Assembly (NCBI GenBank): GCA_951406725.2 | Contig: OX597837.1 | Span: forward strand, 22,630,001 to 22,694,000 | From: Octopus vulgaris | Lineage: Eukaryota | Length of the DNA: 64,000 nucleotides | Reading direction: 5' to 3' | Shown: positions 1 through 64,000 of the stretch, piece by piece | How positions within the stretch are numbered: the stretch's first letter is position 1 | Layout of the letters: each line of letters begins with the position of its first letter | Notes under the pieces: model-generated | Database searches by the model: none | Seen by the model: only the letters and a program-made list of their open reading frames with translations | What the model was told of the DNA's origin: nothing | Position numbers and translations under genes: made by a program

Positions 1-825
1 GTGTGCATAATTGACAGACTGTAAGTACCTTGAGAGAAAAGTTGAACCTAAGAAGCATCAGATGTGGTGTGCAAGAGAGACGACTGTGCTGGTATGGTCA
101 TGTGGCGAGAATGGATGAGGATAGCTGTGTGAAAAAGTGCCACAGCCAAGCAGTTGAGGGAACCTGTGAAAGAGATAGACCCAGGAAGACCTGGGATGAA
201 GTGGTGAAGCACAACCTTTGAACTATAGGCCTCACCAAGGAAATGACCAGTGACCGAGAGACTTTTGGAAATATGCTGTGCTTGAGAAGACCTGGCAAGC
301 CAAATGAGACCATAACCTCATGGCCTATGCCAACCAGCCCACTTGTACATATCTTTTCCTTCTTTGGACACTAAACTCTGCTTGTGAAGACCTGTTGAGG
401 CAAGTAAAATCAAAATCGATGACTGGCATCCATGCTAGTGGGGTGCAAAGAGCACCATATGAGTGTGATTGTTGACAGAGCGGCTAGCCGGCTTCCATGC
501 CAGTGGCACATAAAAGGCACCATTCGAGTGTGATCATTACCAGCGTCGCCTTACTGGCACTTGTGCCCCGTGCTAGTAGGGTGCTAAGAGCACCATCCGA
601 GCATGATTGTTGCCAGTACCGCCTGACTGGCCACCGTGCTGGTGGCATGAAAAAGCACCCACTACACTCTCAGAGTGGTTGGCATTAGGAAGGGCATCCA
701 GCTGTAGAAACTCTGCCAGATCAAGATTGGAGCCTGGTGCAGCCATCTGGTTTGCCAGCCCTCAGTCAAATCGTCCAACCCATGCTAGCATGGAAAGCAG
801 ACGTTAAACGATGCTGATGACGACG
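1..825 (+). mobile_element. 3' end of an RTE-clade LINE (RT C-terminus, repeated 3' UTR units, (GAT)n tail)
   Basis: ORF 30..221 RLCWYGHVARMDEDSCVKK...RPRKTWDEVV matches the RTE C-terminal WxGHVxRM...GRPRKxW motif; ends gttaaacgatgctgatgac; same family at 10340-11778 and 17951-18950. Confidence 0.85.
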
Positions 826-1068
826 TGTGAAATCAAAATTGCTGACGTGGCCAATAACAGTACCGCCTGATTGGCACTTGTGCCAGTGGAACATTAAAAG
901 CATATCCGAGTATGATCGTTGCCAGAGTCATGGATAGGCTCCCATACCGGTGGCACACGAAAAACAACATTCAAGTGTGGTCATTGCCAGTGCCACATCT
1001 GGCTCACCAGTCCTCAGTCAAACCGTCCAACCCATGCCAGCAGCGGACGTTAAACGATGATTATGATG

Positions 1069-1099
<31 letters not shown>

Positions 1100-1101
<2 letters not shown>

Positions 1102-1345
1102 CATCATCATTTAGCGTCCGCTTTTCCATGCTAGCATGGGTTGGACGGTTCAACTGGGGTCTGGGAAGCCAGAAGGCTGCACCAGGCCCCGTCTGATCTG
1201 GCAATGTTTCTATGGCTGGATGCCCTTCCTAACGCCAACCACTCCATGAGTGTAGTGGGTGCTTTTACGTGCCACCAGCACAGGTGCCAGACGAGGCTGG
1301 CAAACGGTCACAATCGGTTGGTGCTTTTTACGTGCCACCAACACA
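1100..1345 (-). mobile_element. Short element made of the RTE 3' tail ((GAT)n end)
   Basis: catcatcatttagcgtccgcttttccatgctagcatggg...gatgcccttcctaacgccaaccactc is the reverse complement of the tail at 650-825; further copies near 16140-16277, 39262-39450, 39750-40050, 57772-58410, 58728-59180, 60765-60930, 61270-61600, 62368-62552, 63700-63900. Confidence 0.8.
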
Positions 1346-1749
1346 AAAATTTTATATTATATAAAACAATACCATTAAGGATTAATACAACCACATCCAG
1401 ATTAAAAGTCCAGTGCCTATTTGGCTTCAGCCACTTAACAAGGTTAATTGATAACAACCATGTTATGAACCTCATCAATACACAAAAGTATATAAGAACA
1501 ATCATACTACGTCCACAAAATGTCAGCATCAAGCCGCGGCTTCAAAACCAAAGTGGTGTGAAGAGGAAAATATATGTACACACACACACATACTGATGCT
1601 TTACTTGAATCAGAGAGCATTACCAGTTTCATAGCTGAGTATGTCTGGAAGAATCTTTCACTCCCAACATCTTGGCAATGTCTGTAAACTGGTTTGGCAA
1701 CTCTTCCTCATCCTGTATTTTGAACTTTTCCAGCAGTTATTTGCATGAA

Positions 1750-2680
1750 AAGATGCACTGAAATGTTTTGACTAATTTGTGTTCTTGTATAATTCTGGAA
1801 CACTGAATTCCAAACCAGTCTCCTCACAGTGAAAATTGAAACTGCTTGTTATCATAGCAACTCCAGTGAATCGTTGCTGTGGGTGAAAGAATTGACAGCT
1901 ATTAGATTTCGTAAGGAGGAATTAGGGGCTGATATCACTATCACCGTACACTATTGAATTTGTTTAACCCTTTCGATACCAACCCGGCTGAAACCGGCTC
2001 TGGTTCTGTTGTACAAATGTCTTGTTTTCATAGGTTTAAAATTAAAAACTTCCATCAAACCTTAGTCACAATTTATGTTCCTAACACTAGCTTAATGATG
2101 ACTAAGTTATTTTACTAAATTCTTTGTTATATTTCGAAGTAATTGAAAGAAACACGGAGCATCTCAAAATAAATACGGTAATGAAAGGGTTAAGGGAGAT
2201 TTGCTTTGCAATCCAATGAAGATTGCTGGTAGTCCCAGCAGAATTGTCGAAATAGATGAAACTATTTTCAAAGAGAAAATAAAACAACCAGGGTTCGACT
2301 GTTACCCGAACAGTGGGTTTCCGCCAGTGTGTGTCGCGAAACTCAAGGGGTTTTGTTTACCCTTTTTGTCGTGCCCTCTCGAGATCGAAAAAAAACTTGC
2401 AGACTGTATTCAACAATCAATTCTGCCAAAAACAACCATTTACTGTCATCTGTGATGCACATACTCGCATATTCCTGAGATACCAGGGTACCATTTTCGC
2501 CACAGAATGGTGAAACACAGCATTGGAATTTGTAAGCTCGCTAGACGGAACCCATATTGAACAAGTTCTTGGGCCTGTCTGAAGCGAGGGAATAAGCAGC
2601 TCTGTGACACTCATAGCTCCATAGTGGACTTGTATCAGCAAATTTATGTGGTACGAAAAATGCAATCTCATGGAAAAAAA
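1750..2680 (+). pseudogene. Degenerate Merlin/IS1595 (ISXO2-like) DDE transposase, interrupted by a piggyBac-type MITE
   Basis: Frames read LWVKELTAIRFRKEELG..TVHY..C/LREIC, IAGSPSRIVEIDETIF, CIQQSILPKTTI, YHFRHRMVKHS and SWACLKRGNK, following the Merlin GGxxxxVEIDE...VNHS...W..KR pattern; contains stops and frameshifts. Confidence 0.75.
1968..2189. mobile_element. piggyBac-type MITE, family A (~220 bp)
   Basis: TTAA at 1964-1967 and 2190-2193; termini CCCTTTCG...GAAAGGG; related copies at ~7372-7600 (nested in a SINE), ~9008-9220 and ~43383-43610. Confidence 0.85.
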
Positions 2681-4007
2681 ATTGTTTTATTTCATCGTTG
2701 TTTTCTTTTATTTACAATCCATGAGTTTTCGTTTCAATTTGGCTGTTATTTCTAGCGAGTATAAAGCAAGACCTGTGACTATTGCAATTAATTTTATATA
2801 AACATAAATCTTCAATTGGTTGGTAGAAAACCAAAAAGATGTTCAATTTTTCTTTCCATTACATTCCATTTAGAAAAGGAAATTATACATTACTTCAAAT
2901 TGTTTTATTTGTTTTTAAAATTTAAGGTTTTGTCATGTCTTTAGTTTCAAAAATACGTCTTTCTTTCTATTTAGGGAACCTTTTGTGTTGTCACTGTCAA
3001 AAAAAATATATATATAGCTCCGCAGATAACCAATGATACACTGGTGTTGCCATGGTAACAAACATTTTCGACTTCCGCTTTTGAGGACGGACTTCTTTCA
3101 TTGGCTAAAATTACTTAACTTTAAATGCTTTTCATTTCATTTCAGTTCATTTTTCGGAAAAAATAAATATATATATATATATTAAAAAAAAAAAAAGGTT
3201 GCGATTCTCGCCACCAACATGCAAAGCTACATCAGTCAGAAAAATTCGAAAACAATCCACTGAAAACTGAATAATCTTCCAAGTCGTTGGAAGGAAACGA
3301 AAAACATCCGGATAGGGTATAATGAATCTAAGAGAGCACGCCACTCACGTCCATATCCTCTGCTAGGCTTTGCTTGTAAGACGGTCTCCCGTGACCATCC
3401 CATCTTTTTAGGGACATGAAGAAGTATATCCAATGTATCTTTATTTAAGAAGATAATGTGTGATTTGAAGGAGATTTAGCTACTATTTCTACAAGACCAA
3501 CTACCTATGCAGAAGCTCTCAAACCAAACAGCAGACAGACAGAAAGATGCATGACAGGAACATCCGAGACTGAGTCATGTATGTTCCTATGATGCATCCT
3601 AATCATTAACATAGCTGGGAGGAGAGAACGGTCCGCCCAGGGCGACACTTTTGTTGAAGGGGAGGGGTACTTTTGGGTCTGCTGTATTGGGGTGAGGAAC
3701 AGCAAACTCAAGGGCCGCACGCATTCTATCTACATCAACTGATCCGAAAGGAATTTAGAATAACAAGTTGTCGAAACTGTACGTAAACAACGATCTTCAA
3801 TGCAAAACAGAAAGGACCACACAGAAACTACATGCTGGAATCCTAAAATTCCTCCAAAAATTCTAAAGCATATAAAATGGTAATGAAGGTTTAGTTCGTC
3901 TTGGCAATCGCAGGTTCCTTCATTGTCTAACAAAGAATTATAAACTCAGCTCTACACGTGCGTAATCTCCGAATGTCGGCGAACAAATATTCTAACGTGT
4001 GCTGATG

Positions 4008-4087
4008 GGTACTACTAGCGGAAACTGGACCCGGTGCGTGCGGACGCGCGTCTGCGCGCACCGGGTCCAGTCTCCGCTAGTAGTACC
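4008..4087. mobile_element. 80-bp palindromic MITE, Merlin-like
   Basis: Near-perfect hairpin GGTACTACTAGCGG...CCGCTAGTAGTACC; 9-bp direct repeat GTGCTGATG at 3999-4007 and 4088-4096; GG..CC termini with 8-9 bp TSD are typical of Merlin. Confidence 0.8.
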
Positions 4088-4171
4088 GTGCTGATGTCTG
4101 TTAGATACACTGTAAAATGGTAATCTTAGTCGCTTAAGTAAAATGCTAGCTTGTTCAATGTTTACGTACAC

Positions 4172-4372
4172 CAGTGCTTTTCAAACTTTTTGCTGGAGCG
4201 GAACCCCAAGGAAGCATTCCACTGGCTCGAGGAACCCCTGTGCAATAATTCAATAGTCTTATGCACACATATCTGCACAGGAGAATTAAAGATTGCTGCA
4301 AATTTTAGCAGTTTTGGTAACTTCTTAGGAACCCCTGGACTGTACTGGCGGAACCCTGGTTGAAAACCACTG
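4172..4372. mobile_element. hAT (Charlie-like) MITE
   Basis: TIRs CAGTGCTTTTCAA / TTGAAAACCACTG; 8-bp TSD ACGTACAC at 4164-4171 and 4373-4380. Confidence 0.88.
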
Positions 4373-4467
4373 ACGTACACACTCGATAATTGAACAACAA
4401 TAATAATAGTTTCAAATTTTGGCACGATAATAACGGTGGTAAATAAAAAAAATACAAGAGTGTTTAC

Positions 4468-6501
4468 CTGTTTGTGCCGAAGGACCGTTTGTTTGTGAGG
4501 AGGTTGACAACGGAGCCGAAGCCGACGTGGTTCTGGTGGCAGTCGTAGCCGAGGATGAGGGAGTCGTCGGTGGAGCCTGAGTGACGGGCAGCGATAGAGG
4601 CTGGGTGAGGTCTGCAGTGTTTATATGATATAACTGTTGTCCCTGATTAGTGTTGACCAATATCTGAGTGGAGTTGGTGGCTCGGTCAGTTGATATTGAG
4701 ATAGTAGCCAGTGTGAAGTTACCAGCATTGAGGAGACTACTATCCAGACCGGCAGTGGTAGTAGTAGTGCTGGTACTGTCGGCAGACGACGTGAGACCTG
4801 TACTGGTACTGGAGGAATCGATAAATATAGGTTTGACATCGTGGTTTGAAGAATGATCGGTAGTGATAATGTTGGTGTTGTTATTGTTAGGTGTTGGGGT
4901 GGTGGTTCGCGACGGTGACTCTAGTAAAGAGGAACTAGCTAACAATTTCTGATGGGATTGTGGAGAATCTGATAGGACTGACAGTGAATCAGATAATGAC
5001 AAGGAAGATGATGGTGATGTGGTACTACACGTGGTCAACGAAGATGGACTAATGACTTCCTGTTTCGGACCAACAGATTCTTCAAATTCTATACCTTGGT
5101 CCGGCATACTCTCCAGTTCTTGAGGTGTCATAAGAGTATTGCTTTTGTCGGTTCCGACCCGTCTGAATTCCAACAGAGATGCTTCTAATGATGAAGAATT
5201 TGAAGTAGTTGTTGTAGAATAACTACTAGATGAGAGACCGGGGAAAGACGACGAACAAGGCTCCTCCGAATTATCTACTAAAAACACATTAGTAGTTGTG
5301 GCAGATGGAGTGTTGGTAGATGTTGGAGAGGAATCCGGTGGAGGAGTAATCTGCGATAGTCGAGAAGTAGAACCGGTTTCGATATCACCGACGGCCACGG
5401 AAATCTTAGCAGTGCGAGATCTATCCGGGCTCGTTCCCGAAGTCGTTACAATGTCTTCCGTGTCTGTAGCATGTTTGTTATTGTTGTTGTATAAAGCTAT
5501 GGACTCTGTTGTGGGAGGTACAAGCACATGTTCGGCACCTGTCAGAGGAGGCATGACGCTCCCAGGCTCTTCTGGACTGACGGCAAGATGTTCGTCGGCG
5601 AAAAATTCATCAACAACAATGTCTTTAGCCGCTTTGCTAGTGGAGCCCAACTCTTCTAAGGAATCCACCACTTCCTGATCGTCGGTGTGAGATTGGTCCA
5701 AATTAAAATCCACTACAGAATTCAAGTTCCGAATTCGTGACTTGAGCCACTCGCCGTTACTTCCAGCCACAGAGTGTTCACCATAGCTGTGTAAATCTTC
5801 GATTTCGTGTTCTGCCTCGTCGTCTCCATCAGCCACTTCTTCTTCGTCATCATCATCAGAGGATGAAGGTTCAGATGAGAGGTAATTTAAGCGCTCTATG
5901 ACTATTATGGAGTTGTTGCTGATGTCGGAACTTTCACAATTGGAATCAATCAAATTGCTTTTGTTATTGACTTGTTCGAGCTTCTTCTTTCTCTTCTGTT
6001 TCTGTGTTGTTACAATCCTGTTACTGCGAATGTTATTGCCTCGCTGTGATTGTACTGATGTATTGCCAACAGACCGTCGTTTCTGTCGTTTGGTTGCTCT
6101 ATGAAGCACAGAATTTGATAGAGAGAACACGGATGGAGACCGACCAGTTCTATTGTTGTGTTGTTGCTCTCCGACTGCTTCTATGCTATACGACTCTGTA
6201 CCTCTGTCGCCATCTTGGAAAGCATCTACAGTAGTGTTTCCGTTTGGTAATTGGCTATCGGTTGTTGCAGCTAAACAGTCCTGAAATACTTTCTGTGTGG
6301 ATTTAGAAGACACTGAAAGGTTGGGGTTCAATCCAGGCTTCGGTCTGCTGCTCTCAGCATGTGTACGGTAATGGGCGCCGCCATGTTGTCCCCCTTTCTG
6401 CGACATTTCAATCCCCGTGTAGAGACAGAATGCGGGGTTCACACGCACGGGATACTTAACTACGTCATCAGTCACATGACTGCGATGGCAACAAGCTCGA
6501 C
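4468..6501 (-). CDS. 2034-bp coding exon of an unidentified gene; Ser/Thr/acidic low-complexity, probably disordered N-terminal region of a nuclear protein
   Basis: 699-aa stop-free frame with higher GC than flanks; acceptor ttttggcaacAG before 6501; donor G/GTAAAC after 4468; first in-frame ATG at 6406 (MSQKGG); basic clusters KRQKRR and KQKRKKK; acidic tract SDDDDEEE; complex segment TLATISISTDRATNSTQILVNTNQGQQLYHINTADL; no downstream exons recognised in the window. Confidence 0.85.
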
Positions 6502-7069
6502 CTGTTGCCAAAATAGAAGTAGTGGGAAAATGTTTTTAAAATTGTTCTTAAAAAACAGGAAAAAAACAACAGATTTATTCCAATTAGTTATTTTATAAAA
6601 CTCCACTTTTTTCTATCTGATACTATATTTCATAATTTTAAATTACAATATTTATAATTATAGTTTTTATTGTAAAACAAAACAATTCAGTTACACTTAG
6701 AGGAAGAATTTTTGTTTTGAAGAAAAGTTCATTAGAAATATGCTTTGCAACAGACATGTATTTTTAAATGCTTTATTCTGGAAATAATTACCTATACTGA
6801 TGAATTAGTTGGGTAAAGAATTTGTTTCAGAAAAGAAAAAAAAGCAACACAAAAGACATTCTTTTTGTACTTTATTTCTTTATCATATAAGAAAATGAAA
6901 TTCCTTATCAATTTGTACAGCATCACAAATTTTATCATTGCTGTACACATTATAGACATGATTTTTTTCCCCCCATTAATTCTATGTAGGAACTAAATTA
7001 TATATTATAGAAACTATAAGGGAAAAACAATAGTTGGAATTATCTAGATAGTATATAATTATACTATCT

Positions 7070-7655
7070 TTTTCTTGTTTCAGTCATTGGACTGCAGCCA
7101 TGCTGGGACACTGCCTTGAAGGGTTTACTTGAACAAATTAACCTCTGTTATTTTTTTTGTAAGCCTAGTACTTACTCCATGGGTTTCTTTTGCTGAACTG
7201 CTAAGTTATGGAGATGTAAACAAACCAGCACTGGTTGTGAAGCAGTGATGGAGGACAATCACATATGCACACACACAAACATACACACATCATGAGCTTC
7301 TTTCAGTTTCTGGCTACCAAATCCACTCACAAAATTTTGGTCTGCCCAGGGCTACAGTGGCAGACACTTGCCTAACCCTTTTGTTACCAACCTGGCTGAA
7401 ACCGGCTCTGGCTCTGAGTACAAATGTTTTATTTTCATAAGTTTTGAATTAAAATCTTCCACCAAACCTTAGTCACAATTTAGGTTCCTAACACTAGCTG
7501 AATGATAACTAAGTTATTTTTACTAAATTCTTTGTTATATTTAAAGTAATTTAAAGAAACACAGAGCATCTCAAAATAAATACAGTAACAAAAGGGTTAA
7601 GATGCCATGCAGTGGGATGTTGTTGGTAAGCAAACTTCTATCCACACAGCCATGC
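7070..7655 (-). mobile_element. Older tRNA-derived SINE (family 1) with nested piggyBac-type MITE
   Basis: cttgtttcagtcattggactgcagccatgctggg...caaatccactcacaa; interrupted at ~7372-7600 by a CCCTTT...AAAGGG-TTAA element. Confidence 0.75.
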
Positions 7656-7924
7656 GTGCAAGCAAGTACATCATGGTAAACCATTTAACAGTACCTAAAG
7701 TTATTGAATTCCTTTTAAGTTTATTTCAAGGACCTGAAAATTATTTAATGACTTTTCCATAATACAGTTGCTTCAGTTTCAACACAGGATCACAAAATAT
7801 CATTATTCAAAGTATACTCCTTTAAGCGTAGAATAATTTATGCACTAAACAAATTGTTTTATAGAAATTTGATGACTTTAAAAGTGGTGTACAACTTATT
7901 GTGTTGTTAAACAACAATAATATT

Positions 7925-8229
7925 GCATATTCTGTTGTGTCTGGGGAGAGTCATTTTCTTTTTGTGCCTTATAATATAACACACTCACCGGTAAAATTTC
8001 CACTTTTTTTCTTATTTTTATTGTCCTAAAATTTTCGTTGCATCTTAACGGTTGCAAGACGCAACGAAAATTTTAGGACAATAAAAATAAGAAAAAAAAG
8101 TGGAAATTTTACCGGTGAGTGTGTTATATTATAAGGCACAAAAAGAAAATGACTCTCCCCAGACACAACAGAATATGCTTCAACACACAAACTCATAAAG
8201 AATCTTGCAAACCAAATCCAAAAACGAAA
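7925..8229. mobile_element. Long palindrome (~120-bp arms, 7925-8178) plus ~50-bp tail, flanked by a TSD; probably derived from a PLE pseudo-LTR
   Basis: Near-perfect inverted repeat gcatattctgttgtgtctggggagag...ctctccccagacacaacagaatatgc; direct repeat AATAATATTGCA at 7916-7927 and 8230-8241; PLE origin is inference. Confidence 0.75.
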
Positions 8230-9539
8230 AATAATATTGCAGTTATATATTATAATGGATCAGTCATGATTCTCTTAAATTCCAATGAGCAGTAATAAGG
8301 TATGATTTGAAGAAAATTTGGCTACTATATCTAACAAGGTGACCAATCTTGGTTGCCTTTAGCAAGTTGATTGTTAATTACTATCCATATCATAGATGCA
8401 TTAGACCATCTCTTATCTATAGCATCAGTGCATATATACAAGGCCAATTAGAGAATTGTCAACAGGGCCCTCTGCTCTACAAAACCTCTCAAATTGCTTA
8501 ACACTAGTCCTGCATATATGTGTTGCTCACAGACAACCATAAAATCCCAGAGATGCTTATATGTGTACTATTTGCTATGCTGTGAAATTCTCAAGATGCT
8601 TACATGCATCTTTTAACCATCCATATAGGATTTTATAGTTGTAGGTAAGAGATGCTTATATGCATCAGTGGTGTAGATAGTGTTAGAGGCACTTACCAGT
8701 AAGGTCAGTAATTTGTTTGGCATTCAGTAAAAAGAAGGAAGGGAAGTAACCATGATGTTTTGTTTCCTCAGGGCTTCCAAGACGGATTGAGAGAAAAAAA
8801 GTTGTTTACAAGCTCAAAACACAGAGCCAGGACTAACATCACAAGGTATCTTGTATGACATTCTCAACAATTCTGCCTATCTACTGCTCTTTTAAAGTCA
8901 GTGGTGGTAAGTGGTACTTTTTAAAGTCAGTGGTGGTAAGTGAATTACAAAAGAAATTCACAAAGCCCAGGAGAAATTGACTCCAAACTTGAATTTATTT
9001 TATAGTTTTAACCCTTTCGTTACTGAATTTATTTTGAGATGCTCCATATTTCTTTAAATTACTTTAAATATAACAAAGAATTTAGAAAATAACTTAGTTA
9101 TCATTCAGTTAGTGCTAGGAACATAAATTTTGGCTAAGGTTTGGTGGAAGATTTTAATTCAAAACTTATGAAAACAAGACATTTGTACTCAGAGCCAGGG
9201 TTGGTAATGAAGGGGTTAAACTTTTTATTATCAGATTTCTGTTGAGATACACTGACTTTGATTCAAGTGATTTTTAAAATAATGAAGAATTTAGTAAAAT
9301 AATCTGTCATTATGGATTTTAAATTTTGGCACAAGGCCAGCAATTTTTGTGGTGGTGGATAAGTCAACTACATCGATCCCAGTACTCAATGATGAAAGGC
9401 AATATTGTTCTGGGCAGAATTTGAACTCAGAATGGGAAGACAAATGAAATGCTTCTAAGCAATTTTCCCTACCTGTTAACGATTCTGCCAGCTCACCACC
9501 TTAATCTGTGTCATTATTGGAACAAATTAACATGAAATC

Positions 9540-9820
9540 TTAACAGAAGCATTTAATTTAGATCACTAAACGGGAGGTTTGTATCGAAGAACAAGGAGCA
9601 GTCTCAGAGATGTGTTGGTACCAAACAGGGCTGGCAATTTGCTGTGCTTGAGAAGACTTGTCAAGCCAAGTGAAATCATAATTTTTAACAGAAGCATTTA
9701 ATTCAGATCACTTTAAACAGGAGTTTTGTATCAAAGAACAAGGGACAGTCTCAGAGATGGGTTGGTACCAAAAAGGGTTGGCGATTTGCTGTGCTTGAGA
9801 AGACTTGTCAAGCCAAGTGG
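9540..9820. repeat. Tandem duplication (~145 bp x2)
   Basis: ttaacagaagcatttaatt...gagaagacttgtcaagccaagtg occurs at 9540-9672 and 9685-9820; 30-bp duplications also at ~8888-8941 and ~9881-9940. Confidence 0.85.
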
Positions 9821-10339
9821 GGTAGGGAGAGTAAAACTTATAATACCTAACAATTTGACAGCCATAACCCCAATGATAATTTGAAATATATAGGTACATT
9901 TTAGAGAGTTTTGAAATATATAGGTATATTTTAGAGAGTTTTTTTCACAAAAAATCAGAATAATTTCAGTATTTCTGTCTGAAATGTAATGGAAAATAGG
10001 TCAGTTTCAAAACATTGATGTTTAGGTCACAAAACAAAGTTTGAAGGGAATGTTAGTGATTTCCTTTGATTTCTAGATAGAAGCAAATAGGAAATAACAC
10101 TGACCAAAGACAGAAAGAAAGAAAATATTTATAAATTTTGTTACACAATGTAATAAACATGATATATACATAAACATTTTTATAAAAATACATATAAACA
10201 CGTATATAAACATACTTACTGAGAGCGAGAAAGAGAGACGGAGAGAGAGATGTGAACACTACATAGCCCAAACTTTGAACTGTTAACCTTTTCTTTGTAA
10301 AAACACTGTGTGTGTGTGTGTACAAATGAATGCACACAC

Positions 10340-11778
10340 ATCATCATCAGCATCATCATTTTGCGTCCATTTTCCATGCTAGCATGGGTTGGATGGTTCG
10401 ACTGGGGTCTGGGAAGCCAGGAGGCTGCACCAGGCTCCAGTCTGATCTAGCAATGTTTCTACAGCTGGATGCCCTTCCTAGCGCCAACCACTCCGTGAGT
10501 GTAGTGGGTGCTTTTTACGTGCCACCGGCACAGGGGCTAGGTCAGGCTGGCAATGGCCACGTTCGGTTGGTGCTTTTTACGTGCCACCGGCACAGAGGCC
10601 AGTCAAGGCAGTACTGACAACAGCCACGTTCGGATGGATCTTTTTATGTGCCACCGGCACTGGTATCACAACTACAATTTCCATTGATTTTTTGATCGAT
10701 TTTGATTTCACTTGCCTCAACAGGTACTTTGCAAGCAGAGTTTTGTGTCCCAAGGAGGAAAGGTATGCATAAGTGGATTGGCTACATCCCAGGTAAAGGC
10801 CACGGGTTATGGTCTCACTTGTCCTGCCAGGTCTTCTCACGCACAGCATATTTCCAAAGGTCTCGGTCACTAGTCATTGCCTCAGTGAGACCTAATGTTC
10901 AAAGGTTGTGCTTCACCACCTCGTACCAGGTCTTCCTGGGTCTACCTCTTCCACAGGTTCCCTCAACCACTAGGGTGTGGCACTTTTTCACACACCTATC
11001 TTCATCCATTCTCGCCACATGACCATACCATCGCAAACGTCTAGGTCCAACTTTTCTCTCAAGGTACTTACACTCTGTTGAGTATGAACACTGACATTAC
11101 ACATCCATCGGAGCATACTTGCTTCATTTCTTGCGAGCTTACGCATGTCCTCAGTAGTCACAGCCCATGTTTCACTGCCGTGTAGCATGGCTGTTCGTAC
11201 ACGTGCACCATACAGTCTACCTTTTACTCTGAGCTGAGGCCCTTTGTCACCAGCAGAGGTAATAGCTCTCTGAACTTTGCCCAGGCTATTCTTACTCTAG
11301 CAGCTACACTTTCAGCACACCCACCCTCGCTACTGACTTGGTCACCTAGGTAACGGAAGCTATCAACTACTTCTAGTTTTTCTCCCTAGAATGTGGCAGA
11401 AGATGGTCTCTGCACATTTTCAGTGTTTATTGCTCCTGAGCATCTGCCACATACAAAAACTATCTTCCCAGTTAGCCTTCCTTTGATATTACTGCACCTC
11501 TTATGTGTCCATAGCTTACACTGGGTACATCTTATAGAGTTTCTACCTAGGCCTTTTCTACAGATTGAGCAGGGCCGTCTACCTGAAGGCGTTTGTGATT
11601 TGTCTGCCTTCTTACTTACTAGGACTTTGGTTTTAGCTAGGTTGACTCTAAGGCCCTTCGATTCTAATCCTTGCTTCGACACCTGAAACTCCTCCAGTTC
11701 TGATAGTGACTCAGCAATTAGAGCAGGGTCATCAGCATAGAGGAGCTCTCAGGGGCATCCTGTCTTGAATTTCTCTGT
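10340..11778 (-). mobile_element. 5'-truncated RTE LINE (RT with YADD motif, Cys-rich insert, C-terminus, 3' tail)
   Basis: Minus frames GCP*ELLYADD.ALIAESLSEL, GLESKGLRVNLAKTKVLVS, CSICRKG...CTQCKLWTHKRCS, MLHGSETWAVT; (GAT)n tail at ~10340-10360. Confidence 0.9.
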
Positions 11779-11779
11779 T

Positions 11780-11817
<38 letters not shown>

Positions 11818-11957
11818 CACATATATATGTACATTATGTATAAACATAGCATGCATAGCATTTTGACTTTATATATGTGATATGCATTACATATGGATAC
11901 ACATCACATATCCATTGCGCATGCATACAAACTTTTTATGCATATATATTTTTTTTT

Positions 11958-12286
11958 CTAGACCCCCTTCGGTCAGGCACTGACCATGGGTTTGCACCTA
12001 GAGAGATGCCCTCTGAGGCACAAGTCTGGGCAAGGTTGTTTTTATGGAAGACCAGCAGTCGCCCATGCATACCGGCCTCCCCTCTCCACGTCACCGATGT
12101 TGTCCAAGGGAAAGGCAGGGGCCGATACAGCTTGGCACCTGTGACGTCGCAACTCATTTCTACAGCTGAGTGAACTGGAGCAATGTGAAATAAAGTGCCT
12201 TGCTCAAGAACACAACACGCAGCCCCGTCCGGGATTCGAGCTCACAACCTCACGATCGTAAGCTCGACGCTCTAACCACTGAGCCA
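11958..12286 (-). mobile_element. tRNA-derived SINE, family 2
   Basis: Head GGCTCAGTGGTTAGAGCG (A box)...GAGCTCGAATCCC (B box); 3' end ccgaagggggtct; copies at ~38030-38360(+), ~49553-49850(-), ~55580-55892(+); variants at ~50480-50676(-) and ~56604-56870(+). Confidence 0.85.
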
Positions 12287-12375
12287 TATATATATATATA
12301 ACCAGTGAATAAATTTCACTGAAAATATATATTTACAAAGCGGTTGCAGCCATCTCAGCTAGCAGGACTTACTAC

Positions 12376-12417
12376 CCTGGACTGATGATGGGAAAGACCC
12401 AGAAACATGTCTTCAGG
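12376..12417 (+). ncRNA. Minimal type I hammerhead ribozyme with canonical core
   Basis: cctgga-CTGATGA-tggg aaaga ccca-GAAAC AT GTC-ttcagg; stem I 6 bp (one G-U), stem II 4 bp, palindromic ACATGT stem III; predicted cleavage after GUC at 12411; lies in a ~170-bp element (12300-12468) between (TA)n tracts. Confidence 0.85.
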
Positions 12418-13074
12418 TGCTAATCTTAGCTGGCAGGGGTTATGTTGAGTTGAGAGTATACAACCACTATATATATATATATAGACATACATTCGTACAT
12501 GTATCCACATATGTACATATATGCACATACATTCAAACGTATATGTGCGTATGTATGTATGTATGTATGTACGTACGTATGAATGGTGTGTACGTATGGC
12601 ATTTAATTAGACAAAGCGCTACGTTCTGTTTTGTTTTATCACGATGTACAGTACACATCCTGTGAATGCCCACAGTACGCCATTGTATTCTGCTATTCTG
12701 TATACAGTAACCCCATTTTCAACAGGCATCATGTTATTTACTATAGCAATTGGTCGACTATATTAAAGGGTAATGATGCTACATGTTAGGTATTAAAATA
12801 TTTTCTTAATTTTAACGAAACATTTCTGAGATTATCTCCCTTAGTTCATCATCATCGTTGAACCATAATTTTCAGCGTATAAGACGAACACTCGCGTAAG
12901 ACAAACCCCATTTTCCGTGTAAAATAAGATATTTTGTAGAAAAATAAATTTAATATGCTTCATTATACACTCATTGATAAATCTGCCCGAAATTCTGTCG
13001 TATTAGATGTATGGAAATTTTTTTTGTTACATTTAAGAATTGCGAAAAAAGAACTGTTTTTTGTACACACGCAT

Positions 13075-13497
13075 GGAATCTTTTCGGTTTGAACGGCAGT
13101 TTTTAAAAATAATTTCCACATAACTAAACACTTTTAAACTTCGTATACTTATAGAACGTGTTTATAAAACATCTTTTTCTCTTGGTCTTATTGAGAAAAT
13201 TCTATAGTTTGTAAGATATTTGTTGTTTCTTTTTCTTTAATTTCAGCAATTTTAACCAATCAATGACGTCTATTGAGGTGAAAATACTCTGTGCTGTAGG
13301 AATATGTCCCTCATTTAAGAAACAGATTGGGTTTATTTACATTTGTGAAGAAAAAAAGATACCCTTCCCCCCACTAACCCCAACCCTAACCCTAAAACAG
13401 ATTGAAATGCAATAGATCGATACTAGGGTTATAATTATGTGTGACAATTTCATATGACACCGCTTGAAAAAACTGCCGTTCAAACCGAAAAGATCCC
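13075..13497. mobile_element. Non-autonomous DNA transposon with ~30-bp TIRs and internal CCCTAA-like repeats
   Basis: GGAATCTTTTCGGTTTGAACGGCAGTTTTT / AAAAACTGCCGTTCAAACCGAAAAGATCCC; imperfect 6-bp TSD acgcat/tcgcat; superfamily not assigned. Confidence 0.8.
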
Positions 13498-13676
13498 TCG
13501 CATGTTCAGCAATTGTTGCGAAGTTTTAGCTTTCGTGCCAAGCTGGCTCTGATTGTAAAAACTGATGATCAGATGCATTCTATCTATTGCCATCGTATTT
13601 TTTTTTTCGTTTTATTTTTCTAATTATAGCATATGGGATATTGAAATTTTTTGATATAATATTTTAATCACTTTAC

Positions 13677-13900
13677 CGAAGTCAGTAACAATAGTTGATG
13701 GTATATCGTGGTGTAAGGGAGATAACTGGTTTTGTTATAGCTAAGCAGCTCTGAACGTAATGATTTCCCCTGATTAAAACCTTTGGCCGGGAAATCGGGT
13801 TTACCATTTTGCTCCCGAAAAAAAAAAAAAAAAGGATTTGAAAAATTCACAACAGTTTCTTTTGCTCTTTTCCCGTGAAACGGAGTATTTCTTGGTTTTT
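13677..13900 (-). promoter_or_regulatory. Candidate promoter / non-coding first exon of the gene with the 4468-6501 exon
   Basis: Locally CpG-retaining unique sequence; minus-strand donor-like G/GTAAAG after 13677; TTTCCCGGCCAA (E2F-like) and CAAAATGG (YY1-like) motifs; no transcript evidence. Confidence 0.3.
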
Positions 13901-14069
13901 GTGCAAATATGTATGTCATTATTCAGTTTTATTTCAAGATTTCTTGCTGACAGAGAAAAAGCCGATTTCTAATCTAGACTTTAGTCTCTTTATTGGAATT
14001 TCAACCAGATCAACAGGGCATGTATGTATGTATGTATGTATGCACGCACGCACGCACGCACGCACATGT

Positions 14070-14570
14070 CAGGTCACTTTCGAGTGTTTCTGGTAACATG
14101 TAACCCAGTACAACCTGTTGCATGGTCGGGTCGTCAGCGACAACCCAATCGGCAACCCAACCCCACCAAGCTTGCTTGGTGAGGAGGGTGTTTATTGGAC
14201 ACCCTGCGGGATGAAAAACAAAACCCGTCAAAGGGCGGAGGAACTCTTGAGAGTCAACGGCCATCCAATAAATGTCTTAAGGCTGTATCATGCGTAGGGA
14301 CATAGAAATAATCGGACTGAATACCCGATTGCACAGTTAAACCATTGGGAGTGAAGGACTCCTAGCCTTTGTTAGGGCATCCTTCTAGGAGAACGTAACT
14401 CAGGTAACAGGGATAACTCCGACATAAAACCTGCGGCTCAGTGGTTACCGATAATGTTGACTTGTTCTTCTTTTCGGATTATGGCTGCTGTTGCTTAGTG
14501 AGTGGGATTGACTCAGTGCACAGCCTTTCCTCACTTAAAAAAAAAATCTTGCACAGGCATTGCACAATAA
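14070..14570 (+). mobile_element. Probable isolated RTE-LINE 5' UTR fragment
   Basis: GC-richer structured segment with ttagggcatccttctaggagaacgtaactc and aacccgtcaaagggcggaggaactc, resembling RTE 5' UTR motifs recalled from memory; no ORF follows. Confidence 0.4.
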
Positions 14571-15066
14571 CAACATTGATTAAGCTTTGTGCAATGGCCA
14601 TACTCGATAACGAGGCGGCAGCCACCATGTATGTTGTGGTGTTATGGGCTGTGATGAGCTATGTGGTGTTGGTGGAGAGGATTGCAGATGAGGTAGACGG
14701 AAATGAAGACTGCAGGGGCCTGTGGGACAGCCATGGGTATGCGTGGGGAGGAAGCACATGCAGTCAGTGCGAGCAAAGACGGCAGCGTGCGAGATAGTTG
14801 ACAGTGATAATAAGAGGAAGAAATGAAGATGAGTAAAGAGAGAAAAGAAGCAGATATGTGAAGAGAAAGACAAGTAGAAATAGATAGGGAATGTTTCGCA
14901 AACTAGAGGGGGAAAGAAGCCGAGAGGAGCAGGACAGAAAATGAAGACAATATCGGCCAAATGTTGACCACTGAGTATGAACACATATAATATATATATA
15001 TACATACACAGGCATAAAGAGTGAGACAGAGAAAGATTTTGAATTTCTGTTGAATACAACAACATA

Positions 15067-15231
15067 GGCGCAGGAGTGGCTGTGTGGTAAGTAGCTTGCT
15101 AACCAACCACATGGTTCCGGGTTCAGTCCCACTGCGTGGCATCTTGGGCAAGTGTCTTCTGCTATAGCCCCGGGTCAAGCAATGCCTTGTGAGTGGATTT
15201 GGTAGGCGGAAACTGAAAGAAGCCTGTCGTA

Positions 15232-15285
<54 letters not shown>

Positions 15286-15500
15286 TGTGTGTGTGTTTGT
15301 CCCCCTAGCATTGCTTGACAACCAATGCTGGTGTGTTTACGTCCCTGTCACTTAGCGGTTCGGCAAAAGAGACCGATAGAATAAGTACTGGGCTTACAAA
15401 AAGAATAAGTCCCGGGGTCGAGTTGCTCGACTAAAGGCGGTGCTCCAGCATGGCCGCAGTCAAATGACTGAAACAAGTAAAAGAGTAAAGAGTAAGAGTA
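15067..15500 (+). mobile_element. Full-length tRNA-derived SINE, family 1 (internal (TA)n/(TG)n, gtaaaagagtaa tail)
   Basis: Head GGCGCAGGAGTGGCTGTGTGGTAAG...GGTTCAGTCCC; near-identical copies listed below. Confidence 0.9.
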
Positions 15501-15934
15501 TAGCAGATGATTAAAAAGGGCAGACACAAGAAAGAAAAAAGAAATAAAGGATCACGTTTAAGGCCACTGAATTGTAACAAAAGAACTCTGGTCGAACAAA
15601 AACCTGAAAAATAAATAGTGAACATCAAATAAATAGTGCTTGTGTTTTAATAGGCAAAACCAGCAACACGACCCTCCCATCCAATATGTTTCAAAAGACG
15701 ATAGGCCATACTGGAGCACCGTCTTTTATTTGAATTATTCTTTGGAAGCCTCGTATTTATTCTATCGCCTCTTTTTCTGAACCGCCAAGTTACAGGCGCA
15801 TAATCGCATCAGCATTAGTTATCAAGCGATGGTGGGGTGACATACAGACACACATATACATACATTCGTATGTATATACATGTGTGTATGTGTGCTTGCA
15901 TATGTACCTACCTACCTCTCTCTCTCTCTCTCTG

Positions 15935-15968
<34 letters not shown>

Positions 15969-15971
<3 letters not shown>

Positions 15972-16005
15972 TTCTTTCGTCACACTTGTGTGACCTCATC
16001 AGTGT
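15969..16005 (-). ncRNA. Minimal hammerhead ribozyme motif; 3' strand of stem I replaced by a (TC)n microsatellite
   Basis: Minus strand aca-CTGATGA-g-gtcacac aa gtgtgac-GAAAG AA CTC; intact core and strong stem II, but stem I cannot form properly. Confidence 0.6.
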
Positions 16006-16854
16006 TTTTCGCTTTCTTCCATGTGCTGCCTCTTTCTAATGATCTGCCTTGCGATTTGACTTCTATTTTTATCAATGTCAGCCCCTAGTGGGTAGCTTCA
16101 GAAATCTATAATATACACACATATATACATATACACTGTAAAGGGGTTGGTGTTAGGTAGGGCATTCAGCCACGAAAACCTTGCCAAACTAGATGGGAAC
16201 TGGTAGCCTTTGGCTTCTAGCCTTGTCGAACTGTACAACCTATGCCAATATGGTAAGCAGACGTTAAATGATGATGAATATATATAATATTTATAATGTA
16301 TAATATATATATTTATGTATATATAGGTGCGTACTTGTATCTCCCTCTCTCTCTCTCTCTCTCTTATATATATATATATATATTAAGTATAGGAAAGAAT
16401 TTCCGCACTAAGGCACGGATTTTATGCCCTATGGTCGTAACTTCAACCGTGCCCTTTCTGTTGTGAGTTTGCTACCCAGGTATCGGTTATCTTTCGAATT
16501 ATCCGTAATAAGATAATTCATTTGTCTACTTAAATAATTATATATATATATATATATGTGATAATATACGGTAAAACCATATAACTGGAGGAGAGCTTAC
16601 TCTACAGGTAGAGAAGTGGGTAAATATAAATAGACCTCGTAACGATACCAGCAAAAAAATGGTTTCACGGCGAATTGGGGCCCCGGGTGACCTTAGTAAA
16701 GTCTCAGAGTTTTGAAAAGCATGTGACAACGCAACAGCAAAGTTTATGGCAAAGAGAGTGGGTGCATCAAGGTCTACTTGCTTTACTCCCTTTCCCACAG
16801 AAAAAAGATTAAGAGCACCTACCATCAGAGTTAACTCTAGCCTTCATATCTTGA

Positions 16855-17030
16855 TGCAAAGCCTTGATCATGCTTACAAATTTTTCGGGGCAACCTATTT
16901 TCCTTAGAATTAGACACGGAGCATTTCAATTAACAATATAGAATGCTTTGCTCAAATCAACAAAGCAATAGTATAGAGCAAGATTCTGTTCAATGCACTT
17001 TTCTTGTAATTGTCTGACAGTAAAGATACA
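16855..17030 (-). mobile_element. RTE-type reverse transcriptase fragment
   Basis: Minus frame IFTVRQLQEKCIEQNLALYIAFVDLSKAF...LRKIGCPEKFVSMIKAL. Confidence 0.8.
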
Positions 17031-17107
17031 ATATATATGTGTATGTGTGTGTGTGTATATATATATATTTTTGTTTCTCTCCTTGTTTCTTTCCTTGTTT
17101 TTTCTGT

Positions 17108-17149
17108 GTCCCTTTCCGTAGAAGAGCGTAGGCTCGAAACGTAAAAGAC
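17108..17149 (+). ncRNA. Hammerhead-like motif with variant core in a short element within (TA)n/(TG)n
   Basis: cttt-CCGTAGA-a-gagc gtag gctc-GAAACGTA-aaag; stems I and II and palindromic ACGT stem III are present; core differs from CUGANGA. Confidence 0.5.
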
Positions 17150-17320
17150 TTCTTCTATTCCTGAGCGTTATACTAATACATCTGTTTGTTTTCTACACCA
17201 CCTGTCTTCGTCTTTTGTTTTTTTTGTAAACTTTCCCCATATATATATATTGAGCTGTATGTGTATATATGTGTGTGTGTGTGTGTATGTGTGTGTGTAT
17301 ATATATATATATATTGAGCT

Positions 17321-17367
<47 letters not shown>

Positions 17368-17950
17368 GGTGTGTATATATATATGTGTGTGTGTATGTAT
17401 ATATGTATGTGTGTGTGTATATATATATGTATGTGTGTATATGTATATACACACAGGTGTATCTCATCTTAGTGTTATGTCTTTTGCGACCTTGTCATTT
17501 TTATTAAAATAAATTAATGGTAAAAATATTTCACAACTTCAGTTTATGTGTCTGACTTAATGTCCATCTCAGAGAACATATTTAAAAGCATAAAAATTTT
17601 AAAAAATCTACTTAAAACCAACACTGAAATATAAAAAGCAAGTAAAATACACATGGAAATATGTACAAACTATTTATTAAATCAGATATAAGCTAATAAA
17701 TTTTTTAGAATGTCTTTCCATGTTATATCATTTTTCAAGTTAAGTTGCATGTCTTGGAACCAATAACCAACATAAGTTGAAGTATGCTTGTTTATGTTGA
17801 GGTATATGCAAGGTTACTGTAAAGTTCCTGGTTTTAAGGGCATTGCAGAAGGACTGGTTGGAGGCCCAACCTTCCAAGTTCTTTAACAGGGTTTAGAAAA
17901 ATTTCGTTGGTATATGAGGTCAAACAGACAGGCTTAAAGCTTTTAGAACT

Positions 17951-18950
17951 CTGAGATTGTAGCTACTAGAGTAAGAATGACCTGGGCAAAGTTCAGAGAG
18001 CTCCAACCTCTGCTGGTGACAAAGGGCCTCTTGCTCAGAGTAAAAGGTAGAGTGTATGAAGCATGTGTGCAAACAGCCATGCTACATGGCAATGAAACAT
18101 GGGCTGTGACTGCTGAGAATATGCATAAGCTTGCAAGGAATGAAGCTAGTATGCTCCGATGGATGTGTAATGTCAGTGTGCATACATGACAGAGTGTAAG
18201 TGCCCTGAGAGAAACATTGGACATAAGCATCAGATGTGGTGTGCAAGAGAGATGACTGCACTGGTATGGGCATGTGTATGGATGAGGATAGCTATGTGAA
18301 AAAGTGTCACACTCTAGCAGTAGAAGGAACCAGTGGAAGAGGTAGACACAGGAAGACCTGGGATGAGGTGGTGAAGCACAACCTTCGAATGTTGGGCCTC
18401 ATGGAGGTAATGACAAGTGATTGAGACCTTTGAAGCTATGCTGTGCTTGAGAAGACCCAGCAAACCAAGTGAGACTGTAACTGTGGCCTATGCCAGTTCA
18501 GCATAACTTGCCCATTCAAGAGTACCCTTCAATCATTGAGCAATAAACTGCACTTGCAAAGACCTGTTGAGTCAAGTGAAGTCATTGTTGTGGCTGATGA
18601 CAGTACCACCTGATTGGCACCCATGCAGGTAGCAGATAAAATGTACCATTCAAGCGTGGTTGATGCCAGTGCCACCTGATTGGTTCTGTGCCGGTGGCAC
18701 GTAAAAAGCACCATTCGAGTATGGTCGATGTCAGTGCCAGCTGACTGGTCCTGTGCTGGTGGCACGTAAAAAGTACCCACTACACTCTTGGAGTATTTGG
18801 CATTAGGAAGGGCATCCAGCTGCAGAAACTTTGCCAGATCAGTTTGAAGTCTGGTACAGCCTTCTGGCTTGCCAGCCCTCAGACAGACTGTCCAACCCAT
18901 GCCAGCATGGAAAGTGGACATTAAACAACAATGAGGATGATGATGATGAA
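17951..18950 (+). mobile_element. 5'-truncated RTE LINE
   Basis: ORFs 17977..18189 (WAKFRELQPLL...MLHGNETWAV) and 18236..18424 (GRGRHRKTWDEVV); (GAT)n tail at ~18935-18950. Confidence 0.9.
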
Positions 18951-19029
18951 GATGGGTTATCTCACCTGAATCAGAGGGGGAAAACCCCTTATAGACCTGA
19001 AGAGGCCTAACTAGTAAATGGGGAGATCC

Positions 19030-19660
19030 AATTTTCCAGTAAACCCTTGAAGTGGATACATCTTGAAAACATTTCTTTGCGGCTGTTTAATGCTCCAGGT
19101 TTCTTACAGTCCTTAAGAATTTTGGCTCTTTCTGCAATGCAGATCTTGCAACGGCCACTTTCATTAATATACAGGCCTGGATGATCAATTAATTTCTACC
19201 TGATATCACATGGGGTCCTGGATAGGTCATTATTTCTAGGAGTACTGTTTGAACTGGTGGTAATATACATTGCGGGTCTGGTCACTCTATCTATGGTTTG
19301 TTCATTATCCATGGTGGTATACCGCGGTCTTTGGTGACGCTCTCTGTGATGCTGGTCCTGGACTGGTTTATATCTCTGGGTGTGGCAACTATATTGGCAT
19401 GAGAATTAGTTAATCTACTTATAATATTGCTGTTTGATGGTACATTACTGTTAATGTGGACATCAGGTCTAGGTATCACCATAGCCGCATAGATGACCCT
19501 TTCAGACTTGCATTGGTCTCCTACTGGACAGTTATTATATACCCTGCAAGAGCAACCTGCCTCTTCCCTTGTATTGTAGGTACTTGCTAAAATGTTTTTT
19601 ATGTTAGGTGCACAACTAAAGGAGACTCTTAGGTTATGTCTGTTAAATAAATGCCTGTAT
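19030..19660 (-). mobile_element. Degenerate Penelope-like element ORF C-terminus (linker and GIY-YIG endonuclease region)
   Basis: Minus frame LFNRHNLRVSFSCAPNIKNILAS...CSCRVYNNCPVGDQCKSERVIYAAMV, then after frameshifts SGRCKICIAEK and ILKDCKKPGALNSRKEMFSRCIH; fits PLE motifs SYSCxPN, CxC-CP-C-VIY, CxxC-EK and LN-R-E-SKC-H. Confidence 0.75.
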
Positions 19661-19851
19661 CTATCTATGTGTGTGTGTGTGTATATTTATGTATGTGCAT
19701 CTTTGTTTGTCCCCTGCCATTTCTTGACAACCAATATTAGTGAGTTTATGTCCCCATAACTTAGTGGTTTGGTAAAAGAGACTGATAGAATGAGTACTAG
19801 GCTTACAAAGAATAAGTCCTGGGGGTCGATTTCTTCAACTAGAACCCTTAA

Positions 19852-20070
19852 CCCTTTAGTATCTAAACCGGCCATATCCGGCCAAAATAGTTAATCTGTT
19901 TTATGTTCAAACTGACCAGATCCAGGCTCTCACACCTACCCTACAATGTTATTCTACATTAAGTAATTACATCATCAAGATCTTGAAGACATGAGATAAT
20001 GCATGATTAATTCAAATCAATGGGAATCAATAGGCATTATGTTTGATAGAATAATCAGAACACTAAAGGG
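19852..20070. mobile_element. piggyBac-type MITE, family B, nested in a family-1 SINE (19680-20135)
   Basis: TTAA-CCCTTTAG...CTAAAGGG-TTAA; copies at ~38355-38560, ~41230-41455, ~43606-43808, ~44772-44999, ~47760-47975 and ~51749-51977. Confidence 0.85.
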
Positions 20071-20244
20071 TTAAAGGCGGTGCTCCAGCATGGTCACAGT
20101 CAAATGACTGAAACATGTAAAAGAATAAAAGAATATGCTGACGTCAGGCAGTTAGTGACATATCATTCTTGTGATCAGCTTTATCAAAGCTGAGATGTAT
20201 TGTATCCAGATTTAAATATCTGAACTACTGTTTCAGCACACAGC

Positions 20245-20667
20245 TCTTACTCTTTTACTCTTTTACTTGTTTCAGTCATTTGACTGCGGCTATGCTGGAG
20301 CACCGCCTTTAGTCGAGCAAATCGACCCCGGGACTTATTCTTTGTAAGCCCAGTACTTATTCTATCGGTCTCTTTTGCCGAACCGCTAAGTGACGGGGAC
20401 GTAAACACACCAGCATCGGTTGTCGAGCAATGCTAGGGGGACAAACACAGACACACAAACATATACACACACGCATATATATATATATATATATATACAT
20501 ATATACGACAGGCTTCTTTCAGTTTCCGTCTACCAAATCCACTCACAAGGCATTGGTCGGCCCGGGGCTCTAGCAGAAGACACTTGCCCAAGATGCCACG
20601 CAGTGGGACTGAACCCGGAACCATGTGGTTGGTTAGCAAGCTACTTACCACACAGCCACTCCTGCGC
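20245..20667 (-). mobile_element. Full-length SINE, family 1
   Basis: Reverse complement of the 15067-15500 copy. Confidence 0.9.
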
Positions 20668-20699
20668 CTATAATCAATAATTATGTAAAGGATCTCCTT

Positions 20700-20990
20700 C
20701 ATGGACAGAAGTCATGCTCTATGTCAGTGGACAAGCCACTTTCTTCTAGAAACACAATCAGTTTGCTTTTGACAATGCATTCCATAACTGTGTTGATATA
20801 TGAGGTCAAACAGACAGGCCTAAAGCTTTTAGAACTTGCTCTATTTCCTCCTTTTTGGGAAGCTCGAGAAAAGTACCTGCTATGGTTTTGCCAGAGCTTT
20901 CTTGCATGTCTTTAAAAATATTACTGGAAAACCATCAGAGCCTGTTGCTGAGTTTAAGCTCAGCTCATTAGTGGCTGATATTACATTATC
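20700..20990 (-). mobile_element. Degenerate CR1/L2-like RT fragment
   Basis: Minus frame SATGSDGFPVIFLK and GGNRASSKSFRPVCLTSYI (GPDG and NYRPISLTS motifs). Confidence 0.6.
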
Positions 20991-21093
20991 CCCTTTTATA
21001 TCTACATAATTGACAGTTGTCCCTTCCCTAAGAAGAGCTGCCAACATGTTAGCTGTGTCAAGTTAGTATTATTTGTCCTATGAACATCATCTT

Positions 21094-21500
21094 AGTAAGT
21101 TAAGTTAAGTTAAGTTAAATTTTGGCTCAAAAAGCAAAAAGCAAGGCCATGTAGGGGGACATGGAGTTATGTACAATGAGGGTGTTCATGCAAAGAGTTC
21201 AGGCCATTTCTGGTCAAGAGAGACTTTGAACCGAGTGGTCGTCGGCATCTTCACTATCTCGTCTGGCAGCTTATTCCACGGATCCGCAACCCGGACAGAG
21301 AAAGCCCCTCTCCTTCGATTGAGATGAAATCGTCGCAGATAGAGTTTTTTGGAGTGACCCCGCACCTGATGCTCTGGAGCAGGAGTGAAGAACAGCTCTT
21401 TCGAGAGGTTACACTTTCCGCTTATGATGTTGTGAGCAAGAATGAGATCACCACGGCGTTGTCGTTTTTAGATTCTGTTCATGATGTGACATTCCTGAAA
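21094..21500 (-). mobile_element. CR1-like LINE 3' end with (TAACT)n tail
   Basis: Minus frame RGHSKKLYLRRFHLNRRRGAFSVRVADPWNKLPDEIV...FKVSLD; plus-strand (aagtt)n at 21095-21118. Confidence 0.85.
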
Positions 21501-22453
21501 TTATGTTGCTCTGGAACATTGGAAGTTGAGGAAGTTCAAGTTATCCAACAGAAGTAAATTAACATGTTAATTTAGTTAGAATATCCTTTACACTTTGAAA
21601 GCTTACTACAAATTCACCTTTGTAATGTGAGGTATCATGTGAATGATATGATATGTACATATTAGCACATCTAGTGGCTTTATATGTATTGTTTTGTATA
21701 CGGAAATTAAATTTTAAGTGCTTAGACATGCCAACAATAGTTCAGCAATTTTGCTCAGGAAACTTTTCTCTCACACACTCTCCTCAATTTGGATGACAAA
21801 GTTCTGTAAATACTGAGCTTCTGAAATCCCTAGTTGAAGAAAATCTAAAGCAAACTACATCAGAATTAACAAAGCAGTTCAAGTCAAGTCATGCTTTGAA
21901 TATAAAATACCTTCACAAACAAGGAAACCTGTCTATGTTCTGTAGGACCCTCATCTTCTGAATTCTTCTCAGCTTAATCAATGAGTTTCCCTCTGCTTGA
22001 TATTGAAGAGTAGACTTGCTACCAATCCTTTCTTGGGTAGAATCATCACATTTGATGGAAAGTATTCCCTACAATCATATTCAACTAAAATGATAATGGT
22101 TAGCATCCAATGAGAAAAGAAGAATCCATCCCCAAACCAGGACACACCTGAAAAAGTTATACTTTGTATTTGGTGCAATGTGAAGAGTATTGTCCATTGG
22201 AAGCATTGCACAAAAATTTGCAGAAAAACACCCATCATTGGTCAACTGTAAAGGAGTATTGTGCATACAAATCAATTCAAGATTACATATTGTCCAAGTC
22301 ACTTGAGAAAAGATTATAACATCTCCTTACTCTCTTGACATCGCTTCATCTGATTATCCTCTCAGATCATTGCAACATTAATTAAAAAGTAAACAATTTA
22401 TTAATCGTGAAGTGGTTAAAAATTATATTTTGTGCTTCTATGCTTTGAAACCG

Positions 22454-22720
22454 TTAATATGTTGTTATAGACTGAGTCTGAATGTGACAACAGAGTAAAG
22501 GCCTTGACATCTTCACAAATGTGCTAAGCAACTCGACCATGACTTCACTCTTTCCTGTCTGAAAGAAATAAAACATGCTTGGATATGTGTCTGTAGCAAT
22601 GTCTATAGATAAGTGTGTTTCTGTAAGGGTTATGCACACTGCATGTTTGCATGCAAAAACGTCTCTCAGAAAACGGATTTTGCCTATGTTATAGAACAGT
22701 AATAACAAGTCTTTGATGGT
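22454..22720 (-). mobile_element. Degenerate LINE APE-endonuclease N-terminus
   Basis: LFYNIGKIRFLRDVF...CITLTETHL matches the APE N-terminal ITETxL motif. Confidence 0.55.
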
Positions 22721-22888
22721 CAATGGCCGGTGAAAAACTCAACAGGCTTATTTATTTGCATATCTCCCAGTAGAAAAATGAAAACACTTTTGAACTGTTA
22801 ATCTAGTATTTCGTTTTTCCTTTTGAGGGTCTGTGGTCTTCAGTTAGTGAGCCATTTTCTTCAAACTGTGGTCCTAACATATTTATGT

Positions 22889-22927
<39 letters not shown>

Positions 22928-23087
22928 TATATATAAATATATATGTGCATATATATATATTTTAAGAAATATTGTTAAATGTTTTTTGATTATTTATAGC
23001 TAATACACGTATTTTTATATATTTATTTGATAATTAGTATAAGTTAAGATAAGTACATTTATTCTATTACTATTTATTTATTATTTT

Positions 23088-23204
23088 AGACCTGATGAGT
23101 GACTATATTTTTAAATAGAATTAATTTTAGATCGATCTAATTTTAAATCGAATTGATTTTATTATTATCTATTTGAAAATATAGCCATGAAACGTGCGTA
23201 GTCT
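23088..23204 (+). ncRNA. Type I hammerhead ribozyme with intact core and ~90-nt stem II domain, in an AT-rich element (~22960-23340) beside (TA)n
   Basis: agac-CTGATGA(23092-23098)-gtgactatatttttaaataga...tctatttgaaaatatagccat-GAAAC(23189-23193) gtgc GTA(23198-23200)-gtct; basal stem II ~21 bp; a 5'-half copy lies at ~24975-25065. Confidence 0.75.
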
Positions 23205-25729
23205 TTTTACTACTATTTACTATTTATTGTACTTTATTGATTTTTAGAATAAGGTTTTTATAGTATATGTTTTCTATATGGTGTGAATAACATCTTTCAT
23301 TATTCATTTATTTAATAGAGGTTTTTCTCTAAATCATATACATATAACTATAGTCTGCCGACGGGACTGTGGTTTAACTGGAATATTGTGGACTGTAAAA
23401 GAAAAATCCATACAAATCAACATGAGCAAAAAGAAAAAAAATAATAAAATGATGAGGAAGACAAGAAAAAGGCTACAGTGAGCATCTAAGTCAACAATAA
23501 GGTTTTTATTGACCATCAGTTTCTACAGCTTTGTACAGAGTTTTCCATCACAACTATCACAACTAGGACGATCTGGCTACTATTAGACCGGAGAAATATG
23601 CCGCCTACAGTTGAGGGCTGGGTGGGTGGCTGGGGAGAGGGATGGGGGGTTTTGGGGAGAAAAAGAGAGAGAGAGAAGTGGGGGATGGGAGGATGAGAGA
23701 GTGAGAGAAAGGGGGCAAGGGGGCGGGGAAAGGGCAGAACTCGGAAGAGCTGACAGCTGACTGGCCGGCCTGCACGCTAGCCACTAGCATGACAACTCGC
23801 AACACACGTGCAAGCTGTAAGCACACACTATACATGCATTTTGGTCTCCTCCACCATATCTGCAGCAGGGAATGGAATTTTAAAGGCAAGAGGGAGGAAA
23901 AAATATTAACCTGATGCTAGAATTTGCAGAAGAATTTTTAATTTATTTATTTATTAATTTATTTATACATTTTTTTTGCAAGGACCTTGATTTTATGACT
24001 GGGTATGCAATGAGGAAGGGTGCTATTGAAGAATTTGTCATTTTTTTTTTTTTCCAAAAAAATTTTTTTTCCATTTTGGTTTGATTTATTGAGCTAAAGA
24101 TGTATTAATCATTGGTGGAAGAATTAGCAGATGGTGTGGTATACAACATGCATGCAGCCAGCCAAAATAATCAAGGTATTGGTAGGAAGTCAGTTGCCTT
24201 ACAGATATAGCACAAAACAGTAATGAGAGTGAAACAAGGTAACAAATTAAACGTTGGCCTCTGTAGATCTTTCATCATTGCAGTGAGGCCAGGAGGTACA
24301 TGATATGTGAAGTTAAAAATAGTTAAGCCAGAGGCTAAAAAAAATTAAAAAAAAAAACACTTGGTAGGAATGTTGCAAGAAAATAGAAAACGTTCGTGCA
24401 TAGGATTGCATGACTGCAGTGCACAAGATATTATGGCATCCGTTGCATCTGGAGATCAAACAAGTTGAAGTTAATAACCAAAACTGTTATTGTAGAATTT
24501 TTTCTTTTTTCTTTTTTTTTTTTTTGCATGTAGCAAGTTCCTTGTTTAATTATATGTGCGTATGTATGAGATATTTACACAGGAGGTGCATGCATGTATG
24601 TGTAACAGTTTAGTATTGTGTATATGCTATAGGCCAATATTTATTGTCTGTGGGTTTTGTTTTTGTTTTATTTTTGTTTGGTGTGTAGGTGTGTTAAATA
24701 ATAATAATAATAATAATAATATTAATAGTAATGACAGTAATGATAGTGTATGCAGATGTGTAAAATATTGGACTGAGTTGAGGAAAAAAATATTAAGGCT
24801 TGTGTTATGGTCCCAGCACTTGTGATTAAATAATATATGTATATGATAATGAGCATTTTGTTTTTCTATCTTTATACTATTAATAACTATCTTCCTGACA
24901 GTCTTGCATTGAATTTGTATTGCTTTGTAATGTAAAGTTTAAGGGATAACATAAAATGATCATTATTATAGTATTATTATTATTTATTATTTTAGACCTG
25001 ATGAGTGACTATATTTTTAAATAGAATTTTAGATCGATTTAATTTTAAATATAATTGATTTATTATTATTATCATCATCATTATTATTGTAAGACTTATA
25101 CAACTTGGTAGGTAGTGTTTGGTAGCTGCTAATTAATTTGTGTAATGTGATGCATGTGAGATTTAAATCTCTAAATAGAAATAGGAAAAAAAATTAAAAC
25201 CTCCCCAAAAATCTACTTAGCAAAACTCTTGTTATTGTAATTCTGTATTAAATAGGATTTTTGAAGTGACAAAGCCTATCTCTCATTGGATAAATATATC
25301 TGCTCTGGTAAACATTCTGTTACAATGGTTCTAAGTAATCCTATCAGCTAATTTTTTTTTTTTGGGGGGGTGTCCTAAAACTAGTTTCTTTTGATTTTTA
25401 ATAATGTCAACTTTGAGATGATACAAATGTGTATGTTTATTTATATGCACATGTGTAGTTTCTGTGAAATTCAGTGTGAACACTACTGTCCTGTACTGTC
25501 CTCAATGTATTTCTGAACCCTCAGTGGTTAAAAAACACTATTATTATTATCATTATTATTACTGCTCATTTCACAAGATTTACCAACACTAAATCTGTTT
25601 ACTGAGTGTGTGTATGTGTGTGTAAATGATAAAAAGGGAGGCAGTTGGAGGTATAAGTTTGACAAATGAAAATTACAGCTGATTTATGTTAATTATAATT
25701 TAGGTTTATAGAGTGACTTACGTCAACAA

Positions 25730-25935
25730 GGTGACTAACAATGCATAAATTATGTTGATAGTGTGACAGTAATAATGTAAAATTTATGTCAATGTGACAG
25801 TAACAATGCATAATTTATGTTGATAGTGTGAATGCAACAATATATGTCTATAATGTGATTGTGACAGTGTATAAATTATGTTGATAGACTGACTGCAACA
25901 ATGCATAAATTATGTTTATAATGTAATGAACAATA
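25730..25935. repeat. Degenerate ~35-bp minisatellite
   Basis: Recurrent aacaatgcataaattatgttgatagtgtgac-like units, about 6 copies. Confidence 0.7.
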
Positions 25936-26120
25936 TCTTGTTAGTTTTACTCAATGTAAAATACACATGCTGCATGTGTATATAATTGTATCTGTTTCTA
26001 TGCATGTGGATTCACAGACTTGTTTGTATGTTTGTGCATGAACGTCTACATGTCTATTTGCATGAGTCTTGCATAAGTGAAAGATTGCATGGGTAAAAGA
26101 GGCGGGTTTCAAAATAAATG

Positions 26121-26164
<44 letters not shown>

Positions 26165-27700
26165 TACGCATGCACACTTTTATATTGTTGAGTGGTCTAT
26201 TCCTGGTTATGGCATATAACCAGTCAGAAAGTTATCATTGGTTTCTCATCTAATATTGAATCCAATGGTGACCTTCTGACTGGTTTTACACTTTAACCAA
26301 GAAAACACAACTTGACAATATAAAAGTATAACTGCTCAAAATTTCTTTTCTTTTAGAGTATACATTTTTCTAACCCAGAAAAATGACCAATATATATATA
26401 TATATGTGTGCATGTCTATATATATATATATATATATATATTTACATGCAGTTAAATATATGTCCAGTCATAGAGCGACCAATAGTTTCACATCCGTAAA
26501 GCACTCAGCTTTATAGACAACTGTCAGGCTCTAATGGTAGAGATATACTCTCTGCCGTTAGAGTCAATGAGTTGCCTATAAAGCTAAGCTCTTTATGTAT
26601 GTGAAACCACTGGTCACTCAATGACCGGACATGTATTTAACAGCATGTAAATGCATTACTGTTCTAACCCTTAAAGTGTGCTTCATTTCTGGATATATGA
26701 TCCACTGATGATATGTGTCTGTGTGTGTGTGTGTGAGTACCTAGTACAACATGTATAAATGTGTGTATATGTGTGAGTATACATGCATGTAATAAAAGTA
26801 TAAAAACAGTGAATTTCCATGCTTGCTTATATGCCGATGATTGGTGTGTGTATATGAGTGTATTGTATGTGTGTGTGTGAATATGTGTGTGCAGCTTCAG
26901 ACAGTAGAATTAAAATCTATCAATTTACCGGTTGAAAGACATCACAGAGTTGCTGTTCAACAGACAGATTTGCGGACAACACCAGACAGTAACAGGACAA
27001 CCCCCCTGCCACATGTATGCATACTCTTTCTTTCTTTCTTTCTTTTTTTCTCTTTCTGACTTACACATGCAGATACTTTGTCATTCATCACTCACTACCA
27101 TCTGGTCTCTTAACCAATCCTGAACAAATAATAATAATAATAATGATGATGATGACTACTTTTAACCTTTAGCACACTCAGGCGCATCATGTCACCATAT
27201 GAGTTTCCCCCCCCCCATAGCTGCAGATGCATTGTGTTGTGTTGAGAGGGGAGAAAACTTGTATGGTGACAAGATGTGCCTACAGTGTGCCAAAGGTTAA
27301 TAAATAATAGCAATAATAATAATGTATAACATTGATACTTCAATTACGCAACAAGACTTGTCTACTGTCACTAACTGTAGTATCTCATTATCATTTGCTT
27401 TTATTTGGATGGTTCCTTTTTTTCCTTCTTTTTTTGAAACATACACAAACATACATCCCCACACACACACACACACATACACAACCCCATCAACTGCGAA
27501 AAAGAGGGTATTTAAAAATAAAAAAAAAGCAAAAAAAATAATGAAAGAGAAAACAAGAATGAGACAGGACTAAAAAAAATTACATCAAAATCTAGGAACT
27601 ATAATTACAGAATGGAATTGTCAGAGAAAATAGATGTTACAAATTATTAGAACTGGAATGTGATATATATATATATCCATACATATACACACACATTTTA

Positions 27701-27734
<34 letters not shown>

Positions 27735-27738
<4 letters not shown>

Positions 27739-27940
27739 TATTATAGCTGAGAAAATCTTCACAGACTGTTACCCAGAGTTTCATGTTACCTTTTGTCAGA
27801 GAGTTGTGATCACAACTGTCGGACAATCACAAAACTCTGAGTAACAGTCTGTGATGATTTTTCCTGCTTTAATAAAAAGCATATTACTCTACCTTTGGTA
27901 TTTGAGTACTATGTTTTCTACCTTGCTTTGCATTTGTGTG
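27735..27940. mobile_element. Palindrome (27735-27878) plus tail element carrying degenerate hammerhead motifs; probably derived from a PLE pseudo-LTR
   Basis: Inverted arms around gttgtgatcacaac; minus strand reads actct-CTGACAA-aaggtaacat-GAAAC tctgg GTA-acagt; embedded in (TA)n/(TG)n. Confidence 0.55.
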
Positions 27941-28315
27941 CTTGCTTGTGTGTGTGTGTGTGTGTATGTGTGTATGTATATATATATATATACACACACA
28001 CACATACATGTACATATACACACCCACATATATTGTTCATGTTGTAAGAGTTTTGTAGAAACCTTGAGAGAATATGAAATAAATTGTTTTTTTGGAATGG
28101 TGGAGCTTGAAGCAAATGAAGCTATAAATAATAACATGTAAAATCCTTTCCTATCCATAGGGCTTTTTAACCCAATATTTACACTGCAATTATTCATAGC
28201 GTTATTTGCTTCAATATCCACTGTTCCAAAAACCAATTATATATGTGTGTGTGTTTGAGTGTATATTATATATATATATCACATTATAATTCAAATATTT
28301 CATATATGTGTATGT

Positions 28316-28360
<45 letters not shown>

Positions 28361-30910
28361 TCTGGAAAAAATATATGGTTATTTACAAATTAACTTGATA
28401 AAGAAAATGATCCAAATTTGTGCTGAATTCAATGAAAAAGATATGTTCTTCAAGAGGGTTAGCGAGAACATTTAGCGTGGTCCCAAATACCTGGAATGAC
28501 CTAATATTGTACTGCACATTGTCAGGTTAGTAGTCTCTTGTGTTCTTGTGTTGCTGAATATTAAATTTCTTGGTGTTTAAATAGCACATGAAGAATAATC
28601 AGGATACAAGAATTGAAAGGAAAAAAAAAAAAAAAATTAAGCAACAAGATTTTTGTTTCAAAAGGAAAATTCCTAACAAGGAATTATTTGAGAGATAATT
28701 AAGTTTACCAAATATTTTTCAAAACCATTTTTTAAAAAACAGAAACATGTTTTGTACTTTTCTTCTTAACTCCTTGTTGAATAATTTCAAAACATGTTTA
28801 GAAGGTGTGTGTGTGTGTGTGTGTGTAAGTATAAAAAGTCAAATTGCATTTGGATTAATTAGCAAAAAAGATGGAAAATTTATCAGAATCTAATTATGCA
28901 AACCATTTTAGTTCGTTTTAACTTAACTGTCCAACAAAATAATTTGTGCCATCATCAAATAATATATATAAAATATGTGCTTTCACAGTGTAAGTGTTAT
29001 ATAAGTAGACAATGTGTGTGTGTGTGTATATATATATGTGTATATATATATGTGGTATAGTGTATGTGTATGCTTTCATGTATGTGTGTGTGATATAATT
29101 AAGTAACGATTATACACATGGTGTTGTCTTTTAGTAGTTTGCGTGTGTGTGCATGAATTTTTATTTTTTCTTACTTCATCAAATATTAACCTTCTTTTCT
29201 AACGATTAAAAATCTACAACACAAAGAAGACAAAACACAGCCACCCATATCTGAATACATTCAAGCTGACACACACTACTTTAGACATACCCACACACCT
29301 CTAACTCTGTGCAGCAATACCTAAATTAGAAGCTGGAATAAAGAGACTCCAATAAAATATCAGTCGGAAGCTATGAGCCTTTGAAGAATTCCAGTCTAAA
29401 AGTAGAAATTTTTGTTTAGATTTTTCTAATTTATTGGATTCCTTTTTGCAACACAGAATTTCTAAAGATTAGTCTTCAGATCAGAAAATATACTAAATAC
29501 ACAGACGGACCAAATCGTTAACAAGTTTCCACTCAACTTCTGGTGACTTATGGATTTTATGTAAGAAATTATTGGTATTGTGGTATTGTAGTTAAAAACA
29601 TGATACAAATACATATTTTTGATAAGCCTCTGTGTGTGTATATGTGTATGTATAATATATATATATGAGTGTCTTTGTGTGTGTGTATAAATCTGTGAAT
29701 GTACATGTATATTCTGTAAAAATATAAACCACATGCAAGTAGTGTGTATGTTTGTGTGTGAGGTGAAACATCTTGCGTTGTTATCTGCACTTAGCGTTCA
29801 ATGTCTACACATCTGTGGGACAGCAGTCTAGCCGAAATTCTTTCTATAAGACAGTCTTAAATGAGAGAGAACAATCCTATGAGGTTCTTTGACAAATTAG
29901 AACAATCCTACAACACAGTCTTCAACAATGGAGAAAAAGCAATTTTTTTGTTTTTATCATATTCTTCATATTAAAAAATTTGATGAAAGAAAGAGAAATC
30001 TGGCTAAAGTGGACAAGAAAAGAAATATTCTAATGTGACCAGTGTAAAAACCAGTAATCACTAGTTGACTGATTGACTAACGACTAATTACAAGAAGAAG
30101 AAATAAGCTTCCAGCAAGTGAGATTTTTTTCAAGATACAGGTGAACTGTGACAATATTGTGGTGAATAATAGCGAAGGTATAAAGACAGATGAATGTAGA
30201 TGTGTGTGTATATGTATGAATGTATATAGATGCCTTTTTGTGTACGTATGTGTAAAGATGTGTTGGAAATGTGTGCTAATTATGAACTGTTTAATTATTC
30301 TCTGTACATACCTTTGAAATTACTTTGATACACATTTGTGGTAGAGTTTGTGTACATGTATGTATGTATGTGTGTGTGTGGACAAGGATTTTAAACCTCC
30401 ACCCTAGATACTATGTAAGAACATCCGCAACGATGTGACTAATGCACGGTGATTGTGGATTCTTTAGGGTTAAAACACATCTGTATAAGATGGTAAGCTT
30501 AAGGTCTGAGACCCTAGTGATCACACAGACATACACACACATGAGTTATATGTAGTATGCATATGTATAGTTGAAGGAGGGAGAGAGAGAGAGAAAAGGA
30601 TATTGGAGTAGTGAAGGGATGGGTGGAAAAGAAGGCAGTTAAAAAGGCCAAAATGTATGTTTTTATGTGTGTGTGTATGTGTGTAAGAAAGAGTGCAAAA
30701 GAGGGGAGCATAGGCAAAAATAGTTAAAGAATGTAATTTGTTAGAATATTGCAAGAATCAAAATGGCTTTACAGTGTGTGAGTGTGTGTGTGTGTGTGCA
30801 CAGGAGGAACTGTGAAGAATTGGCATTGCAGTGTATGCATGTGTGTGAATGTATGATGCAGTGAAAAAATAGTATTGTTTTGTGTGTGTAGCTGTGAAGA
30901 CATGGCTTTA

Positions 30911-30960
<50 letters not shown>

Positions 30961-31978
30961 AGTTGTGAAGAAACGGTTGAGCAAATACAGAGAGTAAAGA
31001 TTAAAAAAAAAAATACAATGTATTGGTTTGCAAAATAATCCTCATGGACAGAGCAAGTGTTTTGTCACAAGGTCACATAGTGGTAGTAGTAATAGTAGTA
31101 ATAGCAGTAACAGCATTAGTAGTAAATTTCTTAAACATAATTATTTCATTTATTTTACAGCCAAATTAAATGTGTGAGTGTGTGTATAATATTTTAATTT
31201 GTTTTGCAAGTATTTTTTATTATCAGAAAGTGTGTGTTGAAACAAACAGGTTAGACTTTGGGAGGGTCACATTACCAATGAATACACACACATGGGTTGT
31301 GGTTCACTTCACTTCAGATTAGTTGCATGATGAATAACTTCTAATAATATAACTAAAACTGAAGTGAAACACAACTGGCAAGTGTGATTTCATTGCCAGT
31401 ATGACTTTCTTAAAGTATAACAAGCAATATATATATATATATATATATATACATACATACACACACGTGTGTAATTACATATATACACACACGAAAACAC
31501 ACAAGGTATTCATATGTGATTTCCTTATAAGAAAACCATTTAAAATATCAATTTGTTTCTCAAGTTCGAATCCAGAAGGAATTGGTGAGGCATTTTGGGG
31601 CAAAAATTTACACACACCAACCCTGTGAACTGACTGCAAATTTACAAGCTTGCTTTTCCATCCTAAACCTGTCCTAAGAAAAAAGAAAAAGATGAGGAAG
31701 AAAAAGAAGGAGTGTGTGAGTGATTTAGAAGGAGCAAAATACTAGAATTCTACCGCTTGGACCTGTACAAATGTTTTTTTGCCTCTACTTTCTTTGTTTT
31801 CTCTTTTTTTTTTTTTAGTGTTATTTCAAAGTGTTGCTATCCCATTGCCATGGAATCTGGCATAGAGGTGAAAAGCTGATGAAATACAGAGAAATAGAGA
31901 GAGGGGGAAGAAGGGAGGGAGAGATAGAAAGTGATAAATACACATACACACAAACATATATATACATACATATATATA

Positions 31979-32040
<62 letters not shown>

Positions 32041-33837
32041 TAGAGATGTAGAAATAGACAGGAACGAGGACTTGTTAAACCCAGTTTAAACACAGTTTAT
32101 GGAGGGAAAAAAAAGGAAAAGAAAAATATATATATATTTATATACATGTGAGTGTGTGCATATATATGTGTGTGTGTGTGTATGTATGTTTGTGTGTGTA
32201 TGTATATATATATATATATATATGCGTGTGTAAGAGAGAGTGTGTGTGCTTGTGTGTGTATAAGTTTTCAAACATATTCTCTCAGTTTTTTTAAAATTTT
32301 TTTAATCATCATTTAATGAACATCATTTAATGAACATCAGCATTGTTGAAAGTTTGATAACAGTGGTGGGGGGGTGGGGAGAGGGAAGAAAAATGATAAA
32401 AATGAAAAAAAAAAAAAAAAAAACAAAATGAATTATTTTTCAACAATCTCTATATTAAGCTTTTTTTTTTTTTTTTCATCTTTTTCAAAGTGGTTTTTTT
32501 TTTTTTTGAAACTGCAAGAAAAAAAAAAAAAAAGGATGGGGGGGCGAATAAACAACAGGAAAACTTGCCGTAAAACCCAAACGGCAAATTTATACTTTAA
32601 GAATCCTTTTGAGATCCTGCTTTCTCTTTATTAACAAAGTGTCGTTTTTTTATTTTTGTTTTCTGTCGCTTTTCCTCTCAGCCATTTTCAGAGTTTTAGT
32701 GGAAACTTCTTTCTAGAAAAATCTTTCTCAAGGATCTCTTTACTGCAATAAAGGTTCATTTTAAGTGTAAGAGTTTTCCATAAAGTCTAATATCCACTGT
32801 GTATACATGTGTGTATGTATGTATGTGTGTGTTTATGTGTGATACATGAATGTGGGTATATACATATATATATATATATATATATGCATACACACACACA
32901 CACACACATATATTCATGCCTGTATGTGTGTTTATATATATATGTGTGTGTATATATATGTGTATGTATGTATGCATATATATATGTATATATACACATA
33001 CATACCATATATATGTGTGGGTGGTTGTATCCATACATATACATACATATATACATACACACGGATGTAAACACAGATAGTTCATAAGTTTGCAAATTTA
33101 AAAAAATTTTTTTGTTTTAGAAATTTATCTTCTCGTAAAGATCATTCATTACTATCACCCATACAAGCATTCAGTTCATCTGTCAAGCATTCCAGTTTAT
33201 TAAATCTTTAAAAATCTTTTAAGAGGTATTTTAATTTCTTTTTTTTTTTTTTGTTTTTTTTTCACTTTGTTTTGTTATTTTTTTGTTGTTTTAATTAATT
33301 TGACCAAAAAAAAAAAAATAACAATCAAACTTCTGCTTTAAAAGTCAAAGAAAGACGAAGTTGCTCTATCAACTAGGAAACGTTGCCTTTAAACTTCCAA
33401 CAGTCAGCGCTTGCTCCCAAAAAAAGGAGTGGTTTTTTTTTTTAAAACAGAATGCAAATTGATGCCACAAATTTAATTTTGCATTTTTTTAATCCACAGT
33501 TATTCTAAAGGAGTGCAAAATTGTTATCTCGAAGAAGATATAAACTTTGATGGCATTGGTACTGGAGAATTGATTCTAGTTTCAGTTCAAAATGTCAGCA
33601 ACTGTAAACAAGTGTTAGCCCAATTGAAGTGAGGAATCCCTCATGCCAATTATGTTTGGCAATCTCCCAACAGGCTGGTACTTAACTGAGGAGCTTTGCA
33701 AGCTGTAAAATGTAAAACTCTGCTGCCATAGTAACGAACCAGCGGTAAATTGTCATGTTGTGGTTAAACTAGAGTGTTACGTCTGATCAGAGAGCTGAAC
33801 AGCTGGTGTACGATCTACGAGTAAAAAGTTCCATAAG

Positions 33838-33975
33838 CTAAAATTGGTACCATTTCTTGTCTTTATATTTCAACATCAATTGATGGGCTACCTGAGAATA
33901 GCTCTCAGCTTGTGCAGTCATCTGTTGTGTCCGGTCATCCAGGCCTTCCAGTTTCTCTCCACGTTCATGGAACAA
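33838..33975 (-). CDS. STXBP5: Tomosyn terminal coding exon (R-SNARE motif)
   Basis: LFHERGEKLEGLDDRTQQMTAQAESYSQVAHQLMLKYKDKKWYQF*; acceptor ttttttgtAG; 138 bp, phase 0; KYKDKKWYQF is the tomosyn C-terminal signature. Confidence 0.97.
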   Translation of the reverse strand: MFHERGEKLEGLDDRTQQMTAQAESYSQVAHQLMLKYKDKKWYQF

Positions 33976-34091
33976 CTACAAAAAATAGAGAGAAAAGGTT
34001 AAAAATAGCATTGAAAGGTCAAAGGAAAAAAGTAGTTTCATTACTACAACCACAGACAGACAGATAGCTAGCAAGGTATTATATAGGTAAT

Positions 34092-35164
34092 TAAGGCGGC
34101 GAACTGGCAGAAACGTTAGCATGCCGGGCGAAATGCTTAGCGGTATTTTGTCTGCCGCTATGTAAGGCGGCGAACTGGCAGAAACGTTAGCATGCCGGGC
34201 GAAGTGCTTAGTGGTATTTTGTCTGCTGCTACGTAAGGCGGCAAACTGGCAGAAACGTTAGCATGCCGGGCGAAATGCTTAGCGGTATTTTGTCTGCCGC
34301 TACGTAAGGCGGCAAACTGGCAGAAACGTTAGCATGCCAGGCGAAATGCTTAGCAGTATTTTGTCTGCCGCTACGTAAGGCAGCAAACTGGCAGAAACGT
34401 TAGCATGCCGGGCGAAATGCTTAGCGGTATTTTGTCTGCCGCTATGTAAGGCGGCGTACTGGCAGAAACGTTAGCATGCCAGGCGAAATGCTTATCGGTA
34501 TTTTGTCTGCCGCTACGTAAGGCGGCAAACTGGCAGAAACGTTAGCATGCCAGGCAAAATGCTTATCGGTATTTTGTCTGCCGCTATGTAAAGCGGCGAA
34601 TTGGCAGAAACGTTAGCATGCTGGGCGAAATGCTTAGCGGTATTTTGTCTGCCGCTACGTAAGGCGGCAAACTGGCAGAAACGTTAGCATGCCGGGTGAA
34701 ATGCTTAGCGGTATTTTGTTTGCTGCTACGTAAGGCGGCAAACTGGCAGAAACGTTAGCATGCCGGGCGAAATGCTTAGCGGTATTTTGTCTGCCGCTAC
34801 ATAAGGCGGCAAACTGGCAGAAACGTTAGCATGCCGGGCGAAATGCTTATTGGTATTTTGTCTGCTGCTACGTAAGGCGGCAAACTGGCAGAAACGTTAG
34901 CATGCCGGGCGAAATGCTTAGCGGTATTTTGTCTGCCGCTACGTAAGGCGGCAAACTGGCAGAAACGTTAGCACGCTGGGCGAAATGCTTATCGGTATTT
35001 TGTCTGCTACTATGTTCTGAGTTCAAATTCCTCCGAGGTCGACTTTGCCTTTCATCCTTTCGGGGTCGATTAAATAAGTACCAGTTACGCACTTAATCTG
35101 TTTGTCTGTCCTTGTTTGTCCCCTCTGTGTTTAGCCCCTTGTGGGTAGTAAAGAAATAGGTATT
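34092..35164 (+). repeat. SINE family 3 whose 71-bp head is tandemly amplified 13 times
   Basis: Unit taaggcggcaaactggcagaaacgttagcatgccgggcgaaatgcttagcggtattttgtctgccgctacg starts at 34092+71n (n=0..12), followed by one SINE body; TSD AGGTATTATATAGGTAATT at 34074-34092 and 35158-35176. Confidence 0.93.
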
Positions 35165-35294
35165 ATATAGGTAATTGGGGTAAATCCTAGCTGTTTCATC
35201 TTGAAGCATATCTGTCTATTCCATTATTCCAATCCAATATGTGGTCACAATTGCTGCTGTATGTTAGTCCAAAATACATATTAAAATTGAGAAT

Positions 35295-35600
35295 TACTCT
35301 CTTTACTCTTTTACATGTTCCAGTTATTTGACTGTGACCATGCTGGAGCACCGCCTTTAGTTGAGCAAATCGACTCCAGGACTTATTCTTTGTAAGCCAA
35401 GTACTTATTCTATCGGTCTCTTTTGCCAAACTGCTAAGTTATGGGGATGTAAACACACCAGCATTGGTATATACGACGGGCTTCTTTTCAGTTTCTGTCG
35501 ACCAAATCCACTCACAAGGCTTTGGTTGGACGCAGTGTGACTGAACCCAGAACCATGTGGTTGGTAAGCAAGCTACTTACCACACAGCCACTCCAACGCC
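35295..35600 (-). mobile_element. SINE family 1 (internally deleted)
   Basis: Reverse complement of the family-1 copies. Confidence 0.85.
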
Positions 35601-35640
35601 TACAATTATGGAAATATTATTTGCAGAGTTATTGTATAGC

Positions 35641-36018
35641 AAAAGAAGCTTGAGAGGCGGTTGGATGGAACCTACACTCGCCTCCTTATGAGAGCTCAAA
35701 ATCTCTCGTGGAAGTGCCATCCAACCAAAATGCAAATATATGGGAAGCTACCACCTGTGTCATCTCTTGTGAAAGGTAGGAGAGTCCAGTTTGCTGGATA
35801 TTGTTGTAGAGCTGAAAAAGAAGTAATTTCTACTCTTCTCCTCTGGAAGCCATCTACTCGCAATACCAAAGGGCGCACACTCTCCTACCCTGATGTAATC
35901 TCCAGGGATACAGGCATCCAGCAACAGGACCTCCGTAATGCTATGATGGACCGTGAAGTCTGGCGTAACATAGTAAATTCCATTGTCTCAACCACGGTCG
36001 AACATTGATGATGATGAT
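35641..36018 (+). mobile_element. 3' end of a second RTE-like LINE family with (GAT)n tail
   Basis: LDGTYTRLLMRAQNLSW...RRVQFAGYCCR...AMMDREVWR then tgatgatgatgat. Confidence 0.8.
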
Positions 36019-36192
36019 AGCATAACAGGAAAGTGGAAATATTTTGGTATTATTTTGTCCTCTATTGCACATATTTTATTTGCTAATAGGAATTACAAAG
36101 TTTTACATATCTATATAACTTGAAATAAATGTAATGGAGAATAAATGATACTAAAACCATTTCCACTTTGCTGTTTTGTTATATAGAAAGAT

Positions 36193-36605
36193 AGGCGCAG
36201 GAGTGGCTGTGTGGTAAGTAGCTTGCTTACCAACCTCATGATTCCGGGTTCAGTCCCACTGTGTGGCATCCTGGGCAAGTGTCTTCTGCTATAGCCTCAG
36301 GCCGACCAATGCCTTGTGAGTGGATTTGGTAGACAGAAACTGAAAGAAGCCTGTCGTATATATGTATATATATATGTATGTGTGTGTATGTTTGTGTGTC
36401 TGTTTGTCCCCCTAGCATTGCTTGACAACCGATGCTGGTGTGCTTACATCCCCGTCACTTAGCGGTTCAGTAAAAGAGACCGATAGAATAAGTACTGGGC
36501 TTACAAAGAATAAGTCCCGGGGTTGATTTGCTCGACTAAAGGCGGTGCTCCAGCATGGCCGCAGTCAAATGACTGAAACAAGTAAAAGAGTAAAAGAGAA
36601 AGAGT
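36193..36605 (+). mobile_element. Full-length SINE family 1 followed by (GA)n (36614-36688)
   Basis: Matches the 15067-15500 copy. Confidence 0.9.
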
Positions 36606-36609
36606 ATGC

Positions 36610-36691
<82 letters not shown>

Positions 36692-37155
36692 TATATAAAA
36701 GTATTGTCTGTTAATTATCCTAAAGAAAAAAAAAAGTCTTAGAAATCTGTGAGATTAAATTAGTTTAGAAATTTTCTGTGGCAAATTACTTGTAAAGTAA
36801 AATAAAGGTTGTGTCTTTCATTTCTTTGTGATTTGATAATTAGTAATGTAAATAATGAGGCATTAAAGAAAACTCACAAACGTGAATCCAGTATTATCTT
36901 TTACTTCTTACAGTCATTGGACCGTGGCCATCCTGGATCACTGCCTTGAAGGATTTTAGTCAAATGGATTGACCACCCCCAGTACTTATCTATTTTTTTG
37001 TTAAGCCAGGTACTTATTCTATTAGTCTCTTATACTGAAGTACTAAGTTATGGAGATGTAAACAAACTAACACCAGTTGTCAAGTGGTAGTGGAGGACAA
37101 ACACAAAGAGACACACACACACATGATGGACTTCTGCTTCTTTCAGTTTCTGCCT

Positions 37156-37907
37156 ATCAAAACCACTCACGAGGCTTTGGTTGGCCCAGGGCTATAGCAG
37201 AAGATACCTGCCCAAGGTGTCACAGGGGGACTGGATCCAGAACCATGTAGTTGAAAGCAAACTTCTCACCACACCTGACCCTTTTTTGTCCAACATAATT
37301 TTTAATCAAAACCACTCACGAGGCTTTGGTTGACCCAGGGCTATGGCAGAAGATACCTGCCCAAGGTGTCACAGGGGGACTGGATCCAGAACCATGTAGT
37401 TGAAAGCAAACTTCTCACCACACCTGACCCTTTTTTGTCCAACATAATTTTTAATCAAAACCACTCACGTGGCTTTGGTTGACCCAGGGCTATGGCAGAA
37501 GATACCTGCCCAAGGTGTCACAGGGGGACTGGATCCAGAACCATGTAGTTGAAAGCAAAGTTCTCACCACACCTGACCCTTTTTTGTCCACCATAACTTT
37601 TAATCAAAACCACTCACGAGGCTTTGGTTGACCCAGGGCTATGGCAGAAGATACCTGCCCAAGGTGTCACAGGGGGACTGGATCCAGAACCATGTAGTTG
37701 AAAGCAAAGTTCTCACCACACCTGACCCTATTTTGTCCATCATAACTTTTAATCAAAACCACTCACGAGGCTTTGGTTGACCCAGGGCTATGGCAGAAGA
37801 TACCTGCCCAAGGTGTCACAGGGGGACTGGATCCAGAACCATGTAGTTGAAAGCAAACTTCTCACCACACCTGACCCTTTTTTGTCCATCATAATTTTTA
37901 TATCAAA
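37156..37907. repeat. 5 x 149-bp tandem array made of an old SINE 5' end plus flank
   Basis: Units start atcaaaaccactcac at 37156, 37305, 37454, 37603 and 37752; ATCAAA recurs at 37902. Confidence 0.93.
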
Positions 37908-38803
37908 TTTTTACACCAACACAAAACTATCACAAATTTGCGCAGGACAGGAATAAGTAGTTGAATTGATTATTATATTGTTGATAACTCCAGTACTTGA
38001 CTGGTATTTTATTTTAACCCTTTGGTGCATGGCTCAGCAGTTAAAGCATTGGGCTCACAATCATGAGGTAGTGAGTTTGATTCCTGAACCAGGCTGTGTG
38101 TTGTGCTCTTGAGCAAGACACTTTATTTCAAGTTGCCCAAGTTCACTCAGCTGTAGAAATGAGTTGTGATGTCTCTGGTGCCAAGCTGTATCAGTATTTG
38201 TCTTTTCCTTGGATTACATTGGTGGCATGGAAAGGGGAAGCTGGTATGTATGGGTGACTGCTGGTCTTCCATAAACAACCTTGCCTGGAATTGTGCCTCA
38301 GAGGGGAACTTTCTAGGTGCAATTCCATGGTCATTCATGACCAAAGTGGGGTCTTTACCCTTTATCTGGCCCTAATATTATATCTGTTTTACATTCAAAT
38401 CAGCCAGGTTTAGCCTTTTATACCTACCTTACAATGTTAATCTAAAAATAAGCAACCACATCCTCAGAATCTCAAAGCTAAGAGATGTATGATTAATTCG
38501 AAACAATGTGAATAAACAAGCATTGTATTTGACAGAGTAATCTGAATACTAAAAGGTTAAAGGCTCCGACATGATCGAAAGAGAAGCTGGGTTCAAATCC
38601 TGCCAAAGTCAATTTTGCTTCTTATCCTTTTGATAGTATTTGAACTCAGAATATAATGGAATGTAAATTAATACTACAAATGTTTTTTTTTTCTCAGGGG
38701 CCATCCTGTTTATTAATTAGTGAGATAATGAGAAATGCTGATAAAAGAGCAGATACAAATGCAGAGAAAAGGAAGAAATGTTGAAAAGTGGAAAGATAGT
38801 AAC

Positions 38804-38925
38804 CTGTTTTGTTCGAGCCACTTCACCGCCAACTGATGTAGACTGGGCCGTGAGATGATGCATACCGCCAGAGCCAGCAATAAATTTGGCCATACCTTTT
38901 GCAGCTTTTCCACTGGTCTCACCGA
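38804..38925 (-). CDS. STXBP5: Tomosyn exon
   Basis: (F)GETSGKAAKGMAKFIAGSGGMHHLTAQSTSVGGEVARTKQ; acceptor atttcAG; donor GTTACT; 122 bp, phase 1 to 0. Confidence 0.93.
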
Positions 38926-40434
38926 CTGAAATATGAGATGATGAAAATATTTGAACAATACAACGTCATAAAATATATGCACTGCATATTGCCCCTCTAC
39001 TAAATTCTATCTCATCTTGTCTGAGGCCCAAGATCTTGAGATCTAAACTTACCACATCATCTTATATGTTTCTCTATCACTAATGCCTTGCATTTAGCAC
39101 ACCATTTTGTTGTCTTTAAGTCAATGTCATCCTTAAGGTTCAATCAATTTCTCAAGGCATCAGTATTCCAGACTCTGTGAAAGTTACTACTATCTTCAAC
39201 AAATCACACTTGAATCACTCCCCCCGCCTCCCAGATTTCGTACATTCAAAGTTCCATGCGCCATCATCATCATCATCATCAGTTAAGATCTATTTTTTCC
39301 ATGCTGACATGGGTTGCATAGTTTGACAGGATCTATGCAAGCTGTAGGGCTGTGCTGAGTTCCAATGTCAGCTTTGGCATGGTTTCTATGGCTGGATGCC
39401 TTTCCATATACCAACCACATTACAGTGTACTGGGTATTTTACTTTTGTACCACTTGTATACCATCAAACACGGGTATACCACAAAGAGTATCCAGTGTAT
39501 TGCAGATTTTTAAAAATAAACTTCAAGGCTTTAGAAAATCTATATCAATGCTTGAAAATCATGAAAAAAAAACAAAACAAAAAAACCCCTCATTTATAAT
39601 TTAGTCACACACAAGTATGATAAATAAAACAAAATAAACAATAGATTTCTGCATTTTCCCCCCTAAACTTTCAATTTCAAAATATAGTTTTAAAAATATT
39701 TCAATATAAAGTACACCTGTAATTTTAACTTTCCATAAAAAAAAATAAAAACACCATCCGAGCGTGGCCGTCTGCCAGCCTCGTCTGGCACCTGTGTCGG
39801 TGGCACATAAAAAACACCATCCGAGCGTGGCCGTCTGCCAGCCTCGTCTGGCACCTGTGTTGGTGGCACATAAAAGCACCCACTACACTCACGGAGTGGT
39901 TGGCGTTAGGAAGGGCATCCAGCTGTAGAAACACTGCCAGATCTGACTGGCCTGGTGCAGCCTTCGGGCTTCCCAGACCCCAGTTGCACCGTCCAACCCA
40001 TGCCAGCATGGAAAGCGGACGTTAAACGATGATGATGATGATGATGATGATAGAAAAGTGTCTAATTTTTTGTTTCATCTCCATTTCACCACAAAGTCAA
40101 AAAGATTTGAGACCCTGGAATAGTATTACACTTCTTATACCTACTTTGGTCTACCTCCATTTGCAGTTCCCACAGCTTTTCTACATTCAATGTTCCATTA
40201 CCAATTAGCAGACTTTTTCCCAATCAGCCTTTCTTAGTTTCAACAGATCTTCACATCTAATGCTCTGTATTTTACTATCATCGTTCTTTTTACTGTTTGC
40301 ATGTTGGGGGCGAAAAAAGAAACAAACTTTTATTGCCCACCGAGGTTGCAGCTATCTAATGATAATGGCTTATAAGAAAGACACAAAGGCACATTTACAA
40401 AAAAGGGATTTAGTTGAAGTAATGGTGTCTGACT

Positions 40435-40830
40435 TTACTCTCTCTCTTTACTCTCTTTTACTTGTTTCAGTCATTTGACTGCAGCCATGCTGGAGCACCG
40501 CCTTTAGTTGAGCAAATCGACCCTGTGAATTATTCTTTATAAGCCCAGTACTTATTTTATCGGTCTCTTTTGCTGAACCACTAAGTGACGGAGACGTAAA
40601 CACACCAGCATCGGTTGTCAAGCAATGCTAGGGGGACAAACACATACATATATTTATATACATATATACGACAGGCTTCTTTCAGTTTCCGTCTACCAAA
40701 TCCACTCACAAGGCATTGGTCGACCTGGAGCTATAGCAGAAGACACTTGCCCAAGATGCCACGCAGTGGGACTGAACCCAGAACCATGTGATTGGTTAGC
40801 AAGCTACTTACCACACAGCCACCCCTGCGC
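40435..40830 (-). mobile_element. Full-length SINE family 1
   Basis: Reverse complement of the family-1 copies. Confidence 0.9.
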
Positions 40831-41733
40831 CTGGAACTTATTTAATCAAAGTTTGAAGAATGAGAGACTAAGGTTATGCAGGTGACATTTGAACTTAGCT
40901 GTGTGCTAGACTGCATAACTTGCAGCATTTGGTTGCATGTATAGTGACATCACTTTGACTACTGATATTTTAATTCCTTCTCGTCATGTGTGTAGTTTTG
41001 ACCAATCAGAGATGAGTAATCTATGAAGCCTAATCTCCCTATAAACACATGTGCAAAAACTTTACTCATCCTTTTGTTTTGGGGTTGACAGCATTTATTT
41101 GACACAAGCAAGTCTTCCCCAGTTTCTAACATTTTATCTGACAGCAATCACATGTCAGGGTTTATTTTGCTCACATTAGTTCTCTTGATAACAGTTAATT
41201 TTTATCTCAGCACAACCTCAACATTAGTTTAACCATTAACTGTATAACATTTAATTAAACTAGCCACATCCAGCCAAATATTCTGTTTTATGCTCAAGCT
41301 GTCGAGATCTAGCCTCTTACACCTACCCTACAATGTAATTCTAAAAATATACAATTACACCATCAAAATCTCAAAGCCATGAGAAAAAGTATAATTAATT
41401 TGACACAATGGGAATATTAAATTTAACAGAATAATCTGAATGCTAAAGGGTTAAACACACACACATGCACACACACTCACTTGACTGACTTTTCTTCATA
41501 TGTTAACCATATATTTATTTGCAAGCATTGAAATAGCAATGCAAATAATTACATTGGCAAGAAAACATGAAAATATCTCTGTACATTGTCCATAACATTT
41601 CGACAACATCCATTATCTAAATGACTTATCGATGAACATGCCCACACTTTTATGTTTAAACTTCTATGGTTGCAAATAAATATATAGAATTTTCCATGTT
41701 TGTATTCAATATTTAACCTGTACTCTTAAACCA

Positions 41734-42095
41734 TTCGAGCTTTGGTGTTGGAGAAGACTTTTACGGATTCCATGGACAGCGAGGCTCACCAATGGAGAAG
41801 TTCTTAAGCAGATCAGGCTGAAAATGTCACTAGAAGCTAGGATCACCAAGCATAGATTGGCATATTTCGGTCATGTTATGCGGAGAAAATCCCTGGAGAA
41901 GGACATCATGCTCGGAATGGTCAGTGGCAAGAGAGGAAGAGGCCGACCAAGAACCCGCTGGCTTGACACCATCAAGAGTGATACTGGAATGGACATAGCC
42001 AATCTAAAAGAAGCAGCCCAGGATAGAACTGACTGGAGGACAATGATCCAACGGGTAACTGAGAGTCAACTTTGACTGAGCGGATACATAGATAG
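41734..42095 (+). mobile_element. 5'-truncated RTE (BovB-like) LINE with TSD
   Basis: FELWCWRRLLRIPWTAR...RLAYFGHVMRRKSLEKDIMLG...GRGRPRTRWLD; TSD ACTCTTAAACCA at 41722-41733 and 42096-42107. Confidence 0.9.
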
Positions 42096-42659
42096 ACTCT
42101 TAAACCACATGCTGTAGAACTACTTTAGATTTATAACACCAGCAAGAGCCACTGAGATCTATTTTCCCATTTTCCCTGTTGCTAAATAGAAAAAATTAAG
42201 GAAAATTATATACAGCAAATTTTTGTTGTTACATGTATGAATGAACCCTATATATATATACTTTATATTCCTGTTTTTGCTACTTGGATTCACTCCAGAT
42301 CCATAATAATAATAACAAGGGCACTCAGAGAGCGCAAACCTCTGCCAAGGCAACACCAATGTCATGTCAACGATTAGCTGGAGATGATTTTTAAAATGAG
42401 AATATCTGAAATAAACTTGATTACTCTCAGAAATGAGAATACTAAAAATGAACCTGACTGCTCTTAAAAATTAAGTGAAAAAACAGGAAAAATAATCCAG
42501 AATTGTTGTCTGGTACCAGATTGATTCCAAAATCTAATCAGTTTGTGCCAGTCATGAGGCCAAACATTTCCAAAAGTTTCATTCAAATCCATCTTGTCCA
42601 TGGACAAACAAATACAACTGAAAACAGTACCTCCATCTTTGCTGAGGCAGAGGTAATAA

Positions 42660-43097
42660 TCCCTTCTACTATAGTAACAAAGCCTGAACTTTTTGGGTGA
42701 GGGGGGGGGGGGGTTAGTCGATTACATTAACCCCATTATTTTACTGGTACTTTATTTATTGACCCTGAAAGGATGAAAGGCAAAGTTGACCCTGATGGCA
42801 TTTGAGCTCAGAACATAAAGTCGGACGAAACACTGCCGATAGTTCGGCCAGCTCACCACCTTCTATAATAATAATAATAAATCTTTTCTACTAAAGGCAC
42901 AAGGCCTGAAATTTTGGGAGAGGGGACCAGTCAATTACATGGACCCCAGTGTTTATCTGGTACTCATTTTATTGGCCCCAAAAGAATGAAAGGTAAAGTC
43001 GATCTTGGCAGAATTTAAACTCAGAATGTGGAGACGGATGAAATGTAACTAAGCATTTTGCCCGGCATGCTAATGCTTCTGCCATCTCACTGCCTTC
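42660..43097 (-). mobile_element. Two adjacent SINE family 3 copies
   Basis: Each has ctaaaggcacaaggcctgaaatttt-like...gaaaggcaaagttgacc...gccagctcacc-like sequence; related copies at ~9330-9503, ~46706-46890 and ~57278-57610. Confidence 0.75.
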
Positions 43098-43174
43098 ATA
43101 ATAATGACGACGACGATGATGATATGATGATAATGAAGGATTTATTTTGAAGAAGAGTGTAGTGAACTACTTAC

Positions 43175-43299
43175 ATAATTCTTCTCTGTCAACAGTAACA
43201 CTACCACCACCAAACAGATTTTTGAAAAATCCTTGTTTAGGTGCTTCTGGAGTTTCACATGGCAGGAAAAGATCACCAAGCATTTCATTAAGATTTTGT
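43175..43299 (-). CDS. STXBP5: Tomosyn exon
   Basis: (R)QNLNEMLGDLFLPCETPEAPKQGFFKNLFGGGSVTVDREEL; AG/GTAAGT; 125 bp, phase 2 to 1. Confidence 0.96.
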
Positions 43300-45024
43300 C
43301 TGAAAGAATGAAGGAAACACAAACTGAACTGATTAATTCATTGATATCAATTTTTAACTATCAACAGCTGCAAATAACCCTTTAACCGTTTCGTTACCAA
43401 CCTGGCTGAAACCGGCTCTGGATCTGAGTACAAATATCTTGTTTTTATAAGTTTTGAATTAAAATTTTCCACCAAACCTTAGTCACAATTTATGTTCCTA
43501 ACACTAGCTGAATGATAAATAAGTTATTTTACTAAATTCTTTGTTATATTTAAAATTAATTGAAAGAAATACAGAGCATCTCAAAATAAATACAGTAACG
43601 AAAGGGTTAACATTTAAACTGGTCATATTTGGCCCTTATATACTTTACCTGTTATATGCTCAAATGGACCTGATCTGGTTTCACACACTACCCTATGATG
43701 TCATTAAAAACAATAAGCAAACTCACCACTGAAATCTTGAAGCTATGAGATAATGCGAATAAATAATCATTACATTTGCCAAAGTAATTTGAATGCTAAA
43801 GGATTAAAAATACTAAAGTTTTGTAGTTGTCATTACAATAGACACAGTTAAGGGACATAACTGCTTGACCCTGTCTGTTCTGAGTAACAGAATATTCTCT
43901 TATCTCACCCACAGCTGAATTGTTTGGTAGTGGAAATAATGCTATCAAGAACTCAAACTTTATAACAGCCATCGCATTGCGTCCTGGTTCTCATATACAA
44001 GGGGAGTAACTCAGCATACTTCACTGTCAGACTGAACAAAAAGCGACTCCACCAACTTTATGCAAGCAAAGAAAGATGGATTGCATTTAATGTTTCATTA
44101 ATATCTTTATTGTCACAGTCATATTGACACAAAGAGTTTTAAGTACAGCAGCTAATTATTTGAAATGTTAATTATTTTAATCAGACAAAACTTTACATAG
44201 AGTTAAATGTCTTTGTCCAGGGAGCTCTTTTTTAGGGAAAGCAGTGAAATGTATACAAATGGTTTCACAGTTTGGTCAGTTCATCTCACAACATACATTT
44301 ATTATGATTAGTTTAGAAGCCAATTTTCCAGAGAAGATTATAGTCATATGAATTAACTCCAATTTATTCCAACGTTTCTCCAAGAAGGATGACAAAAGTG
44401 AAATCTTACAGAAAAGATTCAAATACGGTAGTTGAAGCTAGACATTTTCTAAAAAAATTTTACTGACCATATTCCAGTTGACAGTACTCAATTCACAGAG
44501 TTTCACACATTACTAACCATGTTTCTATACATAATACATGGATGAAAATTATTCAGATTTGTGTGGTAGTTTGGTAACAACTAACAATCACAAAAAAAGT
44601 ACAAATATTTAAAAACTTCCTTTGGCAATGATTTCAAAATTTTAGTGCTTACATTTCAAAAGTTTACTGACATTGAAGTAAAAATTTAAAATCTTCTAAC
44701 AACAATGTCACAATTATATAATTTTCACTGATTGTTCATAAAAAAATAGACCCTTTGGTAGAATTTAATCATTAACCCGTTAGTATTTAAACCAGCCATA
44801 TCCGGCCAAAATAGCTAATCTGTTTTATGTTTAAACTGACCAGATCCAGGCCCTCACACCTACCCTACAATGTTATTCTACATTATGGTAATTACACCAT
44901 CAAGATCTTGAAGATATGAGATAATGCATGATTAATTCAAATCAATGGGAATCAATAAGCATTATGTTTGATTGAATAATCTGAACACTAAAGGGTTAAA
45001 GGAGAATAGTTTGAATTGACTTAC

Positions 45025-45120
45025 CTCATTTCAGCAGAATAAGTAACTTTTTGAAGTTCTGTAGGCGTACAAAGATACATAGCATGGCCATTGTTGCTGA
45101 AGCAGAAAGTTCGTGCAACT
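45025..45120 (-). CDS. STXBP5: Tomosyn exon
   Basis: (R)VARTFCFSNNGHAMYLCTPTELQKVTYSAEM; AG/GTAAGT; 96 bp, phase 2 to 2. Confidence 0.96.
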
Positions 45121-45869
45121 CTGTGGGAATATAGAAAAGAAAAAAGAAAAAGAAAGAGAAACAGCAATGTAGTTATTTCATATTAAAAATGAAAGAATTC
45201 TTCTTTGGTGTGAAGTTAATGGAAAGTAAGTAAAGTAGGCAGGAGAGAATGCAGGTATTTTATTTAGTCATATTGACCCTGGTGAGATTTGAACTCAGAA
45301 TACAGAAATCCAGAGCAAATACTTCCTATACCATAGTCTAATAACCCTTCCAATTTAACACTGCTTGTATATTGTGTGTGAGGTTCATAGATGTTATCTC
45401 TGGATGAATACCACAGTAGATTGCCTTTCAACAATGTGTATACATCAAGTATAATACATAAATGATTATTTAAATTTAATACTGCTCCTATTGCATATAA
45501 TGGATTTCTATTCAGTGGGACAGCTATTTGCAATATCAGTGAAAGTTTATTCCCTATTTCCTATATATTGGAGGTGACGAATCCCACTTATGTATGTGAC
45601 TCTCTGTGAGTATATGACGCTGACAAGGCCCAACAAAGCTGAAATGCATTTGGTGTTCTTGCTAGTTGCTGCTGAGGTTATTTTCATCTCCCTCTGGTAT
45701 ATTTTGTATTTTTAAACTTGGCATGTCCATAAGAGATATTATTTGTACAGTATTAATGTATTTACATGAAATATGGTACATAAATAGCTATAAAATTTTT
45801 ATTTTGTTATAATTTTCCTCTGATATATTTGTGAATATACAGCCATGATGTGTCAGCAGAAAGAATGAA

Positions 45870-46070
45870 AGTTGTACAGAATGGATGAATGAATGATGTA
45901 CAGAATGGAACAATGAAAGATGTACAGAATGGATGAATGAGACATATACAGAATAAAAGTTGTACAGAATGGATGAATAAATTATGTACAGAATGGAATA
46001 ATGGAACATATACAGAATGAATGAATTAAACAGAAAGAGAAAGGAAGAATGAAAGATGTACAAAATGGAA
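45870..46070. repeat. Degenerate ~20-bp minisatellite (gtacagaatggatgaatgaa) at an intron 5' end
   Basis: About 8-9 recurrences of tacagaat adjacent to the donor at 46085. Confidence 0.75.
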
Positions 46071-46085
46071 GAACTCAGAACTTAC

Positions 46086-46194
46086 CTTATCTCAGTGAGA
46101 GGCTGGAATGGTGCGTCCATTAAAGGTTTCAGACTGGGTAAACTGAAGGTTACGATGCGACCATTTGCAACATAACATGCAAGACAGACACTAT
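46086..46194 (-). CDS. STXBP5: Tomosyn exon
   Basis: (D)SVCLACYVANGRIVTFSLPSLKPLMDAPFQPLTEI; AG/GTAAGT; 109 bp, phase 1 to 2. Confidence 0.96.
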
Positions 46195-46211
46195 CTGTAA
46201 GAGGCAGAAGT

Positions 46212-46259
<48 letters not shown>

Positions 46260-46262
46260 CAT

Positions 46263-46434
46263 AGGCGCAGGAGTGGCTGTGTGGTAAGTAGCTTGCTTAC
46301 CAACCACATGGTTCCGGGTTCAGTCCCACTGCATAGCACCTTGGGCAAGTGTCTTCTACTATAGCCTAGGGCCAACCAAAGCCTTGTGAGTAGATTTGGT
46401 AGACGGAAACTGAAAGAAGCCCGTCGTATATATG

Positions 46435-46471
<37 letters not shown>

Positions 46472-46680
46472 CTGTGTTTGTCCCCCTAGCATTGCTTGAC
46501 AACCGATGCTGGTGTGTTTATGTCCCCATCACTTAGCGGTTCGGCAAAAGGGACCGATAGAATAAGTACTGGGCTTACAAAGAATAAGTCCCGGGGTCGA
46601 GTTGCTCGACTAAAGGTGGTGCTCCAGCATGGCCGCAGTCAACTGACTGAAACAAGTAAAAGAGTAAAGAGTAAGAGTAT
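46263..46680 (+). mobile_element. Full-length SINE family 1 inserted in (AAT)n, ~70 bp from a tomosyn acceptor
   Basis: Matches the family-1 copies; (AAT)n on both sides. Confidence 0.9.
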
Positions 46681-46956
46681 AATAATCATAATAATAATAA
46701 TAATAATCCTTTCTACTAAAGGCACAAGGCCTGAAATTTTGGGGAGTGGGGCTAGTTGATTACATTAACCCCGGTGTGCAACTGGTACTTGTTTCATCAA
46801 CCCTGAAAGGATGAAAGACAAAGTTGACCTCAATGGAATTAGAACTCAGTACATAAAGCCAGAAGAAATATCACAAAGTATTTCATCAAGAATAATAATA
46901 ATAATTATTATTATTATTAGTAGTAGTGGTAAAAAACACTTATTAAAAAATATTTA

Positions 46957-47335
46957 CACTACCGTCAGAAATTAATTAGCACCTTGATTTGCTCTTCACT
47001 CAAGGTATGTGCTGTCACCTAGTGGCCATATCTCGAACTATTGTTTTGTTGCGAGTTCACTGTTGCGCAGAACGATGACGTAACTTTGTTTGCAGAGCAG
47101 TTTGAGAGTCTACAGCCTTATGATGTTGACATAGCAGTGCAACAACAACTTGGAGTGCGGATGCAGACAAATCTTCCTTTGTTTAATAGATATAGGTAGC
47201 GCCTCGCAAGGACCGAAATCACACCATACTAAGTTTTCTCATCGCGTAAGACGTTTTGAACAGCTCATAGGTTAATTGATTTAACCTATTTAATGTAGAA
47301 ATTTGAGAAGTGCTAATTAATTTCTGACGCAAGTG
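46957..47335. mobile_element. Tc1/mariner-type non-autonomous element
   Basis: TA-CACTACCGTCAGAAATTAATTAGCAC ... GTGCTAATTAATTTCTGACGCAAGTG-TA. Confidence 0.8.
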
Positions 47336-48062
47336 TAGTTTTAAGATTTGTATATGGAATGAAAGATTTCTATGAAAATCTTTAGTTTCTGCTATAAATT
47401 ATGAAATTGTAAAGTGATGAAAGAGAACTTTTAAAAATTGAATAGAAAAAAAAAAACTAATTAAAAATCCCTGATAAACTAAAAGTGGGATGGTTGCACT
47501 ATTTAGGGCAGAATTTTATGGAGAAAAAGGGAGTTCATTTGGCAAGTGAATTCAAAATTCAAAATTCAATTTAAAAAATAAACATCTGAAAGCTTATCCT
47601 ATTTCATTTAAATTAATGGCTTTTCTAATTAAATTTTGAATATGATTAAAATTTGAAGATGAAGTTGTTTTGATAAAATATTAAAAAGTTTTTCCCTCCA
47701 TTATTAGCCCTTAAGTTTGCTTGGTGATACAATCATTCCAGTTTTATCACATAGCCCTTTTAACCCTTTAACCATTTAAATTGGTCATATCCAGTATTCT
47801 ATCTTATGTTCAAACCAGCATGATCAGGCCTCTTACACTTACCCTATAATGCCATTCTAAAAATAAACAATTGCATCATTGAAATATTGAAGCTATGATA
47901 TAATGCACGATTAATTCAAAACAGTTAATAAGTGAGCCTTACATTTGGCAGAGTAATCTGAATGCTAAAGGGTGAATGTAGAAACCAAATATATCCACTC
48001 AAAATTTTATTGATGTTAAATATGGAAATTAGTTTTACATACCAATCTCTCATTTATTAAGG

Positions 48063-48425
48063 TACTAGCAGTATCACCCGGTGTTGCTTGGGTTTGTTTC
48101 GACCCTTTAGAATTGGAATTTTTGAAAAGTAAAAATTTTGCATTGTGCACCTTGTTATTCTCTTCAAGTGAACATTTTTCCAGTTGAAATACACCGAAAA
48201 ATGGCGACACAGCAGTCAAAGATCGTAAAAAATAGGGATTTTCATAGAAAAAAAGCACCTTTTTGATGTAAATAATTTTTGGTGTTAACATGGTCCGATT
48301 TGAATTTTTTCTTCTATGGAATGAAGAGCAAGCCTTCTTCTATCATACTCTAGTGCTGCAGGGTCTTGGAGGAGATAGTGTTAGTTGAAGGCTACCAAAC
48401 CTGCCACACACAGACAACTTCAGCT

Positions 48426-48430
<5 letters not shown>
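48063..48430. mobile_element. Helentron-associated (HINE/DINE-1-like) element
   Basis: Starts ACTAGCAGTATCACCCGGTGTTGCTTGGG (short terminal hairpin) and ends acagacaacttcagctttatt into (TA)n; family assigned by pattern only. Confidence 0.5.
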
Positions 48431-48469
<39 letters not shown>

Positions 48470-48954
48470 ATATATATAATTTTGTGCAATTTTTGTGCAC
48501 ATATTTTGTGCAGTTTAAGGAGTATCTTTTACTTGGAGAGTGACCATGCTGGGGCACAACCTCAGAGGGTTTTAATTGAACAATTTGACCTCAGTAGTTG
48601 ATTTTTTTTTTTTTAGTTTGGTACTTATTCTATAAGTCACTCCATAGAAGCTTCTCAAGGGAGCCAAAAGCCTTTGTAGCAGACTGTATTTGCCTCTCAG
48701 CAGGCTTATTTTTAGTTTCCCTCTATTAAAATCCAGTTTCAAGGCTTTGGTCAGCCCATGGTAGAAGACACTTGTCTAAGATACCGTGCAGTAAGACTGA
48801 ATCCAAGATGACATAGCTGGAAAGCAAGATTCTTATCCACATAGCCATGCCTGCACCTAATCAATTTTGCAACAATTCCAAAGCTGACACCCATCCCCTC
48901 CTCTCCCCTCACATTGTTACACACTCCACAAAAGACTGGAACATATAAACTTAC

Positions 48955-49045
48955 CTTTGATTGACACAATCTCTGATTTAACAACAAAAGAAGTTTCTGT
49001 GATCTTCACCTTATATGCACACGTCTGAGAAGGTAAGGACATAAC
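48955..49045 (-). CDS. STXBP5: Tomosyn exon
   Basis: VMSLPSQTCAYKVKITETSFVVKSEIVSIK; AG/GTAAGT; 91 bp, phase 0 to 1. Confidence 0.96.
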
Positions 49046-49979
49046 CTGGAAACAAACAAAGGAGCAGAAATGTCAGTATCTTGCTTGTATGGAGAGAAAG
49101 AACAGCAGACATTTAAGATGTATATCAACAAGAGACAATGAAGAGATATGAGGACACCAACAACAGGTACAGCCTAGTGGTTATGATATTTATTTCACAA
49201 CCATAAGGAACTGGATTTGATTCTACTGTGTAGCATCTTGCATTAGTGCAATTACCATAGATTCAGGACGACCCAAGTGCTGTAAGCAATTCTGGGAAAA
49301 ATGGAGATAGTGTAGAAGCCCAGTGGATGGATTGTACCTGTAATTCAGAGGTACAACTTTGTCATGCACTGGTTGCAGTGTGTGACAAGGTTGTGTGACA
49401 AAGTGTCACAGTGATTCTACCTGAGAACTGCATTGTCTATGGGATATTCAACCACAAATATGCTAATTCAAGGAGTTGGCAGACCATCTGGGTGGTCTTA
49501 CATTGAAACTGATACAGCTAGAGTTCATCATATATTTAAAAGTACAGTAAAGAATCCCTTTTGGTCATGAATGAACATGGGATTGCACCTAGAAAGTTCC
49601 CCTCCAAGGCACAAGTCCAGGCAAGGTTGTTTATGGAAGACCAACAATCATCCATGCATACCAGCCTTCCTTCTCCATGCCAATGGTGTTATCCAAGGGA
49701 AAAACAAAGGCCAAAACAGCTTGGTACCAATAATGTTGCAACTCACTTTTGCAGCTGAGTGAACTGGAGTAACGTGAAATAAAGTGACTTGCTCAAGAAC
49801 TCAACACACTGTCCTGTCTGGGAAACAAACTCACTATTTCATAATAACAAATAAAGAAGAAATGCACAATTGACAGGTGACAAACTGGCAGAGTTGTTAG
49901 AGCACCAGACATCTTTCAAGGAGAAAATCATTTATAGTAAGTACATTAGATTTAGGTTCTTTTTACTTAAACTATCTCT

Positions 49980-50200
49980 CTTTACTCTTTCACTTTTACT
50001 CTTTTACTTGTTTCAGTCATTTGACTGCGGCCATGCTGGAGCATCGCCTTTAGTCGAGCAAATCGACCCCGGGACTTATTCTTTGTAAGCCCAGTACTTA
50101 TTCTATCGGTCTCTTTTTGCCGAACCGCTAAGTGACGGCGACGTAAACACACCAGCATCGGTTATCAAGCGATGTTAGGGGGACAAACACAGACACACAA

Positions 50201-50257
<57 letters not shown>

Positions 50258-50420
50258 TATATACGACAGGCTTCTTTCAGTTTCCGTCTACCAAATCCAC
50301 TCACAAGGCTTTGGTCGGCCCGAGGCTATAATAGAAGACACTTGCCCAAGATACCACGCAGTGAGACTGAACCCGGAACCATTTGGCTGGTAAGCAAGCT
50401 ACTTACCACACAGCCACTCC
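49980..50420 (-). mobile_element. Full-length SINE family 1
   Basis: Reverse complement of the family-1 copies. Confidence 0.9.
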
Positions 50421-50875
50421 CTGATTTAGTATTGGATAATTAGTCTACATTATTACTCTAAAAGGACCATAGGGATGGTTTCCCAGTTTCTCTGATGTTT
50501 TATATTCCTCCCTGGATGGGACACCAGTCTGTTGCAGGATTACTCATTTTTACTAGCAGAGTGGACTGGAGTAGAGTGAAATAAGGCGTTTTGCTCAAGA
50601 ACACACCGCATTGCCCAATCCAGGAATTGAAACCACAGCCTTACGATAATGAGTCCAACACCCTAACCACTAAGCCATACACCTCTACAACTTGGTGTTG
50701 GATACTTTTCTTTATTGTTTGTCTAACTTATATACTGCTTCTTTAGCCATGCATGCATCCGTTGCCTTCCAATATAGTATGGGTTAGACAGTTTGTTAGG
50801 AGTCAGTGGATGGCATTGTGCCCTAGTGTCTCAGTTTCAGCAGGTTTTCTATGGTTGGAAACCCATTCTAATACC

Positions 50876-51104
50876 TATTTCTTTACTACCCACAAGGGGC
50901 TAAACACAGAGAGGACAAACAAGGACAGACAAAGGGATTAAGTCGATTACATCGACTCCAGTGCGTAACTGGTACTTAATTTATCGACCCCGAAAGGATG
51001 AAAGGGAAAGTTGATCTCTGCGGAATTTGAACTCAGAACATAACGACAGACGAAATACAGCTACGCATTTCGCCCAGCGTGCTAACGTTTCTGCCAGCTC
51101 GCCG
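50876..51104 (-). mobile_element. SINE family 3 monomer with 14-bp TSD
   Basis: TSD CCCATTCTAATACC at 50862-50875 and 51105-51118. Confidence 0.9.
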
Positions 51105-51179
51105 CCCATTCTAATACCGTTCACTTTACAGAGTATACTGTGTGTTTTAATTTGTAGTACAAATTTTCTTCTGAAGGTA

Positions 51180-51720
51180 AGACTAAAGAACTGTCATGGC
51201 ACAAAAGGGAACAGAACAGAGTGATGACTTTAAAATAATGATATTGGAAAATTTTCCAAGGGTACCTTCTGCATGAGAAAAATATAGCTAAGTGCAGATG
51301 ACCATACTTCAGATAAACCAGTGCATTTAAGAACATGAAAATGACAAAGGACTCTCTTGAACACTGAAGAGAGAGATATATTATCAAATATGTATGGAAA
51401 ATCCAGGAAGGGCATGTTCCACACTTTGGCATTAGAGAAAATTTTAATGCATGAACTGGTAGAGAGTCAGCTTCCAAATATATTACCGTTGAAATCATGA
51501 GCAAAAGCATTTTATTGTACCAGTCTGATATTTAGAGGTCCTCAATTGCTCAAATGCCTACCTAAATAAACCAGAAATATAAAAGGGACCACCATCGAAG
51601 CATTAAAAAATACATTGGATAGACTCCTAACAACAATAGTGGACCAGCCCACCATTCAAAGATACGCTCAAGGAAGATCAGCTGTTACAAACTTAATTAT
51701 AGACCAACTTCCTGCCATAA
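51180..51720 (+). mobile_element. Degenerate CR1-like LINE ORF2 C-terminus
   Basis: YIIKYVWKIQEGHVPHFGI...RGPQLLKCLPK.TRNI...LDRLLTTIVDQPTI..Y...SAVTNLIIDQL. Confidence 0.7.
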
Positions 51721-52421
51721 AGTGGCAACAAACCTGAAAGAAAATAAATTAACCCTTTAGCATTTAAACTGGCCATATCCAGCCAAAAGTGTTCTGCCTG
51801 TTTTATGTTCAAACTGACTAGATCTGGTCTCTCACACCAACCCTACAATATCGTTTTAAAAATTAACAGCTACCTCATCAAAATCTCATAGCTACAAGAT
51901 AATGCATGATTAGTTCAAAACAATGTGGATAAAAAAGGATTAATTTTGGCAGAATAACGCGAACACTAAAAGGTCAAGGCAGTGCTCCAGCATGGCTGCA
52001 AACCTACAACTGAAACAAATAAAAGAATATAACTTTGGCAAATAGTAACATAAATGATTTTCATTAGAATATGCTAGTTTTATTGTTTTTCTCATCAATG
52101 TTTACATCATTGAAAGTTGTGCATGTATTATGGGCTTCCATATAGTTTCCACAATTTATATATCTCTTAAACACCACAAATGCAATAAACCTGTTACTAA
52201 CGTGTTAGAAATCTATCATTAACAATGGTGTCTTGTTCACAAATGCACAATATATAAAAAAAAAAATTTTTTTAACCCAATAAACATGCAAACATTCAAT
52301 AGATAACATTCAATAAATAAATAAAGTTGATGTATATAAAGAAAATAGAAAAAAAAACTGTAAAATATTCAAAACAAAACAACTACACAGAAGGAGAAGG
52401 TGAAATAAAGAAGATACATAC

Positions 52422-52522
52422 TCTTGCTTGTTTTTCTGAACAGATTATTGCAAATTGCCGATCACTAACTTCTAAAACTGTCGTTGGAGACACTTTTTTA
52501 TAGTTTATCCCGGCATTGGTTT
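52422..52522 (-). CDS. STXBP5: Tomosyn exon
   Basis: (K)TNAGINYKKVSPTTVLEVSDRQFAIICSEKQAR; AG/GTATGT; 101 bp, phase 1 to 0. Confidence 0.95.
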
Positions 52523-52796
52523 CTGAAATTGCATAAATCAAACATTTAATATCATATATATATATAGGCAAATCAAAAATAAAAATAGAAACAGCAAAAG
52601 TCAAAGAGATGTACACAGTGAATGCATTAGATTGATGCTCAGTTTAAGATGGAAAAAAGAGTGGATGTGTAATGTACACACACACACACACACAAGCGTA
52701 CCTCAACTTACATCAGAAATTGGTTCCAAGACATGTAACTTGACTCAGAAAATGATAGAGCATGAAAAGTCATATCTTAAAACTTATTAGCTTATA

Positions 52797-54052
52797 GAGA
52801 TGTACTTGCATAGCAAGTGATTTGATCTGAGATCGTGTGCTGAAACGAAAACAATTTCAGTGTGGAAGGTGTTTGTAAGCCATTTAAGAAACACACAAAA
52901 GCCGTTCGATTCACTTCAACATTTAAGTTTAATTTGTCAAAATATTTTCCTCACTTTAAGACCGCGACAGCACAGATTTTTGTCAGTGAGCAGGTCGTGG
53001 TCTTAAAGCGACAAAAATATTTTGACAAATTAAACTTAAATGTTGAAGTGAATCGAACGGCTTTTGTGTGTTTCTTAACCCTTTCGTTACTATATTTCTG
53101 ACCAAAATACACCCCTCATGAGTTTCAATTAAATTCTAAAATAATCATAAATCTAGGCTTGTTTCATTAAATAACTAACTTTTTTACTTATCAACATATT
53201 AATGTGATATTTGGAACATAATTAAAGAAAGGGTTCTTAATCAATTCTATTGCATAACTTTTGTCTCAAAGTGACTTTAATTACAGGTAAATCCAGGTAA
53301 ATTGAGCAAAAGGAAAAAAATATAAAAATTTTAAATTGAGCGAAAGGTAAAAATATTAAAATTTTGTTTAAACATCACCATAGAAAATGAATCATCAGCT
53401 AATATTCAAATGGGTATGCAACAAAATTTTGATAAAGAAGAATTGTGCACATCACTATATCATCAGTGAAATTTAATGCACAACAGGTGTACCATAAAGG
53501 TGGAATAAAGTGAAATACTGGAATCCACCGTAAGTTTGACCGAACTAAAGAAATCAGTCAAAAAATAATATATGGCCCTGGTTATGGTATGGAAGTGATA
53601 AATTCCAGACCACATTGTTCCCTAGGCCATGCTGACTAACATTAGTTTCCCTGTATAAAAACTAAATCCACAACAGTACCCAGTATTTGTTTCACAAATT
53701 TTCCAATTCGGAATCAATGCTTGATAACATGAAACTCCTATCTATTTTCAAAGTTGAAGAAAAATCGATGCCGAAAAAAATGTGGAAAAAAATCTCCCAA
53801 AATTCAGGGAATTAAAATTACACGTCGATCTTTGTACAAAACTGTAGATGAACTGTTTACGAAGCATAATCACGTGTTTTCATGATTGTACTAAAGAGAT
53901 TTGCTCTGATATTCTCATTTAAATATGAATAGGTAAATTCGGGTGGGTTTGGGCGGTTTGGTCACATTAACCAAAATTTTTTTCGGGTGGCTTTGGGCGG
54001 TTTGGTAACGAAAGGGTTAAATGGCTTACAAACACCTTCCACACTGCAATTG
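52797..54052. mobile_element. Tail-plus-palindrome element (~115-bp arms) with TSD, split by a piggyBac-type insertion
   Basis: Left arm cagtgtggaaggtgtttgtaagcc... matches the right arm (to 53078, resuming 54021-54050); TSD TATTAGCTTATA at 52785-52796 and 54053-54064. Confidence 0.8.
53079..54016. mobile_element. 938-bp non-autonomous piggyBac-type element
   Basis: TTAA at 53075-53078 and 54017-54020; TIR CCCTTTCGTTAC; subterminal gggtgg..ttgggcggtttggt repeats. Confidence 0.9.
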
Positions 54053-54863
54053 TATTAGCTTATATTTTGTTTAATAAATGGTTTCTTCTTTTATTCTTTT
54101 ACGTATCGTAGTCATTTGACCGCAGCCATACTGGAGCATTGCCTTGAAGGGTTTTAGTCGAACAAATTGACCCCAGTACTTATTTTGTTTTTATGCCTGG
54201 TCCTTCTTCTATCAGTCTCTTCTGCAGAACTGAGCAGTAGTGGGGGAACAAACATGGTCTAGATTACACACATTAAAATAACTCGAATTATGACACCCTT
54301 TCAACGAAATATAAAGCACCAGCGAAAATCAAACCTTGTGATACTGGCTTTCCTTAGTAAATACAAATCAAGTTTAGACAAGGATGACTTTCTTAAATTT
54401 TTTGCATTGCTGTAGATAGCAGCTGTATTAAATAAATGTAACTTGATTTTATTATTTCGTGTAGTGAATTTTCTTGAAAGATGTAATCAAATTTTATAAA
54501 CAGTACAGTTTTTAGAGTTCTATTCAGTACCCCCAGCTATCAAGATAGCCCTCACTAATTGCAATTGGCTGGCTATGTGCCTAGGTCTAGATTACACACA
54601 CATTAAAATAAAATTATGTGTAAACCAATTTTTGATTCTTGACACATTTTGGTGATAAAAATATTAACATTTCCAATTTATTTGAAATAATTCTAGTTTT
54701 TAAAGGAGTTGTACTTGCAGCAGGAAATGCCAAATAAATGCTTTGTTGCATTATTTTTAAACACATTATACTTTGTTTGAAATGATGGCACATTTTTTCT
54801 ACTTTTCACAGATTTCAGTAATGCTTGGTACTTTAAAATTAAAAATTTTCAGTTAAACTGAAT

Positions 54864-55275
54864 AGGCGCAGGAGTGGCTGTGTGGTAAGTAGCTTGTTTA
54901 CCAACCACATGGTTCTGGGTTCAGTCCCACTGCGTGGCACCTTGGGCAAGTGTCTTCTACTATAGCCTCGGGTCGACCAAAGCCTTGTGAGTGGATTTGG
55001 TAGACGGAAACTGAAAGAAGCCCGTCGTATATATGTATATATATATGTGCATGTGTGTGTGTATGTTTGTGTTTGTCCCCCTAGCATTGCTTGACAACTG
55101 ATGCTGGTGTGTTTATGTTCCCGTCACTTAGCGGATCGGCAAAAGAGACCGATAGAATAAGTACTGGGCTTACAATGAATAAGTCCCGGGGTTGAGTTGC
55201 TTGTTTAAAGGCGGTGCTCCAGCATGGCCGCAGTCAAATGACTGAAACAAGTAAAAGAGTAAAAGAGTAAAGAGT
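54864..55275 (+). mobile_element. Full-length SINE family 1
   Basis: Matches the family-1 copies. Confidence 0.9.
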
Positions 55276-56491
55276 CATAACATAAAGGATGAATGTCTTT
55301 TGCCAAAGAAGAATTATCTTTCTGCTACAATCTTGACAATTTGTTTAAATGAAGGATCTTCCTTAATTACATTATCTATGATATAAGGTATCCCTTTTGT
55401 AACCATCCTGATTCTGTTTCTTATCATATCTTCAGGAAAGTTAGAATGGTTGATTTTGATAAATCTTTGGAAGTTTTGTAATTGTATGGCACTGTCAATG
55501 AGAATTACTTTGATTTCTCACATTGACACAAAACTACAAATTTTAGAGGTGGATATAGTCAGTTATACTAATTTTAGTATGGCTCAGTGGTTACAACACC
55601 AGGTTCATAATCACGAGGTAGTGAGTTTGATTCCTGGACCAGGCTGTGTGTTGTGTTCTTGAGCAAGACACTTTATCACACATTGCTCCAGTTCACTCAT
55701 CTGTAGAAATGAGTTGCGATGTCACTGGTGCTCAGCTGTATTGGCCTTTGCCTTTCCCTTGGACAACATTGGTGACCTGGAGAGGGCAGGCTGGTATGCA
55801 TGAGTGACTACTAGTCTTCCATAAACAACCTTGCCTGGAGGGTAACTTTCTAGGTGCAATCCCATAGTCATTTGTGACCGAAGGGGGTCTTCACTCCTAC
55901 ATTGTCTTTTTATTAATTTTATCAACTGCAGGAGAATGTAAGGCAAGATAACTTTGCTGTGACATGAAATCAGAAGTTAAGCATGTGTAATACCATCTAT
56001 TTTTAGCTAGGCTATGAGGCTGTAATGTGCCTCAATCTACTGGTGCACAGCCTATCGGCCAGAGGCAACCATGAGTACAGGTATAATCATAAGATATTTT
56101 GTGAACATAATAAATGACCTAATTGCTACCTCATCAAAAAAGATGCAACTTGAAACAACATAAGTTGAGATATGCCTGTCTATATTTACACACAAACACA
56201 CACATTATATATATACACACACACACATGCATGTGTATATATACTTTCTACTGCAACAGAAATCTATTTATTGTGGTTTCTTTCTCTTTCTCCCCCACCA
56301 TCAATCTTGCTTCTTCTTAGCTAGATTCATTCCTCTTCATTCTGTCTCTGAACATCTGATAAGCCAGACATGCTTTTATGTCTACAAAACTGCAAGCAAT
56401 GTGGGGCTTCTACAATAAATGTCAACTGCTTTTATCATTCACATGTACACCCACCTGTATGTGTATGGCTGTATGTACGTCTGTGTACATG

Positions 56492-56525
<34 letters not shown>

Positions 56526-56548
56526 AATACACATACACACATATATCA

Positions 56549-56592
<44 letters not shown>

Positions 56593-56874
56593 GTGGAGAC
56601 ACGTGGCTTAGTGGTTAGGGTGTCAGCATCATAATCGTAAGATTGTGGTTTCAATTCCTGGACTGGGCAACACGTGTTCTTGAGCAAAACACTTCATTTC
56701 ACGTTGCTCCAGTCCACTCACCAACACTACACCTGATTTTCTCCCCTCCATACACACGCAAGCATGTATCTGACTCATACACTATTCACTTCCCAGTCAT
56801 TTGTACATTACTGCATATGCTTTATACGCACTTTTGACAAGTTGTGGTGCACCTGAGTACTGTATACAATAATT

Positions 56875-56905
<31 letters not shown>

Positions 56906-56946
56906 CATCATCATCATCAGAATCTAAAATTTGCAATACAAGCTGT

Positions 56947-57148
56947 AAGCAATTTATGTCTTTATGTCGTGACGTGAACAACACTGGAAGTGTTTGGGTG
57001 CATTGAACTTTGTAGTAAAAAAATTGCTTGAAAAAGTTATTTAAAGCAAATTTATGTCTTTATAGTCGTGACGTGAACAACACTGGAAGTGTTTGGGTGC
57101 ATTGAACTTTGTAGTAAAAAAATTGCTTGAAAAAGCTATTTAAAGCAA
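56947..57148. repeat. Tandem duplication (~98 bp x2)
   Basis: tttatgtctttat(a)gtcgtgacgtgaacaacactggaag... occurs twice, bounded by AAGCAA. Confidence 0.9.
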
Positions 57149-59265
57149 CAAAACATATACAAAGCTAAAAATAATAGCATGTAAATACTGAGTTGAATAT
57201 AACCCTTTTGGATAGTAAAAAAAACCAAGGGCTACTTTTGGCTTTGGATACTATTTATTTATCTGTAGCTTAATGAGATGGCAAGTTGGCAGAATTGTTA
57301 GCACACCAGGCAAAACGCTTAGAGGCATTTTGTCTGTCTTTACATTCTGAGTTCACATTCTGCCGCAGTTGACTTTGCCTTTCATCGTTTTGGGGTTGAT
57401 AAAGTAAGTACCAGTTGAATGTTGGGGTCAGTAAAGTAATTACCAGTTGAATGCTGAGGCTGACAACGTAAGTACCAGTTGAATGTTGGGGAGTCAATAA
57501 AATAAGTACTAGTCGAACACTGGGTTGATAAAATAAGTACCAGATGAATGCTGGGATTGACTTACCCCTCCCCTAAAATTGCTGGTCTTGTGCCAAAATT
57601 TGAAACCAATATTTATAGCCTTATGTGTGCTTCAAGATCCACTGTTACAAAAAGGAATTATTTCACATTCTTTCAAAGTTTACAAATTCTTATGACATCA
57701 ACAAAATTCAAAGCAATATCTAAAACACTACTATCTATATGAAGACATTTGTAAATGGCCTAACTCTGCAATCATCATCATCATCATCATCATCGTTTAA
57801 CGTCCGCTTTCCATGCTAGCATGGGTTGGATGATTTTGACTGAGGGCTAGCGAATCAGATGGCTGCACCAGGCTCCAATCTTGATCTGGCAGAGTTTCTA
57901 CAGCTGGATGCCCTTCCTAACGCCAACCACTCCGAGAGTGTAGTGGGTGCTTTTTACGTGCCACTGGTATAGGAGCCAGTTAGGCAATGACCTCGCTCGA
58001 ATCTTTTTACACATGCCACCGGCACAGGTACCAGTAAGGCGACGTTGGTAACGATCACGCTCGAATGGTGCCCTTTTATGTGCCACCGGCATGGAAGCCA
58101 GTTGGCTGCTCTGGCAACGATCACGCTTGGATGGTGATCTTGGTACCCTACTAGCATGGGTACAAGTGCCAGTAAGGCGACACTGGTAATGATCACACTC
58201 GAATGGTGCCCTTTTATGTGCCACTGGCACAGAAGCCGGTTAGCTGATCTGTCAACGATCACACTCGTATGGTGCTCTTAGCAACCCGCTAGCACGGATG
58301 CCAGTCATCGAATTTGATTTTGATTTCACTTGCCTCAACAGTTCTTCGCAAGCAGAGTTTAGTGACCAAAGAAGGAAAAGGTACGCATAAGCGGGCTAGT
58401 TACGCTCCTGGCAATGATGACCTATATTCATTTAGATAGGCCGGTTATTTCTAGTTTCACCGGACTTTAATATGGAGTTTTCCAGCTGCAGCTACATCAA
58501 TGAGGAATTTAGCTGAGCATCTTTCCTGGTAAACCACAAATATGACCTAAGTGCCATTAGACATAGAAAGTTTGTTGAGGTAAGCTTTAGCTGTAAGATT
58601 GAGAAGGTTGAAGAATTATGAGGAATCATAGGGATGACAATTCAACTGAGCAGAAACAATTTTGGTCATGAAATTAAAAAGATAATGATTACATAGCATA
58701 GATTATATCATGCAAATTTGGTTTGAATCATCATCATCATCATCATGAACATTTAAGCATTTAACATGCTGGCATGGGTTGGACAGCTTGACAGAAACTG
58801 TTAAGGCCAAGGGCTGCGCCAGGTTCCAGAGTGTGTGTTAGTTTGGTTGCCCTTCCTAATGCCAGCCACTTTACAGTGTACTGGGTGATTTTTACCTGGC
58901 ACCATCACCAGCACTTTTTATGTGGCTTTTTACTTAGCACCAGAACCAGTGCTTTTCATGTGGAACCAACACCAGGGCTTTTTACTTAGCAACACCACCA
59001 CCAGAGCTTTTAATGTGACACCAGCACCAGTGCTTTTTATGTGGCACCAGCACTTTTTACATTGCACCAGCACCAGCACATTTTATGTGGCACCAACACC
59101 AGTGCTTTTTACATGGTACCAGTACCTACACCAATGCTTTTTATGCGGCACCTTGGTTTTAGGATCTCAATTCTGTTGTAGTGGTTGGGTCTTCTTGGGT
59201 ATAGTTTGAAAATTGCAGAAATTCTCACAAATATTTATGAGATATTGGTACCAAGTTATACTTAC

Positions 59266-59397
59266 TTTGTGCTTCTCTTGGATCTATTTTCAACTTTGAC
59301 TTATCTTCCCATTGAACGGAGGCATCGGGAACTAAAACACCATTGCAATCCAAAAACGACATGGTAAGAATGGCACCTTTTAGCCTGAATATGGTAC
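59266..59397 (-). CDS. STXBP5: Tomosyn exon
   Basis: (G)TIFRLKGAILTMSFLDCNGVLVPDASVQWEDKSKLKIDPREAQ; AG/GTAAGT; 132 bp, phase 1 to 1. Confidence 0.96.
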
Positions 59398-59906
59398 CTG
59401 CAAAAAACCCAGAAACACTCTTTTATTGAAGTTTGCTGTCTTTTAATGTCAATATGTATATGTGTGTGTATATGTCTATATATCTCTGTATGTATATGTA
59501 TATTTTTTTAACTAAACCTTGTCACATTTTAAAAAATTATTTCTAGTCGTATTTTTTACTAAGCCTGAACGATCCTGAAACACGGTGTCCCTAGATGCAG
59601 TTCCGGCAGCCGGGGGTGTTTGTCTCCCCTTCGTATATGTATATAAGGACACGGAAAAATGTGTCAAAGCCATCAGGAGGAGTTCGATGCTTCCTAGGGC
59701 TATACAGCGGTGGTGTACCCCCTACTGCCACGTTCTTGTTAGATTGACAGTATACAACCATTCTATCGCCCCACCACCGTACATGTCTCTATGAGAGATT
59801 TAGAAATTCAATATTTCTTGTTATTTTGTTATTTGGTTATACACAGAAAACAGTCATGGAAGTTTTAAAAACAGAGGCTTGAAATAGTTAATAAAAGAAA
59901 ACTCAC

Positions 59907-60026
59907 CACTTGGGGATACAATGACAGGCTGGAAATTTCTTTGTTCTTGCGAAGGAAGATTAAGTACAATGACTAAGACGGATCCTAAACTGGTGCCGAC
60001 CCATAAACAAGGACAGGTGTAACTAT
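59907..60026 (-). CDS. STXBP5: Tomosyn exon
   Basis: (D)SYTCPCLWVGTSLGSVLVIVLNLPSQEQRNFQPVIVSPS; AG/GTGAGT; 120 bp, phase 1 to 1. Confidence 0.96.
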
Positions 60027-60149
60027 CTGACAATTGGAAACAAAGAAAAAAACTGCTTATACAAGAGTTATTTTACAGTTTGTTATAAGGCATTGTGAGT
60101 ATGGGTATGTACACACATACATACACACAAATATAAATACATATATTTA

Positions 60150-60725
60150 TTATTTCTTTATTGCCCACAAGGGGCTAAACATAGAGGGGACAAACAAGGA
60201 CAGACAAAGGGATTAAGTCGATTAGATCGACTCCAGTGCGTAACTGGATGAAAGGCAAAGTTGACCTCAGTGGAATTTGAACTCAGAACATAGCGGCAGA
60301 CGAAATACCTATTTCTTTACTACCCACAAGGGGCTAAACACAGAGAGGACAAACAAGGACAGACAAACGAATTAAGTCGATTATATCGACCCCAGTGCAT
60401 AACTGGTACTTATTTAATCGACCCCAAAAGGATGAAAGGCAAAGTCGACCTCGGCGGAATTTGAACTCAGAACGTAACAGGAGACGAAATACCTATTTCT
60501 TTATTACCCACAAGGGGCTAAACACAGAGGGGACAAACAAGGACAGACATAGGTATTAAGTCGATTACATTGACCCCAGTGCGTAACTGGTACTTAATTT
60601 ATCAACCCCGAAAGGATGAAAGGCAAAGTTGACCTCGGCGGAATTTGAACTCACAACGTAATGCAGACGAAATACCGCTAAGCATTTCGCCCAGCGTGCT
60701 AACGTTTCTGCCAGCTCGCCGCCTT
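60150..60725 (-). mobile_element. Head-to-tail trimer of SINE family 3
   Basis: One head and three bodies; junctions at aatacc 60304-60309 and 60488-60493; probable TSD ATACATATATTT at 60137-60148 and 60729-60740. Confidence 0.88.
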
Positions 60726-62230
60726 ACTATACATATATTTGTATGCATATACATACACACACATTTAACATCTGGTTTTCACGCTGGCATGACTTGGATA
60801 GTTTGACAATCTGATAAGCCACAGAGCTGCATTATGCTCCATATCAGATTTGGCGTGATTCCTTCAGCTGGATGCTCTTCCTAATGCCAACTACTTTATA
60901 GTGTGTACTTAGTGCATTTTTCATGCCACTAGCATTACACATACGTGTATAGTAAATATTCTGTGTACAGTTAGATGAATGACTGCTACTGTTGATTTTA
61001 GATCTCCACACACAATATCATCATCCAGTATTATGGGTCCGTTCAGTTGTCTTAACAAAGTATGGTGATAGCTCTCTGCTACTAGGGGTCAGCTTTTTGT
61101 TTGTGAATGCAGTGAATAAAAATGAAATGAAAACACTTGCGGGAGAAATTCAAAGGGGAATTCATCAAGAGTTATGTCCTGTGCTTAAAAAGCTTGAGTG
61201 CCTTTAGAGTGTGAGGAATAAGTGCCTGGGAAGTTTTCTGTTCATGCCCACATGAAAGAAAATATCATTAACATCATTTCACATCCATTGTCCATGCTGA
61301 CAAGCTGAGGTGCTGTACAAGACTCCAGTCCTATTTGGCATGGTTTCTACAGCTGGATGCCCTTCCTAACACCAAACACTTTACAAAGTGTGCTGAGTGC
61401 TCTTATGTGGTGCGCTATGAGCACTTTTATGCGGCGCTGCAAGGGCACTTTTACATGGCACTGCACAGGTGCTTTATGTGGTGTTGCATAAGCGCTTTTA
61501 TGCACATGTACTTTTACATGATTCCACACGGGTGCTTTTACATGGCACCACATGGATGATTTTATGTGGCACTTCCATGATTGCTTTACACCACCAGAAG
61601 AACCGGTTTTAACACTTCTGCTGCAGCATATGGGTCTGAAGTGTTAAGACCAGTCCTTCTGAATATCTGTAGACTGCACCTTGATAAACATTAGGGCTTC
61701 CACCATCAGTACTTGTCACCATCACTGTTTGAGAGTTCAGCACAATGTTTACCACACCTAACTTTACAAATACATACAAATACACATACATATTCACATT
61801 TGATTTTAAGACCTGAACTCCTCACCATTTCCTCCTCCCACACCCCCATCTCCTGCATACACATCGATCCTACACAAGCTGCAGCCCCACTTTGCAAGCA
61901 GTAACCCCTTCACACTGTGGAGGCACTCTGACTTTTGTGCAAGGGACATAACTTTTAATGAAATCCACCTCAGAAGTCTCCCACGAGTGTTTTCATTTTG
62001 TTTTTATTCACAACACACATACAAACCAGATGTGACACTTCCTGATCTCCAGTAGTAGAGAGCCATTGTGATACTTTTCATATTAGATCCTCTGATGAAT
62101 ATTGCCTTATGCTCTTCCCTAACTCATGTGCGAAACTCATTGTAAAATCAGCTGAAATGGAGCTATAATATAGAATAAATATTAATATACTCACTTTATT
62201 TGCTTGTTTTTTTTCTCATATATATATATA

Positions 62231-62316
62231 TTGGCTGATGAGTGCTCAGCATTTTAAAACTGTTGTAATACTTACAACATTTAATAAGATGATGTAGTAC
62301 AAAACGATCGTACTAA
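62231..62316 (+). ncRNA. Type I hammerhead with long stem II and one core mutation (GAAAC to AAAAC), between (TA)n tracts
   Basis: ttgg-CTGATGA-gtgct...tgttgtaa tac ttacaaca...agtac-AAAAC gatc GTA-ctaa; palindromic ACGATCGT stem III. Confidence 0.65.
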
Positions 62317-62549
62317 ATTACCGGAGTCATTCTTGTGGCTTATTTTGAATATATATATATATATATCGGGTGGCACATAAAAAGCACCCACTACACTCAC
62401 GGAGTGGTTGGCGTTAGGAAGGGCATCCAGCTGTAGAAACATTGCCAGATAAGACTGGAGCCTGGTGCAGCCTTCTGGCTTCCCAGATCCCCGGTCGAAC
62501 CGTCCAATCCATGCTAGCATGGAGAACGGACGTTAAATGATGATGATGA

Positions 62550-62609
<60 letters not shown>

Positions 62610-62869
62610 TTACAGACATGCTTTTTTCTCTTTCTTTCTGTCTGAGAATGTGTCTTAACACATGCCCAACATATTTCATTTGGTATATATTTACCCCTAT
62701 TTCACTCATCAAAAATACTTCTGACAATTTACATATATCGCTGCTCCAGCATGACCAGAAGCAACACTGGTGTAAATCAACAAGTGGAGACCAAGAGCTG
62801 GCAAACTCCCATCTAGATATTTTCCCACCGTCAGTCGTCTTTAGCTGGAACAGGCTTCTTTTTTCTTTC

Positions 62870-63242
62870 TTTTTACTTGTTTCAGTCATTTGACTGTGGC
62901 CATGCTGGAGCACCGCCTTTTAGTTGAGCAAATCGACCCCAGGTCTTATTCTTTGTAAGCCTAGTACTTATTCTATCAGTCTCTTTTGCTGAACCGCTAA
63001 GTAATGGGGACGTAAACATACCAGCATCGGTTGTCGAGTGATGTTGGGGGGACAAACACAGACACACACATATATATACGACAGGCTTCTTTCAGTTTCC
63101 ATCTACCAAATCCACTCACAAGGCTTTGGTTGGCCTGAGGCTATAGTAGAAGACACTTTCCCAAGGTGCCACGCAGTGGGACTGAACCCGGAACCGTGTG
63201 GTTGGTAAGCAGGCTACTTACCACACAGTCACTCCTGCGCCT
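62870..63242 (-). mobile_element. Full-length SINE family 1
   Basis: Reverse complement of the family-1 copies. Confidence 0.9.
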
Positions 63243-63346
63243 ATAAAATAGTCCCATCTCTCTCAGTCAAGCCATTAATATTTACTTACAAAGCTAAGTA
63301 ACAACAACAACAACAGCAGCAGCAACATATATATAAAAGCACCAAC

Positions 63347-63466
63347 CTGTTTTTCTTGTATATGAATCAGAAAATTTGAGACACTGGATTGCTTCTTTGG
63401 AAACATTTTCAAGACTGGACATACTGGAGCTTCTCGACCGAGAGAAGGAGGATCCATCATTTTTAT
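63347..63466 (-). CDS. STXBP5: Tomosyn exon (most 5' exon in the window; gene continues beyond 64000)
   Basis: (D)KNDGSSFSRSRSSSMSSLENVSKEAIQCLKFSDSYTRKT, containing the conserved SRSRSSS motif; AG/GTTGGT; 120 bp, phase 1 to 1. Confidence 0.95.
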
Positions 63467-64000
63467 CTGTAACATGTAACACAGTTTAGAGATTAATTTG
63501 GAGTTATTTGATGCAGAAAGATTTCAAATTCAAATAGCTTAAGTGTCAGTCTTGTCACAAGTCTGTATATCAGAGATAAATCCCAACAGGTTCTCTCTTG
63601 CACTGAATACACAGAGAGCTAATTTTTCACTCCTATCTGAGCTATATGTTGTATTATTTATATCCACTAATAGCTTTCATTTGCCATGGTAATCCCTCAT
63701 CCTCATTTTCCATACCAGTAAGGTTTGGATAGTGTGATAGGCTCAGGAAAACAACAGAGCTGTGCTGAACTACAGTGTAAGCTTTGGCATATTTTCTATG
63801 GCTGGATGCCTTTCCTAATGCTCACCACCTTATGCTTTTTATATGGCACCAGCACTAGTGAGGTCACCAAGCAAGCCACAAGACAGAAAAGAATGAGAGA
63901 AGCCCCATAACTGTGCGTGTGAGGGTATAAGTAAGAGGAATTTAGACCAGGTGCTGAAAGTCTAAAGTATGACAGAAGGACAAGATCAGGTGTCTTCCTA

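Follow-up and report, generated by a model that had tools for sequence, protein, structure and literature searches.

Minimal type I hammerhead ribozymes with a short palindromic stem III are known from the pseudo-LTRs of Penelope-like elements, where most are solo copies tied to truncated elements and one genome can hold many unrelated families (Cervera and de la Pena 2014, PMC4209133). The octopus motifs described here share these traits, as well as the additional base between positions 9 and 10.1 (octopus families B, E, F, and G), opposite-strand pairs, and a U3-A8 variant, seen there in Schistosoma. They differ in that the 56 aligned examples in supplementary figure S3 of that study include no cephalopod and no G3-C8, U6, or C4 core, and in the 59- to 90-nt stem II arms of octopus families C and J. 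In the anole Poseidon element PAc, as described by Frangieh et al. (2024, PMC11167929), reverse transcription starts at two sites downstream of the hammerhead, which gives an optional tail, and the template is uncleaved RNA. The core-variant section of Perreault et al. (2011, PMC3088659) includes covariation to U3-A8 and a slowly cutting position-6 change, A6C, but neither G3-C8 nor U6; the variants in that section are rare single cases, whereas those reported here are fixed in families of thousands. Because minimal hammerheads in Penelope-like repeats are already known, a swarm of them is expected. The fixed core variants matter since they bear on an open question, whether the ribozymes must cut for the element to be mobile.

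We analyzed a 64,000-nucleotide stretch of Octopus vulgaris contig OX597837.1 (positions 22,630,001 to 22,694,000), referred to here as the window. A preliminary description had reported a swarm of type I hammerheads from many unrelated families, mostly in (TA)n microsatellites. A hammerhead-derived motif or remnant is present at every one of its 12 sites, and each site searched is one copy of some dispersed repeat family. However, intact canonical hammerheads were found at only 2 of the 12 sites; the others hold repeat-family copies that are decayed, truncated, or variant. There are several families, but they are not all unrelated, because the remnant at 59559-59594 is a deleted relative of the family at 12376. 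We consider it likely that the sites are short copies of hammerhead-bearing pseudo-LTRs of several Penelope-like families, four of which have fixed nonstandard cores predicted to be weakly active as dimers. The features are as follows.

7928..8229, both arms of an inverted pair (8023-8079): insertion of family F, the U3-A8 family; 5' core absent in both arms; 12-bp target duplication at 7916-7927 and 8230-8241
12299..12466, plus strand: family A copy flanked by (TA)n tracts, 5'-truncated, with an internal deletion
12376..12417, plus strand: intact canonical minimal type I hammerhead; stem I of 6 bp, stem II of 4 bp, palindromic stem III of 6 nt
15967..16002, minus strand: family G half copy; C3-G8, additional purine after position 9, core and stem II intact, stem I 3' strand lost to the microsatellite
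17056..17262, plus strand: copy of family B in (TA)n; its motif, 17108-17149, has the U6 core of the family and a private position-4 change
19030..19686, minus strand: broken relic of a Penelope-like endonuclease; motifs of the Hydra clade, namely the CxCX5C linker and, near the end, CxxC and CxH
23025..23282, plus strand: family C copy; hammerhead at 23088-23204 with intact core, not minimal because its stem II arm is 90 nt and its stem I 4 bp
24961..25079, plus strand: family C copy, 5' half only (site 24994)
27705..27960, both strands: family D inverted pair, 27766-27803 minus and 27816-27847 plus; both cores decayed
33841..63467, minus strand: last ten coding exons of tomosyn (STXBP5), a gene that runs more than 197 kb beyond the window
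45536..45744, plus strand: old family H copy, antisense in a tomosyn intron; motif at 45616 with G8A and decayed stem I
52796..54052, both orientations: family E insertion made up of an inverted long copy and a direct copy; a DNA element that came in later (53075-54020) splits it; target duplication of 11 bp, 52785-52795 and 54053-54063
52979..53029, plus strand: family E hammerhead motif; G3-C8, stem I of 7 bp, stem II of 5 bp, palindromic stem III of 6 nt, U17, and a private G12A on top of the family core
59559..59780, plus strand: older family A relative, hammerhead deleted (remnant 59559-59594)
62015..62200, plus strand: old family I copy; core letters present at 62090-62144, stems decayed
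62225..62383, plus strand: young family J copy in (TA)n; motif at 62231-62316 with an 8-nt palindromic stem III, a 59-nt stem II arm, and G12A

The copies at 45616 and 62090 belong to old families with 70 to 88% identity and decayed stems. Surroundings of (TA)n are clear at half of the sites (12376, 15969, 17108, 23088, 27765, and 62231), while those at 8051 and 52982 lie in non-repeat DNA, with the target duplications listed above. The proposed link of minimal type I hammerheads to Penelope-like elements with TA-rich targets is right, and the endonuclease relic also proposed is confirmed.

Motif density is above that of dinucleotide-shuffled sequence. The canonical type I descriptor gave three matches in the window and none in any of 10 shuffles; the matches at 12382 and 23092 are real and are the only places in the window where the standard core occurs together with the stems, and the match at 6797 is AT-rich and looks like chance. 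A scan of 469 kb of flanking sequence gave 13 C3-G8, 2 G3-C8, and 7 U6 matches versus at most 0.4 per class in shuffles, and a scan of 264 kb gave 7 versus 0.7. The matches have type I topology, with stems I and II closing the three-way junction and the ends in stem I. Folding recovers stems I and II in families A, B, C, E, F, and J; stem I is bulged in B and F, and energy-only folding fails to yield the active dimer in most families. The palindromic stem III is perfect in A, B, E, F, J, and some C copies and imperfect in D, G, and the L246 family, named after the young element described below. By the folding rules, cleavage of a lone copy would be poor, since its short palindromic stem III has to pair with a partner.

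We traced seven families upstream (A, B, C, E, F, G, and J). Six of them, the exception being A, are the 3' ends (pseudo-LTRs) of elements with a coding frame. Family E is preceded by a 530-amino-acid frame with reverse transcriptase (RT) and GIY-YIG domains (locus L298; Pfam PF01541 above cutoff). A frame lies upstream at 7 of 25 family B loci, 3 of 18 in C, 6 of 25 in F, and 1 of 10 in G, and 3 of 20 family J loci share upstream sequence that runs into the end of a frame. A full-length element, L246, has a 717-amino-acid open frame and 292-bp direct repeats (pseudo-LTRs) with the hammerhead inside the repeats, and it has the same two TA-adjacent ends. Both L298 and L246 carry RT together with GIY-YIG at the C terminus in a single frame. 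For families B, E, F, and G, a full-length element with both repeats was not found, and their longest frames are partial. Two spaced family E pairs (L299 and L300), considered as elements, are local duplications without a frame. Families E, F, and G are presumably Nematis-like and family B Neptune-like.

The L246 protein has the RWK, DKT, CxCX5C, and CxxC/CxH motifs and the (TA)n targets given for the Hydra clade, which includes Hydra-1_Obim, in the description by Craig et al. (2021, PMC8557442), and its unit is likewise below 3 kb; families C and J end in similar frames. A Neptune label for L246 and the window relic was dropped on the basis of that description. The relic has only the linker and terminal motifs of the clade. 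Pfam gave nothing significant in the relic, the RT piece of a relative, or L246; the clade labels rest on motifs. There are two differences from the published clade: its hammerheads are termed canonical in that description, whereas the young octopus family has C4, and Hydra-1_Obim is listed there without a pseudo-LTR, whereas the octopus element has the repeats. Together with the pseudo-LTR repeats of L246, the inverted 5' copies and optional tail of family E are Penelope-like hallmarks, and what PMC4209133, PMC11167929, and PMC8557442 report on such elements also supports the pseudo-LTR account.

Insertion was examined in 30 family E places, listed in genome order. An inverted 5' copy was found in 21, and 21 are TA-adjacent. 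The 3' ends are fixed at two places, one about 90 nt and the other about 150 nt beyond the predicted cut, used by 14 short and 16 long copies, respectively; the tail is about 60 nt, compared with 30 to 40 nt as given for PAc. By an ungapped estimate all 30 end within 19 nt of stem I, in a 5'-end count whose pattern demands the 5' core and so by design excludes copies starting at the cut site; two matching steps toward a count of 5' ends at the cut site gave 3,357 and 878 matches. We suggest that the element enzyme nicks TA-rich DNA, that reverse transcription would start just downstream of the ribozyme, at either of two internal sites, and that it would stop soon after passing through the uncut motif; internal initiation and an uncleaved RNA template are inferred by analogy with the anole element (PMC11167929, in the account given there).

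At the family level, standard core letters at positions 3 to 9 and 12 to 15 are found in A, C, D, G, and J. Families B, E, F, and L246 deviate within positions 3 to 9, and we filed them as noncanonical variants. Family E has G3-C8 in 94 of 100 listed copies (6,656 genome matches), family F has U3-A8 in 90 of 100 (1,817 matches), and the L246 family, a young Hydra-clade element, has C4 in 98 of 100 (3,495 matches). Family B has U6 with position 7 free in 96 of 100 (16,562 matches): position 7 is A in 24, C in 21, G in 11, and U in 44 of the listed copies, with positions 3, 6, and 8 fixed in 99, 96, and 96. Together, 28,530 exact matches in the four families fail the accepted core consensus. Several apparent core mutations are therefore fixed family traits and not decay, which the preliminary description had missed. 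The frames of families G, F, and E are related (41 to 54% identity), and their 3-8 pairs are three different Watson-Crick pairs, C-G, U-A, and G-C, respectively. In a weak comparison with contigs from four sequencing runs labeled as four other organisms and picked by shared words, no variant at 5% or above was seen in the core or stem I 5' strand of family E; the variants in these contigs lie at CpG sites, within loop II, and downstream, with one more at a site in stem I where a wobble pair is kept.

The literature searched, Lunse 2017 excluded, revealed no natural G3-C8 or U6; G3-C8 occurs there only as a rescue mutant that was engineered. It is engineered in the PAc work but is the natural state of family E. 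The new part is the family-wide fixation of a core change, U3-A8 itself being already published, and if they cut, the four abundant families would count as new natural variants of the ribozyme. We predict that the variant cores keep weak dimer-dependent self-cleavage. More tentatively, and at somewhat less than even odds in our judgment, G3-C8 and possibly U6 could be working dimer ribozymes fixed in families with thousands of members; elements related to one another would then have sampled three 3-8 pairs, and standard searches would miss more than 28,000 motifs.

A doubtful reading, though one that keeps appreciable weight, is that the variant cores (U6, C4, and perhaps G3-C8) are dead or nearly so and that the fold is kept for binding the element protein or for setting the RT start. 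In the in vitro work reported for the anole element, cleavage was dispensable for insertion and no reads ended at the cut site (PMC11167929), and therefore something other than activity may be conserved. Natural A6C being slow in the cases described in PMC3088659, U6 may be weak or dead. The copies also retain the uncut motif, a change from C3-G8 to G3-C8 requires an unpaired intermediate, and the youngest element seen has switched to C4, with U4 in one of three older copies in the tomosyn region. Against this, positions 3 and 8 stay Watson-Crick paired in three related families and only position 7 varies in family B, both as expected for the constraint on an active core, and partial activity is reported for the engineered C3G/G8C double mutant (PMC11167929, PMC8495972).

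The preliminary description had further proposed a population of ORF-less mini-elements. Such elements, akin to non-LTR retrozymes and moved in trans by Penelope-like elements, are an improbable explanation for the swarm and refuted as a general one: short copies predominate in all families, but six of the seven traced families reach an RT/GIY-YIG frame upstream, and a dedicated short element was ruled out for family E by long copies that reach the frame. The proposal holds for family A only, for which no frame was found upstream. Its unit is about 350 nt: 6 of 21 oriented copies show a period of 348 to 355 nt, and in 18 of 23 the motif has the family's own 3' tail upstream of it. Like the retrozymes of Cervera and de la Pena (2020, PMC7229834), it is ORF-less, within the 170- to 400-nt range, and has one type I hammerhead. 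It differs in that its copies are below two units with Penelope-like ends, without long arrays, and it is known here from DNA alone; no tandem array of at least two units was seen among the 21 oriented copies, which were selected for their similarity to the one in the window, and the longest direct repeat is 197 nt. This unit was probably copied from circular or multimeric RNA by a helper element. As to stem covariation within families, 6 of 24 family A copies have a compensatory change in stem II, which amounts to about one event; in 18 of 24 stem II lacks its first pair, and 11 of 24 carry a 4-nt insertion that keeps the palindrome.

Selection by the host removing or disabling hammerheads sense to genes, suggested earlier from an apparent preservation of antisense copies, is very improbable. 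Unpaired copies in tomosyn introns over 230 kb are antisense in 7 cases and sense in 3 (one-sided P = 0.17), in a count that omits AT-rich or tail-only matches (23207, 24103, 53989, 205752, 205896, and six at 220615-222280) and adds 59570 and 62092. Outside the window, however, the count is 3 versus 3, and one sense copy, at 178897 of the joined region, is intact and is recovered by the strict scan. All five antisense tomosyn-intron copies inside the window are damaged too. The copies at 8 to 28 kb lie between the start of a ZXDC-like frame and the tomosyn stop codon and may fall outside both transcripts.

That G3-C8 and U6 motifs arose by chance, as hairpins within repeat tails with no hammerhead descent, is barely credible: their cores fail the standard consensus and Rfam gave no hammerhead family among the matches listed (150 of 185), which are microRNA-like hairpin noise, but the motifs have the full topology, stems of 7 and 5 bp, a palindrome, and a position downstream of the frame that matches canonical motifs in related families, and shuffle controls speak against chance.

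For the question whether the ribozymes must cut, the natural G3-C8 family and its U3-A8 and C3-G8 relatives make up a ready test set. If the variants cut, the accepted core consensus and the genome-wide counts based on it would be too narrow. If they do not, the most successful families would have spread with no catalysis and yet have kept the active-site pair, and this would point to a structural role.

The canonical type I hammerhead descriptor matched the window three times and none of 10 shuffled versions, and two of the three matches (12382 and 23092) are real. With one core mismatch permitted, seven matches were obtained against a shuffle mean of 2.1. Ten DNA queries from window sites were run against the genome (the assembly around the window comprises 2.8 Gb), and all ten motifs proved to belong to dispersed families.

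Window query sites and first-look candidates of the repeat families with a hammerhead-derived motif
12376: family A, 739 candidates
17108: family B, 1,954 candidates
23088: family C, 1,454 candidates
27765: family D, 2,129 candidates
52982: family E, 314 candidates
8051: family F, 1,757 candidates
15969: family G, 603 candidates
45616: family H, 95 candidates
62086: family I, 27 candidates
62231: family J, 1,766 candidates

Site 24994 is a half copy of family C, and site 59570 is an older relative of family A. Another remnant related to family G (15511-15596), older and decayed in its core, also lies in the duplicated segment around 15969. The window has 12 sites in 64 kb versus about 10 recognisable insertions across the next 200 kb, a difference due in part to the families having been seeded from the window. 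A strict scan of 469,200 bases of flank at other loci gave, in the A6 class, 13 matches with C3-G8 (three of them supplied by one duplicated segment), 2 with G3-C8, and 1 with C3-A8, as well as 7 C3-G8 matches with U6 and 4 other matches; in shuffles of these flanks no A6 class exceeded 0.4 matches, and the total without A6 was 2.4. The flank matches at L015, L025, L086, L099, L133, and L170 add five or more canonical hammerhead families that are absent from the window.

Seven families (A, B, C, E, F, G, and J) were traced upstream. In family E, a 530-residue frame with reverse transcriptase motifs and a GIY-YIG domain lies about 1 kb upstream of the motif, and a second Penelope-like frame, almost complete at 500 + 312 residues with one stop, is found beside a long copy of this family at L296:427-2865. 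A coding frame was also reached in families B (7/25 loci), C (3/18), F (6/25), G (1/10), and J (3/20). Since these six families run upstream into frames, their short copies are 5'-truncated ends of coding elements. The idea of a population of mini-elements without reading frames, mobilised by Penelope-like elements, therefore mostly fails, with family A as the exception among the seven. The family A tail precedes the motif in 18 of 23 copies, and in 6 of 21 oriented copies the sequence 3' of the tail equals that 5' of the hammerhead, with a period of 348 to 355 nt. The hammerhead swarm is real but an expected by-product of Penelope-like elements.

Stem covariation was checked in 24 family A copies, in which 90.7% of cells pair. 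Seven cells are changed on both sides versus 2.5 in shuffles (0/500 as high, a control inflated by relatedness), which favors covariation; against it, six of the seven reflect a single inherited change, and 18 of the 24 copies lack pairing at the first stem II position. The stem III palindrome is lengthened by four bases in 11/24.

For insertion anatomy, 30 family E places were taken in genome order, corresponding to 27 insertions (three are partner arms). Their 3' ends are long in 16 and short in 14, TA repeats adjoin 21, and an inverted 5' copy is present in 21. Estimated without gaps, all 30 end no more than 19 nt from stem I, a count biased because the search pattern required the 5' core. 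Target duplications of 9 to 13 bp were seen in several of the places, and those of window copies measure 11 bp (family E) and 12 bp (family F). The window copy of family E contains a ~945-bp non-coding element (53075-54020) that ends in short inverted repeats and is flanked by a four-base target duplication, resembling a piggyBac-type MITE. The family E anatomy matches that of the anole Penelope-like element PAc as described in the accessible text of PMC11167929, where uncleaved RNA serves as the template for reverse transcription starting from two internal positions beyond the hammerhead; by analogy, the octopus elements would use the same mechanism. A long pyrimidine tract lies directly 5' of stem I at 17056-17115 and in family B; it could be a candidate splice acceptor, by likeness to the Drosophila virilis Penelope intron, which ends at helix I (PMC4209133, accessible part).

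A genome search with a relative of the window's broken Penelope-like endonuclease piece located L246 (G000:C5:4981500-4988500), a full-length element whose 717-residue frame is open and whose 292-bp direct repeats contain a hammerhead. Its motifs, whose linker and terminal forms recur in the window relic, agree with the Hydra clade as set out in the accessible part of PMC8557442, where the clade list includes an octopus member. Arrays of the L246-type element with a ~2.58-kb period (G000:C1:57208911-57222521) suggest recent tandem insertion of a Hydra-type element.

The window also carries host genes and other repeats.

4412-6475, minus strand: first coding exon, large and of low complexity, in a ZXDC-like zinc-finger gene, frame start near 6475
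46085-46210: 42-residue piece, best match octopus syntaxin-binding protein 5 (tomosyn), marking the host as an octopus
4008-4087: near-perfect GC-rich palindrome, 40-nt arms without spacer
34092-35007: tandem array in a tomosyn intron, 71 bp x 12.9 copies
37156-37907: tandem array in a tomosyn intron, 149 bp x 5 copies
10696-11748, 35640-36008, 41680-42075: LINE-like fragments, presumably ends of LINE reverse transcriptase

Tomosyn lies on the minus strand, with its stop at 33841 and exons extending at least 197 kb beyond the window; one of its introns (G000:C24, about 22850600-22852400) holds a six-copy tandem array with a 333-bp unit. Over 230 kb of tomosyn introns, leaving out AT-rich or tail-only matches, unpaired copies number 7 in antisense against 3 in sense orientation (one-sided P = 0.17), and 3 against 3 outside the window. 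There are also four inverted pairs, one of which includes an intact sense copy. The earlier hint of selection against mRNA self-cleavage mostly fails.

Core variants were tallied with open-position patterns over the whole genome, with letters counted by eye in the first 100 places listed. Among these 100, family E (6,656 genome matches, control 1) has G3-C8 in 94 and C3-G8 in 0; family F (1,817 matches) has U3-A8 in 90 and C3-A8 in 8; and the L246 family (3,495 matches) has C4 in 98. Frames of E and F share 48 to 49% identity across the endonuclease region, and those of G and E share 41%; related elements therefore have G-C, U-A, and C-G as their 3-8 pairs. In family B (16,562 matches), the first 100 listed have C3 in 99, U6 in 96, and G8 in 96, with position 7 split 24/21/11/44; the only core position that varies there is the one that every hammerhead leaves free. 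Both the 3-8 swaps and the family B pattern suggest that the active-site fold was under selection in the source elements; neither demonstrates cleavage, and the variant-core motifs are putative ribozymes.

Minimal motifs, an extra base, solo copies, and U3-A8 are described in the accessible text of PMC4209133, where activity is low even for dimers. Among the 56 motifs in its alignment, as available there, no cephalopod, G3-C8, U6, or C4 occurs. Natural U3-A8 and A6C are reported in PMC3088659, and G3-C8 is mentioned only as an engineered change in PMC8495972, PMC3884650, and PMC11167929, as far as the accessible portions of these four papers go. A 2026 octopus repeat annotation describes Penelope-like expansions and leaves ribozymes unmentioned in its main text (PMC13282606). 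No report of natural G3-C8, A6U (among the 15 listed of 69 matches), or octopus ribozymes was found in the literature searched, which covered few subscription papers. The fixed core variants, predicted ribozyme variants of the known hammerhead type, are the part of the swarm worth following.
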